Virus record (IMG/VR): IMGVR_UViG_3300047557_001143
Span: 1-56,291 of that record
Length of the DNA stretch: 56,291 nt
Source: a virus
Taxonomy: Duplodnaviria; Caudoviricetes
Direction: 5' to 3' (one strand)
Shown: one piece after another, positions 1 through 56,291 of the stretch
Numbering within the stretch: the stretch's first letter is position 1
How the letters are laid out: every line of letters starts with the position of its first letter
The notes under the pieces: generated by a model
Seen by the model: the letters and a program-made list of their open reading frames with translations, nothing else
Told to the model about the DNA's origin: nothing
Databases searched by the model: none
Program-made: the position numbers and the translations under genes

Positions 1-765
1 GTTCTGTACGGATTCGGCGCCGCGCCCCAACTGCCTGATGGCACTCCGGTGACCTATCAGCAGGGTGGCGTGCTCTTCCTCAAGCGCTATGTGTACAAGG
101 TGTATGGCCTCGCCTTCGCCCTGACCAAGGTGCTCGTGGAAGACGGCGACCACATCCGTATCGGTCAGGTGTATGCCCGTCACCTTGCACAGTCCCTGGT
201 GGAAACCAAGGAAACCCTGTGCGCCAATGTGCTGAACAACGCCTTCACCGGCGGCCAGTATGCAGGCGGCGACGGCGTGGCGCTGAACAGCGCTTCTCAC
301 CCGATCGTGAACGGCACTTTCTCCAACCTGCTGACCACGGCAGCCAACCTGTCCCAGACCTCTCTGGAGCAGATGCTGATCCAGATCCGTCAGGCTGTGG
401 ACAACAACGGCAAGAAGATTCGTCTGGTGCCCCGCCAAATCGTGGTGGCTCCTGGCAACATCTTCCAGGCCGAAGTGCTGCTGAAGTCCGTGCTGCGTGC
501 CGGTAACGCCAACAACGACATCAACCCGATCAAGTCGATCGGTCTGTTGGACGAAGGCGCTGCTGTCCTGTCGCGTCTGACCTCGCCCACCGCATGGTGG
601 GTGCAGACGGATGCTCCGGAAGGCATGAAACTCATGATGCGCCGTGGCCTGGAGAAGACCATGGAAGGTGACTTTGAGACCGACACCATGCGGTACAAGG
701 CCACCGAGCGTTACGATGTGGGCTTCACCGATCCTCGCGCCATGTACGGCACGCCGGGTGTCTAA
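1..765 (+). CDS. Major capsid protein, C-terminal ~254 aa (5' end wraps to 56245)
   Basis: Frame open from base 1 (VLYGFGAAPQLPDG...), ending MEGDFETDTMRYKATERYDVGFTDPRAMYGTPGV, typical of Mu gpT-like/HK97-fold capsids; follows scaffold and decoration genes across the junction and precedes a terminator. Confidence 0.9.
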   Translation, partial: VLYGFGAAPQLPDGTPVTYQQGGVLFLKRYVYKVYGLAFALTKVLVEDGDHIRIGQVYARHLAQSLVETKETLCANVLNNAFTGGQYAGGDGVALNSASHPIVNGTFSNLLTTAANLSQTSLEQMLIQIRQAVDNNGKKIRLVPRQIVVAPGNIFQAEVLLKSVLRAGNANNDINPIKSIGLLDEGAAVLSRLTSPTAWWVQTDAPEGMKLMMRRGLEKTMEGDFETDTMRYKATERYDVGFTDPRAMYGTPGV

Positions 766-771
766 ATCCAA

Positions 772-797
772 GCGGGGGCTTCGGTCCCCGCGTTTTT
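772..797 (+). terminator. Rho-independent terminator after capsid gene
   Basis: GCGGGGGC-TTCG-GTCCCCGC stem with UUCG loop followed by TTTTT. Confidence 0.85.
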
Positions 798-810
798 AAG
801 GAGCAAGACA

Positions 811-1260
811 ATGGCACAAACCTACTTTGGTAGCACGGTTCGGGCGGGTTCGGGTACTCTGACTGATACCACCGACGGTGGATTCATGGTCCTCATGCAG
901 ACCACGACGGCGACTACGGTCTCCGCGGGTACTGCTGTGACGAGCACGATCACCATCCCGGCGGACTCGCAGATCATCAACTTTTTCATTGACTGCACCA
1001 CGACCCCGGTTGTGGGTGGCGGCACGGCTACGGCTGTGAATGCCACGATCGGCACGGCCGCTGCGGGTACCCAGTACCTGTCGGCGACTGATGTGATTGC
1101 AGGTGGTCGCGCTTCTCTGTCCTTCACCGCGGCTCAACTGACCGCGATGGAAGATGTGAACAACAACACCACTGTTGCTTTCACGATCGATCCCAACGGG
1201 ACGGTTTCAACGACTCAGGGTGTGTACCGCCTCACGGTGGTCTACGCTCAGAAGGTCTAA
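811..1260 (+). CDS. Virion structural protein (Thr-rich, beta-sandwich-like)
   Basis: AAGGAG RBS, directly after capsid gene, Thr/Ala/Gly-rich. Confidence 0.65.
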   Translation: MAQTYFGSTVRAGSGTLTDTTDGGFMVLMQTTTATTVSAGTAVTSTITIPADSQIINFFIDCTTTPVVGGGTATAVNATIGTAAAGTQYLSATDVIAGGRASLSFTAAQLTAMEDVNNNTTVAFTIDPNGTVSTTQGVYRLTVVYAQKV

Positions 1261-1270
1261 GGAGGTCATC

Positions 1271-2317
1271 ATGGGCCAGTTCAAACCGATGGTCAAAATG
1301 ATGACCACCGAGCCTTCGGTGGAGTTGAAACTCAAGAAGGGCGGCGCCGTCACGATGATGAACGGTGGCGTGATGGGTGGCCTTGCGGCCGCTCCGTCTG
1401 CTGCTCCCGCTCGTGGCGGCATGATGCCGACTGCTCGCCCCAAGAAGCCTGGAATGGCCGCTCGTCGCGCTGCGATGATGGGTCGTCCCATGAAGGAAGG
1501 TGGCGAGACTGCAGCCGAGCACAAGGCCGAGATGGCCGCCATCAAGTCCGTGGACCGCAAACTGTCCAAGCACGCCGAAATGGCTGCGTCCAAGGCTCAC
1601 AAGGGCCTGAAGACCGGCGGCGTCGTGATGGGTCAGGGCGGCTTCAAGGCGGGTGGCGTCATCAAGTCCACCAAGGGCGAGACCAAGATGGTCACGGCTG
1701 AAGGTGAGCACCACACCCCCAAGAAGACCGGCGAGGTCGTCATGGGCAAGCCTGCCGGTTATAAGAAGGGCGGCAAGGCTATGGGCGGTTCTTGCTATGC
1801 CAAGGGCGGCGGCGTCGAGGGCAATGTGTCCACGACTCCTCCTGGAAAGACCAACACCACTACGGGTGAGGTCAAGAAGGGCAACGCCGGTGGCTACAAG
1901 AAAGGTGGCTACGCAAAAAAAGCCTTCGCGGCGGGGGGCAGTGTTAACGACACTGGTCGTCCCGTCGCGTATCCCAAGCATCCCGTTTCTCAGCCGATCA
2001 AAAACACCAAGCAGTCGGGCACTTTCAAGCACGGCGGCAAGGTGAAGATGAATGAAGGCGGCAAGGTTCCTGTGGGAGCCCAGTCCGCCATCAAGCAGGC
2101 TGATGCCGAGCGTGCCTATCGTGACTACGAGAAGGCCGAGAAGGCGGAGAATGAGGCCATGCGCGAGACGATCCTCGGAGCACCCGGTCGGATGTTCCGG
2201 GCCGTCAAAGGCTTGTTCAAGGGCGAAGAGAAACCCGCGGGCAGTGTGACCAAGACTGAGAAGTCTGTAACTGTTGCACCGGCCAAGAAGCGTGGCGGAT
2301 CAGTGAAGAAGTGCTGA
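1271..2317 (+). CDS. Lys/Gly/Met-rich putative internal head protein with ~12 xxxGG motifs
   Basis: GGAGG RBS before ATG 1271; repeated LKKGG, MKEGG, FKAGG, YKKGG, YAKGG, FAAGG, FKHGG, MNEGG. Confidence 0.75.
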   Translation: MGQFKPMVKMMTTEPSVELKLKKGGAVTMMNGGVMGGLAAAPSAAPARGGMMPTARPKKPGMAARRAAMMGRPMKEGGETAAEHKAEMAAIKSVDRKLSKHAEMAASKAHKGLKTGGVVMGQGGFKAGGVIKSTKGETKMVTAEGEHHTPKKTGEVVMGKPAGYKKGGKAMGGSCYAKGGGVEGNVSTTPPGKTNTTTGEVKKGNAGGYKKGGYAKKAFAAGGSVNDTGRPVAYPKHPVSQPIKNTKQSGTFKHGGKVKMNEGGKVPVGAQSAIKQADAERAYRDYEKAEKAENEAMRETILGAPGRMFRAVKGLFKGEEKPAGSVTKTEKSVTVAPAKKRGGSVKKC

Positions 2318-2322
2318 ACCAA

Positions 2323-2349
2323 GCGGGGGCTTCGGCCCTCGCTTTCTTT
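2323..2349 (+). terminator. Rho-independent terminator, near copy of the one at 772
   Basis: GCGGGGGC-TTCG-GCCCTCGC followed by TTTCTTT. Confidence 0.8.
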
Positions 2350-2360
2350 AAGGGATACAC

Positions 2361-2663
2361 ATGAAGGTTCAAACCGTATCGAAGACGGGCGTTGGCTCCA
2401 GTTCTTCTCTGGTGATGAACACCAACATCAGCCCGTTCAATGTGGGCTTTGGCGTGATCGTCAGCGGCACCGTGAACTACACCGTGCAGCACACTTTTGA
2501 CGACCCGGCGGTTGGCTTTTCGACTTGGTTCTCACACCCCACAATCTCCAGTGAGACGACCAACCAGGATGGCAACTACGCATTCCCGGTGACTGGCATC
2601 AAGTTGCTCGTGAACTCGGGCGACGGCACGGCCACTCTGAAACTCATCCAAGCCGGTATCTGA
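2361..2663 (+). CDS. Small structural protein
   Basis: 100-aa beta-rich ORF in head-tail region with RBS. Confidence 0.6.
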   Translation: MKVQTVSKTGVGSSSSLVMNTNISPFNVGFGVIVSGTVNYTVQHTFDDPAVGFSTWFSHPTISSETTNQDGNYAFPVTGIKLLVNSGDGTATLKLIQAGI

Positions 2664-2664
2664 C

Positions 2665-2901
2665 ATGGGCACGCTTGGCCACAATGGTGTTGCCAATCAG
2701 GCCAACACGACTGATGGCTTCGGCGGCAATGTCAATGCCGTCAATCCGGTCGGCGGGGGCATTGGCGAGGATGTTGGTGATGACGGGGTGGTTGACCTGT
2801 ACGGCGCCGCTCCTGATGTCACCTTCTACATCGCCGACGAGACTGATCCCGGCTATGTCCTGCAAGAGGACGACGACAAAATCATCTTGGAGTCATCGTA
2901 A
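2665..2901 (+). CDS. Small acidic structural protein ending in YVLQEDDDKIILESS
   Basis: Tightly coupled ORF; the C-terminal LQEDxxxIxLE motif is common in phage fibre-associated proteins. Confidence 0.55.
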   Translation: MGTLGHNGVANQANTTDGFGGNVNAVNPVGGGIGEDVGDDGVVDLYGAAPDVTFYIADETDPGYVLQEDDDKIILESS

Positions 2902-3323
2902 TGGCTGACCGCGATGCAAACTGGTACAAGATTAGGAACATCTGGTACTGCATGATCCATAGAACCACAAACCCGGCTCATTCTGAGTTTGCAAGGTATG
3001 GAGCAAGAGGCATCGCTGTATGTGATGAGTGGCATTCGTTTGATCGTTTTTACTTGGACATGAAGGATGGCTACATACCGGGCTTGTCCATCGAAAGAAT
3101 CGACAACGATCAAGGCTACTCGCTAGAAAATTGCAGGTGGGCAACAAAAAAAGAACAAGCCAACAACCGCCGCACGAGCAAGTTTTTTACCATTGACGGG
3201 GTCACAAAGACTCTTGCTCAGTGGATTGATGAATCGGGTTTGAAGGGCAGCACCGTTAGGCAGAGGCTTTATGCTTACGGATGGACTATTGAGCGTGCTC
3301 TATCCAAGAAAGTAGGAGGCTAA
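2901..3323 (+). mobile_element. Free-standing HNH homing endonuclease
   Basis: YGARGIAVCDEW...LSIERIDNDQGYSLENCRWATKKEQANNRR motif with C-terminal TLAQW HTH-like domain; lower GC than flanks; flanked by TGGCTGACC repeat. Confidence 0.9.
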
Positions 3324-3324
3324 A

Positions 3325-3909
3325 TTGGCTGACCAGAAAATCTCCGCGATGCCCAACGCTTTGACGCTGACGGGCGCAGAACTTGTCCCGTTGGTCCAAA
3401 GCGGCGCGAATGTAAAGGCAACGATTGCCACTTTGCGGGCCTTTGGCGCTGCATATGGCGCATTCAGTGACTCTACTGACCAGACGGGCAGCATCTCGGC
3501 CGGCACGGTGATCACCTTCAACACCACTGATGTGTCTGACGGCATCACCCTGGCCAGTAGCAGCCGCCTGACGGTCCCGGCCAATGGCATCTACAACCTG
3601 CAGTTCAGCGCTCAGTTCAAGAATACTGACAACGCGCAGCAGGACACTACCGTTTGGCTGCGAATCGACGGCACGGATCTTCCAAACTCCGCAACTCAGT
3701 ACACGATTCCTGCCCGCAAGAGCGCCGGTATTTTCGGATACGGGGTTGCATCGCTGACTTTCCTGCTTGACCTGACGGCAGGTCAGTATGTGGAAATCCT
3801 GTGGGTTCCCACATCCACAACTGTGACTCTGGAGCACCTCCCGTTGAGCACATCTCCGGCATATCCGGCGATCCCGTCCATCATTGCCTCAATGATGCAG
3901 GTGGCCTGA
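3325..3909 (+). CDS. Short fibre/head-fibre protein with C1q/BclA-like jelly-roll C-terminus
   Basis: TTG start with GGAGG RBS; ISAMP...GAELVPLVQ anchor; TVPANGIYNLQFSAQF and LTAGQYVEI strands. Confidence 0.7.
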   Translation: MADQKISAMPNALTLTGAELVPLVQSGANVKATIATLRAFGAAYGAFSDSTDQTGSISAGTVITFNTTDVSDGITLASSSRLTVPANGIYNLQFSAQFKNTDNAQQDTTVWLRIDGTDLPNSATQYTIPARKSAGIFGYGVASLTFLLDLTAGQYVEILWVPTSTTVTLEHLPLSTSPAYPAIPSIIASMMQVA

Positions 3910-3911
3910 TC

Positions 3912-4295
3912 ATGCCTCTGATCAAAGGCAAGTCCGAAAAGGCCTTCAAGGAGAACATCCGGGCAGAGGTCAAGGCCGGTAAGCCGGTCAAACAGGCTGT
4001 GGCCATCGCCTACGATGTTCAGAGACGGGCTCAACAGGGCAAAAAGGACGGCGGAAGCGTCTCTCTGGCCATCGGCCGGGGCGAAAAACTGCCCGCTTCC
4101 CAGGGCGCAGGGCTCACCGCAAAGGGTCGGGCCAAGTACAACCGCGAAACTGGGTCGAATTTGAAGGCTCCGCAGCCCCAAGGAGGCCCTCGGAGGGACT
4201 CTTTCTGTGCCAGGATGGGCCCGATCGCCGAAAAAAGCGAGAAAGGCAGCCGCGCAAGGGCCTCTATGAGGCGTTGGAACTGCCCAGGATGGTGA
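3912..4295 (+). CDS. Basic two-module virion protein (DUF6321-like C-terminal half)
   Basis: GLTAKGRAKYNRETGSNLKAP...RRDSFCARM...RRWNC motif; halves separated by KKDGG. Confidence 0.65.
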   Translation: MPLIKGKSEKAFKENIRAEVKAGKPVKQAVAIAYDVQRRAQQGKKDGGSVSLAIGRGEKLPASQGAGLTAKGRAKYNRETGSNLKAPQPQGGPRRDSFCARMGPIAEKSEKGSRARASMRRWNCPGW

Positions 4296-4305
4296 AGGAG
4301 GCCTG

Positions 4306-5376
4306 ATGTCCTACTCAGACACCTACGGACAGGTCTTTCCGGTCCAAACTTTGATCGATCACGCCGCTCGGCGGTGTGGAAAACTGGCCGAAGAACTGAC
4401 TTCTGAGCAACTTTTGAGTGCTCGGGAGTCTTTGGGCTTCGTTTTGACCAATCTGATCAACATCGGCATTCAATACTGGGCTGTTGAGAAGAAAGTCTTC
4501 GGTCTGACCCCCGAAAACTACATCTACACCCTCCCGAACGGGGCAAATGATGTCCTAAACGCCCTGTATCGCACGATGCAGCGGCCAAATGGGTCCTATA
4601 CGACCTCTGCAGGGGGCAATGTGGCCCTGGTGGGTGACTCCAATGTCAACACCTACTGCCAACAGACCTCTGCCAACGGCAACATCTCCATCAACTTCGG
4701 CACGGACAACCCAATCTACGCCGGATCGATCGGTTTGCTGCCATATGTGTCTGGCGGAGGCTCGGCGACCTGGAATCTGATCTTTGAGTACAGCACTGAC
4801 GGTTCAACCTGGAGCACTCTTGAGGATCTGGGCACTGTTGTCGTGACGGACAACGAGTGGATCTGGACGGACATCAATCCTGGCCAGAGCGTGCAGTATT
4901 ACCGGGTCCGGGCCTACGGTGGAACGACCCTGGCGCTGCGCGAGTTCTGGGTCGGCAACATGAGCCAAGAGATCACGATGGCTCGCCTGAACCGGGACGA
5001 CTACACGAACCTGCCGAACAAGAACTTCACGGCCAATCAGCCCTATCAGTTTTGGTTCAACCGCACGGTGCCGAACCCGCAGATCTACCTGTGGCCGGTC
5101 CCCTCGAACCCGTTTGTGCAGATGACGGTCTGGTACTCCCGGCAGATCATGGATGTGGGTGACCTGACGGATGAACTGCAGATCCCGCAGCGGTGGTACA
5201 TGGCGGTGGTGAATATGCTCGCCCACCAGATGGCCATGGAACTGCCGGCCATCCCGATGGAGCGCATTCAGTACCTTGAAGTTCAGGCTGAGAAGTACCT
5301 GAATTTGGCCGAGGCAGAGGAGCGCGACAAGTCGCCGATCTACTTCGCGCCTAACATTTCTGTATACACGAGGTAA
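4306..5376 (+). CDS. Head-tail adaptor/tail tubular protein with inserted discoidin-like domain
   Basis: ARESLGFVLTNL and IYLWPVP...QIPQRWYMAV adaptor-like segments interrupted by FEYSTDGSTWSTL...QYYRVR. Confidence 0.6.
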   Translation: MSYSDTYGQVFPVQTLIDHAARRCGKLAEELTSEQLLSARESLGFVLTNLINIGIQYWAVEKKVFGLTPENYIYTLPNGANDVLNALYRTMQRPNGSYTTSAGGNVALVGDSNVNTYCQQTSANGNISINFGTDNPIYAGSIGLLPYVSGGGSATWNLIFEYSTDGSTWSTLEDLGTVVVTDNEWIWTDINPGQSVQYYRVRAYGGTTLALREFWVGNMSQEITMARLNRDDYTNLPNKNFTANQPYQFWFNRTVPNPQIYLWPVPSNPFVQMTVWYSRQIMDVGDLTDELQIPQRWYMAVVNMLAHQMAMELPAIPMERIQYLEVQAEKYLNLAEAEERDKSPIYFAPNISVYTR

Positions 5377-5378
5377 GG

Positions 5379-5726
5379 ATGCCGGTCTTCCTCGACACCT
5401 TCGGCAACGCCTCTCTGGCGATCTTCATCTGCGACCGATGCAAGATGAAGCGGCCGATGGACGAGCAGATGTCGGACCCGAACTTCCCGGGGCTGCGTGT
5501 CTGTCAGCAGGGGTGCGCGGACGAGAAGGACCCCTACCGGCTTCCGGCCCGCAAGACTGAGCGCATCAACCTGCGTTTCCCTCGCCCGGATGTGAGCGTG
5601 GCTCTAGACCCGAACAACCTCGTCACCGACAATGACGGGGACTACATCATCTCCACCGAGGGCAATACGGACACGCCCGAGAACAACGGCAACCTCGACG
5701 GAATTTCGGTGACACCAGATGGCTAA
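5379..5726 (+). CDS. Zn-finger-like structural protein
   Basis: ICDRC and VCQQGC cysteine pairs plus LRFPRPD motif. Confidence 0.6.
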   Translation: MPVFLDTFGNASLAIFICDRCKMKRPMDEQMSDPNFPGLRVCQQGCADEKDPYRLPARKTERINLRFPRPDVSVALDPNNLVTDNDGDYIISTEGNTDTPENNGNLDGISVTPDG

Positions 5727-7917
5727 TCAAACCATTTCCCAACTTCCGGCAGCCGGCCCCATCACGGGGACGGAACTGGTGCCCATCGTCCAGAACGGCG
5801 GTACTTATCACACCACGACCGGTGCGATCGCCAACTCTCCGACGCAGACTCAGACTTTTCTGACGGTTCAGAACGAGCCGACGCTGAACAACAGCCGGTT
5901 CTTTTCGACGGACGGCAATTTCACCCTGACTGACGGCGGAGCGCAGTCTTTCCTGCGCATTAACCTGATCGGGGCGCCTGCAGATCTGGCCATCGCAGGC
6001 AACGGCATCGTCGCCAAGACCTCTCTGACCACGGTGGCCGCCCGCACGATGACCGCGGGCAGCAACGGCATCTCTATCTCCAACGCAGACGGTGTCTCTG
6101 GCAATCCAACCTTCTCCCTGACTGGGCAGGTTCTGAGCCTCGCCAACGCCTCTGGAGCGGGTTTGGTGGCGCTGCCCAACAACGGCACTGTCACGCCTCG
6201 ATCCATCCAGGGCACGGCCTCTGAGATTGATGTCGCCAACGGCAACGGTGCCGCGGGAGACCCGACGATCGGTCTGGCCGACAACCCGGTCGTTCCGGGC
6301 TCCGAAGGCATCGTCTTGCCTTCCGGCAACACGGGAGACAGGTCTGGTTCTCCTGTCAACGGAACGCTGCGCTACAACACGCAGACGGGCGTGTTTGAGG
6401 GCTACGCCAACAACGCCTGGGGCTCTATTGCTGCGGGAACCGGGGTGACCTCGGTGGGTCTGGCCATGCCGGCCGACTTCACCGTCTCTGGCTCTCCGGT
6501 GACCTCCACGGGCACGCTGACGGCTGCCTGGGCAAGTCAGGCCGCCAATCTGGTCTTCGCCTCTCCGAGCGGGACTTCTGGCACGCCGGGGTTCCGTGCT
6601 CTGGTCAACAACGATCTCCCCAACTCGGGCGTTGTGGCAACCACTTACGGCTCGGCGTCTGCTGTCCCGGTGTTTGTGGTCAACGCTAAGGGCGTGATCA
6701 CGAGCGTGACCGACACGCCTATTGCGATCGCCAACACTCAAGTGTCTGGTTTGGGCACGATGTCCACGCAGAACGCCGGTTCTGTGGCCATCACGGGCGG
6801 GAACATCAACGGCACGACGATCGGCAACACGACGCCTGCAGCCGGAACTTTCTCCTCCATTGCAGCAACTTCCGGCACGGTCAGCACGACACCTGCCAAC
6901 GCCACCGACATTGCCAACAAGCAGTATGTCGATGGCCTCGTCACCTCCGGCATCACCTACCACGCTGCGGTGAAGTACGAGGTTCCGGTCACGACTGGGA
7001 ACCTGACAGCGACTTACAACAACGGCACCGCCGGTGTAGGTGCTACCCTGACCAACGCCGGGACTCTTGCGGCTTTCGCCCCGGATGGCCCGACCGCCGC
7101 TCCCGGCGACCGGATTCTGATCTACAACCAGACCAACGCCTTCGAGAACGGCGTCTATACGGTTACCACGGTTGGTGATGGATCTACCCCCTGGGTGCTG
7201 ACTCGGGCCACGGACGCCGACTCCTACGGCTTGAAGGACCCCAACGCTCTCGGCCAGGGGGATGCGTTCTTCGTGACCTCCGGTAATACCGGAGCGGGCG
7301 AGACCTATGAGTGCAGCACGGTCGGGACGATCACCTTCGGGGTGACGGCCATCAACTTCGTGCAGATCTCGTCTGCCCAGGTCTACAACGCCGGGACGGG
7401 CTTGAACCTCTCGCCGTCTACGACCTTCAACATCTCCAACACGGGTGTTGCGGCGGGCAACTACGGCAGCGCGTCTTCTGTTCCGGCGATCTCGGTCAAC
7501 GCTCAGGGGCAGATCACTTCTGCGACCAACACCTCGATCGCCATCGCGGCTTCGCAGGTCACCTCCGGAACCCTGGCGGTGGCTCAGGGCGGGACCAACA
7601 TCGCGTCCTATGTGGCCGGAGACCTGATCTACGCTTCTGCCACGACGACCCTATCCAAACTGCCTATCGGGACGGCGGGTCAGGTTCTGACCTCGTCTGG
7701 CTCCGCTCCGCAGTATGTGGATCAGTCGACCCTGTCTGTCGGGTCTGCCACCAACGCCTCAAATGTGGCGGTGTCCCTGGACTCCACGAACAGCACCTAC
7801 TACCTCGGTGTGTACAGCACCACGACCGGCAATTTGCCGACCAAGGTAGTGACTGGATTGACCGTTAATCCCTCCACCGGAAAAATCACCGGTGGGATCT
7901 CCGGAGGAACCTTCTGA
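5719..7917 (+). CDS. Tail fibre protein
   Basis: 732 aa Gly/Thr/Ala-rich; GTLRYNT, YGSASAVPVF (twice), ANKQYVD, QTNAFENGVY, LAVAQGGT fibre motifs. Confidence 0.85.
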   Translation: MANQTISQLPAAGPITGTELVPIVQNGGTYHTTTGAIANSPTQTQTFLTVQNEPTLNNSRFFSTDGNFTLTDGGAQSFLRINLIGAPADLAIAGNGIVAKTSLTTVAARTMTAGSNGISISNADGVSGNPTFSLTGQVLSLANASGAGLVALPNNGTVTPRSIQGTASEIDVANGNGAAGDPTIGLADNPVVPGSEGIVLPSGNTGDRSGSPVNGTLRYNTQTGVFEGYANNAWGSIAAGTGVTSVGLAMPADFTVSGSPVTSTGTLTAAWASQAANLVFASPSGTSGTPGFRALVNNDLPNSGVVATTYGSASAVPVFVVNAKGVITSVTDTPIAIANTQVSGLGTMSTQNAGSVAITGGNINGTTIGNTTPAAGTFSSIAATSGTVSTTPANATDIANKQYVDGLVTSGITYHAAVKYEVPVTTGNLTATYNNGTAGVGATLTNAGTLAAFAPDGPTAAPGDRILIYNQTNAFENGVYTVTTVGDGSTPWVLTRATDADSYGLKDPNALGQGDAFFVTSGNTGAGETYECSTVGTITFGVTAINFVQISSAQVYNAGTGLNLSPSTTFNISNTGVAAGNYGSASSVPAISVNAQGQITSATNTSIAIAASQVTSGTLAVAQGGTNIASYVAGDLIYASATTTLSKLPIGTAGQVLTSSGSAPQYVDQSTLSVGSATNASNVAVSLDSTNSTYYLGVYSTTTGNLPTKVVTGLTVNPSTGKITGGISGGTF

Positions 7918-8513
7918 TGGCTCAGGCAGGCTACACACCAATTCAAATTTACTACTCGACGACGACAACGAATGTCCCGTCGGCAGGCAATCTGGCAGAT
8001 GGCGAACTGGCCATCAACACGGCTGACGGCAAGTTGTTCTACAAGGACAACCTGGGGGCGGTGCAGACGATCGCCACCAAGGCCGGCGCAAGCGGCGATG
8101 TGGTGGGCCCCGCATCTGCCACCAATAACGCGATCCCGACCTTTGACGGCACGACCGGCAAACTGATCAAGGACAACTCTGCTGTCACGATCTCGTCCGG
8201 GATCATCGCCGCCACAGGGTTTTCTGGCCCCCTGAACGGATCTGTCGGCGCGACGACCCCGAGCACGGTGGTGGCCACCCAGGTCAACATCACCGCTCAG
8301 GGCGACCTGCGGCTTGAAGACACCACCGGCGGCCAGTATGTGGCTCTACAGGCCCCGGGAACAGTCGCCACCAATGTGACCTTCACCCTTCCAGGCGCGG
8401 ACGGCACAAACGGTCAGGCGATCATCACCGACGGGTCTGGAAACTTGTCCTTCGGTAACGCGGGCATCAGCACGGGCAAGGCCATCGCTATGGCCCTTAT
8501 CTTTGGCTTCTAG
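7917..8513 (+). CDS. Tail fibre-associated protein
   Basis: PSAGNLADGELAINTADGKLFYKD N-terminal motif, GDVVGPASAT, TLPGADGTNGQ, C-terminal STGKAIAMALIFG. Confidence 0.75.
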   Translation: MAQAGYTPIQIYYSTTTTNVPSAGNLADGELAINTADGKLFYKDNLGAVQTIATKAGASGDVVGPASATNNAIPTFDGTTGKLIKDNSAVTISSGIIAATGFSGPLNGSVGATTPSTVVATQVNITAQGDLRLEDTTGGQYVALQAPGTVATNVTFTLPGADGTNGQAIITDGSGNLSFGNAGISTGKAIAMALIFGF

Positions 8514-8556
8514 CGTCCAAAAGTCATCAATGATCTTCGGCTTCTAAGGGTACATC

Positions 8557-8961
8557 ATGGCAAATCCCAACATCGTCAATGTCACCTCCATCTACGGGAA
8601 CACAGCCTATGTGATCCCGAGTGGAACCACCGCCACTACCTCGTGGACGACTAACGGCACGACCTCTCTGACGGGCCTCACGCCTGCGGCGAACACAGTC
8701 AACCGGGTCACGAGCATCGTGGTGACAAACACGACCTCTAGCGCGGCAACGGCTACGGTGGCTATCGCCAACAACGCTACCTTCGGCAGCGGCACGGTGA
8801 TCGCATACTTGGCCTACCAAGTTTCTGTCCCGGCAAACACCTCGCTGATCGTGACCGACAAGACCACCTCCTTCTATGTCACTGAGAACCAGTCGGTGGG
8901 TGTGACCTCGGGCACGGCTTCGGCTCTGACCTACACCGCCTCGTACGAAGCAATCACATGA
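8557..8961 (+). CDS. Tail-associated protein (MANPNIVNV type)
   Basis: Lies between fibre and LamG genes; beta-rich. Confidence 0.65.
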   Translation: MANPNIVNVTSIYGNTAYVIPSGTTATTSWTTNGTTSLTGLTPAANTVNRVTSIVVTNTTSSAATATVAIANNATFGSGTVIAYLAYQVSVPANTSLIVTDKTTSFYVTENQSVGVTSGTASALTYTASYEAIT

Positions 8962-8976
8962 ACTGAGGGGTAAGCC

Positions 8977-11070
8977 ATGTCGATGCGTTACCCCGGGGGC
9001 TTCATTGCCTCTACACCTGTTACTGCGGGATACCCTTCGGGAGTATGGACGCAGGCGCAGGCCATCCCGTATCAGGCTCAGAATGTGTGGACTCGGGATC
9101 AGTTTTGGCCCTACACCACCCTGCTGCTGCAAGGCGATGGGGCGGTTAACGGTGCTCAGAACAATACTTTCCTAGACAGCAGTTCCAACAACTTCACCAT
9201 CACCCGGAACGGGAACACGACTCAAGGCAGTTTCACGCCTTATGAGCAGGATGGGTACTGGAGTAATTATTTTGATGGAACGGGTGACTATTTAAGAGTT
9301 GCCGACAGCACTGCGTTTGATCTGCCGGGAGACTTCACTCTTGAGTTTTGGATATATCCAACTGCATCCGGATTCGGTGTAGTGCTTGGAAGTGAAGATA
9401 GTGGCCAAAATGGTTTCGTTGTTTTCAATGGAACCAACATGGGTGTTTATGGTAACGGCGCGTCGATCATCAGCGTGTCAAGCGCGATTGTTTTGAACGC
9501 GTGGCAGCACATTGCCGTTGTTCGTAGCGGGACATCGCTTAAGTTCTATTTGAACGGCACTGAGCGTGGCTCAGCAACAAACTCAACTTCATTTACAGGT
9601 GTGGCCGGAAACGGGTTTGCTGTTGCGGCAACTTATACCAATACTTATATTACAAGCGGCACAGGATATTTTTCAAATGTGCGCCTTGTTAAGAGTGCGG
9701 TTTACACCACCAACTTCACGCCTCCCACAGCCCCGCTGACAGCCATTACAAACACCTCTCTCCTGACCTGCCAGTCCAACAGGTTCATCGACAACTCCAC
9801 CAACGCCTTCGCCATCACCCGTAACGGGGATGTCTCAGTCCAAGCCTTCCAACCCTTCCCCGGTGCTACTACCTACAGTGGCACTGTGTTGGGTGGGAGT
9901 GGGTATTTTGATGGAAGTGGAGACAGCCTAACCCGAGCGTTTACATCTACCACGGATGGGATGTATCCGCAGGGAACCACATACACCGTTGAAGCATGGG
10001 TCTATCCTACTGCAATCAGTGGGTACATTTATGTAACTGAAGCAACCAATACTTCAAATTACGGCACTTGGAAACTTTATATAGGTGGTTCTAGTCAGTT
10101 TGGTTTTGATTATCGCCCGACAACTGGTGGAACATATACAACTGTTGCATCAAGTGCTGCTGTTGCTTTGAATAGTTGGTATCATGTTGCAGTTTCAGTA
10201 TCCGCCGGTAGTGCAAGACTATTTGTAAACGGTACTCAAGTCGGATCAACAACAACCATATCGGCTATTTCATTTACACCTGTAGGTGCAACTGTAGGAA
10301 ATTCAGTCAATGGTTTTGATACTGCGTTTTTTACGGGTTACATCAGCAATTTAAAAATCACGCAAGGAACAGCAAATTACACTTCAAACTTTACGCCGCC
10401 CTCATCGCCTTTGACTGGAGGCAGTCTCTTACTCAACTTCACCAACGCCGGTATCTCTGATGCCGCAGTGATGAACGACTTGGAAACCGTAGGCAATGCC
10501 CAAGTCAGCACCAGTGTGGTGAAGTACGGCACGGGGAGTATGGCGTTTGATGGCAGCGGGGATTACCTCCGTACCCCTGACGGCCCGAATACTGAACTTG
10601 GTAGCGGCGACTTCACCCTTGAGTGTTGGGTCAACTTCAATAGCCTGCCTGCGTCAAACGGCCATCAGGCCACATTCGTGTCGAAGTGGGCGACCAATAA
10701 TGCGTCGTATGAGTTCTACCTGTATAACAACGCAGGCACGCAACAGTTGTACCTGACCTACTCGACGAACGGGACTGCAAGCACAAACCTTGGGGTGAAT
10801 TGGACTCCTGCTACCGGCGTGTGGTATCACATTGCCTGTGTACGCAATGGCGGCAATTTGACCTTTTGGGTGAATGGAACTCAGCAGGGCGCAACGCAGA
10901 CCATCAGCGGGACTTTGTTTGATGGCAGCGCAGGGATTGAGGTTGGCGGGTTTGTCGCTGGCAGCGCGAATACCGTCCTCAACGGCTACATAGACGACCT
11001 CCGCATCACGAAGGCGGCCCGTTACCTGACATCTTTCACTCCCCCGCCTGCGCGGATGCCCGGACAGTAA
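8977..11070 (+). CDS. Concanavalin A/LamG multidomain receptor-binding protein (3 LamG domains)
   Basis: Repeated FDGxGDYL, DFTxExW, WxHIAVVR, GYIxxLRI motifs. Confidence 0.9.
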   Translation: MSMRYPGGFIASTPVTAGYPSGVWTQAQAIPYQAQNVWTRDQFWPYTTLLLQGDGAVNGAQNNTFLDSSSNNFTITRNGNTTQGSFTPYEQDGYWSNYFDGTGDYLRVADSTAFDLPGDFTLEFWIYPTASGFGVVLGSEDSGQNGFVVFNGTNMGVYGNGASIISVSSAIVLNAWQHIAVVRSGTSLKFYLNGTERGSATNSTSFTGVAGNGFAVAATYTNTYITSGTGYFSNVRLVKSAVYTTNFTPPTAPLTAITNTSLLTCQSNRFIDNSTNAFAITRNGDVSVQAFQPFPGATTYSGTVLGGSGYFDGSGDSLTRAFTSTTDGMYPQGTTYTVEAWVYPTAISGYIYVTEATNTSNYGTWKLYIGGSSQFGFDYRPTTGGTYTTVASSAAVALNSWYHVAVSVSAGSARLFVNGTQVGSTTTISAISFTPVGATVGNSVNGFDTAFFTGYISNLKITQGTANYTSNFTPPSSPLTGGSLLLNFTNAGISDAAVMNDLETVGNAQVSTSVVKYGTGSMAFDGSGDYLRTPDGPNTELGSGDFTLECWVNFNSLPASNGHQATFVSKWATNNASYEFYLYNNAGTQQLYLTYSTNGTASTNLGVNWTPATGVWYHIACVRNGGNLTFWVNGTQQGATQTISGTLFDGSAGIEVGGFVAGSANTVLNGYIDDLRITKAARYLTSFTPPPARMPGQ

Positions 11071-11079
11071 GGAAGCACA

Positions 11080-13839
11080 ATGAGCCAACGGTACATCGGT
11101 GGACTGATCTACAACCCGCCCGGTGGGTTCTCGGGGTACTTTGACGGGAATGGGGATTATTTAAGCCTCGCAAGCAATGCGGCGTTTGCGATGGGGACGG
11201 GTGATTTCACCGTCGAGGGGTTCTTATATCTACCCACCACACAAAACTTCGGCACTCTGTTCCTTTCGTCTACTACCGGCTCAGGGGATTCGCTTCATGT
11301 TCAGATCAGCAGCGCCAACAAGGTTCGCGTAACTAACGCAACAACCGAGTTTTTGCTTGGTACTAACGCCATCCCTCTGAATACTTGGTCGCACATTGCA
11401 GTTGTTCGGTCAGGGACAACACTGTCGATTTACCAAGACGGGGTATTGAACGGGTCAACCACAAACAGCACAAACTTCATTCAGAGTGGCGCTCTTGTTG
11501 GGTATGAACCATTTGGTGGAAACTTCTACTTCACTGGCTACATCTCAAATGTGCGTGTGCTGAAGGGCACCGCGCTCTACTCGGGCAGCACTTACACCGT
11601 CCCGTCCGGCCCTCTCCAAGCCATCACCAACACTTCCCTGCTGACCTGTGCCTACCCCACCTTCAGGGATGGCAGCAGCAACAACTTCACCATCACGGTG
11701 AACGGCAACACGGCGGTTAGCGTACAGAACCCCTTCCCGCTGACGGCTCTGCCCAACCCTAACTTGGGCAATCAGGGCAACGGTGTCTACACCATGAGCC
11801 AGTATCAGTCGCTGCGCTCACAGAACCTGTGGCCTGCGGTTGACCCGTACTGGGAGTATGTGACCCTGATGCTGCACGGCAACGGCACCAACGGGGCGCA
11901 GAACAACACCTTCCTCGACAGCAGCACCAACAACTTCACGATCACCCGCAACGGCAACACCACGCAGGGTGCGTTCAGCCCGTATGGGGATAACTGGTCG
12001 AACTACTTTGATGGCACAGGGGATTACCTGAATCTTGGAGGACAGTCCGCGTTTTCTTTTGGAACCGGGGATTTCACTATTGAATTTTGGGTTTATCTTA
12101 ATTCTACTACTGCAAATCTTTCTGATTTTCGTCAAGCATCCACAAATGGCTTGTATCCCGCAATTTATGTAACTAACGGATCTTTGCGTTATTATGTAAA
12201 TTCTTTAGATAGAATAACGAGTAGTACTACTTTAGCGGTTGGTACTTGGTATCATGTTGCTCTTTCTCGTAGTGGCACAAGTACCCGTTTGTTTTTGAAC
12301 GGTGTTCAAGAAGGCTCCACCTACACAGATTCCAATAACTATATAGTTGGACCGGATAGGCCTACTATTGGAATCAGTGGTTTTGATGGAACAGGGAACC
12401 CATTAAACGGCTATCTTTCTAACTATAGAATTGTGAAGGGAACTGCAGTTTATACTTCCAACTTCACCCCGCCTACTGCACCCCTCACCGCAATCACCAA
12501 CACCTCTCTGCTGACCTGTCAGAGTAACCGCTTCCGTGACGCATCTACCAACAACTTCACCATCACGCGCAACGGTGATGTGAGCGTCCAGCGCTTCAGC
12601 CCGTTCAATCCGACTGCGCCCTATGCCGCAGGCACTGATGGCGGGAGTGGGTACTTTGATGGGACGGGGGATTACCTGACGGTTGCCGATAACGCGGCCT
12701 TTCAGTTGGGGTCGGGAGCCTTCACTATTGAGGCTTTCTTCTACTCCACCTCAAGCGGCGATCAGGTCATCATCAGCAAGTGGGGAAGCCCGGACAGTAA
12801 TGCTGCGTGGGAGATCATTTACTACGCGGGCACGCTGTATTGCCAAGTTTCTTCAGGCAGCACCGTTACATCACTGACCACCACAACATTCCCGCTCAAC
12901 CAATGGAACCATGTGGTGATGGTTCGCAGTGGCAACACGCTTTCTGCTTACTTGAACGGAACGCGGTTTGCCACTAATGGCGCTTACTCAAGCACGGTGA
13001 ACAACGGATCAAACGGGGTCAGTATTGGAACTCGTGCCGGTGGCAGCAGTTTCCCGATGGTTGGGTATATCTCCAACGCCCGTGTCGTCAAAGGCACCGC
13101 AGTTTACGACCCAACGCAGTCCACGCTAACCATTCCCACCGCGCCGCTTACGGCCGTCACCAACACATCCCTGCTTTGCAACTTCACCAACGCAGGCATC
13201 CTCGACAACGCGATGATGAACGATCTAGAAACGGTGGGTAACGCTCAGATCAGCACGAGCGTGAGCAAGTTCGGTGGTGGGTCACTGGCGTTTGATGGAA
13301 GCGGGGATTATCTTTCTTCTCCGCAGTCTCAAAATTACTCTTTTGGCACAGGGGACTTCACAATTGAAGGTTGGATATATCTGTCAAGCAACACTGGTGC
13401 TTACAGAACTATCGTTCACATACCGCATTCTTCAGGTTCTGTTCTTGTTAGATTTGGAAGTTCCATTGACTATAGTTCATATTTTCAAGTTTCCACGCTT
13501 GCGACATCTGCTTCAAATGTTTACAGCACCAATCAAAATCAGGCAGCATTGCTAAACAAGTGGGTTCACTTTGCATTTACCCGCAGCAGTTCCACTTGCC
13601 GCGTGTTTTTGGATGGAGTTCAGCAAAACCTTGGCACTGGTGTGACACCGACAAGTTTTCCTAACACCTCATTTTCTGACTCTACAAACATCGTTAATAA
13701 TTCAGCGGTTGGTATTGGTGACGCGATTGGCAACAATATCCCGTTTATTGGCCACATCGACGACCTGAGAATCACCAAGGGATACGCTCGCTACACCGCC
13801 AACTTCACGCCGCAGCGTTCGCAGTGGCAAGACCAGTAA
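11080..13839 (+). CDS. Concanavalin A/LamG multidomain receptor-binding protein (4 LamG domains)
   Basis: Same LamG motifs; linkers paralogous to those of 8977-11070. Confidence 0.9.
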   Translation: MSQRYIGGLIYNPPGGFSGYFDGNGDYLSLASNAAFAMGTGDFTVEGFLYLPTTQNFGTLFLSSTTGSGDSLHVQISSANKVRVTNATTEFLLGTNAIPLNTWSHIAVVRSGTTLSIYQDGVLNGSTTNSTNFIQSGALVGYEPFGGNFYFTGYISNVRVLKGTALYSGSTYTVPSGPLQAITNTSLLTCAYPTFRDGSSNNFTITVNGNTAVSVQNPFPLTALPNPNLGNQGNGVYTMSQYQSLRSQNLWPAVDPYWEYVTLMLHGNGTNGAQNNTFLDSSTNNFTITRNGNTTQGAFSPYGDNWSNYFDGTGDYLNLGGQSAFSFGTGDFTIEFWVYLNSTTANLSDFRQASTNGLYPAIYVTNGSLRYYVNSLDRITSSTTLAVGTWYHVALSRSGTSTRLFLNGVQEGSTYTDSNNYIVGPDRPTIGISGFDGTGNPLNGYLSNYRIVKGTAVYTSNFTPPTAPLTAITNTSLLTCQSNRFRDASTNNFTITRNGDVSVQRFSPFNPTAPYAAGTDGGSGYFDGTGDYLTVADNAAFQLGSGAFTIEAFFYSTSSGDQVIISKWGSPDSNAAWEIIYYAGTLYCQVSSGSTVTSLTTTTFPLNQWNHVVMVRSGNTLSAYLNGTRFATNGAYSSTVNNGSNGVSIGTRAGGSSFPMVGYISNARVVKGTAVYDPTQSTLTIPTAPLTAVTNTSLLCNFTNAGILDNAMMNDLETVGNAQISTSVSKFGGGSLAFDGSGDYLSSPQSQNYSFGTGDFTIEGWIYLSSNTGAYRTIVHIPHSSGSVLVRFGSSIDYSSYFQVSTLATSASNVYSTNQNQAALLNKWVHFAFTRSSSTCRVFLDGVQQNLGTGVTPTSFPNTSFSDSTNIVNNSAVGIGDAIGNNIPFIGHIDDLRITKGYARYTANFTPQRSQWQDQ

Positions 13840-13848
13840 GGAACACTC

Positions 13849-14199
13849 ATGCTTTACTCCAAGAACGGCTCCATCCCCAAGACTGAGACTGATGGCACCG
13901 AAGGGTGGGTGGAGGTTCCTGAGCCTCCTGTCGCCCCGGAAGGCATGGAGGTGGTGTGGTGGTGCCCTCCGGGTTGGGTGGTGCGTCCCATCAAGCCTGT
14001 GAAGGAAGGCTTCCAGTACGACTGGAGTCAGTCGGAGGAGAAGTGGGTGGAGTCGGCGGCTCCCGTGAGCGAAGCCCTGACGACCATTGAGGTTGTCATT
14101 CCTGACGGCGCTTCTTCTAACGACACGATCACCCTTGGTTCAGCAACTGACACCATCAGCATGGGAACGGCAAGCGACGCCATCACTGTAGGTGTGTGA
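13849..14199 (+). CDS. Putative tail fibre assembly-type protein
   Basis: Follows adhesins; Trp/Pro-rich PxxxEGxxYxWxxxxxxWV motif. Confidence 0.5.
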   Translation: MLYSKNGSIPKTETDGTEGWVEVPEPPVAPEGMEVVWWCPPGWVVRPIKPVKEGFQYDWSQSEEKWVESAAPVSEALTTIEVVIPDGASSNDTITLGSATDTISMGTASDAITVGV

Positions 14200-14232
14200 T
14201 CATTTTCAAAACTTTGAGGGGCTTTGAGAGAG

Positions 14233-14466
14233 ATGAGTGCGGAGATCGACCCGGTCAAGTACGGCGTCCTATGGCAGAAGGTCAAGGACTACGAACGCCG
14301 CTTCGACGACATGGACAAGAAGATGGACAAGATGGAATCCCAACTGGAGCATCTTGTCGCTTTGGCCAACCGCGGGAAGGGCGGCTTGTGGGTTGGGATG
14401 GCGATCGTGTCGGCCATCTCTTCCGTCATTGGCTACTTCTCCCACTTCTTCAATAGAGGCCACTGA
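14233..14466 (+). CDS. Coiled-coil plus C-terminal TM protein (lysis region)
   Basis: MDKKMDKMESQL coiled coil followed by GKGGLWVGMAIVSAISSVIGYF. Confidence 0.65.
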   Translation: MSAEIDPVKYGVLWQKVKDYERRFDDMDKKMDKMESQLEHLVALANRGKGGLWVGMAIVSAISSVIGYFSHFFNRGH

Positions 14467-14879
14467 TGCAGCGCGAGGACCTTGACCTGTTCAGGGCCCA
14501 GGCCAGAGCGGAACTGGACCGCCTAGAGGCTCAGAGCACGGCCAAGGAAGTCGCAGGCAAGGCGATCGGCAAGCATGGTCTTGCCTATATCACAGCGATC
14601 GTTTTGATCGGTGTTATAGCGAGCCTATACCTTGAGGAGTCCAAGATCGCTGCGGTCATGGGCCTTCTGGGTGCTGCGCTCACGGCGTTGATCTCCATGC
14701 TCAATGGCATCGCCGGGGCCAATCCGAAGCAGGAGAAGCCCGAATTTGAGGTGATCCGGCATCTCATCGACAAACTCGACCGCCTGGACAAGGAAGAGTT
14801 GCCCATGCGGGTGGATGTCGTGGGTGACAAGGTCACCGTGACAAAGGGGGCCGACACTGTCACGGCTCGGAGGGACTGA
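14466..14879 (+). CDS. Two-TM membrane protein (holin-like)
   Basis: Two hydrophobic helices; lysis cassette context. Confidence 0.55.
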   Translation: MQREDLDLFRAQARAELDRLEAQSTAKEVAGKAIGKHGLAYITAIVLIGVIASLYLEESKIAAVMGLLGAALTALISMLNGIAGANPKQEKPEFEVIRHLIDKLDRLDKEELPMRVDVVGDKVTVTKGADTVTARRD

Positions 14880-14881
14880 AA

Positions 14882-15376
14882 ATGTTGGAACTACTTAGCG
14901 GCGGTATCTTCGGCTCCCTGATCGGGGGCATTTTTCGTTTGGCGCCCGAGGTTTTGAAGTTCTTCGACAAGAAGAACGAGCGGCAGCATGAACTGGCCAT
15001 GTTCGACCGCCAGTGCGACCTGGAGAAGGTTCGTGGCGAGATGAAGTTGGCTGAGATCGGCGCACAACGAGATGCCGCCATCGATGCCGGGGTCATGGAC
15101 GCCTTCAACGCCGCCATCAACCAACAGGCCGAGATGGCCAAGGCTGCGGGCGGGTGGGCGGCCTCTTTGTCTGCCTCCGTGCGGCCGGTGGTGACCTACT
15201 GGGTGATCGCCCTGTGGTCCTTCGTCCACCTGTGGTACGCCTGGAATGCCTGGATGAACGGCTCCTCGCCCCAGGAAGTCTTCAGCACCATGATGACGGC
15301 TGACTTCATGGCCTTGGTGTCCGGGACCATCAACTACTGGTTCCTGGATCGCACTCTCAAGCAGCGAGGCCTATGA
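14882..15376 (+). CDS. Holin-like membrane protein
   Basis: SASVRPVVTYW motif and TM helices; overlaps endolysin start. Confidence 0.65.
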   Translation: MLELLSGGIFGSLIGGIFRLAPEVLKFFDKKNERQHELAMFDRQCDLEKVRGEMKLAEIGAQRDAAIDAGVMDAFNAAINQQAEMAKAAGGWAASLSASVRPVVTYWVIALWSFVHLWYAWNAWMNGSSPQEVFSTMMTADFMALVSGTINYWFLDRTLKQRGL

Positions 15377-15855
15377 AACTGGACATTGCAGAAGAACTCT
15401 GCAAGCGGTTTGAGGGATTGGCTCGGCTCGACGCCAACGGGCTGATCTATCCCTACATCTGCCCTGCCGGATTCCCAACGCAAGGCTACGGGACCGTCTA
15501 CCGTCCGGACGGCAAGAAGGTGTCCATGGACGACCCGCCGATCACTCGGGAGACGGCCGAGCAGTGGTTGAAACTAGAACTGCTGCACACCTACGCTCCT
15601 GGCGTGGTGCGGCAGTGCCCGATCCTGCTTTCCCTGGCCATGACGACCAAGGACTGGGGCAAGTTCAACGCCATCGTGGACTTTGCCTACAACTTGGGGG
15701 TGGGGCGGCTGCAAACCTCCACTCTGCGCAGGAAGATCAACGCCCAGGACTGGGATGGTGCGAAAGAGCAGTTGATGTTGTGGGTTCGAGGTGGCGGAAG
15801 AGTTCTACTGGGTCTGGTCCGGCGTCGGCAGGCCGAAATTCAAGTTATGGGGTAA
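15373..15855 (+). CDS. GH24 phage lysozyme (endolysin)
   Basis: FEG...YICPAGFPTQGYG, AIVDFAYNLGVG, STLRRKIN, GLVRRRQAE. Confidence 0.92.
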   Translation: MKLDIAEELCKRFEGLARLDANGLIYPYICPAGFPTQGYGTVYRPDGKKVSMDDPPITRETAEQWLKLELLHTYAPGVVRQCPILLSLAMTTKDWGKFNAIVDFAYNLGVGRLQTSTLRRKINAQDWDGAKEQLMLWVRGGGRVLLGLVRRRQAEIQVMG

Positions 15856-15858
15856 ACC

Positions 15859-16251
15859 ATGAGTTCTGCAGTCAAGTCAGATCCGGGCAAGTGGAAGCGC
15901 ATCGTCGCCTCCGTCAAGGCTTCCGGCAAGGGTGGGGCTCCTGGCCAGTGGAGTGCTCGCAAGGCTCAACTTGCAACTCAGAAGTACAAAGCCTCTGGAG
16001 GGGGTTACAAGGGCCCCAAGAAGGCCGATAATTCCTTAGCCAAATGGACCCGCGAAGATTGGGGAACGAAGTCTGGAAAACCCTCAACTCAAGGCCCGGA
16101 AGCCACTGGTGAGCGGTATTTGCCCAAGGCCAAGATTCAGAAACTGACGCCGGCCGAATATGGGGCGACGACCCGAGCCAAGCGAGAGGGCATGAAACAG
16201 GGCAAGCAGTTCGTCTCTCAGCCTGAGTCGATCAAGAAGAAGGTGTGGTGA
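15859..16251 (+). CDS. Basic conserved phage protein (DUF5872-like)
   Basis: GQWSARKAQL...YKASGGGY...SLAKWTREDWGTKSGK...ERYLPK. Confidence 0.7.
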   Translation: MSSAVKSDPGKWKRIVASVKASGKGGAPGQWSARKAQLATQKYKASGGGYKGPKKADNSLAKWTREDWGTKSGKPSTQGPEATGERYLPKAKIQKLTPAEYGATTRAKREGMKQGKQFVSQPESIKKKVW

Positions 16252-16886
16252 TGACCGTCGCAGCCGTGATGACCTACGATTCTCTGGTCGAGAACATCCA
16301 GTCCTATCTGGAGCGTACCGATCAGGCGACTCTGGACAAGATTCCCCTGTTCATCATGCTCGCGGAGCAGGTTATTGCCTCCCAGATCAAGTTTCTGGGC
16401 AACCTGACGGTCCAGACAAGCACGATGGTTCAGGGCACCAATATCATCGACAAGCCCGCCCGGTGGCACAAAACCGTGTCCATGAACATCACCGTGGCCG
16501 GTAAGCGGTATCCGGTGCTGCTGCGCCGCTACGAGTACCTGCGGGAATACTGGCCCGATCCTGCCCAGGAAGGCATCCCGAAGTTCTACTGCGACTACGA
16601 CTACACCCACTGGCTCGTGGCTCCGACGCCTGCGGCGGCGTACAACTTCGAGGTGCTGTACTACGAGCGGATTCAGCCCCTGGACAGTAGCAACCAGACC
16701 AACTGGTTCACCATCTACGCCCCTCAGGCCCTCCTGTACGGCTCCCTGCTCCAGGCCATGCCGTTCCTCAAGAACGATGAGCGCATGGGGATGTGGCAGC
16801 AGCAGTACGAAGCCATCATGCAGACCTTGATGGCCGAAGACAAACTCAGAGTGGCCGATCGTCAGGCCGTGGCCATCGACAGTTAA
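16251..16886 (+). CDS. Head-tail adaptor protein
   Basis: MTYDSL...IPLFIMLAE, VAPTP, NWFTIYAPQALLYGSL motifs. Confidence 0.75.
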   Translation: MTVAAVMTYDSLVENIQSYLERTDQATLDKIPLFIMLAEQVIASQIKFLGNLTVQTSTMVQGTNIIDKPARWHKTVSMNITVAGKRYPVLLRRYEYLREYWPDPAQEGIPKFYCDYDYTHWLVAPTPAAAYNFEVLYYERIQPLDSSNQTNWFTIYAPQALLYGSLLQAMPFLKNDERMGMWQQQYEAIMQTLMAEDKLRVADRQAVAIDS

Positions 16887-16895
16887 GGACAGGTC

Positions 16896-18134
16896 ATGAG
16901 TTACAACTCGCCTTTCACCGGCAATGTGGTCCAACCGACCGATGTCTCTTTCCGGGCTATCACCCTCACGGCCAACACTCAGTTGGAGTGGCCGATCAAC
17001 GGCAACGCCACGGATGACTACGCAGCCCGGATCATGAATGTGACGGCGTCTTCGGGCGGTCTCGCCCTGTGGATGCCTCCGGCCAACCAGACCTCGGTGG
17101 GCAACGATGCGCTGATCCGTAATGTGGGCGCCAACACCTTCACGGTGAAGGACTACAACGGCACGAACACGCTGATCACGATCGCCGCGGGTGAGGCCAA
17201 GTACCTCTACATCACCTCCAACGCTAACGAGCAGGGCACCTGGGGCAATATCGCCTTCGGCACCGGAACCTCTGCAGCGGACGCGGCCTCTCTGGCCGGG
17301 TATGGGTTGGTGGCTAACGGCTCAACTCTTAACCAGAGCCACCCCTCTCAGTCTCTGATTGCGGCGTATACCTTCGTGGTCAACGACCGCGCCCAGACTT
17401 ACATCTGGACCGGCGGCACCACCACGGCGACGCTGCCGTCTGCTGTTGCGACTGGCAACAACTGGTTCGTGCTGTTCAAGAACAACGGCACCGGAACGGT
17501 CACGATCGGCACGACGGGCGGCCAACTGTTGGATGGCCAGACCTCAAAGGCCTTCGCCCCGGGAGAGTCGGCCTTCATCATCTCTACTGGAACGGCGTAT
17601 GTCACGGTGGGATACGGCACGAGTACGGAGTTCGAGTTCGGCGTGTTGACCAAGCCGGTGACCTCCGGCGCGTACACCCTGACGGCTTCTGAGGCCTCAA
17701 ACACGATCCAGTTCTACACCGGCACCCTGTCGGGGAATGTCACGGTCACCTACCCGCCGGTGGTGAATCTGTATGTGGTTTCTAACCAGACGGTAGCCGG
17801 AGGCTTCACCCTGACGGTGACAACCGGTATTGGCGGCTCTGCTACCGCGGTGATTCCTGCATCTGGTCAGGCAACACTGATCTGCGACGGGACGAACTTC
17901 TACAACGCCAACACCACCCAGGCAGGCGCCACCGCTCTCAGTTTGATCAACGGCACGGCAGGCTCTCCGTCTCTGAACTTTGCTTCCGAGACCAACTCTG
18001 GCGTGTATCGCCCAGGTGCAGGACGGTTCGGCATCTCCATCCTGGGCAACCTGATTGCTGATGTCACGGCCACGGGACTTGCAGTCAACGGGTCGGGCAA
18101 CTTCACTTCCGGCATCTCCGGCGGGGCATTCTGA
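16896..18134 (+). CDS. Tail structural protein
   Basis: Beta-rich; GTAGSPSLNFASETNSGVYRPG fibre motif; ends GISGGAF. Confidence 0.7.
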   Translation: MSYNSPFTGNVVQPTDVSFRAITLTANTQLEWPINGNATDDYAARIMNVTASSGGLALWMPPANQTSVGNDALIRNVGANTFTVKDYNGTNTLITIAAGEAKYLYITSNANEQGTWGNIAFGTGTSAADAASLAGYGLVANGSTLNQSHPSQSLIAAYTFVVNDRAQTYIWTGGTTTATLPSAVATGNNWFVLFKNNGTGTVTIGTTGGQLLDGQTSKAFAPGESAFIISTGTAYVTVGYGTSTEFEFGVLTKPVTSGAYTLTASEASNTIQFYTGTLSGNVTVTYPPVVNLYVVSNQTVAGGFTLTVTTGIGGSATAVIPASGQATLICDGTNFYNANTTQAGATALSLINGTAGSPSLNFASETNSGVYRPGAGRFGISILGNLIADVTATGLAVNGSGNFTSGISGGAF

Positions 18135-20400
18135 TGACCAAGAAGGTCTTCGCGCTCGATACCAAGCCCGGTATTCAGCGGGACGGAACTCTCTTTGACA
18201 AGGAGTTCTATGTCGACGGCCGGTGGGTGCGGTTTCAGCGCGGGCGGCCGCGCAAGATCGGCGGGTATCGTCAGATCACAGACAAGATGTCTGGACCTTC
18301 TCGGGGCATCTATGTGGTGCCCCGAAATGCATTCAACAACATCTACAACGGGTACTCTGACGGTCTGCAGGTCATTCCGGTGGACGACAACGGCACCGGC
18401 TCTGGCATCACCGACTACACCTTCGGCGGCCCGATCCTGACGACCAACACGCTCGTCGGGGGCTCTGGATACACCAACGGCACCTACACAGGCGTTCCGC
18501 TGTCATATGTGTCCTCCGGGACCGGTTCCGGGGCCTCTGCGACGATCGTGGTGTCTGGCGGTGCTGTGACTGCGGTGACGATCACGGGCGGCGGATACGG
18601 CTATCTGCAGTACGACAAACTGACCGCGGCCGCATCCTTGATCGGCGGCACCGGCTCGGGCTTTTCCGTGCAGGTGGCCACCGTCAACAGTTGCTTCACG
18701 CCTTCCGTCAACAACCTGTGGCAGTTCGACACTTTCACAGACTCCTCCGGATCTGGCGCAAACCTGCTCTTGGCGCACCCCTCTCAGGATCTTTCTCAGA
18801 TCGACGATGAGACGAACACGCCGGTGCTGTGCGGGCCTCTCACAGGCACAAACCTTCGCCCGGTAGGCGTGTTCACGGAAGTAGCGGCCACCATCACCAG
18901 TGGCTCCAACTCGGTGACTCTGGCCTCTGCCAACACCAACATCGGTGTCGGACAACTCATCACCGGGCCTGGAATCCCTGCAGGCACCTTTGTGCAGGCC
19001 ATCTCGACGACCACGCTGACCTTGAGCCAGAACGCCTCGGCGAGCGGCACGAATGTCACCCTGGTGTTCGACAACGAGGTGTCTGTGTCTGGCGGAGTGG
19101 TTTCTCTGCATCCGTATGTCTTCGTGTACGGCAATGACGGATTCCTGAGGAACTGCGCGGCCGGGAATATCGACGATTGGGTGTCGGCTGACGCTAACGA
19201 GGTCAATGTGGCCACCGGCAAGATTGTTCAAGGTCTTCCGGTTCGAGGCGGCTCTAACGCGCCTTCTGGGCTGTTCTGGAGCCTGGACTCCATCATCCGC
19301 GTGTCTTACGCGCCAACGAACATCGTGGTGGGCGGAACGACCATCACCCAATACTGGCGCTACGATGTGATCACCTCTCAGTCTTCCATCCTGTCGGCTC
19401 AGAGTGTGATTGAGTACGACGGCGTGTACTTCTGGTGCGGGACTGACCGATTTCTTCTGTACAACGGTGTAGTTAAAGAGATTCCGAACTCGATGAACCA
19501 GAACTGGTTCTTCGACAACCTGAACTACACCCAGAGGCAGAAGGTCTTCGCCACGAAGGTCCCCCGCTTTGGGGAGATCTGGTGGTTCTACCCTCGGGGC
19601 GACTCTGCTGAGTGCAACGACGCGATCATCTACAACATCCGTGAGAACACTTGGTATGACCTTGGGCAAGCCTTGGGCGCCCGTCGTTCTGCCGGGTACT
19701 TCTCCCAGGTTTTCCGCTTCCCGGTCAACGCCGGGTGGGAAGCCAACTACACCGGGGCAATCAACACCCTGTCCATCTCCAATGCGGGATCTGGCTACAC
19801 GGATGGCACTTACTCTTTCCAGACTCTCACCGGAGGGTCTGGATCTGGCGCCACGGCCACGATCGTCATCTCCGGAGGGTCTGCAATCTCTGTCATTCTG
19901 AAGGACAAGGGTATCAACTACGCCGTGGGCGACACCCTTACTGCAGCCATTCCTGGCGGAACCAACCTGCAGTTCACGATCGACACCACGGTGGACTTCG
20001 TGACCCTGTGGCAACACGAGGTTGGGACAGACGAAGTCGCTTTCGCTCAGGTCAACGCCATCGAGTCCTACTTTGAGACCTCTGATCTTGGATGGGTGGC
20101 TGGTGGGCCTTCTGAGCCGTCTCCGGTGGGCGAGAACCGGTGGCTACGGATCGAGCGGGTGGAGCCTGACTTCATCCAGTCTGGCGACATGGATCTGTAC
20201 ATCACGGGTCGTCCTTATGCTCAAGAGCAGGACAAGACGACGGGCCCCTATACCTTCGCCCCGGGGACTGGCAAGATCGACATGAAAGAGCAGCGTCGAG
20301 AGTTGCGCATGAAGTTCGTCTCCAATGTCGAAGGCGGCAACTATCAGTTGGGCAAGGTGATCGTCAACGCCGATGTGGGCGATGTCCGCGGATACTCGTC

Positions 20401-20404
<4 letters not shown>
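18134..20404 (+). CDS. Tail nozzle/stabilisation protein with inserted beta domains
   Basis: KPGIQRD...WVRF...PRKIGG N-terminus and EIWWFYP...IYNIRENTWY core typical of podovirus nozzle proteins. Confidence 0.7.
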
Positions 20405-25519
<5,115 letters not shown>

Positions 25520-25529
25520 AGGAGCCGAT

Positions 25530-26462
25530 ATGTCACTCTTTGAAGGCAAAGCGCCGCCGGACATACAGACCACCAGAACTACGGCGGCTTCGGCTCCGAA
25601 GTATCTGACGGACTACCTGACTGATCTGGCATCGGCAGGTCAGTCTCAACTTGGCAAGACCGGCGAGGAGTTGGTGGCCGGCCAGGGGGCCCTGCAGCAG
25701 CAGGCCTTCAAGGAGGCTCCTGGTGCTCTGACGCGGTATCAGCAGCCCCTGTCCTCTGCCCTGTCGGCGGGACAGGCTGCTGCGGCTCCTACAACCGCGG
25801 CGGACATCTCGGCCTTCTACAACCCCTACGAGCAGCAGGTGGTGAACGATCTGGCCCGTCAGAGTGCCATGAATGTTCAGCAGACGATGCTGCCACAACT
25901 GCGAGGCGCTTTCGCGGGGACTGGGGCTTTCGGCAGCCGCCGGTATGCCGGAGCCACCGGACAGGCCCTGGCGGATGTTCAGCAGGATTTGTTGTCGCAG
26001 CAGGCAAAACTTCGTGCTGCAGGCTATACCTCTGCACTTGATGCCGCTCTGCGTCAACGCCAGACGCAAGCCCAGGCTGCGCAGGCTCTTGCAGGCACAG
26101 GCTCTGCTGAAGTGGGTGCGGCCAAGAACTACCTGGATGTTCTGTCCAACCTTGGACAGCAGCAGCAGGCATACGAGCAAGCCAAGATTGAGGCTCCTCT
26201 GATGCGGGCTCAGAATGTGGCGCAGATCATGCGCGGGTACACCTACCCGACGACCGTGGAGGAGACCTATAAGGGTCCCGGCACTGTTTATCAGCCCTCT
26301 CCGCTGCAGCAGATTGCCGGCCTAGGCGCTCTGCTTGGGTCTGGCTTCAATACTCCCGGCGGATGGGGCAACAGATTGGCCGGCCTGTTTGGCCGATTTG
26401 TGAGAGACCTTCCTGGTAGTCAGCCTGACTGGTGGCCCGAGGGCATTGAAGGGGGACCGTAA
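25530..26462 (+). CDS. DNA ejection/pilot-like protein
   Basis: Gln/Ala-rich, FYNPYEQQVV and GAFGSRR motifs, C-terminal SPLQQIAGLG helix. Confidence 0.65.
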   Translation: MSLFEGKAPPDIQTTRTTAASAPKYLTDYLTDLASAGQSQLGKTGEELVAGQGALQQQAFKEAPGALTRYQQPLSSALSAGQAAAAPTTAADISAFYNPYEQQVVNDLARQSAMNVQQTMLPQLRGAFAGTGAFGSRRYAGATGQALADVQQDLLSQQAKLRAAGYTSALDAALRQRQTQAQAAQALAGTGSAEVGAAKNYLDVLSNLGQQQQAYEQAKIEAPLMRAQNVAQIMRGYTYPTTVEETYKGPGTVYQPSPLQQIAGLGALLGSGFNTPGGWGNRLAGLFGRFVRDLPGSQPDWWPEGIEGGP

Positions 26463-26464
26463 GC

Positions 26465-28474
26465 ATGGCAACTGCACCCAAGACTAGCGCACGGTCTTAC
26501 TACGCCGAAACTCCCGAAGAGAAGTCAAAACTTGAGGCTTTAATGGAGAGCCGCAAGCGTCTTCAGGACGCACTGGCCTCTCGCAGTGATCCATTGTTTG
26601 ATCCTACCCTCTTGGCTATTGCTCAGGGAATGCTTGCGCCAACTAGGAGTGGGTCTTTTGGTGAGGCATTGAGCAATGTTGCCGGTTTAGTAGGCCCTGC
26701 GCAGGCTGCCGAAGAAAAGCGGATTCTTGAAAATGCTCAGATTCGCGCAGAACTCGCAGCACAGGATTTCTTAGTAGAGCAACAGGCTGAAACCGCAAGG
26801 CAGATGGCGCGGCAGCCGTCAATTTTTGATGTCATGGCTGGGCGGGCGGGCCCAAGCGCTCTAGGCGGCGCCCCCGCCTCTGCTCAGGCAGTGCCTACAA
26901 CTCCCATCGGAGTTCCCGGGGAAGTTCCTAGTAAGGCCCCCGGCGCGGCTCAAATGGGGCCGGCAACCGGCGGCAGGAATGTGTTGCAGGGGCTTGAGAT
27001 GATTGAGCAGCAATTCAGGTCTCCGCGTCCTGAAATGCAGGCTCGGGCGAAGCAGAACTTGGAACTTTGGCAAGCGGCCAACAAAGATCAATTTAAAGTT
27101 GAGAACCGAGTTGTCTACGATATGTTCAATGTAGACGCTAACGGCCGACCCCGTATCGTTGCCGATCTTGGCGAGCAGAAGCCTTATGAGATTACCTACA
27201 AAGGACAAGGTCGATCTGTGCCCGCAACTGCTGTTGAGGTTCAAGAGTACAGGGATCAACAGATGCGCGGCCCCGAGGCTGAAGAGGCGGCCTTCAATCG
27301 TTTGTTTAAGGGGCGCAGAAGTGGCGTAGAGTCTATGCCGTTTGGCGGTGAGCGCGGGATGTTCTCTGTTCGGATTCCCGATCCTGCCAACCCCACTCAG
27401 TTGCTGACCTTGACTGGAGAGGCGACTGCGCGTCAGCGGGCACTGCTTGAAGAGGCTCAAGAACGGGCGTTCAAGACTGGGGACTTTGGCGAACTTCAGC
27501 GTATGTATACGGAAGCCACTGGCCAGGGCGCGTATCGCCCAAGAGGTCCTGCTGCGGCTCCTGGAGCGCCCGCTCCCGCCGGAGCCCCTGCCGGTGCGCC
27601 ATCAGCAAGAATTCCCTCTGCTGAACAGGCCAAGCGCGATCAAGACAGCCAAGCGATCCTTCGAGACGAGTTGTCGAAGACAAGTCAGCGTGTGGCGGAT
27701 GCGATTCGGGACAACAACCCCGAAGAAGAGCGGCGTGCCCGGTCTGACATCTTGGCCATTCGTCGGCAACTGGACTCTATGCAGGGGGTTCCTGCAGGCC
27801 TGTCTGTCGATCCAGAGTTAGCATCGCTGCCTGTTGGCGAACAGGTCAAGATTACGATTGACCGAATCAAGGCGAGCGACAAGGAAGCCGGCGATCAGAT
27901 GGCGTTGATCCGCCAAGTTGGCTCTCCTGCTCAGGTCACTGCTTCCGATCGCAGAAACCAAGAGATTTTGACTTTGGCCAGAGAGAATCCCAAGGTCTTC
28001 AACCTGATGGCTCGGCAGGGGCTGTTTACGGCTCTCGCTGCTTCTGCTAATGAAGGCTTCAAGGTTGGTCAGTATTCTGTTTCTGCGCCGGTTCAAACCT
28101 TCTTGCAGAAGTTGAATCTGACTCCTCAAGAGCAAGCGGTTGCGCGTCGCGTGACCATGCTGCTTGACGAAGAGTTCTTCAACAGAGCGGTCTACAACAA
28201 GACTGTGCTTGGGCCTCAGATCTCAAACGCAGACGCTACGCTGATGAAGTCGCCGATGGCTCGGCCAGAGGACTCTGCCAAGGTCATCGCCTACTGGGCG
28301 CAGCACGCTCTGCTGACAAACCGTCAGGCGGCTGAACTCTACAACGCGGCCATGAAGTACCCGGCAAACCGCAGCCCGAGAGGGTTTATTGCGCAGGATG
28401 CCGCCAACATCATGAACACTTACACGCCGCGGTATCAGGTGCTGCAGCAGAGATTCTCCGCAGGAGGTCAATGA
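26465..28474 (+). CDS. Putative ejection/internal virion protein
   Basis: Helical Ala/Gln/Pro-rich; GPQISNAD motif; operon position. Confidence 0.6.
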   Translation: MATAPKTSARSYYAETPEEKSKLEALMESRKRLQDALASRSDPLFDPTLLAIAQGMLAPTRSGSFGEALSNVAGLVGPAQAAEEKRILENAQIRAELAAQDFLVEQQAETARQMARQPSIFDVMAGRAGPSALGGAPASAQAVPTTPIGVPGEVPSKAPGAAQMGPATGGRNVLQGLEMIEQQFRSPRPEMQARAKQNLELWQAANKDQFKVENRVVYDMFNVDANGRPRIVADLGEQKPYEITYKGQGRSVPATAVEVQEYRDQQMRGPEAEEAAFNRLFKGRRSGVESMPFGGERGMFSVRIPDPANPTQLLTLTGEATARQRALLEEAQERAFKTGDFGELQRMYTEATGQGAYRPRGPAAAPGAPAPAGAPAGAPSARIPSAEQAKRDQDSQAILRDELSKTSQRVADAIRDNNPEEERRARSDILAIRRQLDSMQGVPAGLSVDPELASLPVGEQVKITIDRIKASDKEAGDQMALIRQVGSPAQVTASDRRNQEILTLARENPKVFNLMARQGLFTALAASANEGFKVGQYSVSAPVQTFLQKLNLTPQEQAVARRVTMLLDEEFFNRAVYNKTVLGPQISNADATLMKSPMARPEDSAKVIAYWAQHALLTNRQAAELYNAAMKYPANRSPRGFIAQDAANIMNTYTPRYQVLQQRFSAGGQ

Positions 28475-29514
28475 TGGCCAAAGACAAAGACGATGATGTC
28501 GAGAAGTGGCTGAAGGAGAACCTCCCTCAGTACGAGGAAACCGTCAAGGCGCTTCCAGATATGGAAGTGACTGTTGATGAGAAGAAGACGCCTATCCCCA
28601 TCTCTCCTGAGGACCGCCTGACATATGGCGCAATCGGTGCCGGCGTCGGAGCCGCTGCTTCAAAGGGCATGGCCAATCGACTCGTTGCTCAGAGGCTTGC
28701 TCAAGGTAAGCCGGTTCCGCCTTCTCTCTTCAGCGCGGCAAGTCCTTCTGCTCGGGCAGTTCGCGCAGCCCCAACCGCTCCCGCTCCTGCTCCCATGGCG
28801 CCCCCTATGGGAGCCCCGACAGTACCTGGGCGAAGTGTCACAGATCAAATCCTGCAGGGCACGATTGAGGACGGCGCTACTGGACGGGCCAGGACCACGG
28901 GATTCAATGTCCAAACAGCCCAGGAAGCCGCTCGTCAGCGTCAGATGGCCGAACTCATTGAAGAGATGCGCCGTCGTGGTGTTGTCGGTCAGTCTGCCAA
29001 GGATCTCTTTGCTTCCCTGCCGGGAATGACCTCCACTCCCTCAGGCGTTCTGACGCCTCGGGCTGAGGCTCCGACTACCGCCGGCCCTCGTCCTGCTCCT
29101 GCAGCCCCGTTTATGGGCCCTCCTGAGCCTCCTACGACGGGCGGCTACACCATGCAACAGAGGCCTGGGGCCCTGCAGCAGGCTGCCGGGATGGCCAAGC
29201 GTGGCATGGGGGCAATCGCATCTCCTGTTGCTGAAGTCGGAGGTGCGTTGCTGTCCTCTCCTCGGATCTCTGGCGCACTAGGTGGCGCGGGTGTGGCAGA
29301 AAGTGCCATGCAGTATCTGAGCCGTCAGGATGCAGATCCGATGGGGGCAAAAGTTTCCGTAGGCACAGGGATGTTGGGGCTACTCTCGCTGCTGCCCCAA
29401 ATTACTCCGGCCACAAGGATGGCGGCGGGCGTTTTGTCTCCGCTCGGGATGTATCTCTACGACAAGTTGATGCCGTACAAGTCTGTTTTAGAGCAGCCTC
29501 CGCCGCAGCAATAG
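28471..29514 (+). CDS. Putative ejection/internal virion protein
   Basis: Last late gene before terminator; Ala/Pro/Gly-rich with hydrophobic C-terminus. Confidence 0.55.
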   Translation: MMAKDKDDDVEKWLKENLPQYEETVKALPDMEVTVDEKKTPIPISPEDRLTYGAIGAGVGAAASKGMANRLVAQRLAQGKPVPPSLFSAASPSARAVRAAPTAPAPAPMAPPMGAPTVPGRSVTDQILQGTIEDGATGRARTTGFNVQTAQEAARQRQMAELIEEMRRRGVVGQSAKDLFASLPGMTSTPSGVLTPRAEAPTTAGPRPAPAAPFMGPPEPPTTGGYTMQQRPGALQQAAGMAKRGMGAIASPVAEVGGALLSSPRISGALGGAGVAESAMQYLSRQDADPMGAKVSVGTGMLGLLSLLPQITPATRMAAGVLSPLGMYLYDKLMPYKSVLEQPPPQQ

Positions 29515-29553
29515 GTTTCTCCTTCTCTCTGCAGTTGCCAAACCAAGAGAGTT

Positions 29554-29577
29554 GAGCCCCTTCGGGGGCTCTTTTTA
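29554..29577 (+). terminator. Terminator at the convergence of late and early operons
   Basis: GAGCCCC-TTCG-GGGGCTC followed by TTTTT, between convergent genes. Confidence 0.9.
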
Positions 29578-29799
29578 TGCGTGTCCGCCGGTGCAGGACA
29601 TCAGCAGAACCGTCCGCTCGTGGACCTGCTCTATCTCTGACATCGCCTGTTCATAACCGCGGTCGAAGATCAGCGAGATGACCTTGCACTGATAGGCGTC
29701 TTCAGTCCTGACGCCCTTGTCATACTCCTCGGCCAACTCGGCAATCTCTTCCCAGTTGCCTTCGAGTTGGCCTTTGGAGTTGATCTTCAGTAGGATCAT
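29575..29799 (-). CDS. Hypothetical early protein
   Basis: Coupled ORF MILLKINSKG... at end of leftward operon. Confidence 0.6.
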   Translation of the reverse strand: MILLKINSKGQLEGNWEEIAELAEEYDKGVRTEDAYQCKVISLIFDRGYEQAMSEIEQVHERTVLLMSCTGGHA

Positions 29800-29996
29800 T
29801 TCTGGGCCTTGAGCCACTTACGAAGCAGGACACCTTGCTCGACCAGTTCATCGGTCAAGGCAAGGGCCTGCTTGTAGTCGTTCTCCAGGCAAGCATCATG
29901 AATGAGGCGCTCCAACTTCTCCACCTTCATGAGGTAGGTGGAGTAGTCAGAGAAGTCCTCGGTTTCGGGCTTTGTCAACCAGTGAATCAATTTCAT
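29796..29996 (-). CDS. Hypothetical early protein
   Basis: MKLIHW...DYSTYLMKVEKL helical ORF coupled to the next gene. Confidence 0.55.
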   Translation of the reverse strand: MKLIHWLTKPETEDFSDYSTYLMKVEKLERLIHDACLENDYKQALALTDELVEQGVLLRKWLKAQK

Positions 29997-30171
29997 ACAA
30001 GGCCTCTCTGTCGGCCACATAGGAGGCATTCCCTGCGGCCATGACTTCTCTCACCTCATGATACCGCTTGGCATCATCTTCCATCTGCTTGAGCATGACC
30101 AGAAAAAGGGGCAACTGAGATTCAGTCCACCCCTCTCCGAAGATCGCCGTGATGAACTCTTCGGGCGTCAC
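29947..30171 (-). CDS. Hypothetical early protein
   Basis: GTG start overlapping upstream stop. Confidence 0.55.
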   Translation of the reverse strand: MTPEEFITAIFGEGWTESQLPLFLVMLKQMEDDAKRYHEVREVMAAGNASYVADREALYEIDSLVDKARNRGLL

Positions 30172-30389
30172 AAGGGGCCTCGCTTGGCCTCCAGTGCGTC
30201 TGCCACCTGAGCATTGAGGCTTCTGACGAACTCAATGCACAGATCCCGCTCCATCTTGGCGATCTTGGGCGCTGCTGCTTCGATGAACCCGTTGGCCATC
30301 TTGATGAGGTCTTCTTCGAGGAGGGCATAGTTCTCCTCCAACCACATCCCGCGGAAGGCAGCCTTGATCTCTTCGTTGTTGAGGATCAT
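30168..30389 (-). CDS. Hypothetical early protein
   Basis: ATGA-coupled 73-aa ORF. Confidence 0.65.
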   Translation of the reverse strand: MILNNEEIKAAFRGMWLEENYALLEEDLIKMANGFIEAAAPKIAKMERDLCIEFVRSLNAQVADALEAKRGPL

Positions 30390-30646
30390 GCGCGTGCCTT
30401 CCGTGCGGTTTTGCGGCCAGGGCGAGCGCGAGGAGTACCGTCCTTCTTCAGGCCGTAGGGAGCATGATCCTTGCCAACCATCGAGTGATGGACGGCGATG
30501 GGAGTGGAGATCGTGACGGTGCTAGTCTTCTTAGACTCCGTTTCGCAATCTTTGAAGTAGTTTTTCAAGAGGTTGATCTTGTGCTCAACCGCCTCGCGGA
30601 TGAAGTTGAGTTCGTCCCGCGTCACATCAATCGTAATTCGTTCCAT
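30386..30646 (-). CDS. Small protein with C-terminal AT-hook-like tail
   Basis: AAGGAG RBS; APYGLKKDGTPRARPGRK. Confidence 0.65.
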   Translation of the reverse strand: MERITIDVTRDELNFIREAVEHKINLLKNYFKDCETESKKTSTVTISTPIAVHHSMVGKDHAPYGLKKDGTPRARPGRKTARKARA

Positions 30647-30656
30647 TGTTCTCTCC

Positions 30657-30827
30657 TTAGAAAAAGCCAAACCAAACGCCAGTTCCGTGGACACAGCCCA
30701 CGGGGAAGAAGATCGCGCCGGCCAGTAGAAGAATCCACTTGCTCGTCGAGATCGACACCACGATGTGTGTCAGCCACGCCAACACAGTCCAGATCACGAG
30801 CACTACGCTCAGGAAGTTGTCACTCAT
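30657..30827 (-). CDS. Small membrane protein (56 aa; absent from ORF track)
   Basis: MSDNFLSVVLVIWTVLAWLTHIVV...FFPVGCVHGTGVWFGFF with GGAG RBS. Confidence 0.65.
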   Translation of the reverse strand: MSDNFLSVVLVIWTVLAWLTHIVVSISTSKWILLLAGAIFFPVGCVHGTGVWFGFF

Positions 30828-31593
30828 CTGTTCTCTCCAATCCGCTCTTCGCGTACCAGAACTGCAGGAGGCTGTTGAACATCTTCCACCCGCGCTCCAG
30901 ATCTTCTTGACTCCACTCCCTGACTACGACCAGTCCCGGCTGCGTCACCGAGACGAAGACATTCGCGCAGCGGGCTTTTGGAAGGCCTAAACCAACTCGG
31001 TATGACGCTAGTTGCATGAGGTGTTCATCAAAGCCCTGAGCCTTGTCCATGGTCTCCTCAGTGAACTCCTTGGTCTTGAAGTCGATCACGACTCCCTGGC
31101 CGTCCTGAGAATGGAGGTCGACCTTTCCGCCGAATCCGTCCCTGGCGAAGGACTTCTCCGTAGACCACTCTAGGTTGCCGAAGATCTTGACGATTTCGGA
31201 CTCCGTCCCGGCCACAGACTCGGCGAACTTGGTGGTGACATGGCGCGTCTCGAAGAATGATTCGAGGGCGGCGTGGACCTCAGAACCCCGCTCCGCGGCC
31301 ATCTTGGCCTGCTCTTTCGAGTCCGCCTGGATGCGGCTGATGAATGACTCTTCCGACTCCTCCGGGGCCCGGGGAAGGGTAAGGGCGGCAAGCATCATCT
31401 GCTGCAGTTTCCAAGCCTCCAGGCCCGGAGAGGCTGCACATTTGATGATGGTGGTCACAGAAGGGACGAGCCCCAACTTCCTCGCATCCCGCAGGGTGGT
31501 CGGTCGTGGGTGCCCGTCCTTGTTCTTGACCGTGTATGCCGGCTCACCGGTACGGGTGTACCAGTGCTGACTTTCGGATGCACGGACGATCAT
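30820..31593 (-). CDS. PD-(D/E)XK exonuclease (Cas4/RecE-like)
   Basis: PSVTTI, ERGSEVH, GGKVDL, IDFKT, QLASY motifs. Confidence 0.85.
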   Translation of the reverse strand: MIVRASESQHWYTRTGEPAYTVKNKDGHPRPTTLRDARKLGLVPSVTTIIKCAASPGLEAWKLQQMMLAALTLPRAPEESEESFISRIQADSKEQAKMAAERGSEVHAALESFFETRHVTTKFAESVAGTESEIVKIFGNLEWSTEKSFARDGFGGKVDLHSQDGQGVVIDFKTKEFTEETMDKAQGFDEHLMQLASYRVGLGLPKARCANVFVSVTQPGLVVVREWSQEDLERGWKMFNSLLQFWYAKSGLERTDE

Positions 31594-31601
31594 AACTACT
31601 C

Positions 31602-32258
31602 CTAGAAGGGCAGGTCTTCGAGGTCGTCTTCCATGTTGTCAAAACCGGTGCCGGTCTTGGCGGTCTTGGAAGACTTCTTGGCGGTCTGATACTCAGGCGA
31701 GGACTCAATCTTGGCCTTCAGGCCCTTCGAGAAGGTCTCGAAGAGTTCCCAGTCCGGATCACCCAGACGGAACATCTGCAGGGGGTTCACGCCTTCAGGG
31801 AGGCCCTGCTTCTTCAGGAAGCCCGGGACGGGGGAAATACCGGCCACATTGGCGAAAGTCTTCCCATCCGACATCCCAGGTCGATGAATGATGTTCAGCA
31901 TACACCACTGACCCAGGACATTCTTGAGGTCAAACCGTGCGGCCTCCTTATCCGTCCACGGGGTTCCGCGCCATGCCTGCAGATCCTTGCGCAGGGTTGC
32001 GGCCTCATTCCACGACAAGGTGTAGTTCTTGAAGATGGCCATAGGCTTGCCGTCATCCGTCTTCAGGGGCTCGCCAGACTCATCCTCTCCATGGATCTCC
32101 CAGGCGAACATGACCTTGCGCTGCATCTTGGTTTCACCTTGATAGGTGGTTGTCTGGGTGCCCAGGTCAACGATGCGGTACAGCCGCGCCAGATGGGTTC
32201 CTGCGGGGACGATCTTGAACTCGCGGCCACCGCCGGATGCTTCTACGATGAAACTCAT
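31602..32258 (-). CDS. Single-stranded DNA-binding protein
   Basis: VPAGTHLARLYRIVDLGTQ OB-fold start; acidic EDDLEDLPF C-terminal tail. Confidence 0.8.
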   Translation of the reverse strand: MSFIVEASGGGREFKIVPAGTHLARLYRIVDLGTQTTTYQGETKMQRKVMFAWEIHGEDESGEPLKTDDGKPMAIFKNYTLSWNEAATLRKDLQAWRGTPWTDKEAARFDLKNVLGQWCMLNIIHRPGMSDGKTFANVAGISPVPGFLKKQGLPEGVNPLQMFRLGDPDWELFETFSKGLKAKIESSPEYQTAKKSSKTAKTGTGFDNMEDDLEDLPF

Positions 32259-32410
32259 TTCTGCTCCTTAGAAAAAAACTGCTCAGTTACTTTCTTCACT
32301 GCTTCCACACTCAATCCTGCGTTCTGCAGGGCTTCCTTCAGGCACCACTCTTGGTACTCCTGTTGTGCCTGGGAATCTTTCAACCACTCTAGGTACTCCT
32401 CTTCTGTCAT
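32255..32410 (-). CDS. Small hypothetical protein (51 aa)
   Basis: MTEEEYLEWLKDSQAQQEYQEW..., coupled at both ends. Confidence 0.55.
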   Translation of the reverse strand: MTEEEYLEWLKDSQAQQEYQEWCLKEALQNAGLSVEAVKKVTEQFFSKEQK

Positions 32411-32631
32411 GTCCTGCTCCTGATGGCTTTAGCAGCGGTTCCTCCGGGGTTAGGTCTGTACCATGCCACTAACTCCTCACACACCTTCGCGCATTCCTCA
32501 CGCTCATGCGCGGCGACAAGGGCGGCGAAGCGTTCAAGGCTTTCTTCAACCTCAAACTTGTGCCAACTGCCATTAGCAGGGAACACGGCGCCTGCCCTCC
32601 GCGCCAGTGCGATCACGGTGTCACGATCCAT
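32407..32631 (-). CDS. Hypothetical protein
   Basis: LERFAALVAAHEREECAKVCE motif common in small proteobacterial phage ORFs. Confidence 0.7.
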   Translation of the reverse strand: MDRDTVIALARRAGAVFPANGSWHKFEVEESLERFAALVAAHEREECAKVCEELVAWYRPNPGGTAAKAIRSRT

Positions 32632-32733
32632 CTGATCCCCTCCAATATCCAAGCGGCTGCGACGATCAACATCCACAGCACGAACATCTCAAAGAGAAAC
32701 TGCCCAAGGCAAACAAAGAAGAATTGCAGGAAC

Positions 32734-33207
32734 TCACGGTTCATGCTGCTCTCCTATGCCGTGCTTGCGTTCGATGGCGCGGACAGCGTTGACGATGTAG
32801 CCCAACAACTCGCGGTCATCTGCTATGTTCGGGTTGATCTTGGTGTGCTCGTAGATCAGTCGCTCGACTTCTTTCAACGGCAGCGGCTTGCGCGGGGTGG
32901 GTGCGGTGTATAGGGGTGTCCATGTTCCATCAGCCCGATCAGGGTCAACAGTGACGGTTCCGTCCTTCCATATCCACGCGACCGGCTCCTGCTCAGGCTC
33001 GGCAAGGGCTTTATACCGCTTGCGCCAGTAGTCAGCATTGCCTGCGTAACGGCGGGCCTCTTCTTGCCAGTAGTCAGGCTCGGCAAGGGCTGCGCGGAGG
33101 TCGTCGATTGCTTGGTTTAATTTCTTGTAGTCCGAGTCAGACATAAAGCGCGTTGCTTTATCCATTGCCTCAAGCGCCTGCTGCGCGGCTTGTCGTAAGT
33201 TAGTCAT
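32734..33207 (-). CDS. Hypothetical mosaic protein
   Basis: LRQAAQQALEA, EQEPVAW, PLYTAP and RAIERKHGI motifs. Confidence 0.7.
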   Translation of the reverse strand: MTNLRQAAQQALEAMDKATRFMSDSDYKKLNQAIDDLRAALAEPDYWQEEARRYAGNADYWRKRYKALAEPEQEPVAWIWKDGTVTVDPDRADGTWTPLYTAPTPRKPLPLKEVERLIYEHTKINPNIADDRELLGYIVNAVRAIERKHGIGEQHEP

Positions 33208-33403
33208 TGGCCTCCTCCTGTCTGACAGCCTCACCGCAGGCAACCTTGACCGCCAGGAGTAGGTTGGTGGCCATCCGCCACTCCACTCCATCCATCTGAC
33301 GGCGGTCGATGTAGCACTGCCGCAGCAGTTCGATGACCTGATCCACATCCTCGTGGATCTCATAAACCGCACTGCGGGGGAATTTGACAAGCATGGTTTT
33401 CAT
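33200..33403 (-). CDS. Hypothetical protein
   Basis: Coupled 67-aa ORF. Confidence 0.5.
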   Translation of the reverse strand: MKTMLVKFPRSAVYEIHEDVDQVIELLRQCYIDRRQMDGVEWRMATNLLLAVKVACGEAVRQEEAND

Positions 33404-33609
33404 CTCACCACCGCCACGAGACCGAGGATCAGGACGATGGTCAGAGCCCACAGGCCCGCCCAGTATTCGGCAGACACGCGAGGACGCCCCAAGCCCAGAA
33501 GAGCACGCTGCAGGCGCTCCTCATCAACGGTGGGGTGATAGCGGAATCGGGGGGGATCGTACCGGCAGCCGATCTCGACTTTGCCGGTGTTGTAGGGGGG
33601 TGTGCGCAT
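33400..33609 (-). CDS. First gene of leftward operon, C-terminal TM helix
   Basis: PYNTGKVEIGCRY...ERLQRALL motif; GGAG RBS. Confidence 0.7.
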   Translation of the reverse strand: MRTPPYNTGKVEIGCRYDPPRFRYHPTVDEERLQRALLGLGRPRVSAEYWAGLWALTIVLILGLVAVVR

Positions 33610-33611
33610 TC

Positions 33612-33712
33612 AAAGTCTCCAGTTACCGCCTCTTCGGCGTGGAAGTAGTGGACCACAACTTTATCTGCGCGTCAACATTGTGTTGCACAAAAAGTTCAAC
33701 TACACTGAGCGC
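33612..33712. promoter_or_regulatory. Divergent promoter region
   Basis: Rightward TTGTGT-17-TACACT (33678-33706) ends 6 nt before the cro ATG, so probably leaderless; leftward TTGACG and TAAAGT elements then a hairpin and GTAACTGGAG RBS. Confidence 0.65.
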
Positions 33713-33913
33713 ATGAAACTCATCGACTACTTCAACGAAGAACCGATCGGGGCGATCAAGGAGATGGCTGAGTACCTGGGTGTGACTCAGTCCTGGATGT
33801 CTCTGCTGATCCACGAGAAGCGACGGCCCTCTGCGGCCCTGGCCAAGAGGATTGAGGAAGCCACACAAGGCCTCGTGACGCGCAAGGAGTTGCGGCCAGA
33901 TTTGTTTGCGTAG
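33713..33913 (+). CDS. Cro/YdaS-like HTH regulator
   Basis: MAEYLGVTQSWMS...RRPS...IEEATQGLVTRKELRPDLF. Confidence 0.85.
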   Translation: MKLIDYFNEEPIGAIKEMAEYLGVTQSWMSLLIHEKRRPSAALAKRIEEATQGLVTRKELRPDLFA

Positions 33914-33921
33914 TAAGATTT

Positions 33922-34064
33922 CAGCACGCCGTGAGAAGCGTAAAAGGTGTGTCTGAGTCAGTCTCCTTGGGGGACGGCCTCAGATGCCGTTTTCATCACC
34001 CGCACAGGGTGCAGACACCCCCGGTAATTCTCACACTGGGGTCGTCCACCCAAGGAGATTGACT
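33922..34064 (+). ncRNA. Structured leader RNA (5' hairpin, long stem, pseudoknot) sequestering an RBS
   Basis: 33956-33983 pairs with 34036-34064 using G-U pairs; loop GTGAGAA (33931-37) complementary to TTCTCAC (34028-34). Confidence 0.65.
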
Positions 34065-34297
34065 TGGTTACTTATGCAGCCCTCCGGGAGGAGGAGGTCA
34101 CAGTCTTTGTGACCAAAGCGGGCCTGATTTGCTTCAGGTCCCACAGTGAAGAGTTTGGCAAGCCCGTAGACATCTTCTTGTCTCCAAGGCAGGCCCTCCT
34201 GCTGATGATTGACCTTCCTGACATCGTTGCCATGGCAGAAGAGTCGTTTCAAAAGTATTCGGAGGAGTTGGGCGATGCCGAACCGTCTAATCCGTGA
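34064..34297 (+). CDS. Hypothetical protein
   Basis: TTG start with AAGGAG RBS at 34052-57. Confidence 0.5.
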   Translation: MVTYAALREEEVTVFVTKAGLICFRSHSEEFGKPVDIFLSPRQALLLMIDLPDIVAMAEESFQKYSEELGDAEPSNP

Positions 34298-35090
34298 CGA
34301 GATGCTTGAGTCGGAAGCGATCCTTTCGCTGCCGATAGAAGCCCGATGGTTCTATGTCACCATCCTCTTGTCTGCTGACGATGTTGGCCTGTTTGAGGCC
34401 ACCAGTTTCAAGTTGGCTAGACGCGCCGACATCCGCCGAGAGTCGGGTGACAAACTCCTTCAAATGCTCGCTGACGCCGACTTGATCCGCCTTTACGAGG
34501 TGGACGGGAAGCGGTACGGATTCATCCCGAAGTTCCGCCAAAGGATTCAGATCAGGCGCCTCAAGTTTCCAACGCCTCCTAGGTCCCTGATGATGGACGA
34601 TCAGGACGCCATGAGCAAAATCAACGAGTTAGGTGCAAAAACAACCGTTGAACAACCGTACTTTACGGATGTTCAGCAGAAAGTTACGGTTGCCCAACCG
34701 TCTGAAGCGGAAGCGGAAGCGAAAGATATTAAAGAGGCTAACGCCTCTTTGTCGGGAACTGCGTTCCCTCCCTGCCCGCATGACCGGATCTTGAGTCTGT
34801 GGAAGCAGCACCTTCCTCACCTCGCCCAACCGCGGACCTGGGAGGGTTCTCGGCAGCAGGCCCTTCGGGCTCGGTGGGTCCAGGCCGCCAAGAAGTCCGT
34901 CTTCTCTGACGGCTACTCCACCGCCGAAGGTGGGCTGAAGTGGTGGAACTCGTTCTTTGAGTACATCGCGCAGGAGACCAAACTCTCTGACGGCTTTGAG
35001 TCCAACGGCAGGGTCTGGCGTCCTGACCTGCCCTGGGTTCTCAACGCCACCAACTTCGCCAAGATCATCGACGGGAAGTATCAAAAATGA
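34275..35090 (+). CDS. Phage replication initiator (N-terminal winged helix)
   Basis: MPNRLIRD...ADDVG...LIRLYEVDGKRYG N-terminus; DLPWVLNATNFAKIIDGKY C-terminus. Confidence 0.8.
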   Translation: MPNRLIRDEMLESEAILSLPIEARWFYVTILLSADDVGLFEATSFKLARRADIRRESGDKLLQMLADADLIRLYEVDGKRYGFIPKFRQRIQIRRLKFPTPPRSLMMDDQDAMSKINELGAKTTVEQPYFTDVQQKVTVAQPSEAEAEAKDIKEANASLSGTAFPPCPHDRILSLWKQHLPHLAQPRTWEGSRQQALRARWVQAAKKSVFSDGYSTAEGGLKWWNSFFEYIAQETKLSDGFESNGRVWRPDLPWVLNATNFAKIIDGKYQK

Positions 35091-35479
35091 CCTTCAAAAA
35101 AGCAGATGTCCTGGCGGAAGACTCCGCCGACAGTTTCAAGAGCCTGATGTGCAAGGCTCACGGCTGTCCCAACCGTTGGTCCGTGGACCTGGGTGGTGGC
35201 GGGTTGTGCTCTCGGCACGCCTGGGTTGACCCCTCGAAGTGGGGTGAAGTCACGCGGGAGATGGCGGTCGCCTCCTCCTACGGGACTCCCGCGGCCTTGG
35301 TCAAGGCGGTCTCGGAGGCGGAGAAGGAGCAGATCCTGCGCCGTCTCAGCGAGATCGGCTCTCCTAGCGATCCGAAACTTTGGGCCAAGGCCCTGCAAGA
35401 GCGGGAGAAGCGGGGAGATCGTCTGACTCCTTTCCAGAAGTCGGCCTGGAGGGAAGCCTTGAGGGTGCGAGATGAGTGA
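35087..35479 (+). CDS. Hypothetical replication-linked protein with Cys/His motif
   Basis: CKAHGC...CSRH; DPKLWAKAL. Confidence 0.65.
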   Translation: MTFKKADVLAEDSADSFKSLMCKAHGCPNRWSVDLGGGGLCSRHAWVDPSKWGEVTREMAVASSYGTPAALVKAVSEAEKEQILRRLSEIGSPSDPKLWAKALQEREKRGDRLTPFQKSAWREALRVRDE

Positions 35480-36308
35480 TCCATTCAAAATTAATGGCCC
35501 GACCTGCATTTCATTCTCGGGCGGACGCACCAGTGCTTATATGCTGTGGCGGGTGCTTCAATCTAATGATGGCCTACCATCAGATGCAAGAGTTCTGTTC
35601 TGCAATACAGGCAAGGAGGAAGAGGCCACCCTGCAGTTCGTAGACCGCTGCTCTCAGGAATGGGGTGTGCCCATCACATGGTTGGAGTACCGCGATCCGG
35701 CTCTTTTTGAAGAGGTCACCTTTGCCACTGCCAGTCGCAAGGGCGAACCGTTTGAGGCCGTGATCCGGCAGCGCGGCGGCTATCTCCCCAACCGGGTAGC
35801 ACGGTACTGCTCAAGCGAGATGAAGACCCGCACGATGCACCGTTACCTCAAGAGCCTGGGGTGGGAAGAGTGGGACACCTTCATCGGTATCCGGGCCGAT
35901 GAGCCGCGCCGGGTGGCGAAGTTCCGGGCGAACCCACATCCTGAGTACAAGGGCGAAGAAGTCCATATGCCGCTTGCAATCAAGCAGGTCGGCTCGCATG
36001 ACATCGCAGACTTCTGGAAGGCCAGTGCGTTTGATCTGGAACTGCCGAACATCAACGGCAAGACGATGCACGGCAACTGTGACCTGTGCTACCTCAAGCC
36101 TGCCTCACAGATCCTGTCTCTGATCCAAGAGAAGCCAGAGCGTGCCATCTGGTGGGCAAAGGTGGAACAGCAAGCCGAAGCATTCGCAGGATCAGCCGCT
36201 CGCTTCCGTGACGACCGGCCTTCCTACGCAGAGATGGCAAAGTTCGCAGAGAGACAGCAGGATATGTTCGCCGATGACGAAGGCATACCTTGCTTTTGTG
36301 GGGATTAA
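35472..36308 (+). CDS. PAPS reductase/PP-loop family protein
   Basis: SFSGGRTS PP-loop, FCNTGKE, GIRADE, GNCDLC, C-terminal PCFCGD. Confidence 0.85.
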   Translation: MSDPFKINGPTCISFSGGRTSAYMLWRVLQSNDGLPSDARVLFCNTGKEEEATLQFVDRCSQEWGVPITWLEYRDPALFEEVTFATASRKGEPFEAVIRQRGGYLPNRVARYCSSEMKTRTMHRYLKSLGWEEWDTFIGIRADEPRRVAKFRANPHPEYKGEEVHMPLAIKQVGSHDIADFWKASAFDLELPNINGKTMHGNCDLCYLKPASQILSLIQEKPERAIWWAKVEQQAEAFAGSAARFRDDRPSYAEMAKFAERQQDMFADDEGIPCFCGD

Positions 36309-36421
36309 GGTGACTCGTGAAGAAGCCCGCAAAGTCCTCAACCAAGTCCGTGAAGGCTCGGGAGCCTGGACTCGGGATCAGATTCGAGACGCTCTTACCG
36401 CCACCGGAGATCTGGAACCAC

Positions 36422-36607
36422 ATGAGGGACTGCGAGGCCCGGGAGTGGATCAAGAGGTACCGGGAGGTCGCCAGTACCTCGGGTGGAGCGCAGGCTCGAC
36501 TCTGGTGGCAGCAAGTCTGCGAAGGCATTGAAAGACGCCGGGGTCCTGAAGCCCTGGCGGATTTGAAAAGACGAATGAACGAGCAGAGAAAGGTAACTGA
36601 CAAATGA
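36422..36607 (+). CDS. Small hypothetical protein
   Basis: MRDCEAREW...IERRRGPEA motif. Confidence 0.55.
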   Translation: MRDCEAREWIKRYREVASTSGGAQARLWWQQVCEGIERRRGPEALADLKRRMNEQRKVTDK

Positions 36608-37131
36608 GCCAGATGGAGATGTTTGACAACGAGGGCGCGTGGCTTGCCCGGATGCGCAAGACTTGGCAGGAGAACATCCGCAAGGACACTACTTACTGCC
36701 CCTGCTGTGACCGCCCTGGTCGGGTGAACAAGCATCGGCTGACCAAAGTCCTAGCCCTGACCCTGCGGTGGATCATGGCCCATGGGTCCGACGACGGTTG
36801 GGTCAATGTTCAGTCGAAAGCCCCGCGGTGGATTCTGCGCAGCAAGACCTACTCGCTCCTGGAGCACTGGGGTCTGGTGGAGAGCAAGTCCTTCCGCTCC
36901 GGCATCTGGCGCATCACCCCCAAGGGGGCCTCCTTCGTCACCGGCATCATCACCGTACCAGAGGCAGCCTATGTCTACGACGCCAAGGTCGTCGCCTGGG
37001 AGCCGGTGCAGACCACCTTCCGTGCCTGCTTCGACCATTCCTTCGACTTCGACGCGATGATGTCCGAGACCTACGACTGGTCGTCACTGATCATCGAACC
37101 TTCCCCCAAGCCCAAGAGGAGACGCAAGTGA
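36604..37131 (+). CDS. Zn-ribbon plus winged-helix-like protein
   Basis: CPCC, LEHWGLVE, GIWRITPKG. Confidence 0.65.
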   Translation: MSQMEMFDNEGAWLARMRKTWQENIRKDTTYCPCCDRPGRVNKHRLTKVLALTLRWIMAHGSDDGWVNVQSKAPRWILRSKTYSLLEHWGLVESKSFRSGIWRITPKGASFVTGIITVPEAAYVYDAKVVAWEPVQTTFRACFDHSFDFDAMMSETYDWSSLIIEPSPKPKRRRK

Positions 37132-37415
37132 GCGAACTATCCGATTTCCAACGCAACTTCCTGCTCGGCCGAGGGGCGGGACAAACCCTGTACACCCAGA
37201 AGGAGTTCGAGGAGCGCCTCGCCCAGGCCAAGGCCGAAATCATGGCCATCGCCATCCAAACCTCCAAGCAAGCGGTCCAGATCGAACGCCGAGCCTGCGC
37301 AGAACTCGTTATGAGCCTCGCAAACGAGGAGGATGAGGGTGAGGTATCAACCGCGCTAAAAAACGCCGCCATGGCCGTTTTAAGGCGGATTCCGGGGCAG
37401 TTTGATGGCGAGTAG
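37128..37415 (+). CDS. Hypothetical protein
   Basis: GTGA-coupled start; ERRACAEL motif. Confidence 0.6.
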   Translation: MSELSDFQRNFLLGRGAGQTLYTQKEFEERLAQAKAEIMAIAIQTSKQAVQIERRACAELVMSLANEEDEGEVSTALKNAAMAVLRRIPGQFDGE

Positions 37416-37725
37416 TCTGTCGCCAACCCAACGCAGCCTCGCCTACTTGCGGGAGCAGGGCTATTTGGTGTCCATCGTGGAGCGGTGGAACCCTCATGCC
37501 CGGATTCGGCAGGACCTGTGGGGATGGTGCGATCTCCTGGCCATCCGCAAGGGGGAGGTCCTGGCGGTGCAGGTGACGGCCTCGGCCGTCTCGGCCCGGA
37601 TCAAGAAGATCCAGGAGTCGGAGACGATCGCCGCGGTGCGGGATGCGGGTATCCGGGTGGAAGTTCACGGATGGCGTAAGAACAGCAAGGGGAAGTATGT
37701 TCTCAGGATCGAGGACATCTCTTGA
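37405..37725 (+). CDS. Holliday-junction resolvase-like PD-(D/E)XK nuclease
   Basis: LREQGY...CDLLAIRKGEVLAVQVT. Confidence 0.7.
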   Translation: MASSLSPTQRSLAYLREQGYLVSIVERWNPHARIRQDLWGWCDLLAIRKGEVLAVQVTASAVSARIKKIQESETIAAVRDAGIRVEVHGWRKNSKGKYVLRIEDIS

Positions 37726-37875
37726 CTGATCATGCGGTGGCAAGACGACGGGTTTGATGATCTGGGCATATGCGTAATCGTCTTTCTCCTGGCACTGGCG
37801 GCCTTGCTGCTGCTGTTGCTGATCTACGCCTTGCCCTGATGGCTTTGTGTGCTCTAGCAGTTTTGAAAGAGTGGG

Positions 37876-38385
37876 ATGAGGAAGCGCAGCAGTTACCGCC
37901 CCAAGGGCGCCAACCCCAAGGCACACCTGATGGCCATCCAGGGGGCCTCCAAACTGAGCATCGACGATGTGCTGAAGTTCGTAGCGCCCCTAGACATGGC
38001 CATCGAGGCGGCAAGGCAGGCCAAGGCCACGAAGGAGCACTGGCAAGCGGTCTTCAACGCCATCAACCTCATCGAGGAGTTGGTGCGCAGGAAGGTGGCG
38101 CAGGACGAGGACGGGGCGATAGAGGCCATACAGCAGGCCGTAATCGACGCCCTGGACCGCCTGAAGGCTACGGGAAGCAAGACCCTCAAGGCGCAGGAGA
38201 TCAACGCCCTGATGGACCTTCTGGGGGTGTATTCAGACCTGCTGTCGGGGATCACCCACAGCGAACTCTTCGAGGCAGAACTGGGCGTGCAGCGCCGGCT
38301 GATCCGGGTGCTGTCGCAGGGCCCGAGACCGGGCGAGATCGTAGTAAGAGCAAAAGGTGACCGATATGAGCGAAAGAATGATTGA
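37876..38385 (+). CDS. Hypothetical helical protein
   Basis: MRKRSSYRPK start; 169 aa. Confidence 0.65.
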   Translation: MRKRSSYRPKGANPKAHLMAIQGASKLSIDDVLKFVAPLDMAIEAARQAKATKEHWQAVFNAINLIEELVRRKVAQDEDGAIEAIQQAVIDALDRLKATGSKTLKAQEINALMDLLGVYSDLLSGITHSELFEAELGVQRRLIRVLSQGPRPGEIVVRAKGDRYERKND

Positions 38386-38710
38386 CCCCAACGAAGCGAT
38401 CGACTTCATGATCAACCACTCCAAGAGGTACGCCCAGGCCAAGGCCAACCGCACCTACCTGGAGGAGTACCGCAAGACCATGAAGGCCGAACTCTGCAAG
38501 GACGCCCTGGCCAGAGGATTCGAGGCGGTCAACGCCCAGGAGCGCGAGGCCTACGCCGATCCGGAGTACAAGCAGCACCTCCTGGCCATCCGGGAGGCCA
38601 TCGAGGAGGAGGAGCAGTTGCGGTGGATGCTCGTGGCGGCACAAGCCCGTATCGATGTCTGGCGCTCCATGGAGGCAAGCAACCGGGCTATCGAGAAGGC
38701 CACGCTGTGA
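38366..38710 (+). CDS. Coiled-coil protein (UvsY-like?)
   Basis: YLEEYRK...AQEREAYADPEY...IDVWRS motif. Confidence 0.65.
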   Translation: MSERMIDPNEAIDFMINHSKRYAQAKANRTYLEEYRKTMKAELCKDALARGFEAVNAQEREAYADPEYKQHLLAIREAIEEEEQLRWMLVAAQARIDVWRSMEASNRAIEKATL

Positions 38711-38985
38711 ACATCAAGCAGTGGAAGAACGCCGTGGCAGACCTGGGCTGCGGGATGTGCCGCAGGATGGGCTACCCCGGCACTCCTGCACAACTCCATC
38801 ACCCTCGTGCAGGCGTAGGCATGGCCCAGAGGCAAAGCGACTGGCTCGTGATTCCCCTGTGCGAGCACCACCACACCGGCAGCAAGGGGTGGCACGGCAC
38901 CAGGGACGACTTCAAGCGGCACAACACCAACGAACTCGACATCCTGGCTGATGTCATGGAGTTGATCATTTCGGGCAAAGCATGA
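38707..38985 (+). CDS. Ref/DUF968-like HNH Zn-binding nuclease
   Basis: LGCGMC...AQLHHPR...IPLCEHHH. Confidence 0.75.
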   Translation: MNIKQWKNAVADLGCGMCRRMGYPGTPAQLHHPRAGVGMAQRQSDWLVIPLCEHHHTGSKGWHGTRDDFKRHNTNELDILADVMELIISGKA

Positions 38986-39683
38986 TTAAAAAGATCATCT
39001 CAACATCGGTGTTTGGGTCTAACCATCGGTACATCGTCGGTGCGAAAAGACAGGTCTCGTTGGCCAAGCATTACTACCCCAACTGGGAGTTCAGGCTATA
39101 CACGGACAACCCGAACAACTTTGCAGATGTTGACGCAAATGTCATTCATATCAAGGATGGGACTAGCGGCACCTTCTGGAGATTTTTCCCGCTGTTTGAG
39201 GATGACTCCACGATTACGATCGTGCGCGATGCGGACAGCAGGATTACGGCCAGGGAGGCCATGGCGGTCTACGAATGGATGGCGTCAGACAAGGCCTTCC
39301 ACATCATGAAGGACCACCCGCAGCATCCTCCGATTTCGATCCTTGCAGGTATGTTTGGGCTCAAGGGGCGCCTGGACAAGGAGTGCCTGGAGAAGATGAT
39401 CCCGTACCTTTACAGCAAAAACGAGTACGGCACAGATCAGCACTACTTGCACTTCCATGTCTTCCCCAAGATCAGGGATCACGCCATGACGCACGAGATT
39501 TATCACGGATGGTTTGGTCTGTCTCGGCACTTCCTGAGCAATCGGTACGAGTGGGTGGGCAACGGTTGGTACGAGGATGATCGACCGGTGTATCCGCCTA
39601 CGACAGAAGAAAAGGAAGGCTTTGATCCGATGGCTCTGCCAGACAGCGCCAAGTTTTCAAGTTACCCGGCACAGTTCGTATGA
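38982..39683 (+). CDS. Putative GT-A-like glycosyltransferase
   Basis: IISTSVFG, FWRFFP, IVRDADSR (DxD), ILAGMFG, GTDQ motifs. Confidence 0.6.
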   Translation: MIKKIISTSVFGSNHRYIVGAKRQVSLAKHYYPNWEFRLYTDNPNNFADVDANVIHIKDGTSGTFWRFFPLFEDDSTITIVRDADSRITAREAMAVYEWMASDKAFHIMKDHPQHPPISILAGMFGLKGRLDKECLEKMIPYLYSKNEYGTDQHYLHFHVFPKIRDHAMTHEIYHGWFGLSRHFLSNRYEWVGNGWYEDDRPVYPPTTEEKEGFDPMALPDSAKFSSYPAQFV

Positions 39684-40492
39684 AAAAGTACCTTGTCACT
39701 AAAGGATGGGAAGGCTTTTGCGACCGCCTGCAGGCCTTGTCCTGGGCTGTTGACCTGAGCATGAAGTTCAACCGCACGCTGTATGTGGACTGGACCGACC
39801 GGATCTGGTCGAAGGATGGAGAGACTTTTTATACCTACTTCCGATTTGAGGGCCTGGACTACATCGAAAGCCCGAAGAAGTTGCCAAAGAATGGCTCTGT
39901 ATGGCCAAAGTTCTGGACGAAGATCCTGAACAACCCACTGGATGACTACATCTACCCCATCAAGGAGCAGGTGGATCTTGATCTGGATGGGTATCACTTT
40001 GAGGACATCTGGGTTCACTCAGGTGTAGGTTTTAGGCGATGGAACTTCCCAACCCTGGTAGAGAAGTTGAGGTTCACACAAGCCACGAAGGAGGCCATCT
40101 TGAGCCGTTGTGAAGGGATTGATCCTCAACGGCCTGTGATTCATCTTCGTGGGACGGACAGGATGTCTGGAGTCAAGGCGCAGCGGTGGCAGGAACTGCT
40201 GAAGGTAGAGCGGCCGTACATCATCTCTGACGACCATAAGTTGGCTCACGATTACCTGCAGGCCAACAGCGGCGCCGAACTGATTTCGGCCACGCTGATG
40301 ACGGCAAGTGAGGGAGGGCATCGCGCTGAGTCGTCGCCCTACTCAAAGCATGAGATGAACCTTGACCTGCTGAAGGACTTCTGGCTTTTGTCTCGGGCAG
40401 ACCAAGCGTATGGGCTGATTGAGGAGAGCCTGTTCTGGCGGATGGCTCGCAACTTTCACGACTTTGGTGGACATAGAAAGGTGATGGAATGA
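39680..40492 (+). CDS. NodZ/alpha-1,6- or O-fucosyltransferase-like GT-B enzyme
   Basis: GFCDRL, IHLRGTD (fucosyltransferase motif I-like), YIISDD (motif II-like), DFWLLSRAD (motif III-like). Confidence 0.7.
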   Translation: MKKYLVTKGWEGFCDRLQALSWAVDLSMKFNRTLYVDWTDRIWSKDGETFYTYFRFEGLDYIESPKKLPKNGSVWPKFWTKILNNPLDDYIYPIKEQVDLDLDGYHFEDIWVHSGVGFRRWNFPTLVEKLRFTQATKEAILSRCEGIDPQRPVIHLRGTDRMSGVKAQRWQELLKVERPYIISDDHKLAHDYLQANSGAELISATLMTASEGGHRAESSPYSKHEMNLDLLKDFWLLSRADQAYGLIEESLFWRMARNFHDFGGHRKVME

Positions 40493-41445
40493 AAGCACTC
40501 GTACTCGGCGCCGGTGGCTTTATCGGCTCTCACATGGTCAAGCGGCTCAAGCAAGAGGGCTACTGGGTTCGAGGTGTAGACCTCAAGTACCCGGAGTTTT
40601 CTGAGACTCATGCTGATGAGTTCTTCGCCGCGGATCTGACAGAGCCTGCGGTGATGGCCAAGGCCCTGGAAGGAGGGTTCGACGAGGTGTACCAGTTCGC
40701 TGCCGACATGGGCGGTGCGGGCTACATCTTCACGGGTGACCATGATGCAGATGTGATGACCAACAGCGCCTTGATCAACCTGAACCTGCTCAAGGCCTGC
40801 CGGCATGACAAGCCGCCGAAGATCTTCTACTCCTCGTCGGCGTGTATGTACCCTGAGCACAACCAAATGGATCGGGACAATCCGAACTGCGCTGAGGAAT
40901 CCGCCTACCCTGCCAACCCGGATTCTGAGTACGGGTGGGAAAAACTCTTCTCAGAGCGGCTGTATCTTTCTTATGCCAGGAACTACGGCTATGAGGTCAG
41001 GATCGCCCGATACCACAATGTCTTCGGCCCAGAGGGAACATGGCGCGGAGGGCGCGAGAAGGCCCCTGCAGCCATTTGCAGGAAGGTTGCGGAGGCAGAT
41101 GATCACATTGAGATCTGGGGCGACGGAGAGCAGACCCGTTCTTTCCTGTACATCGACGAGTGCATCGAGGGCACCAGACGCTTGATGCAGTCCGACTTTC
41201 AAGGCCCGGTCAACATCGGCAGCGACTACATGGTGTCCATCAACACCCTGGCTTCCATCGTCATGACAGTGGCGCAGAAGAGTTGGTTGGAGATCCGACA
41301 CATCCCGGGACCGTTGGGTGTGCGCGGCAGAACAAGCGACAACCACCTCATCAAGGAGCGTCTAGGGTGGGCCCCTAGCCAACGACTGGTCGATGGCATT
41401 GAGCAGACCTACCGTTGGATCAAGGAGCGGTTGAATTCTGAGTAA
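40489..41445 (+). CDS. GDP-mannose 3,5-epimerase-like extended SDR
   Basis: GAGGFIG, AADMGGAGYI, SSACMYP, YGWEK, GGREKAPAAICRK, WGDGEQTRSF. Confidence 0.85.
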   Translation: MKALVLGAGGFIGSHMVKRLKQEGYWVRGVDLKYPEFSETHADEFFAADLTEPAVMAKALEGGFDEVYQFAADMGGAGYIFTGDHDADVMTNSALINLNLLKACRHDKPPKIFYSSSACMYPEHNQMDRDNPNCAEESAYPANPDSEYGWEKLFSERLYLSYARNYGYEVRIARYHNVFGPEGTWRGGREKAPAAICRKVAEADDHIEIWGDGEQTRSFLYIDECIEGTRRLMQSDFQGPVNIGSDYMVSINTLASIVMTVAQKSWLEIRHIPGPLGVRGRTSDNHLIKERLGWAPSQRLVDGIEQTYRWIKERLNSE

Positions 41446-41451
41446 AAGTTA

Positions 41452-41538
41452 GGGTTTATCGCTAGACACAGACTTGAACACGCTGTTAAAGTTCAGTCAT
41501 CGCAGCACGGTGCTGCGGGTAACAGAAAGGTAAGTGAC
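41452..41538 (+). promoter_or_regulatory. Early promoter unit 1
   Basis: TAGGG-N7-CTA box, TAGACA-18-TAAAGT with extended TG, CGCAGCAC/GTGCTGCG hairpin, GAAAGGTAA RBS. Confidence 0.7.
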
Positions 41539-41832
41539 ATGGACACCAACAACATCCCCCTGACCCAGATCGACGAACTGGGCCTGCTGCTTTCGCAGAT
41601 CGCTGAACTGACCGCTAAGGCGGACAAGATCAAGGATGCCATCAAGGATGCGGCTACGGCCGGTGGCGACAAGGTCATCGAGGGCAACCTGTTTAAGGCT
41701 ACGGTCGTCGAGGCCAACCGCAAGGTCACCGACTGGAAGGCCATCGCCAAGGTCTGCAACATCCCCGAGGATGTGATCATCGCCAACACGAGCGTCACCG
41801 CCGTGTTCTCGGTCAAGACCACCGCCCGTTGA
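41539..41832 (+). CDS. Early hypothetical protein
   Basis: IDELGLL...EGNLFKATVV...DWKAIA; host-like codon usage. Confidence 0.75.
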   Translation: MDTNNIPLTQIDELGLLLSQIAELTAKADKIKDAIKDAATAGGDKVIEGNLFKATVVEANRKVTDWKAIAKVCNIPEDVIIANTSVTAVFSVKTTAR

Positions 41833-41834
41833 CT

Positions 41835-42506
41835 ATGAGCCCCCTGATCCAAGAGTTCGTTGCCATAAATCCGGTGGATGCGGTCAAGCACCATTGGTTT
41901 GACATGAGCGCCGCATATCGCAAGGAGCAAGTGATCAGCGCCGAGATTTTGTCTCGGCCGCCTCCGTATCCACAGACGGCGTTGGTGTGCTCCTACGAGG
42001 GCAAGAAAGCCCTGATCTTTGTCGCTCGATTTGGGAACATAACCGGAGTTGCCGGGGTGCAGGTAGAGAACAGAAAGGTCCGCGACATCGCGCCGTTCTT
42101 CTTTTTGGTCGACGAAGAAGGGATCAAAGTTCGGCATAAGGACGGTACGCCGTTTGATTACCGCACAAGTCACGCTACCGGTGTTTTGGCTTTCCTTGCT
42201 GCGTTCTTGCAGTCTTTGGAAACCACTCCCGCCACCGGCCATTTGCCGATCAAACGCGCCAACTGGGAAAAGAAAGTCCGCCAGGGCAAAGTCCCGGTTT
42301 ATGACTGGAAGACGGTGGTAATTGAGCCAACCAAGCCCAAAGGCAATGACCAAGGCGGCACTCACGCAAGCCCTCGGTGGCATGAGCGCCGCGGCCACTG
42401 GCGCACTATGAAGTCGGGCAAGAAGGTTTGGGTAAAGAACTGCGAGGTCGGTAACAAGGCCTTAGGCGCAGTCTTCAAGGATTACATCATTAAGGAGTTG
42501 GCGTGA
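41835..42506 (+). CDS. Hypothetical protein with HASPRWHERRGHWR motif
   Basis: Conserved phage C-terminal H/R/W motif. Confidence 0.7.
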   Translation: MSPLIQEFVAINPVDAVKHHWFDMSAAYRKEQVISAEILSRPPPYPQTALVCSYEGKKALIFVARFGNITGVAGVQVENRKVRDIAPFFFLVDEEGIKVRHKDGTPFDYRTSHATGVLAFLAAFLQSLETTPATGHLPIKRANWEKKVRQGKVPVYDWKTVVIEPTKPKGNDQGGTHASPRWHERRGHWRTMKSGKKVWVKNCEVGNKALGAVFKDYIIKELA

Positions 42507-42620
42507 ATGAAGACGGAAGAGCGCATCGCCGCGGGCGTCAGCCTGTTGGCCTGGATACTGGTGTACCTCCTGGCCATCACGATCCTGCTGATGGACCTTC
42601 TGATCTGGCGCCCGGGTTAG
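42507..42620 (+). CDS. Small membrane peptide (37 aa)
   Basis: MKTEERIAAG-TM helix-MDLLIWRPG. Confidence 0.5.
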   Translation: MKTEERIAAGVSLLAWILVYLLAITILLMDLLIWRPG

Positions 42621-42739
42621 TTCGGGCTCCTGACTGGTGGCCCTTCACCTACACGACCGCAGACAACCTCAAGCAGATCAAGAGGAGGAGGGCTGTCCTG
42701 AAGGTGCAGCAGTGGGTCAGATGGCCAGAAGCGTTGTTC

Positions 42740-42823
42740 TAGGGAAACTACCTAGTTGCAATGTCTTTGACTTTGCGTTAAAGTCCTAATCACTGCACAA
42801 CGCAGGGTAACTGGAGAAACATC
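42740..42823 (+). promoter_or_regulatory. Early promoter unit 2
   Basis: TAGGGAAACTACCTA box, TTGCAA-17-TAAAGT, hairpin, GGGTAACTGGAG RBS. Confidence 0.75.
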
Positions 42824-43036
42824 ATGACAGCCACCAACGCACTGACCGCCAAGCGTACTTGGATTGCCTACATCGACGATGAGCGCGATCTTGGCAACAG
42901 CATCATCGTGACGCTCGCCGACGGTTGGGAATTCGCTGATGAGCCTGGGTGTGGCGTGCGAGGTTTTGACACCATGAGTGAAGTGAAGGCGGGGACTCTG
43001 AAGTCCTGCGTGCAGAAGTCTAAGGAACTCGCCTAA
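42824..43036 (+). CDS. Early hypothetical protein
   Basis: IDDER...SIIVTLADGWEF...RGFDT. Confidence 0.7.
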   Translation: MTATNALTAKRTWIAYIDDERDLGNSIIVTLADGWEFADEPGCGVRGFDTMSEVKAGTLKSCVQKSKELA

Positions 43037-43074
43037 CAACACCGGCCCCTTCGGGGGCCAACCTGGAGCAAAAC

Positions 43075-43293
43075 ATGAAGCACGAAGCAACATTTGAGAC
43101 CACGGTGGCCGGCATCCCTTGTGGCGTGGTGGTGACGCATTACGAGATCGATCGCGCAGATGACGGCGACTTCGTGGAGCGTGACTGGTTCCTGGTGGAC
43201 ACCAAGGGCTACCGGGCGAACTGGCTTGAGAAGAAGGTCACCCGCCAGGAAGAGCGCCGCATCGCCTACGAGATCGACGAGGTGATGGCATGA
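43075..43293 (+). CDS. Early hypothetical protein
   Basis: VAGIPC...DTKGYRANWLEKK; UUCG hairpin at 43044-43059 upstream. Confidence 0.7.
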   Translation: MKHEATFETTVAGIPCGVVVTHYEIDRADDGDFVERDWFLVDTKGYRANWLEKKVTRQEERRIAYEIDEVMA

Positions 43294-43430
43294 CTCTCGA
43301 AGACCTGACCCTCCTGGACGAGGCGATCGCAGAGGCAGAGGGCCTCCTGAGTGCTGCAGAGTGGTACTGGATCCAGGCAGCCCTCGAAGGCCAGTGGGCT
43401 GAGTTTTATCGCAGTGTTGGACTGATCTGA
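43290..43430 (+). CDS. Small acidic hypothetical protein (46 aa)
   Basis: ATGA-coupled start. Confidence 0.5.
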   Translation: MTLEDLTLLDEAIAEAEGLLSAAEWYWIQAALEGQWAEFYRSVGLI

Positions 43431-43443
43431 AAGGTAACTGACC

Positions 43444-43662
43444 ATGGACATGAATCAAATCGAAGAGATGATCCTGACGGGTGTGGACAACAGCACCCCG
43501 GGTATGCGGTACGCACAGGGCTTCGGCCGCCTCGTGGGATTCTTGTGGGGCACCATCGAGCGCATGAGTCCCGAGGATCAGGCGGACACCCGCCGCCGCC
43601 TGGAAGAGTTCGCAGAGTTTTGGTCTGAGAAGGCCAAAAAGGTTGAAGAAACAACCACTTAG
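43444..43662 (+). CDS. Early hypothetical protein
   Basis: GAAAGGTAACTGAC RBS. Confidence 0.65.
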   Translation: MDMNQIEEMILTGVDNSTPGMRYAQGFGRLVGFLWGTIERMSPEDQADTRRRLEEFAEFWSEKAKKVEETTT

Positions 43663-43671
43663 CAGTAAAAT
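43643..43671 (+). promoter_or_regulatory. Sigma70-type promoter
   Basis: TTGAAG-17-TAAAAT. Confidence 0.65.
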
Positions 43672-43705
43672 TCGAGGCTCTCGGGCCTCTTCTCAAGGAG
43701 CAATC

Positions 43706-43870
43706 ATGCTGAAGAAGATCATCGCCGCCCTGGCCATCGCCGGCACCGCAACCGCCGTCTGGGCCTCGTGCACCACGCACACCGTCACCATCAACGGCAA
43801 GACCACCACCTGCACGACCTGCTGCACCGGCTCTGGCGCATATCGGTCCTGCACCACGACCTGCAACTGA
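43706..43870 (+). CDS. Secreted Cys/Thr-rich peptide (54 aa)
   Basis: AAGGAG RBS; signal peptide MLKKIIAALAIAGTATAVWA; 6 Cys in a 34-aa mature part. Confidence 0.75.
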   Translation: MLKKIIAALAIAGTATAVWASCTTHTVTINGKTTTCTTCCTGSGAYRSCTTTCN

Positions 43871-43997
43871 ACCCGCGGCCCCGAGAGGGGGCCAACTCGC
43901 ATGGGGATTGACCTGCGGCCTCGCCTGATGAAACAGGATGAGCGGGTCTGGTGCAACGGACTTCTAAGCCGGAGCGCACTAGAGCAGTCCCCAGTCG

Positions 43998-44102
43998 AGT
44001 TGGTGAATGCGCAGGCTGATGCGCCGGAATAGTCGTGACCGCCTGCGTCGCGCCGACATTAAGGACGGCAGGCAAGCCGGAGATCAGCGCCGGCCACCGA
44101 CT
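43998..44102 (+). ncRNA. C4-type antisense RNA
   Basis: AGTTGGTG/CACCGACT closing stem, GCGCAGGCTGATGCGC and GCCGGAGATCAGCGCCGGC arms (loop CTGAT complementary to ATCAG); matches my recollection of the C4 consensus; upstream long stem from 43894. Confidence 0.75.
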
Positions 44103-44163
44103 ACCCATTCTCCGCAACTCAGGGTTAAACTCCGCGGCAGTGCAATGTCTCTGAAAGTACGAG

Positions 44164-44766
44164 ATGCCCCGCAAATCCACCAAAACAGCGCCTGAGGCCT
44201 CCAAAGCCCCTGACCAAGGGGTAGATACCACCCAGGCCGCAGAAACCGCCGTAGAGCGCAAGAAACCCGGCCCGCCAAAAGGCTCAGGTGGCCGCCCCTC
44301 CAAGTACACCCCGGAACTGGCAGCAGAGATCTGCGTAAGGCTAAGTAACGGAGAGCCGCTAAGGCAAATATGCCGGGATGACCATATGCCCGCTTGGACT
44401 GCGGTGTATGAGTGGATGGCCCGCGACAAAGATCTTTCCGAACGCATCGCGCACGCTCGGGAGCAGGGCTTTGAGGCTCTGGCTGAGGAGGCGCTCCTGA
44501 TCGCTGACACGCCGGTGTTCGGCCAGAAGCAGGTGATGACTGACCAGGGGACTTCCACCACGGTGGAGGATATGTTGGGCCACCGCAAACTCCAGATCGA
44601 GACCCGGCTGAAACTCCTGGCGAAGTGGAACCCGAAGAAGTATGGGGATCGAGTAGCCCTGGCCGGGGATGCGGAGAACCCGCTGAAGGTGGAGGCGGAT
44701 GTCACCATCTTCGACGCCCTGATCCAGAACCTAGAGGCCAAGCGGCAGACGAAGTCGCATGGCTGA
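44164..44766 (+). CDS. terS: Terminase small subunit
   Basis: GRPSKYTPELAAEIC...GEPLRQIC, RKLQIETRLKLLAKWNPKKYGD. Confidence 0.9.
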   Translation: MPRKSTKTAPEASKAPDQGVDTTQAAETAVERKKPGPPKGSGGRPSKYTPELAAEICVRLSNGEPLRQICRDDHMPAWTAVYEWMARDKDLSERIAHAREQGFEALAEEALLIADTPVFGQKQVMTDQGTSTTVEDMLGHRKLQIETRLKLLAKWNPKKYGDRVALAGDAENPLKVEADVTIFDALIQNLEAKRQTKSHG

Positions 44767-46177
44767 CCCGCTGATCGAGACCCTCAAGGATGAGGAAGTC
44801 CGGCGGAAGTTCACCCTGCTACCTGCTGACCGGCAGGCAGCCTTCGCCTGGAGGGCTAAGTGGCTCTCCCAGGCTCACGACCACCAAATCCTGCCTCCTG
44901 GGGACTGGTGGACCATCTGGCTCCTCCTGGCCGGCCGGGGAGCGGGCAAGACCCGCACTGCTGCGGAGCAGATCGGATGGTGGGCCTGGGAGTCTCCCGG
45001 AACCCGGTGGCTCGTAGCAGCCCCGACAAGCGCGGATGTCCGGGCGACCTGCTTTGAGGGGGATTCGGGCTTGATCGCCGTGATTCCCGAGGTCCTGGTG
45101 GCCGACTACAACCGGGCGTACCACGAGATCAAGTTGACCAACGGCAGCCTGATCAAGGGCATCCCGGCCTCTGAGCCTGAGCGCTTCCGCGGTGGCCAGT
45201 GGCACGGAGCGTGGTGCGACGAGTTGGCCGCCTGGGACTACCTGCAGGACGCCTGGGATCAGATCCAGTTCTCCGTCCGCCTGGGCAAGAGAACCCGAAT
45301 ACTCGCCACGACCACCCCAAAGCCCAAGGACTTGATCGTCGACCTCATCGGCCGGGAAGGGGATGATGTCCACCTGACGACAGCGAGCACTTACTCCAAC
45401 CTGGACAACCTCGCGCCATCCTTTCAGCGGCAGATCCTGCAGTACGAGGGGACGAAACTCGGCCGCCAGGAGATCTACGCTGAGATCATCGATCCTGAGG
45501 AGGGCGGCATCGTCAGCCGGGACTGGTTCCGCCTGTGGCCTGCAGACAAGCCCATCCCGAAACTGGAGTTCGTCGTCCAGTCCTACGACTGCGCCTTCAC
45601 GGAGAAGCAGATCAACGACCCGACCGCGGCGATCACCTTCGGCGTCTTCCGCCCCCTGGATGGCCCGATGTCCGTCCTGATCATCGACTGTTGGCAGGAC
45701 CGGCTGCAGTACCCGGATCTCCGGCCGAAGGTCATCGAGGAGTACGAGACCGTCTTCGGCGAGGGCAAGGACAAGAAGCGGGTGGACCTCGTCCTGGTGG
45801 AGGACAAGGCCGCGGGGATCTCCCTAATCCAGGACCTGCAGCGGGCTCATGTCCCGGTGAGGGCCTACAACCCCGGCAGGGCGGACAAGGTGCAGCGGCT
45901 ATCCATCGTGGCCAACATCATCAAGGCCGGGAGGGTGTGGGTGCCGGAGAGCATGAACCGCAAGGGCTATGTCCGGGACTGGGCGGAGGGGATGGTCTCC
46001 CAGGTCTGCTCCTTCCCCAACACGGATCACGACGACTTCTGCGATGCCCTGTCACAGGCCCTGCGGTATCTCCGAGACGCAGGCTTCCTGAACATCGACC
46101 CGCCGCCGGACGAGATCGACGAGGAGGACTATGTGGATGCAGGGGTGAGGAAGCGTGAAAACCCCTACTCTGCTTGA
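44759..46177 (+). CDS. terL: Terminase large subunit
   Basis: Walker A GRGAGKT, Walker B WCDE, ATTTP, nuclease SYDCAF and HDDFCDA. Confidence 0.95.
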   Translation: MADPLIETLKDEEVRRKFTLLPADRQAAFAWRAKWLSQAHDHQILPPGDWWTIWLLLAGRGAGKTRTAAEQIGWWAWESPGTRWLVAAPTSADVRATCFEGDSGLIAVIPEVLVADYNRAYHEIKLTNGSLIKGIPASEPERFRGGQWHGAWCDELAAWDYLQDAWDQIQFSVRLGKRTRILATTTPKPKDLIVDLIGREGDDVHLTTASTYSNLDNLAPSFQRQILQYEGTKLGRQEIYAEIIDPEEGGIVSRDWFRLWPADKPIPKLEFVVQSYDCAFTEKQINDPTAAITFGVFRPLDGPMSVLIIDCWQDRLQYPDLRPKVIEEYETVFGEGKDKKRVDLVLVEDKAAGISLIQDLQRAHVPVRAYNPGRADKVQRLSIVANIIKAGRVWVPESMNRKGYVRDWAEGMVSQVCSFPNTDHDDFCDALSQALRYLRDAGFLNIDPPPDEIDEEDYVDAGVRKRENPYSA

Positions 46178-46181
46178 GATG

Positions 46182-46210
46182 TTGACACCTCCCACACTTT
46201 CCCGCACAAT
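46182..46210 (+). promoter_or_regulatory. Sigma70 promoter
   Basis: TTGACA-17-CACAAT. Confidence 0.8.
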
Positions 46211-46215
46211 CCTTC

Positions 46216-46386
46216 TCGTCTGTCGGGCTGGTAACCCGACAGAAGCACAAGTAGCGAATTGAGAACCCTGCTTAGGCGGGTTTTGGAAAGAGTGGAGTGG
46301 TGTGAAAAAGGCGATCGCGGCCGGTGCGCACACTACGAAGCGGCAATACCAAAGCCCAAAGCCCCCTAAGCAGGGTTTTTTCTTTG
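46216..46386 (+). ncRNA. Structured RNA (5' hairpin, long stem, pseudoknot, U-tract)
   Basis: TCTGTCGGG/CCCGACAGA hairpin; 46261-86 pairs with 46356-81; loop TGGTA complementary to TACCA (46347-51). Confidence 0.65.
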
Positions 46387-46780
46387 GTGCGCCGTGTACC
46401 TTGCCTCAAGAGTCTGTCGGGTTATGGGGAGGCATGGGGTATCCGGAGGAAGCGAAAGCGTAGGCCGGACTGCACCTTCCCTACAACGCTCTGGCTTGAG
46501 GCGAGACGCGCACAGAGGATGCAGGCGCAAAACAGGAGTGCTCCTGACGCATCCGGGGGTTCAAGTCCACCGGGGAGTGCGGCAGGGTCAAGGGCTGTGC
46601 AAGACGGCGCGATGTGCCGGAAAGCCTTGATGGTCGTCCAACACGCAGTGAGACGGCTCCCGGAAGGAAACCTCAGTGGCTCCATGCAGGCCGGGAAAGT
46701 GCTGAAGGTCGCTCTTGAGCGGCCTAAGGCAGTTTCTTGCCCTTCAGTTTCCTAGTCCACCATCAGGCCGGGGAGTAGAG

Positions 46781-47074
46781 ATGAGGATCAACCTGAACTG
46801 CCCTTACAGCGAGAAGGATCAGGTCAAGGCTCTGGGGGCTAGGTGGGATGCTTCCCGCAAGGTTTGGTACATCGTGGATGTTGAGAACCTGACTCCGTTT
46901 CTGAGGTGGTTGCCCAAAGACAGGCAGAAGAAGAAAAGGCCTGTAGAAACTGGGGCGGGCTTCAGGCCGTTGTGTAGTTGCACTACACCGCCGTGGGAAG
47001 ATTGCGAGCACACACAGGGTGTATTGGAGGGTGACGCTTTATCGCATCTCAGGGACATAATGGCCGAGGCATGA
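46781..47074 (+). CDS. DUF5710-like protein
   Basis: LNCPYSEKDQVKALGARWDASRKVWYI. Confidence 0.75.
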   Translation: MRINLNCPYSEKDQVKALGARWDASRKVWYIVDVENLTPFLRWLPKDRQKKKRPVETGAGFRPLCSCTTPPWEDCEHTQGVLEGDALSHLRDIMAEA

Positions 47075-47298
47075 AGACAGAACTCCTCGCAAGCCCGATT
47101 CCGCACGAACTCCCGGCGGCAGAGGTCCGGGTGCAGATCACTCAGTGCCAGAACCGCTTCGAGATACTGGTCAAACCCGGGCAGGAAATTACTTCCTGGG
47201 ATTCCTGGGTGATGCAGGGTAGATTGGCGCAGTGGCTACAAAGCCGCATAGACGCCCAAAAGTCCGGTGGGCATAATCCGCCGAACTCTTTTCCCTGA
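47071..47298 (+). CDS. Hypothetical protein
   Basis: ATGA-coupled 75-aa ORF. Confidence 0.45.
   Translation: MKTELLASPIPHELPAAEVRVQITQCQNRFEILVKPGQEITSWDSWVMQGRLAQWLQSRIDAQKSGGHNPPNSFP
47249..47277 (+). promoter_or_regulatory. Sigma70-type promoter for head operon
   Basis: TAGACG-17-CATAAT, 30 nt before ATG 47307. Confidence 0.55.
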
Positions 47299-47306
47299 GG
47301 CTTGGC

Positions 47307-50300
47307 ATGGTCGACAAAACCGCGGCGGCGCGTCTTCTTGAGGAGATGTTCCCGCAAAAGCCTAAAGAGCCGACCTTCGGAGAGCGGGTGCTTTCCGGTC
47401 AGGCTCCTCAGCAGGCCGAGATGCGGCCGTATGACCCGACGATCCGGGAGCAGGCTGCCACCCTCCTGCAGCGGGGGATGGAACGCCTGGGGACTGACCG
47501 CTACAAAGCCCGTCAGCGGGCGGAGACGGTCATTGGTGGCCCGAGCAGCAACCTGCCCTTAGGGATGGGGTTTGCTGACATCCTGCCTTTTGTCGGCACG
47601 ACCTTCCAGACGCAGGAGGCCGGCAGGGCCCTGGAGAGCGCCGGAGAGGCTGCGAAGAGGGGTGACTATGTCGGGGCCGCTGTTGAGGGCGGCATGGGCG
47701 CTCTAGGGCTTGTTCCTGGCGCTCTGGGTGTTGCCCGCTATGCCCGACCTGTGGGCAACCTGACGGCGTCTGCTCTAGCGGCTGCGCCGAAGGTTCCGGG
47801 TGCTTTGTTGGAGACGGCATTCTCTGGGCCGCTTCCCGGCTCCCGTGAGGCGCAACGGGGCGCCATCAAGATGAAGGGCGGCAACTGGTTGGCCGGTGAG
47901 GTTGAGGGGGCGACTGAAGGATTGAAACCAAAAGGCCTCACTGCCGAGGATCGGCCACACTTGCTTGCTCGTATTGAGGCTATACAGCAAAGGGGTTTTG
48001 CTCCAGTCGATGAAATCCGACAGTTGGATGCTCTTACTCAGAATGAAGCCCTCAACAACTGGATCGACAAGAAACTCAACCGCTACATTAAGAACGAGAT
48101 GGCCACACCGGAAGATCCGGTGCGGAAGTTGGCGGAGCAGGGCATCCTGCACTATCAGCCCCCTGCTGAGTCTCGGGTTATTCAGGCAAATGCTCAACTT
48201 CATCGTGGAAGCAAGCCTCCGCTTGGTCAAAACCTCACCGCTAGGCAGTGGGAAGATGTTGCAGATGCCGCCATCTTCCCGCAACTCGCGGAGTATCAAA
48301 AGGCATTTGGCAATATAGAAAAAAATCCGTGGCTCAATAAGGTTTCGCCTGAAACAGAGGTTTATGGCTTGAGCAGTGGGTCAAGATCGCTTGACCAAGC
48401 AGGTTTCGACCACCTGATCGACGAACTCAAGAACGCCATCCGTCCTGACTCCGACCTTCCTGCTCGTCTGCGCTACAAGCCTGAGGACCTGGAGAAGGTC
48501 ACGATGGAGCAGGCTGTCCGCCGCGTCCACGACATCAACGAATACCGGGCAGCGAAGAAGGCGGAGGCCAACGAGGCTCTGGCCCGCAATCCTGCGACCT
48601 TCACCTTCAAGGAGTACCCGACCGTCCCCGGAAGCGACAAGCCCAACGCAAAGGGGTTGGCGTGGAAGGAGATCCGTGAGCCTGAGGCCGCAGTTGATAA
48701 GGCCGCGTCTCGTCAGCAACTTCAGGATGCCCTCAAGTACGAAGGCGATGTCATGGGCCACTGCGTTGGCGGCTACTGCGACGATGTGCTGTCAGGCAGA
48801 TCTCAGATCTATTCTTTGCGCGACAAGAAGGGCGAGCCCCATGTCACGATTGAGGCGAAACCCGCAAATATAGATGTGGCGAAATGGTTTTCTTCATTGC
48901 CTCAGGAAGAGAAAAACTCCATTCTTGCCGCCGGATATAACGGATACAACATTCGGCATAGTCCGCAATTTAAGCAGGTACAAAATTCATTCCCGCCGGA
49001 AATCATCCAGATCAAAGGCAAGGCCAACCGCGCCCCAAAGGAAGAGTATCTCCCCTTCGTCCAAGACTTCGTCCGCGGCGGTAACTGGTCGCGGGTTGGC
49101 GACTTTCAAAATACCGGTCTGCGCGATATTGAACGCACTCCAAAACTCAAAGAGTGGCTGCGCTCGAAGAACATTGAAACGCCGAGATACCTGACTGAGC
49201 AGGAATACGGCAAGTACGAGAGCGACTTTTTGGCAGAACAACTCGGCATGAAGAAAGGCGGCGCTGTGCAAAAAGTACGCATCTCCGACAATCCGGACAC
49301 AATGAACCTGGAGTTGATGATGGCAGGGGGCGGCAATCCCCGCCAGAAGTTGGCCAAGGCCATCGCTTCCGGGGTGAAGTCTCTGGCCAAGCCGGCAGAG
49401 AAGAAGTCAGTGCTTGAGAGCCTGCCCAAGGAGGAGGCCAAGCCTTACACCGAAAAGCAGGTCCAAAGCACGGCCGAGAAGTTGGTCCCGAAGATTCAGA
49501 AAGAGAATCCCAAACTCTCAGCCGCCGAGGTTGAGAAGCGTGCCTTGCGTCAGGCCGAGCAGAAACTCAAGTGGGAAAAGGTTGAGAAGCCGGAACTGGA
49601 GTCGTCTTACGGTGCTCTGGAGAAGGCCAAGTTCAGCCAGTCCCGCGCAGAGCGCTTGCGCAATGTGCCTGAGGTGGTGGAGAAGCGGATTCAGGAGACG
49701 CGAGACTTCCTGAAGGAGCCCACAGAGCCGTGGCAACCTCCCCGAAAGGAACTGCAGGCCTTCGAGCGCGAGCGCATCAAAGAGGCCCTGGAGGGCTTCC
49801 CTGGCGTAGAGCAGACCCGGTTTCCGCGGTATCAACCCGCTCGTGCTGACCTTAGTTACATCGACGAGATCTACGATGATCCCGTCAACCGTGAACTCAT
49901 CAAGGGGCAGATTGCCCGAGGCTTGCCTCTTGGAGGGGAGACTTTCTATGCCTCCCTGTATCCGCTGAAGTTGGCGGCCTTGGACCGCGGCATCCCTGAA
50001 GAGAAGTTCAATCAGTTCATCTACAGCATCGCGCCGGCCTCCGCCCGCAACTCCATCATGAACGAGATGGCGGTCGGCCAGTTCATGCGGGATATGTATG
50101 CCCGCGGGCTGCCGTTGGATGAGGCGACCGTAAGCCGCGAGATGGCCGAGTTTGCTCAGAAGTACGGCAAGGGCCTGCCGCTGATGCCTGTGCATCGTGA
50201 GGGCGTCAAGAATGTTCTGGAGGGGCAGCAGGACCTGCGCGAGATGCTCAAGGCCGACATCCCGACCAACTACAAGATCCCGACCTACGGCACCCAGAAG

Positions 50301-50801
50301 GCGGGCGACTTCGGCAAGTCCATGGTGTTGGATGTCCACGAGTCTGCAGGCCAGACCCGCGGCAGCCGGTATCACCCTTACTTCACGGAGCAGGGCGGAT
50401 TCGGTCCGACCGAATACGGAGCGGCAGAGGGCAAGATGCTCGACATTGCCGGTGAGATGGGCATTCCTGGCGGGATGGCTCAGGCCGGCCGGTGGTTCGG
50501 CGGCGGCGAACTCACGGGACTGGTGTCGCCCCGCGGTGATGCTTTGGACCTGTTGGAGAAGCAAGCCGCGTACACCCTCAACGGCATGGGCGTAAAGCCT
50601 ACGCCGCGGAATGTGCGCAACTACATCCTGGACATGGTAGAGACCGGCCAGGGCGTTCTAATGCCCTGGTACAGCAAGACCAAGCCGATGCCTGATGTCC
50701 GCACCGAGAAGAAAAAGGGCGGCGCAGTGCGTAAGCCGAGGGGCAAGAAGGTCGAGATCACCGACAACCTTGACGCCATGCGACTGGCTGTCCAAAAGTA
50801 G
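47307..50801 (+). CDS. Large polyvalent internal protein (PcfJ-like domain plus a second enzyme-like domain)
   Basis: EGDVMGHCVGGY...IYSLRD...PHVTIE...QIKGKAN; C-terminal LDVHE...AQAGRW; two KKGGAV...ISDN.D.M.L linkers. Confidence 0.75.
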   Translation: MVDKTAAARLLEEMFPQKPKEPTFGERVLSGQAPQQAEMRPYDPTIREQAATLLQRGMERLGTDRYKARQRAETVIGGPSSNLPLGMGFADILPFVGTTFQTQEAGRALESAGEAAKRGDYVGAAVEGGMGALGLVPGALGVARYARPVGNLTASALAAAPKVPGALLETAFSGPLPGSREAQRGAIKMKGGNWLAGEVEGATEGLKPKGLTAEDRPHLLARIEAIQQRGFAPVDEIRQLDALTQNEALNNWIDKKLNRYIKNEMATPEDPVRKLAEQGILHYQPPAESRVIQANAQLHRGSKPPLGQNLTARQWEDVADAAIFPQLAEYQKAFGNIEKNPWLNKVSPETEVYGLSSGSRSLDQAGFDHLIDELKNAIRPDSDLPARLRYKPEDLEKVTMEQAVRRVHDINEYRAAKKAEANEALARNPATFTFKEYPTVPGSDKPNAKGLAWKEIREPEAAVDKAASRQQLQDALKYEGDVMGHCVGGYCDDVLSGRSQIYSLRDKKGEPHVTIEAKPANIDVAKWFSSLPQEEKNSILAAGYNGYNIRHSPQFKQVQNSFPPEIIQIKGKANRAPKEEYLPFVQDFVRGGNWSRVGDFQNTGLRDIERTPKLKEWLRSKNIETPRYLTEQEYGKYESDFLAEQLGMKKGGAVQKVRISDNPDTMNLELMMAGGGNPRQKLAKAIASGVKSLAKPAEKKSVLESLPKEEAKPYTEKQVQSTAEKLVPKIQKENPKLSAAEVEKRALRQAEQKLKWEKVEKPELESSYGALEKAKFSQSRAERLRNVPEVVEKRIQETRDFLKEPTEPWQPPRKELQAFERERIKEALEGFPGVEQTRFPRYQPARADLSYIDEIYDDPVNRELIKGQIARGLPLGGETFYASLYPLKLAALDRGIPEEKFNQFIYSIAPASARNSIMNEMAVGQFMRDMYARGLPLDEATVSREMAEFAQKYGKGLPLMPVHREGVKNVLEGQQDLREMLKADIPTNYKIPTYGTQKAGDFGKSMVLDVHESAGQTRGSRYHPYFTEQGGFGPTEYGAAEGKMLDIAGEMGIPGGMAQAGRWFGGGELTGLVSPRGDALDLLEKQAAYTLNGMGVKPTPRNVRNYILDMVETGQGVLMPWYSKTKPMPDVRTEKKKGGAVRKPRGKKVEITDNLDAMRLAVQK

Positions 50802-50811
50802 AAAGTAACCC

Positions 50812-53325
50812 ATGGCTACTGAATTCCCTATCGACCCCGAATACGGCCGTTTCATCGAGGGCATCCCCGACGAGATGGAGGAGGAGATCGAGGTCGAACT
50901 GCCTTCTGAAGAGGCCGAGATCGAAGAACTCCCGGACGGGTCGGCCATCGTGAAGATGGACACCCAGGGTCCGGAGGAGGACGAAGACTTCTACCAGAAC
51001 CTCGCTGAGGTCATCGACCCGCTTGAACTGAGCACGATGGCCATGCGGTTCACGAAGTTGATCGACGGCGACAAGGAAGCCCGCTCCGAGCGCGACAAGC
51101 AGTACGAGGAGGGCCTCAAGCGTACCGGCATGGGCAAGGATGCTCCTGGAGGCGCTACCTTTATGGGCGCTTCCAAGGTCGTGCACCCGGTCATGGCCGA
51201 GGCTTGCGTGGACTTTGCCTCACGAGCCATCAAGGAACTATTCCCGCCTGACGGTCCTGTGCGGACCAAGATCATGGGTCAGGTCGACGAGGAGAAGACT
51301 CAGCGGGCCGAGCGCAAGCGCGACTACATGAACTGGCAGTTGACGGAGCAGATCGAAGAGTTCCGCGACGAGCAGGAGCAACTCCTGACCCAGTTGCCTC
51401 TGGGTGGCTCGCAGTACATGAAACTCTGGTACGACGAGGAGAAGAAGCGGCCCTGTGCTGAGTTTTTGCCTATCGACCGGGTTCTGGTGCCGTTTGCTGC
51501 CACGAACTTCTACACCGCGCAGCGGGCTACCGAGATCCACGAGATCACGGAGATGGAGTTCAAGCGCCGCATCCGTTCTGGGATGTACCGCGACATCAAC
51601 CTGATCCGGGCCACGATGGAGCCGGAGGAGTCGAAGTCGCAGAAGGCCAACGACAAGATTGAAGGCCGCAAGTGGAACGACAACGAAGACGGTCTGCGCA
51701 ATGTCTTCCATGTCTACACTTGGTTGGAGATTGAAGAGGACAAGCGGTCCAAGGGCCAGTTGGCTCCCTACATCCTGATGATCGACGAACTGGAGAACGA
51801 GGTCGTCGGTCTGTACCGGAACTGGGAGGATGGCGACGAGACGATGACCAAACTCGACTGGATCGTCGAGTTCAAGTTCATCCCCTGGCGTGGTGCTTAC
51901 GCTATCGGCCTGCCCCACCTGATCGGCGGTCTGTCTGCAGCCCTGACGGGCGCTCTGCGGGCGCTGCTCGACACTGCGCACATCAACAACTCGGCCACGA
52001 TGCTGAAGTTGAAGGGGGCGAAGGTATCGGGCCAGTCTCAGCAGCCGGATGTCACGCAGGTCATTGAGATCGAGGCGGCTCCTGGTGTGGACGACATCAA
52101 GAAGATCGCCATGCCGATGCCGTTCAATCCTCCCTCTGCGGTGCTTCTGGAACTCCTGGGATGGCTCGACAAGGCCGCCAAGGGTGTCGTGACGACCGCG
52201 GAGGAGAAGATCGCCGATGTCAACGCCCAGGCTCCGGTGGGCACGACCCAGGCTCTGATCGAGCAGGGTGCGGCTGTCTTCTCGGCCATCCACGCTCGTC
52301 TGCATGATGCTCAGAGCCGGGTGCTGAAGATTCTGGGCCGGATCAACCGGTGGTATCTGGACGATCAGCGCAAGGGTGAGGTGGTCGCCGACCTGGAGAT
52401 CGAGCGCACCGACTTCAACCGCAACACGGATGTTGTGCCGGTGTCTGACCCGCACATCTTCTCCGAGACGCAGCGCATGGCCCAGATCCAGGCCGTCATG
52501 GCTCGGGCTGATGCTCACCCGGATCTCTACGATGTCCGGGCGGTGGAGGAGCGGTTCCTCAAGCAGTTGAAGGTGCCCGGGATCAACGAGATCTTGAAGG
52601 ACACCCCGGCGCCCGAGGAGCGCAACTCTGCTGATGAGAATGTGGCCATGGCTCTGGGGCAGAACGCCTACGCCTACATTCAGCAGGACCATCTGGCGCA
52701 CATCCAGTCGCACCTGGACTTTGCCCTGAACCCGGCTTTCGGCAGCAATCCGATCATGGCCTCGTTCTACCTGCCGCGCTCTCTGGAGCACATCAAGCAG
52801 CACATGGTGCTGTGGTACCTCAGCCGTACCAACGGTTATGTGAGGCAAGTGCGTGACGGCAAGCCGATCACCGAGGCTGAGTACGAGGACAAGCGCCTGA
52901 CGGCTGAACTGGACAAGGTGTTTGCTGTGACCTCGCAGCACATCATGCTTGACGCGGAGAAGGCCTTCAGCAAGATCCTGCCGCTAATTCAGCAACTCCT
53001 GCAGGCCATGCAGCAGATGACTCCCAAGCCCCAGTTGCCGCCTGAGGCGCAGGTGCTGATGGAGACCTCAATGGCCGAAACCAACCGCAGGGCCCAGAGA
53101 GACCAGGGCGAACTTGCCCTGCAGGGCCAGAAACTGCAGTTGGATGCCGCAAAGTCTGAGCGCCGGGATCAGTTGGATGTGGCTCTGAACGCCGCGGACA
53201 ACCTGACCAAGGAGCGCATTGAAACTGCACGCCTGACCCAGAAGGATCAGGAGTTGCAAGCCGAGCAGTTCGACACTGCAATCCGCCTCCAGAACGAGGC
53301 ACAACGAAGCCTAGGAGCATTTTGA
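50812..53325 (+). CDS. Portal protein
   Basis: 837 aa; HPVMAEACVDF, ELFPPDGPVRTKI, LPLGGSQYMK, PVGTTQALIEQG; Gln-rich barrel tail. Confidence 0.9.
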   Translation: MATEFPIDPEYGRFIEGIPDEMEEEIEVELPSEEAEIEELPDGSAIVKMDTQGPEEDEDFYQNLAEVIDPLELSTMAMRFTKLIDGDKEARSERDKQYEEGLKRTGMGKDAPGGATFMGASKVVHPVMAEACVDFASRAIKELFPPDGPVRTKIMGQVDEEKTQRAERKRDYMNWQLTEQIEEFRDEQEQLLTQLPLGGSQYMKLWYDEEKKRPCAEFLPIDRVLVPFAATNFYTAQRATEIHEITEMEFKRRIRSGMYRDINLIRATMEPEESKSQKANDKIEGRKWNDNEDGLRNVFHVYTWLEIEEDKRSKGQLAPYILMIDELENEVVGLYRNWEDGDETMTKLDWIVEFKFIPWRGAYAIGLPHLIGGLSAALTGALRALLDTAHINNSATMLKLKGAKVSGQSQQPDVTQVIEIEAAPGVDDIKKIAMPMPFNPPSAVLLELLGWLDKAAKGVVTTAEEKIADVNAQAPVGTTQALIEQGAAVFSAIHARLHDAQSRVLKILGRINRWYLDDQRKGEVVADLEIERTDFNRNTDVVPVSDPHIFSETQRMAQIQAVMARADAHPDLYDVRAVEERFLKQLKVPGINEILKDTPAPEERNSADENVAMALGQNAYAYIQQDHLAHIQSHLDFALNPAFGSNPIMASFYLPRSLEHIKQHMVLWYLSRTNGYVRQVRDGKPITEAEYEDKRLTAELDKVFAVTSQHIMLDAEKAFSKILPLIQQLLQAMQQMTPKPQLPPEAQVLMETSMAETNRRAQRDQGELALQGQKLQLDAAKSERRDQLDVALNAADNLTKERIETARLTQKDQELQAEQFDTAIRLQNEAQRSLGAF

Positions 53326-53480
53326 TGGCCACCAACCCGTACCACAACGAAGCCGTGCCCCTGCACAAGCGTATCGCCGCAGGCGAGAAACTTGACGGCA
53401 CTTCCCTCAAGAGCCAAGGCCAACCCGCCAAGGCACCCGCACAGAAAGGAGGCGCACTGAGCCAAGCGAAGAAGAAATGA
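53325..53480 (+). CDS. Small basic protein (51 aa; absent from ORF track)
   Basis: MATNPYHNEAVPLHKRIAAGE...AQKGGALSQAKKK; GGAG RBS; coupled at both ends. Confidence 0.6.
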   Translation: MATNPYHNEAVPLHKRIAAGEKLDGTSLKSQGQPAKAPAQKGGALSQAKKK

Positions 53481-53662
53481 GATATGTCGCTGACTACATC
53501 CATGCGATAGAGGCTCGGAAGGCTGAGATACGCCTGTCTATCGCGGCGGGAAATGCCGCGAACTGGGAGTCCTATCAACGGATGGTCGGTATTTATGCAG
53601 GCCTGGAAGAGGCTCTGCAGATCATGAACAACCTTCTGAAGGAAGAAGATGAAGATGAATGA
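53477..53662 (+). CDS. Small conserved head-region protein
   Basis: GNAANWESYQRMVGIYAGL motif; precedes GroES. Confidence 0.7.
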   Translation: MRYVADYIHAIEARKAEIRLSIAAGNAANWESYQRMVGIYAGLEEALQIMNNLLKEEDEDE

Positions 53663-54089
53663 ACCGGTAGCGTTTACCGACGCTGATGTTGCTTGGGCTT
53701 TCCCGAGTGTTGACCCCGGTGCAAAACCTCTTGGCGGCCGCATTCTTGTGCAACTGCGCCGCACGAAGAAGAAAGCAACATCCGCGGGGATCATCCTAGT
53801 CGAGGAGACCAAGGAGACCGAGAAGTGGAACAACATGGTGGCTAAGGTCATCGCCATTGGACCGCTTGCCTTCCGCAACCGCGACACCAACGAACCATGG
53901 CCTGAGGGCTCCTGGTGCGAAGTGGGTGATTACATCCGCGTCCCGAAGTGGGGCGGCGACCGTTGGGAAGTTCCTGTTCCCGGCGAGGAGGATGGAATCG
54001 AAGACCCGGCGCTCTTCATGATCTTGAACGATCACGAGATCATCGCCAAGGTCACCTGCAACCCGTTGCTGATGCGTGCTTTCATCTAA
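53655..54089 (+). CDS. groES: Co-chaperonin GroES-like
   Basis: KPLGGRILV, TSAGIIL, KVIAIGP, VGDYI, ILNDHEIIAKV. Confidence 0.9.
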   Translation: MNEPVAFTDADVAWAFPSVDPGAKPLGGRILVQLRRTKKKATSAGIILVEETKETEKWNNMVAKVIAIGPLAFRNRDTNEPWPEGSWCEVGDYIRVPKWGGDRWEVPVPGEEDGIEDPALFMILNDHEIIAKVTCNPLLMRAFI

Positions 54090-54099
54090 GAGGAGTCCT

Positions 54100-55071
54100 A
54101 TGAGCACACAGAACACCGAAGAGCGGATTGAGGTCAAGGAGGAGGTTGACGGCTCTGCCGTCGTGAACCTGCCTGACAACATTGCCGCTCCTGAGCAAGA
54201 GCCCGCGGATGAGCCCGCGGAAGAGGTAGAGGCCGCTGCGCCGGCCGACGAGGATGCCGACAGTCCTGGCGATTCCGACGCCCTGCGGGAGGCCAAAAGG
54301 GCTCGCCGCAAAGCCAAGCGGGAACTGGTCAAGAAGACGAACCAGGAGAAGGATCACCGTCTGGCCATGCTTCAGAAGCAGAACCAGGAACTGATGGAGC
54401 GCCTGTCTGCGGTGGAGCGCAAGACGCATTCTGCGGATCTGGCCCGGTTGGACAAGACGATCGAGGATTCTGAACTTCGCCTGCAGTACGCCAGGATGAA
54501 GATTGCGGAGGCCACGAGCGCCGGTGACGGCGAGGCCCTGGCCAAGGCCCAGGAGATGTGGTACGACTCTCGTCGGCAGGTGGAAGAACTCAAGCGTCTG
54601 CGCGAGTCGGCAGCCACTCCTCGGCAGCAGCAGAGCATCCCGGACCCCCGTCTGCAGCGATTGGCGGCCAACTGGATGGAGCGCAACTCTTGGTACAAAC
54701 CCGACAACCGGGATACTGATAGTCGAATCGCCAAGCAAATTGATGAGGCCCTGACGGCCGAGGGTTGGGACCCGACCTCGGAAGATTATTGGGACGAACT
54801 TGATAATCGCTTGCAGCGGTATCTGCCCCATCGCTACAATCAAAAAGCCGACGAGTATTCCTCGTCTTCACGGAGTAGGCCAAGGAGTATGGTGACTTCA
54901 TCGGGACGCGAGTCCCCGGCAAGCGCAGGTGGTCGCAACACTTTCACGCTCTCACCCGAACAGGTGCGTGCAATGAAGGAGGCGGGCTTTTGGGATGACC
55001 CCCAGAAGCGAGCCAAGATGATCAAGCGTTATGCACAAGAGGCCCGTCAAAACCAAGGCTACAGGAGTTAA
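54100..55071 (+). CDS. Capsid scaffolding protein
   Basis: Acidic N-terminus, coiled coil, WMERNSW, LSPEQVRAMK C-terminus; upstream of capsid gene. Confidence 0.75.
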   Translation: MSTQNTEERIEVKEEVDGSAVVNLPDNIAAPEQEPADEPAEEVEAAAPADEDADSPGDSDALREAKRARRKAKRELVKKTNQEKDHRLAMLQKQNQELMERLSAVERKTHSADLARLDKTIEDSELRLQYARMKIAEATSAGDGEALAKAQEMWYDSRRQVEELKRLRESAATPRQQQSIPDPRLQRLAANWMERNSWYKPDNRDTDSRIAKQIDEALTAEGWDPTSEDYWDELDNRLQRYLPHRYNQKADEYSSSSRSRPRSMVTSSGRESPASAGGRNTFTLSPEQVRAMKEAGFWDDPQKRAKMIKRYAQEARQNQGYRS

Positions 55072-55074
55072 GAC

Positions 55075-55623
55075 ATGGAATCTCGTCTCAAGAAATCACT
55101 GAAGAGCGGCGGCCGTCATGATCGCGCAAGCGAGGACGCGAGTCGTCTGCCTCCTCAAGAAAAGTTCATTTCTTCGCAGGAGCGTCGCAAGATGTGGAGC
55201 GATGAATGGACGCAGTCGGCACTGCCCAAGACCCCGGAGATTCCGGGATGGCACCTGTGTTGGCTTTCAACCACCAACGCCTACGACACCATCGACAAGC
55301 GTATGAGGCTCGGGTATGTACCGGTGATGGCCGAAGAGTTACCCGGATTCCAAAACTACAAAGTCAAGGCAGGCGAGTTCGTTGGACAAATCTCGTGCAA
55401 CGAGATGCTGCTGTTCAAACTTCCCATGGAGGTCTATCAAGACATCATGCGGGAACTGCACTACGAGAAGCCCCGCGAGGAGGAGGAGAAGATCCGAGTC
55501 CAAGTGGAGAATCTGCAGGGTGCGCGGGACAGCAACGGGAAATCCCTTGTGCGGTTGGAAGGCGACGGGCTTGGACAGTTCGATTCACAGCCAACCAATT
55601 CTGCCCCCGTATTCGAGGGCTAA
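55075..55623 (+). CDS. Conserved head-region protein
   Basis: PEIPGWHLCW...RLGYVPV...EMLLFKLP. Confidence 0.7.
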   Translation: MESRLKKSLKSGGRHDRASEDASRLPPQEKFISSQERRKMWSDEWTQSALPKTPEIPGWHLCWLSTTNAYDTIDKRMRLGYVPVMAEELPGFQNYKVKAGEFVGQISCNEMLLFKLPMEVYQDIMRELHYEKPREEEEKIRVQVENLQGARDSNGKSLVRLEGDGLGQFDSQPTNSAPVFEG

Positions 55624-55632
55624 GGAGCAAAA

Positions 55633-56229
55633 ATGTCTGCTACCAATGCTCCGTTCGGTCTGCGCCCCGCGTTCCATCCATCTGGTCTGGATCGCGCTCA
55701 GGCTCTGGCCAACGGTATCGTCTCGGCTTATGCCAACAACATCCTCAAGGGTCAACCGGTCAAGTATGTGACCGGCGGCACCATTGAAGAAGTCACTGGC
55801 ACGGAAGCCTTCGTGGGCGCCTTCGCGGGCGTCGAGTGGACCGACACGACTGGTCGTCGTCGCGTCTCCAACTACTGGCCGGCCCAGACCGCGTACGAGA
55901 CTGGCTCGTGCGTGGCCTATTTCTACAACGATCCCAACATCGTGTACGAAATCCAGGCTGACGGCGCGGTTGCCCAGTCGTCTATCGGCGACGAAGCCAA
56001 CTTCGTTAACCTGACGGCGGGTTCTACCGTCACCGGCCTTTCGCAGTGCCGCCTGAATTCGACGCTTGTGGGCGCGAACAACTCGGGCCAAATGCGTATC
56101 GTCGATATTGCCCCCTATCCGGGCAATGACTGGGGTGATGCTTTCACGATCGTCCGTGTGACGGTTGCGGCGCATCAATTCGCTCAAGTTCGCGTCTCGG
56201 GTGCTAACTACACCCCGGTCGCTATCTAA
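55633..56229 (+). CDS. Capsid decoration/cement protein
   Basis: NAPFGLRP, GAFAGVEWTD, DPNIVYEIQ, GSTVTGLS; directly before the capsid gene. Confidence 0.75.
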   Translation: MSATNAPFGLRPAFHPSGLDRAQALANGIVSAYANNILKGQPVKYVTGGTIEEVTGTEAFVGAFAGVEWTDTTGRRRVSNYWPAQTAYETGSCVAYFYNDPNIVYEIQADGAVAQSSIGDEANFVNLTAGSTVTGLSQCRLNSTLVGANNSGQMRIVDIAPYPGNDWGDAFTIVRVTVAAHQFAQVRVSGANYTPVAI

Positions 56230-56244
56230 TAAGGAGGGCGAATC

Positions 56245-56291
56245 ATGGCAGCCCCGATGCGTAGTACAGACTTTCGTTCCATCGTTGAGCC
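56245..56291 (+). CDS. Major capsid protein N-terminus (partial)
   Basis: AAGGAGG RBS then MAAPMRSTDFRSIVEP, running off the window end. Confidence 0.85.
   Translation, partial: MAAPMRSTDFRSIVE

What the first reader, a model, noticed from the sequence alone, without database searches (positions are those of the whole stretch)
1..56291. Apparent genome-wide absence of AGCT and ACGT
Seen: in the many stretches I scanned, including the low-GC LamG cassettes, the HNH gene and non-coding regions, I found no AGCT or ACGT. Codon pairs visibly detour around them: K/E/Q-L is written AAACTG, GAACTG, AAGTTG or CAGTTG and D/N/Y-V is written GATGTG, AATGTG or TATGTG, despite C-ending codon preference elsewhere. 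GATC, GGCC, CCGG, TCGA and GTAC are common. Roughly 200 of each would be expected by chance. Inference: strong selection by host AluI-like and MaeII/HpyCH4IV-like restriction, which is a host fingerprint; even recently acquired modules come from the same purged gene pool.
Basis: partly seen in the sequence, partly recalled or inferred. Interest (0 to 1): 0.75.

Follow-up and report, generated by a model that had tools for sequence, protein, structure and literature searches.

The report
Phage genome purged of restriction sites
This 56-kb freshwater phage genome contains not one AGCT or ACGT and lacks about a dozen other short restriction-type words; this is most likely a record of the DNA-cutting defences of its still unknown host, a known kind of viral escape seen here in an unusually thorough form.

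Summary
Observation confirmed. The window is a whole phage record (56,291 bp, 58% GC). It has 0 AGCT and 0 ACGT. Expected numbers are 126-218 by four composition nulls, and 167±10 and 171±9 when synonymous codons are shuffled.

- CCAGC/GCTGG: 5 found, about 120-190 expected.
- RCATGY: 0 found, 19-62 expected.
- Eleven other 6-bp palindromes, so 13 of 48 testable palindromes are purged.

The avoidance is made by synonymous detours. For example, AAG, GAG and CAG never precede CTN (0 of 108).

Relatives from 23 different metagenomes share the AGCT and CCAGC purge. A sister clade has normal counts of these words but lacks other palindromes (CTGCAG, GCCGGC, TGCGCA, AGGCCT) that the window keeps. 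Each phage therefore carries its own barcode.

No DNA methyltransferase gene was found. The one nuclease-like gene apparently confined to purged relatives also occurs in unpurged phages.

Best reading (0.85): selection by host restriction-modification systems. The host and its enzymes were not identified. This is a known kind of thing, a new and extreme member.

The parts
1..56291 (.). Whole phage record. It has no AGCT, ACGT, RCATGY, GCGCGC, CGCGCG, CTCGAG, TCGCGA, TTCGAA or GATATC, and one each of GGATCC, ACGCGT, CAATTG and ATGCAT.
   Evidence: One search shows that the window is the whole genome held. One search gives CheckV completeness 100 and the IMG/VR class 'linear'.
10957..10961 (+). 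Residual GCTGG (CCAGC on the minus strand), inside the first LamG gene.
12588..12592 (+). Residual CCAGC, the only one in this orientation, inside the second LamG gene.
20099..20103 (+). Residual GCTGG, within the local string GCTGGTGG.
26837..26841 (+). Residual GCTGG.
46227..46231 (+). Residual GCTGG, in the spacer after the terminase gene.
1..765 (+). Major capsid protein gene, open at the window's start.
   Evidence: Phage_capsid_4, E 2.1e-11; 81% nucleotide identity to the capsid gene of MW202545.
8977..11070 (+). LamG-domain tail or fibre protein (51% GC), purged like the rest of the genome.
   Evidence: Laminin_G_3, E 4e-56..
11080..13839 (+). Second LamG-domain protein (51% GC), also purged.
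   Evidence: Laminin_G_3, E 8.5e-69..
44759..46177 (+). Large terminase subunit. Used to collect relatives and build the tree.
   Evidence: Terminase_6N and Terminase_6C..
50812..53325 (+). Portal protein.
   Evidence: phrog_1216..
37402..37725 (+). Small conserved protein (107 aa) with a weak likeness to the Hjc / PD-(D/E)XK nuclease fold. It was tested as a possible cause of the purge and rejected.
37876..38385 (+). The real 169-aa gene here (GC3 0.81). The overlapping 196-aa ORF at 37770-38360 is spurious. It has a sub-threshold hit to RE_HindIII, and it is also present in the unpurged sister.

Best explanation
This is a non-temperate-looking tailed phage from fresh water. Its genome has been cleared by natural selection of the recognition words of its host population's restriction enzymes.

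How it would work: a genome with no site cannot be cut, so the phage needs no protective methylation. Any mutation that recreates a site is removed the next time the phage enters a restricting cell.

What is shown:
- The words are absent far beyond every null model.
- They are avoided by synonymous codon choice.
- New substitutions still avoid creating them.
- The set of missing words differs between close relatives, in both directions.
- No DNA methyltransferase gene is present.

What is inferred:
- The agents are restriction-modification systems. These would be Type II for the palindromes, and Type III or IIS-like for the asymmetric CCAGC.
- The barcode reflects the host's enzyme repertoire.
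- The different barcodes mean different hosts or host strains.
For: Depletion.
- AGCT 0 and ACGT 0, against 167 ± 10 and 171 ± 9 under synonymous-codon shuffling.
- CCAGC plus GCTGG: 5, against about 180.
- RCATGY: 0, against 19-62.
- 13 of 48 testable 4- and 6-bp palindromes are at or below 10% of expectation.

Synonymous route.
- Codon-context counts are all-or-none.
- At 43 positions where the unpurged sister G1 has AGCT, the window has AACT (20) or AGTT (8), and keeps the same amino acids in 28.
- At 64 ACGT positions in G1, the window has ATGT in 28 and keeps the same amino acids in 40. The background for same amino acids is 73%.

Ongoing selection.
- The same substitutions moved to other positions of the same base and codon position create 24.9 ± 4.8, and 0 of 1000 runs were as low as 1.
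- L004 gives 0 against 7.2 ± 2.6.

Lineage pattern.
- The 3 closest loci: AGCT 0/104, ACGT 2/60, CCAGC 0/87.
- A clade of 20 loci: 1/639, 137/396, 3/538.
- These 23 loci come from 23 different metagenome identifiers.
- A nested clade of 5 loci and 56 outer relatives have normal counts.

Two-way barcodes. The window keeps CTGCAG 56/24, GCCGGC 31/27, TGCGCA 20/20 and AGGCCT 24/17, which are 0 in G1. GCCGGC and TGCGCA are also 0 in G2, where AGGCCT is 1/15.

Partial ACGT loss is context-specific. In the 20-locus clade, YACGTR is 3 of 203 residual sites and SACGTS is 9 of 203. In the unpurged clade these are 13% and 28%. That is what longer recognition words would give.

No self-protection. PF00145, PF01555 and PF02086 are not found in six frames of the window or of four relatives.

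No integrase. PF00589 is not found. This fits the report that avoidance is stronger in non-temperate phages (PMC6286503, abstract).

CCAGC is a documented recognition word. It is the site of a Type III methyltransferase, ModD1 of Neisseria meningitidis (PMC4417156, passages).

AGCT methylation occurs in freshwater microbes (PMC6329791, passages).
Against: - No host and no restriction gene was identified, so the link between a missing word and an enzyme is inferred for every word.
- The large survey of phages reports that avoidance of Type III sites is very rare and that avoidance of Type I and IIG sites is not seen (PMC6286503, abstract). The near-total loss of the asymmetric CCAGC in both orientations is therefore not the textbook case.
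- Samples of four metagenome-assembled genomes (27-120 kb each), into which related phage contigs had been binned, show no comparable depletion. In the Burkholderiaceae one, GCGCGC is 48/73, TCGCGA 26/30 and CTCGAG 17/17.
- In four other samples, short contigs at least 90% like the terminase gene carry variants that would create forbidden words: 4 of the 40 listed would, against 4.9% of all possible third-position changes. Near relatives with sites therefore live in the same waters.
- The replacements are mostly C-to-T type transitions, which is also what decay of methylated cytosine would give.
Confidence: 0.85

Rival explanations
1. The motifs are targets of a sequence-specific host defence, or of some other selective process, that is not classical restriction-modification. 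The unexplained elimination of AGCT in clade-A pandoraviruses would be a parallel.
For: - AGCT is totally absent from two pandoravirus genomes of about 2 Mb, and the authors excluded a restriction-modification explanation there (bioRxiv 10.1101/712018: abstract, Results part 1 and Discussion read).
- No host enzyme was identified here.
- The loss of the asymmetric CCAGC in both orientations is atypical for Type III systems (PMC6286503, abstract).
Against: - AGCT is only one of about 14 missing words here. Nearly all the others are short palindromes of the kind Type II enzymes recognise, and the set changes between sisters.
- CCAGC is a known Type III word.
- In bacteria, restriction-modification is the established cause of this pattern.
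Confidence: 0.06
2. The phage makes its own site-specific nuclease or nucleases to destroy host DNA, and has removed the target words from its own genome to spare itself.
For: - Two small ORFs were found only in purged relatives within the terminase sample: 37402-37725 (93-96% identical) and 42503-42742.
- The first has a weak likeness to Hjc / PD-(D/E)XK nucleases. The Atlas score is 0.90-0.91, which the tool itself calls often chance. The model has pLDDT 75, and its best PDB matches have TM 0.36-0.50.
- ORF 37876-38385 has a sub-threshold RE_HindIII hit: E 0.005, 16.5 bits against a cut-off of 25.3.
Against: - Homologues of 37402-37725 were found on 79 further phage loci. Only one is purged of AGCT, and that one is the G2 contig itself. 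Loci with copies 87-92% identical have normal counts, for example 60/77.
- The 169-aa protein is also present in the unpurged sister, at 52% identity.
- About 14 different words would need many nucleases, and no such genes are seen.
- The 79-aa ORF is too small and has no family.
Confidence: 0.04
3. The loss is mutational rather than selective. Host methyltransferases methylate the phage's cytosines in AGCT and ACGT, and deamination converts them to AGTT and ATGT.
For: At positions orthologous to sites in the unpurged sister, the window mostly has the C-to-T products or their complements: AACT or AGTT in 28 of 43, and ATGT or ACAT in 32 of 64.
Against: - These are also the only synonymous options in the commonest reading frames.
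- Decay alone leaves a residue, not 0 of about 170. This is inference from the behaviour of CpG in methylated genomes, which is recalled.
- Decay does not prevent new sites from arising, yet they do not arise: 1 against 24.9 ± 4.8.
- It does not explain CCAGC, where the known modification is on adenine, nor RCATGY and the other palindromes.
- It may contribute to the speed of the loss.
Confidence: 0.03
4. The absence is an assembly, sequencing or library artefact.
For: - The record is a metagenome assembly.
- Methylated motifs are known to cause systematic errors in some long-read base callers (recalled).
Against: - 23 related loci from 23 different metagenome identifiers show the same AGCT and CCAGC absence, while relatives of similar distance do not.
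- 20 public runs in 9 studies hold part of the stretch.
- Four runs from four studies were laid on the terminase gene.
- Reading frames are intact and amino acids are conserved at the avoided positions.
Confidence: 0.01

Closest known systems
Restriction-site avoidance in phage genomes, as surveyed by Rusinov et al. 2018 (PMC6286503; abstract read)
   Same: Short, mostly palindromic words are eliminated. The effect is strongest in phages that look non-temperate. Complete or near-complete elimination is reported for about a tenth of viral genomes.
   Different: - Two different 4-mers, an asymmetric 5-mer, a degenerate 6-mer and eleven further 6-mers are purged together here.
- The survey reports avoidance of Type III sites as very rare.
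- The host here is unknown, so no site is tied to an enzyme.
- The survey's supplementary tables could not be seen and may list comparable cases.
Large enterobacterial phages (345-359 kb) that lack GCGC, as reported in Poirot et al. 2019 (bioRxiv 10.1101/712018; Results read)
   Same: A whole 4-bp palindrome is missing from a phage genome, and this is attributed to HhaI-like host restriction.
   Different: There it is one 4-mer in much larger genomes. Here it is two 4-mers plus many longer words in 56 kb, with sister phages that differ.
Absence of AGCT in clade-A pandoraviruses (same paper; abstract, Results part 1 and Discussion read)
   Same: The same word, AGCT, is at zero. The loss is clade-specific and the replacements are undirected.
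   Different: - Those are eukaryotic giant viruses. Only AGCT is affected, and ACGT is normal there.
- Restriction-modification was excluded experimentally there.
- Here AGCT is one of many missing restriction-type words in a bacterial virus.
Type III methyltransferase ModD1 of Neisseria meningitidis, recognition word CCAGC (PMC4417156; passages read)
   Same: The same asymmetric 5-base word. It shows that systems reading CCAGC exist, and in a betaproteobacterium.
   Different: - ModD1 is described as a phase-variable epigenetic regulator.
- No homologue was sought or found in a host of this phage.
- Type III cutting is generally said to need two oppositely oriented sites (recalled), which would not demand near-total loss in both orientations.
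Phage T7 and EcoP15I: escape from a Type III enzyme by keeping all sites in one orientation (recalled, not from a call)
   Same: An asymmetric word under selection from a host enzyme.
   Different: The word is almost eliminated here rather than kept in one orientation. The five residual sites are 4 in one orientation and 1 in the other.

Membership tests
Anti-restriction by recognition-site avoidance | The word is far rarer than composition and coding constraints allow. | tested here: met
   AGCT and ACGT are 0 against 126-218. The minimum over 200 synonymous shuffles is 137 and 144.
Anti-restriction by recognition-site avoidance | The avoided words have the form of restriction sites: short palindromes, or short asymmetric words of Type IIS or III. 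| tested here: met
   13 purged of 48 testable palindromes. CCAGC is a documented Type III word. The matching of words to named commercial enzymes is recalled, not tested.
Anti-restriction by recognition-site avoidance | The host carries active restriction systems for exactly these words. | not testable with these tools
   The host is unknown. There is no tRNA. Only 5 distant terminase matches lie in binned genomes. The epimerase is about 70% identical across many phyla. No spacer-like match was found in 401 genomes of the order of G006, whose record title reads Burkholderiaceae. Samples of the binned genomes are not depleted.
Anti-restriction by recognition-site avoidance | Avoidance is maintained by selection: new sites are removed and protein sequence is spared. 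| tested here: met
   1 against 24.9 ± 4.8, with 0 of 1000 runs as low.. Caveat: this covers only the terminase and portal genes, and L002 and L003 are nearly the same sequence.
Anti-restriction by recognition-site avoidance | Relatives exposed to other enzyme sets show other patterns. | tested here: met
   Barcodes differ in both directions between W, G1, G2 and G4. That their hosts differ is inferred.
Anti-restriction by recognition-site avoidance | The phage does not protect itself by its own methylation. | tested here: met
   Three methyltransferase families are absent in six frames. Other families or base modifications are not excluded.
Pandoravirus-type AGCT anomaly | A single word (AGCT) is lost, other palindromes are normal, and restriction-modification is excluded. 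| tested here: not met
   ACGT and about 12 other words are lost as well. Restriction-modification is not excluded here.
Type III escape by strand bias (T7 / EcoP15I type) | Sites are retained but all lie in one orientation. | tested here: not met
   only 5 sites are left, 4 in one orientation and 1 in the other. The word is eliminated rather than oriented.

The most novel reading that the evidence does not exclude
The host population of this phage clade carries an unusually dense and fast-changing set of short-word restriction systems, with at least 13-17 words per phage barcode. Among them is a CCAGC-reading system that cuts regardless of site orientation, so that an asymmetric word is driven almost to zero. 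This has hardly been documented for phages. If so, phage barcodes of missing words could be read as a direct census of the restriction repertoires, and of the strain-level host partitioning, of uncultured freshwater bacteria.
Probability: 0.3. Interest if true: 0.6.

Novelty: new member of a known kind. Interest (0 to 1): 0.5.

Why it matters
The case shows how completely and how specifically restriction enzymes can shape a phage genome in nature. Two of the sixteen 4-bp palindromes are at zero, about a quarter of the testable palindromes are gone, and the sets differ between sisters whose terminases are 86-91% identical to the window's.

The barcodes give a culture-free handle on which defence systems matter in freshwater bacteria. 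They could help match phages to hosts once methylomes of the same waters are available.

The near-loss of an asymmetric 5-mer is a useful test case for the view that Type III systems rarely select for avoidance.

In practice, the genome would be uncut by a long list of common laboratory enzymes.

Tried and rejected
Host identification failed.
- No tRNA.
- Only 5 distant terminase matches (67-75% identity) in genome collections, on contigs binned into Burkholderiales-type and Caulobacter genomes. One such genome holds three different related phage contigs, so the binning says little.
- The epimerase gene is about 70% identical to genes in many phyla.
- A DNA search of 17.8 kb against 401 genomes of the order of G006 (record title Burkholderiaceae) gave only conserved-gene fragments and 25-28-nt matches at borderline E-values. 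Two genomes share the same match. I did not accept these as spacers.
- Samples of four binned genomes show no matching depletion.

Near-identical phage records. There are none in the phage collection. The best match is 81% identity over the capsid gene only. That record has AGCT 52/179.

Donors of the LamG module. None is closer than 51% protein identity.

Genes that could explain the purge.
- The Hjc-like 107-aa protein was rejected.
- The 169-aa protein with a weak RE_HindIII hit was rejected.
- Ten early ORFs specific to the unpurged sister have no Pfam family, so how it copes is unknown.

Reads laid from four other studies.
- The pieces are 60-438 nt and come from a mixed population of relatives, so they cannot be assigned to the purged lineage.
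- They neither test nor support purity of the lineage.
- 29 of the 69 variant places were not shown.

Degenerate-motif scan without a ratio filter. It was dominated by compositional heterogeneity and was replaced by the filtered scan.

Bipartite Type I words were not scanned, because expected counts are too low for a 56-kb genome.

Literature. Searches found no report of a phage lacking both AGCT and ACGT. This covers the held library only.

Supplementary files of the papers were not available.

Gene set. My ORF set was a greedy longest-ORF call. At least one member (37770-38360) is spurious. This affects the codon-shuffle null only marginally.


Full report
WHAT THE WINDOW IS. The window is the entire record held for this genome. 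It is an IMG/VR virus record of 56,291 bases, rated 100% complete and 'linear', with 58% G+C. It is a tailed phage. Genes identified:
- major capsid protein at 1-765, open at the start;
- an SU10-type adaptor-like protein at 4306-5376 (E 1.2e-5, 26.3 bits, just under the curated cut-off of 27) and two LamG-domain proteins at 8977-13839;
- large terminase at 44759-46177, a PcfJ-domain giant protein, an NAD-dependent epimerase and a PAPS-reductase-like protein;
- portal at 50812-53325 and a replication initiator;
- a GroES-like protein.

No tRNA was found, and no tyrosine integrase. The phage collection holds no close relative. The best match covers only the capsid gene, at 81% identity, in a spring-water phage.

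AGCT and ACGT each occur 0 times.

| Null model | AGCT expected | ACGT expected |
|---|---|---|
| Base composition | 208 | 208 |
| Trinucleotide Markov | 138 | 126 |
| Dinucleotide-preserving shuffles | 218 ± 13 | 165 ± 12 |
| Synonymous codons shuffled within each gene (200 runs) | 167 ± 9.6, minimum 137 | 171 ± 8.9, minimum 144 |

The synonymous shuffle is the strictest null, because it leaves proteins and codon usage unchanged.

The codon detours are all-or-none:
- AAG, GAG and CAG are never used before a CTN codon (0 of 108), although they make up 69-82% of these codons elsewhere.
- GAC, AAC, TAC and CAC are never used before GTN (0 of 141).
- After a codon ending in AG, leucine is always TTG or TTA (54 of 54).
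- GCT and CGT never follow a codon ending in A.
- ACG and AGC never precede T.

The low-GC LamG genes and the roughly 2 kb outside my ORF set are equally clean. The 'HNH gene' could not be confirmed.

I scanned all words of 4-6 bases, including degenerate ones, against Markov expectations.
- The asymmetric pentamer CCAGC/GCTGG has 5 copies, against 121-188 expected.
- RCATGY has 0, against 52-62 expected, or 19 ± 3 by the synonymous shuffle.
- Several hexamers are missing as well.

I tested 48 palindromes. These are the 4- and 6-bp palindromes expected at least 10 times in the window and in two full-length sisters, leaving out hexamers built on AGCT or ACGT. The window has 13 of them at or below a tenth of expectation: ACGT, AGCT, ACATGT, ACGCGT, ATGCAT, CAATTG, CGCGCG, CTCGAG, GCATGC, GCGCGC, GGATCC, TCGCGA and TTCGAA. 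GATATC is also 0, against 6 expected.

The five residual CCAGC sites lie at 10957, 12588, 20099, 26837 and 46227. Four are in one orientation and one in the other, and two are inside the LamG genes.

RELATIVES. The terminase finds 451 relatives in IMG/VR, of which the best 80 were kept. It finds five in genome collections. On a terminase tree of 86 rows, the window sits in a well-supported clade of 30 (SH-aLRT 99). Counts below are observed/expected by a first-order Markov model.

| Group | AGCT | ACGT | CCAGC |
|---|---|---|---|
| 3 closest loci (97% terminase identity) | 0/104 | 2/60 | 0/87 |
| Clade of 20 loci | 1/639 | 137/396 | 3/538 |
| L024 | 12/50 | 0/21 | 0/40 |
| Clade of 5 loci, nested in the clade of 30 | 246/280 | 227/191 | 387/232 |
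| 56 outer relatives | 2764/3023 | 1538/1686 | 2771/1967 |

The 23 purged loci carry 23 different metagenome identifiers. Part of the stretch is held by 20 public runs in 9 studies of fresh, estuarine and aquaculture water. An artefact is therefore excluded.

On the tree, the trait needs at least two changes inside a clade whose terminases are 86-97% identical to the window's. Synonymous sites between these phages are close to saturated: nucleotide identity is 78% at 85% protein identity. The direction of change therefore cannot be read off.

BARCODES DIFFER IN BOTH DIRECTIONS. I fetched three longer relatives:
- G1, 52.6 kb, from the 'unpurged' clade;
- G2, 52.0 kb, from the purged 20-locus clade;
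- G4, 30.2 kb, also from the purged 20-locus clade.

G1 is not unpurged in general. It has 12 of the 48 palindromes purged, and G2 has 17.

| Pattern | Words |
|---|---|
| Purged in W, G1 and G2 | ACGCGT, CGCGCG, CTCGAG, GCGCGC, TCGCGA, TTCGAA |
| Purged in W and G2 only | AGCT, ACATGT, ATGCAT, CAATTG, GCATGC |
| Purged in W only | ACGT |
| Purged in W and G1 but not G2 | GGATCC |
| Purged in G1 and G2 but at expectation in W | AGCGCT, AGGCCT, GCCGGC, TGCGCA (W: 7/16, 24/17, 31/27, 20/20) |

CTGCAG is 0/20 in G1 and 56/24 in the window.

The whole terminase family is depleted in several CG-rich hexamers. In the 56 outer relatives, GCGCGC is 31/277, TCGCGA 27/160, TTCGAA 16/161 and GTGCAC 33/226.

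The partial loss of ACGT in the 20-locus clade is not a weaker version of the window's state. It is confined to certain flanks. YACGTR makes up 3 of 203 residual sites, and SACGTS 9 of 203. In the unpurged clade these are 32 and 71 of 254. That is what enzymes reading 6-base words built on ACGT would produce.

HOW THE SITES WERE LOST AND ARE KEPT OUT. I aligned 15 orthologous genes between the window and G1 (13.8 kb).
- G1 has 43 AGCT sites. The window has AACT (20) or AGTT (8) at most of them, and keeps the same amino acids at 28.
- G1 has 64 ACGT sites. The window has ATGT at 28, and keeps the same amino acids at 40.
- The background for any 4-base window is 73% with the same amino acids, so proteins were spared to about the usual degree.

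Selection is still acting.
- The same substitutions placed at random positions of the same base and codon position create 24.9 ± 4.8, and none of 1000 runs was as low as 1.
- L004 gives 0 against 7.2 ± 2.6.
- L024 gives 2 against 10.7 ± 3.1.
- L002 repeats L003 and is not independent.

WHAT IT IS NOT.
- Self-methylation. The three main DNA methyltransferase families are absent in six frames from the window and from five related records, including G1, G2 and G4.
- A phage-borne nuclease with self-avoidance. In the terminase sample, two small ORFs are confined to purged phages.
  - The first, at 37402-37725, is 93-96% conserved and has a weak Hjc / PD-(D/E)XK likeness.
  - It belongs to a family of more than 700 phage proteins. 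Of 79 further loci that carry it, only the G2 contig itself is purged of AGCT.
  - The 169-aa protein at 37876-38385 has a sub-threshold RE_HindIII hit. It is also present in G1.
- Pure mutational decay. Decay cannot hold a count at zero, nor stop new sites from arising. It may speed up the loss.

WHAT REMAINS OPEN. The host is unknown. The titles of the binned genomes that contain related contigs point to Burkholderiales-type Betaproteobacteria and Caulobacter. One such genome holds three different related phage contigs, and samples of these genomes show no matching depletion. The epimerase gene and a DNA search of 401 genomes gave nothing usable.

Short contigs from four other studies show that relatives carrying AGCT, ACGT or CCAGC live in the same waters. 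This agrees with the unpurged clade and cannot be resolved further.

The LamG module has no relative closer than 51% protein identity. Of 80 such loci, 16 have one of the three words at or below 15% of expectation, and none of those 16 has more than one of them so depleted.

COMPARISON WITH WHAT IS KNOWN. Site avoidance is a classical anti-restriction strategy. A survey of about 4,000 phages found complete or near-complete elimination in about a tenth of genomes. It found avoidance mostly for orthodox Type II sites, very rarely for Type III, and more strongly in non-temperate phages (PMC6286503, abstract).

Whole 4-mers missing from viral genomes have been reported: GCGC in five large enterobacterial phages, and AGCT in two pandoraviruses. 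In the pandaviruses' case, that is the pandoraviruses, restriction was excluded and the cause is unknown (10.1101/712018).

CCAGC is the word of the Type III methyltransferase ModD1 of Neisseria meningitidis (PMC4417156). CCAGCC is methylated in the activated-sludge bacterium Casimicrobium huifangae SJ-1 (PMC13515534, Table 3). AGCT methylation has been seen in lake microbes (PMC6329791).

The names of commercial enzymes that cut the other words (AluI, MaeII, NspI, BamHI, BssHII, XhoI, NruI and so on) are recalled and were not tested.

VERDICT. The interpretation as host restriction pressure is the best supported (0.85) but rests on inference, because no host enzyme was found. It is a new and unusually thorough member of a known kind. 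The points of interest are the multiplicity of purged words, the near-loss of an asymmetric 5-mer, and the sister-phage barcodes that differ in both directions.

Noticed in passing
window 37402-37725 (+): A 107-aa protein that is 93-96% identical in relatives whose neighbouring genes are only 67-78% identical. It belongs to a family of 736 phage proteins and has no Pfam family. Many residues are invariant (for example D44, E52, Q57, K68, K69), and it has a weak Hjc / PD-(D/E)XK fold likeness (pLDDT 75; TM 0.36-0.50). It is probably a structure-specific nuclease of phage DNA metabolism.
   Followed up: yes
window 37770-38385: The longest ORF here (37770-38360, 196 aa, GC3 0.38) is spurious. The real gene is 37876-38385 (169 aa, GC3 0.81), which is 70-72% conserved in relatives. 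It has sub-threshold hits to Hypoth_Ymh and RE_HindIII.
   Followed up: partly
window 35472-36308 (+): A PAPS-reductase-like gene (phrog_424, E 1.7e-48). It is absent from G1, G2 and G4 and was found in only 2 of 86 related loci. Its role, possibly in DNA or sulfur chemistry, was not examined.
   Followed up: no
window 38982-42398: A block of genes absent from all three longer relatives, apart from partial matches to the last ORF. It includes an NAD-dependent sugar epimerase that is about 70% identical to bacterial genes of many phyla, and a membrane protein with a weak GPI2-like hit. It looks like a surface-sugar modification moron, and it is as free of the forbidden words as the rest of the genome.
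   Followed up: partly
window 20099-20106: One of the five residual GCTGG sites is part of GCTGGTGG, the string known as Chi in Escherichia coli (recalled). No significance was tested.
   Followed up: no
window, whole; G1 = L091-L093: CTGCAG is twice as common as expected in the window (56 against 24) and entirely absent from the sister G1 (0 against 20). TGGCCA is about three times over-represented in all four phages.
   Followed up: partly
L064, L062, L075, L187, L191, L195 and others: Unrelated or distant freshwater phage contigs each lack a single word. Examples: GATC 0/30 in L064, ACGT 0/12 in L062 and 8/43 in L075, AGCT 0/12 in L187, ACGT 0/13 in L191, CCAGC 0/28 in L195. Single-word purges seem common in these waters.
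   Followed up: partly
G006 (genome holding L082), contigs C16, C91, C254: One binned Burkholderiaceae genome contains three different contigs with portal genes related to the window's (68%, 65% and 33% identity). This suggests that phage contigs were co-binned rather than that a prophage is present.
   Followed up: no
window 1-765 and 56291: The record starts inside the capsid gene, with roughly 50 codons missing compared with the 304-codon capsid gene of MW202545. The contig is therefore either cut within a circularly permuted genome or lacks a short piece.
   Followed up: no
window 53649-54089 (+): A phage-encoded GroES-like co-chaperonin (Cpn10, E 1.4e-7). It is 93% identical in the sister G1.
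   Followed up: no

Follow-up and report, generated by a model that had tools for sequence, protein, structure and literature searches.

An array of hydrophobic-x-x-Gly-Gly motifs in a podophage late protein hints at a docking or cutting signal shared with other probably packaged proteins

The stretch of freshwater phage DNA analysed here (the window: 56,291 nucleotides of IMG/VR record IMGVR_UViG_3300047557_001143) contains a real, conserved late gene, P0001, which follows the major capsid gene and whose product is crowded with copies of a hydrophobic-x-x-Gly-Gly motif. The same motif recurs at the junctions of several other proteins of this phage, and the array and the junction motif together hint, as far as sequence comparison can indicate, at a shared docking or cutting signal. 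In our reading, the motif is an element through which the disordered junctions of packaged proteins are recognised. Our preference, a tentative one, is that it may act as a docking motif or packaging address for which P0001 would be the multivalent hub; docking and cleavage are nearly equally likely. The first features concerned are:

1..765, + strand: major capsid protein, C-terminal part (Pfam Phage_capsid_4)
1259..1265, + strand: Shine-Dalgarno-like AAGGAGG 5' of the P0001 ATG, read from the sequence
1271..2317, + strand: P0001, 348 aa, Lys- and Gly-rich and probably disordered (translation, shuffles, composition, ESM Atlas)

The start of P0001 is sound: its ATG at 1271 is preceded by AAGGAGG at 1259-1265 and by an upstream stop at 1258-1260. 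The neighbouring major capsid gene is split by the contig ends, its start being at 56245-56291, and the reading frame does not continue across the joined ends. P0001 contains 18 GG pairs, 12 of which have M, F, Y or L three residues before the first G. The motifs LKKGG, MMNGG, MKEGG, LKTGG, FKAGG, YKKGG (twice), YAKGG, FAAGG, FKHGG, MNEGG and KKRGG, which a preliminary description of this DNA had listed, are all present, as are those that it listed in other proteins. P0001 is probably intrinsically disordered and is predicted to lack a stable fold: its ESM Atlas model reaches no confident fold (pLDDT 0.43, pTM 0.16), and the Atlas returned unnamed viral clusters only, with structure rows at TM <= 0.30, a TM of 0.5 being the level treated as suggestive. 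P0001 matched nothing in Pfam (E <= 0.01) or PHROGs, and PDB sequence searches with the single sequence and with a 48-sequence profile gave 0 matches. Pfam found 0 families in 10/10 long relatives and compositional matches only in 48 family members (e.g. Loricrin in 2/48); the Pfam KGG stress-protein repeat was matched by 0/48 of them at E <= 1.

The motif excess in P0001 goes beyond composition. The pattern [MFYLK]xxGG occurs 14 times against a shuffle mean of 2.47, a count reached by 0/20000 shuffles, and the strict form [MFYL][KAN]xGG 10 times against 0.33 (again 0/20000). The P0001 homologue in MW202545.1 has 11 motifs where 2.35 are expected, those in five related genomes have 9-13 where 0.9-1.3 are expected, and 151 representatives of the family at 50% identity hold 1479 against 170.9, with more than three times the expectation in 151/151. 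A logo of 2242 GG contexts, with Y, F, M or L three before the first G, refines the motif to [YFML]-[KA]-x-G-G-x-[VAI]; the position three residues before a GG accounts for 50% of the family's Tyr residues and 38% of its Phe residues. The family is large, with at least 4862 proteins at E <= 0.001 among 8000 scored candidates, falls into 397 clusters at 50% identity and is found in freshwater-type phage contigs. In the comparison of homologues that the preliminary description had proposed as a check, the motifs persist while the spacers diverge: 114 close homologues carry 9 to 15 motifs, separated by low-complexity spacers of variable sequence, which fits the motif itself as the functional unit.

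The gene order major capsid protein, P0001, DUF6321 protein, adaptor is kept (DUF6321 in 79/80 loci, adaptor in 76/80), and it is from this gene order that we infer that P0001 would be carried inside the virion. Judging from its adaptor and ejection genes, the source phage is a podophage; by portal similarity its relatives are Caulobacter phage RW, roseophage CRP-901 and the pelagiphages HTVC027P and HTVC023P. Caulobacter phage RW has no P0001-like gene 3' of its capsid gene, no strict motif cluster was seen in the 19-kb region scanned in CRP-901, and the only carriers in HTVC027P are small basic proteins, each having one or two motifs. We found no cultured phage bearing P0001, and literature searches returned no paper describing the xxxGG motif or the P0001 family.

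Beyond P0001, the case for a shared motif comes from its position and its conservation among homologues, and position-specific tests support sharing in three other proteins, namely the polyvalent, ejection and DUF6321 proteins. The relevant features, with two weaker instances, are:

3912..4295, + strand: small basic two-domain protein with a phrog_2423-type N-domain (residues 1-45), KKDGG (44-48) and DUF6321
15859..16251, + strand: DUF5872 protein; residues 9-51 and 54-128 belong to two PHROG families that meet at YKASGG
25169..25249, + strand: cluster of FAQGG, MNEGG and AKKGG, residues 1508-1534 of the 1623-aa ejection protein (20648-25519), directly before its C-terminal module
25250..25519, + strand: tape-measure-type C-terminal module of the ejection protein, G-x-G-x-S-D-x-I-P-A-x-L-x-x-G-E-F-V (tblastn)
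47307..50801, + strand: polyvalent protein, 1164 aa, with PcfJ-like domain (Pfam PF14284) and conserved C-terminal block
49248..49334, + strand: linker module MKKGGAV...ISDNPDTMNLEL...MMAGGG, residues 648-676, where the conserved C-terminal block begins
50709..50798, + strand: tail KKKGGAV...ITDNLDAMRLAV, a second, C-terminal copy of the linker-type module
53325..53480, + strand: basic protein of 51 aa that follows the portal gene; its AQKGG, close to the C-terminus, is a weak instance that varies

The protein 47307-50801 adjoins the portal gene, and in homologues the same C-terminal block is preceded by ART-PolyVal (PF18760), PF18838, ParB (PF02195), acetyltransferase (PF13508) or GDSL domains; by these varied, unrelated predicted effector domains and its virion gene context it is a polyvalent protein. 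Its motifs MKKGG, MAGGG and KKKGG are confirmed, and in 84/89 homologues at least one motif lies within 90 residues before the C-terminal block. HTVC027P gp49 ends in a tail like its KKKGGAV tail. In the DUF6321 protein, the N-domain is swapped among 53 unique orthologues and the L/M/K-x-x-GG junction is kept, and in 76/103 long DUF6321 proteins the motif stands 20-21 residues before the DUF6321 core. In the ejection protein, 62 unique orthologue segments contain a mean of 1.81 motifs against 0.41 in shuffles, and in distant orthologues the motif persists, although its spacing differs. The adjoining gene product, 25530-26462, matches a PHROG 'DNA ejection protein'. Three instances fall away or weaken: AQKGG of 53325-53480, at first counted among the shared motifs, is without the hydrophobic residue of the motif and loses its GG in several of 33 unique orthologues; none of the 5 orthologues found has the C-terminal FSAGG of 26465-28474; and YKASGG of 15859-16251 is off register by one.

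A further carrier lies in the head module, the main features of which are:

50812..53325, + strand: portal protein (phrog_1216, E 5.8e-17)
54076..55071, + strand: scaffold-like protein, acidic N-terminus, coiled-coil rich by eye (phrog_28737, function unassigned)
55075..55623, + strand: p182, conserved head-module protein with a disordered N-terminus bearing L-K-S-G-G (residues 9-13)
55633..56229, + strand: p198, probable capsid decoration or cement protein (AlphaFold pLDDT 81.7, pTM 0.81)

Across 32 sequences, the p182 tag shows no variation at G12 and G13 and almost none at L9. The tag is present in both P0001-bearing lineages examined (the 32 window-type sequences and MW202545.1) and absent from the orthologues in RW, CRP-901 and HTVC027P, 3/3 of which are without a P0001 homologue by tblastn. 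The scaffold-like protein had no Pfam match; its position and composition suggest a scaffold role. The AlphaFold models of p182 and p198 were built with alignments of 32 and 34 sequences, respectively. That of p182 (pLDDT 66.6) matched no fold, the best E being 0.48. The best Foldseek matches of p198 are capsid-associated chains (HFTV1, Sf11, Pam3, T1 and TW1; E 0.017-0.13, probability up to 0.99, none at E <= 0.001), and it is probably, on this modelled fold, a capsid decoration or cement protein and not a protease. Both had been considered as hidden proteases and were rejected on these outcomes.

In agreement with the preliminary description, in which no prohead protease had been recognised, we recognised no protease in 48 proteins scanned with Pfam, 20 scanned with PHROGs and the two AlphaFold head-protein models, about 29 small ORFs being outside the Pfam and PHROG scans. 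Likewise, the portal-to-capsid interval (small ORFs, the GroES-like, scaffold-like, p182 and p198 genes) yielded no prohead protease by Pfam or PHROGs. A similarity of 47307-50801 to Lon protease (E 0.033 with the entire protein, 0.33 with a fragment) was rejected: it maps to chain positions 31-99, which in our view do not belong to the protease domain, and it is found 5-6 residues downstream of the only block that is shared. Asn-Pro self-cleavage at the NPDTM element was also set aside, homologues having NLDTM, NIDAM or SPDTM there. The word 'protease' occurs 0 times in the CRP-901 paper.

The source phage also encodes a Cpn10 homologue. Mimicry of the GroES mobile loop by the motif was set aside, as the hydrophobic triplet of that loop is missing from the motif.

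We favour docking on the strength of the enrichment and family logo, the placement of Tyr and Phe, the varying motif number, the want of a confident fold, the conserved gene order and the junction placement described above, and of three further points: (i), the carriers are of ejection or polyvalent type, as indicated by the DNA ejection neighbour, the polyvalent architecture and the tape-measure module, (ii), no protease was recognised, and P22-type podophages mature without one, and (iii), the p182 tag co-occurs with P0001. In such a mechanism, a common partner in the procapsid or in the portal/tail channel would recognise the motif as an exposed turn of hydrophobic-Lys-Gly-Gly. P0001, a polycation whose functional units would be the approximately 12 copies of [Y/F/M/L]-[K/A]-x-G-G-x-[V/A/I] set in fast-changing spacers, may serve as a multivalent hub and at the same time neutralise the charge of the DNA. 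The cargo would be those proteins, probably packaged or ejected, that hold the motif in flexible junctions or ends (polyvalent, ejection and DUF6321 proteins, and the p182 N-terminus), with one to three copies each. The carriers would then lie inside the virion, one partner would serve all copies and cutting would be dispensable.

The closest rival, possible though somewhat doubtful when taken singly, is that the motif is a proteolytic processing site, the agent being a host protease, a cryptic phage protease or self-cleavage. Processing would free the polyvalent effector domains and the ejection C-terminal module and would turn P0001 into small basic DNA-associated peptides, and the cut may fall elsewhere than directly after GG. 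It would account for a motif that sits in disordered junctions whatever domains flank it, and the ejection protein supplies a precedent for it that the preliminary description did not name. The C-terminal ~90 residues of that protein found 19 records by tblastn, among them tape measure proteins and podophage relatives; the tape measure matches include those in Gordonia phage Mutzi, Nitrincola phage 1M3-16 and Arthrobacter phage TripleJ (E 1e-4 to 7e-6). The module also matched phrog_17300 weakly, and a PDB search with the C-terminal 223 aa gave 0 matches. A hydrophobic-A-x-G-G element stands directly before the G-x-G...G-E-F/Y-V module in the ejection protein and in the Gordonia, Nitrincola and Caulobacter phage proteins, and lambda gpH has the same element before its module by pattern, although no significant alignment links it to the window protein. 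The lambda protein contains 6 motifs against 1.11 expected (3/2000 shuffles reach 6), including residues 733-737 (FATGG) and 778-782 (YATGG). It is reported that gpH is cleaved in its glycine-rich region by an unidentified agent, that T5 pb2 is likewise cut during tail assembly, and that pb2C has 92 residues (T5 paper); in the T5 record the boundary would then fall 4 residues ahead of GG in an xxxGG element. That the homologous region is a known cleavage region in lambda gpH and T5 pb2 favours processing over docking. Moreover, the title of one reference points to host involvement in T5 tail-protein cleavage, which makes a missing phage protease a weak argument against cutting.

The polyvalent protein adds to both sides. 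Polyvalent proteins are predicted to be packaged and processed, the latter via an embedded MPTase, a type of peptidase said to be common in them (Iyer et al. 2017, PMC5512222); 'glycine' and 'PcfJ' occur 0 times in a term search of that text, where the junction motif is apparently absent. In 47307-50801, however, Pfam recognised PF14284 only and no MPTase domain, nor was any other protease found in the scans described above. Further points weigh against processing: the P0001 motifs are often 5-13 residues apart and full cutting would leave peptides of 5-10 residues, the sites are conserved but the would-be products are not, and the T5 boundary, if 92 is exact, does not follow GG. At junction sites, GG is often followed by proline, which speaks against cleavage immediately behind GG at these places. 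A bolder form of processing holds that hydrophobic-x-x-Gly-Gly is a delimiter code, common to siphophage tape measure proteins, podophage ejection and polyvalent proteins and small basic cargo, that directs limited proteolysis by a host or cryptic enzyme. We consider this generalisation unlikely; if true, P0001 would be a polyprotein of small DNA-bound basic peptides, and lambda gpH would be cut to gpH* at FATGG or YATGG.

It is also rather improbable, in our judgement, that there is no shared code at all, the P0001 repeats being nucleic-acid-binding or condensing stickers (aromatic residues and Lys in a Gly-flanked flexible context, like RGG, SPKK or AT-hook repeats) and the other pentamers unrelated parts of their modules. 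P0001 has the composition for such a role (pI 10.16; K+R 65 vs D+E 27 in 348 aa), tandem GG-[Y/F]-K-x-GG units recur in it, and motifs elsewhere often lie in non-basic contexts, e.g. MAGGG. Counts outside P0001 also match composition, a point that weighs against docking as well. The rest of the window proteome contains 36 [MFYLK]xxGG against 35.6 expected and 7 strict motifs against 5.0, and the non-P0001 ORFs of the five related genomes 146 against 132.6; thus the preliminary description's view that virion proteins share the motif holds only in part, by position and conservation. In the proposed comparison of late with early ORFs, the late proteins are not enriched: without P0001 they contain 24 motifs against 28.0 expected, early proteins 4 against 4.0. 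The ejection protein is depleted overall (6 vs 11.3), and no motif occurs in 25530-26462 or 28471-29514, two of the four proteins of the ejection module, which counts against docking in that the motif cannot be a universal address. Against the absence of a code, the hydrophobic residue at -3 and K/A at -2 are kept in all four protein families, the p182 tag accompanies P0001, and the polyvalent protein, the only one individually enriched besides P0001 in the window (7 vs 2.08), is enriched in the related genome G002 as well.

The weakest alternative, a purely structural hinge or turn (a Gly-Gly beta-turn with a hydrophobic cap, common at module borders since recombinants with flexible, inert borders survive), would suit the domain swapping around the DUF6321 junction, the varying effector sets of polyvalent homologues and the occurrence of the pattern inside folded polyvalent blocks (LPLGG in 89/89 and the WFGGG bin in 86/89 homologues), but it is quite unlikely, as it leaves Y/F/M/L at -3, K/A at -2, V/A/I two after GG and 12 copies in one protein unexplained, and no DNA tandem repeat or recombination signal was found within 1271-2317. 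It also counts against docking that conservation at the junctions could reflect module descent only, e.g. a motif travelling with DUF6321 at a fixed 20-21 residues.

The loading of injected proteins in podophages without a prohead protease is poorly understood, and a shared motif offers a testable handle on it. The tape-measure module ties the motif to an old open point, namely where and how lambda gpH is cut. Should it prove to be an address or a site of cutting, the motif could serve to bring foreign cargo into capsids or to predict mature polyvalent products.

Several known systems resemble parts of this picture. Adenovirus and ASFV cut virion precursors at GG-containing sites and release small basic DNA-associated peptides, and it was on this analogy that the preliminary description proposed cutting at, or packaging through, the motif. 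From that proposal, the general idea of a junction motif that functions in proteins probably packaged or ejected survives, but the analogy does not: no cysteine protease of clan CE or other protease was recognised here, the adenoviral consensus has its hydrophobic residue two places before GG and is cut after GG, whereas here it lies one place further, three before the first G, and proline is frequent after GG. T4 internal proteins are small, basic and packaged with DNA, and their short shared address is comparable; it is, however, N-terminal, not GG-based and removed by the prohead protease gp21, while the motif here is internal, repeated and GG-based, with no protease recognised. Double-glycine leader peptides, which are cut by C39 peptidase domains, recall the invariant P0001 N-terminus ...E-L-K-L-K-K-G-G and the linker ...M-x-L-E-L-x-x-x-G-G, both of which look like an acidic-Leu helix ahead of a GG; here, however, GG stands one position out of register, the motif recurs inside the protein and outside any export context, and no C39 domain turned up. 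The polyvalent proteins of PMC5512222 show the same effector variety and a conserved block beside virion genes, but 47307-50801 is without an MPTase. Compared with lambda gpH and T5 pb2, the carrier here is a podophage ejection protein and not a tail-length ruler, and P0001 itself is without the tape-measure module and has no counterpart in lambda or T5. Finally, sticker-and-spacer disordered proteins such as FG-nucleoporins, RGG boxes and SPKK repeats share with P0001 the many aromatic or basic mini-motifs, the Gly-richness and the variable spacers, with a different motif sequence.

P0001, the 348-residue Lys/Gly-rich product (pI 10.2) of the ORF at 1271-2317, which has a strong ribosome-binding site, contains all twelve xxxGG motifs listed in the preliminary description, and composition, considered there as a possible source of their frequency, does not account for it. 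Compared with 20000 composition-preserving shuffles of the same protein, GG occurs 18 times vs a mean of 9.2 (reached by 21 shuffles), [MFYLK]xxGG 14 times vs 2.47 and [MFYL][KAN]xGG 10 times vs 0.33, the last two counts being reached by none. The protein has no match in Pfam, PHROG or PDB, its ESM Atlas model is unfolded (pLDDT 0.43) and no tandem repeat was found in the DNA of its gene. It belongs to a large, unnamed family (at least 4862 of 8000 scored candidates at E <= 0.001; 397 clusters at 50% identity, 93 of these at E <= 1e-30), whose members, where named, are called 'hypothetical protein' and of which a relative is encoded in 554 of 599 matched IMG/VR stretches. Among 151 family representatives, [MFYLW]xxGG occurs 1479 times vs 170.9 expected, every one of the 151 exceeding three times its expectation. 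A logo of 2242 GG contexts has Y/F/M/L at -3 (63%), K/A at -2, K/T/A at -1 and V/A/I two residues after GG; 50% of the family's Tyr and 38% of its Phe lie at position -3 of a GG. Motifs persist while spacers diverge, a pattern the preliminary description had proposed to look for: 114 close homologues carry 9 to 15 motifs (median 12) between variable Met/Pro/Ala/Gly-rich spacers, and longer relatives have more such sequence added. Residues 1-25 (up to LKKGG), a cluster at 205-258 and the C-terminal ...KKRGG tail are nearly invariant. The 449-aa homologue in the metagenomic phage MW202545.1 is similarly enriched; its motifs differ in number and spacing. P0001, a disordered polycation of the head module, thus carries a genuine short motif under strong selection. 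Literature searches gave no account of the GG motif or the family, and in the accessible text of the polyvalent-protein paper (Iyer et al. 2017, PMC5512222) a term search found 'glycine' 0 times. No cultured phage carrying P0001 was found, and tblastn of phage records returned a homologue in MW202545.1 only. Many family members (1271-2317, P0002 and P0247 among them) have a terminal Cys 1-5 residues past the last K-[KR]-GG (e.g. ...KKC, ...AKC, ...GRC), and the 42-aa gp092c of Caulobacter phage RW ends in ...GKC as well.

The window is an entire viral record (56,291 bp, linear class, CheckV completeness estimate 100%) with most genes on the + strand. Its recognised late genes and head-module proteins are:

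Terminase, small and large subunits
Portal
PcfJ-domain protein, 1164 aa
53649-54089, Cpn10/GroES homologue within the head module (Pfam E 1.4e-07)
Head-module proteins of 331, 182 and 198 aa, without assignment
56245-56291 and 1-765, major capsid gene, split across the contig ends
Tail fibres rich in Laminin_G_3 domains
Lysozyme and SU10-type adaptor
20648-29514, ejection-type protein block, of which 25530-26462 matches PHROG 'DNA ejection protein'

The capsid gene halves do not join in frame, so this permuted assembly has lost or duplicated a few bases where it breaks. MW202545.1 is the sole close named relative; comparison of portal proteins adds, as cultured relatives, Caulobacter phage RW and its kin (48% identity), roseophages CRP-901 and CRP-902 and pelagiphages HTVC027P and HTVC023P. 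Cpn10/GroES is annotated at the same place in RW, CRP-901 and HTVC027P. In HTVC027P, gp44-gp52 (17355-19666), a series of small, strongly basic proteins, lie between portal and GroES and include stand-alone forms of domains fused in the window, e.g. DUF6321 and DUF5872-like, and gp49 has a GG-plus-acidic tail resembling the polyvalent linker module. Two large tail-fibre-like proteins, each having 3-4 Laminin_G_3 domains, occupy the lowest-GC part of the genome (8977-13839, 0.50-0.53), which suggests a recently exchanged host-range module. The 140-aa ORF at 2901-3323 (low GC3, 0.54; present in 1 of 80 related loci; no Pfam match) resembles a mobile gene acquired recently; a homing-endonuclease-like insert occupies a similar position in RW. 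Both 4306-5376 and 16245-16886 match the SU10 adaptor family, one strongly (E 1.1e-27) and the other, which has a discoidin-like insertion, just below the cut-off (26.3 vs 27 bits). Early/middle genes include a PAPS-reductase-like protein and an NAD-dependent sugar epimerase/dehydratase (35472-36308 and 40489-41445).

The claim that virion proteins share the motif fails on global counts and is supported in part by position. All window proteins except P0001 have 36 loose motifs vs 35.6 expected, and non-P0001 ORFs of five related complete genomes 146 vs 132.6; the suggested late-versus-early enrichment did not emerge (late proteins minus P0001, 24 vs 28.0; early proteins, 4 vs 4.0). Two ejection-module proteins have none, the C-terminal FSAGG of 26465-28474 is missing from each of the five orthologues found, and AQKGG of the 51-aa protein (variable) and YKASGG of the DUF5872 protein (off register) are weak instances. 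By position, three further protein families of this phage and its relatives carry the P0001 consensus at flexible junctions. (i) The 1623-aa ejection protein (20648-25519) is depleted in the motif overall because of its 22% Gly, and three motifs stand directly before its conserved C-terminal module, which is of tape-measure type; in 70-residue segments from orthologues (62 unique), the average is 1.81 motifs vs 0.41 in shuffles. Distant orthologues keep the motifs with altered spacing, and hydrophobic-x-x-GG also precedes a tape-measure-type module in RW, HTVC027P, Synechococcus MinM2 and the Gordonia and Nitrincola tape measure proteins. (ii) The 1164-aa product of 47307-50801 is a polyvalent protein, in whose homologues ART-PolyVal, PF18838, ParB, acetyltransferase or GDSL domains lie upstream of one conserved C-terminal block, starting here at MKKGGAV...ISDNPDTMNLEL...MMAGGG. 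Among the 89 usable homologues of 119, 84 have at least one motif within the 90 residues before the block, at a density of 1.79 per 100 aa vs 0.41 elsewhere, the latter figure counting two in-domain occurrences present in 89/89 and 86/89; motifs also cluster at the start of many homologues. (iii) In 3912-4295, KKDGG joins a phrog_2423-type domain to DUF6321, and orthologues with a swapped N- or C-domain retain L/M/K-x-x-GG at the seam. Of 103 long DUF6321 proteins, 76 have the motif 20-21 residues upstream of the domain core, so it may simply belong to the DUF6321 module. The ejection protein also has long GGTT-type, GTGV-type and ~200-residue Ser-Gly runs, for which imperfect DNA tandem repeats of period 6-54 (23402-24816) code; orthologue lengths of 515 to 1948 aa suggest that this region may expand or contract. 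DUF6321 proteins (loci L014-L075) show cassette shuffling, with at least two N-domain and at least two C-domain types in varied combinations among close relatives, and DUF6321 is the C-terminus of many 300-1700-aa polyvalent proteins with SLT or ART-PolyVal domains.

Beyond a lysozyme-type lysis enzyme, no peptidase was found among 48 proteins scanned by Pfam and 20 by PHROGs, with ~29 small ORFs outside the scan, in agreement with the earlier failure to recognise a prohead protease; the full annotation of MW202545.1 names none besides an endolysin peptidase. With no recognisable protease, the adenovirus-type mechanism first suggested is not supported as such. A weak Lon similarity was rejected, as it aligns to chain positions 31-99, taken as outside the protease domain. 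Structures were predicted for two head-module proteins without assignment that are encoded between GroES and capsid: the 182-aa p182 (pLDDT 66.6) has no structural match (best E 0.48), and the 198-aa p198 (pLDDT 81.7, pTM 0.81) resembles capsid decoration/cement proteins at weak E values (0.017-0.13). The disordered N-terminus of p182 contains an invariant G12 and G13, together with L9, a tag present in MW202545.1 and absent in RW, CRP-901 and HTVC027P, in which tblastn detected no P0001 homologue.

We infer a virion-internal location for the carriers and a single mechanism that reads every copy. Our tentative first choice is a docking or packaging code, in which the motif would be a multivalent binding element of P0001, because P0001 conserves the motif and not the spacer, as is typical of such elements. 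Ranked second, close behind and just as tentative, are processing sites: the junction placement and the tape-measure precedent argue for them, whereas the very close spacing of sites, Pro after GG and the T5 register argue against. A function of P0001 only, such as DNA binding, would suit the global counts and leave the junction copies aside, and is unlikely. An inert hinge would suit the flexible junctions and sits poorly with the selection seen in P0001, and is improbable.

The tape measures of lambda and T5 provide a precedent. The accessible text of the paper on lambda gpH reports that the particle retains a cleavage fragment, that the exact cut site and way of catalysis were unknown to its authors, and that T5 pb2C is a 92-residue fragment; a T5 preprint, in its accessible part, states that the pb2 cleavage site was mapped. 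In the T5 record with a 92-residue pb2C, the boundary precedes the GG of ...RAEGG... by 4 residues. Host involvement in T5 cleavage is reportedly indicated by the title of a reference cited in that connection. Lambda gpH (NC_001416), linked to the ejection protein by pattern and without significant alignment, has 6 motifs vs 1.11 expected (reached by 3 of 2000 shuffles), and its FATGG (733-737) and YATGG (778-782) lie on either side of the ...HRGEFVF... stretch.
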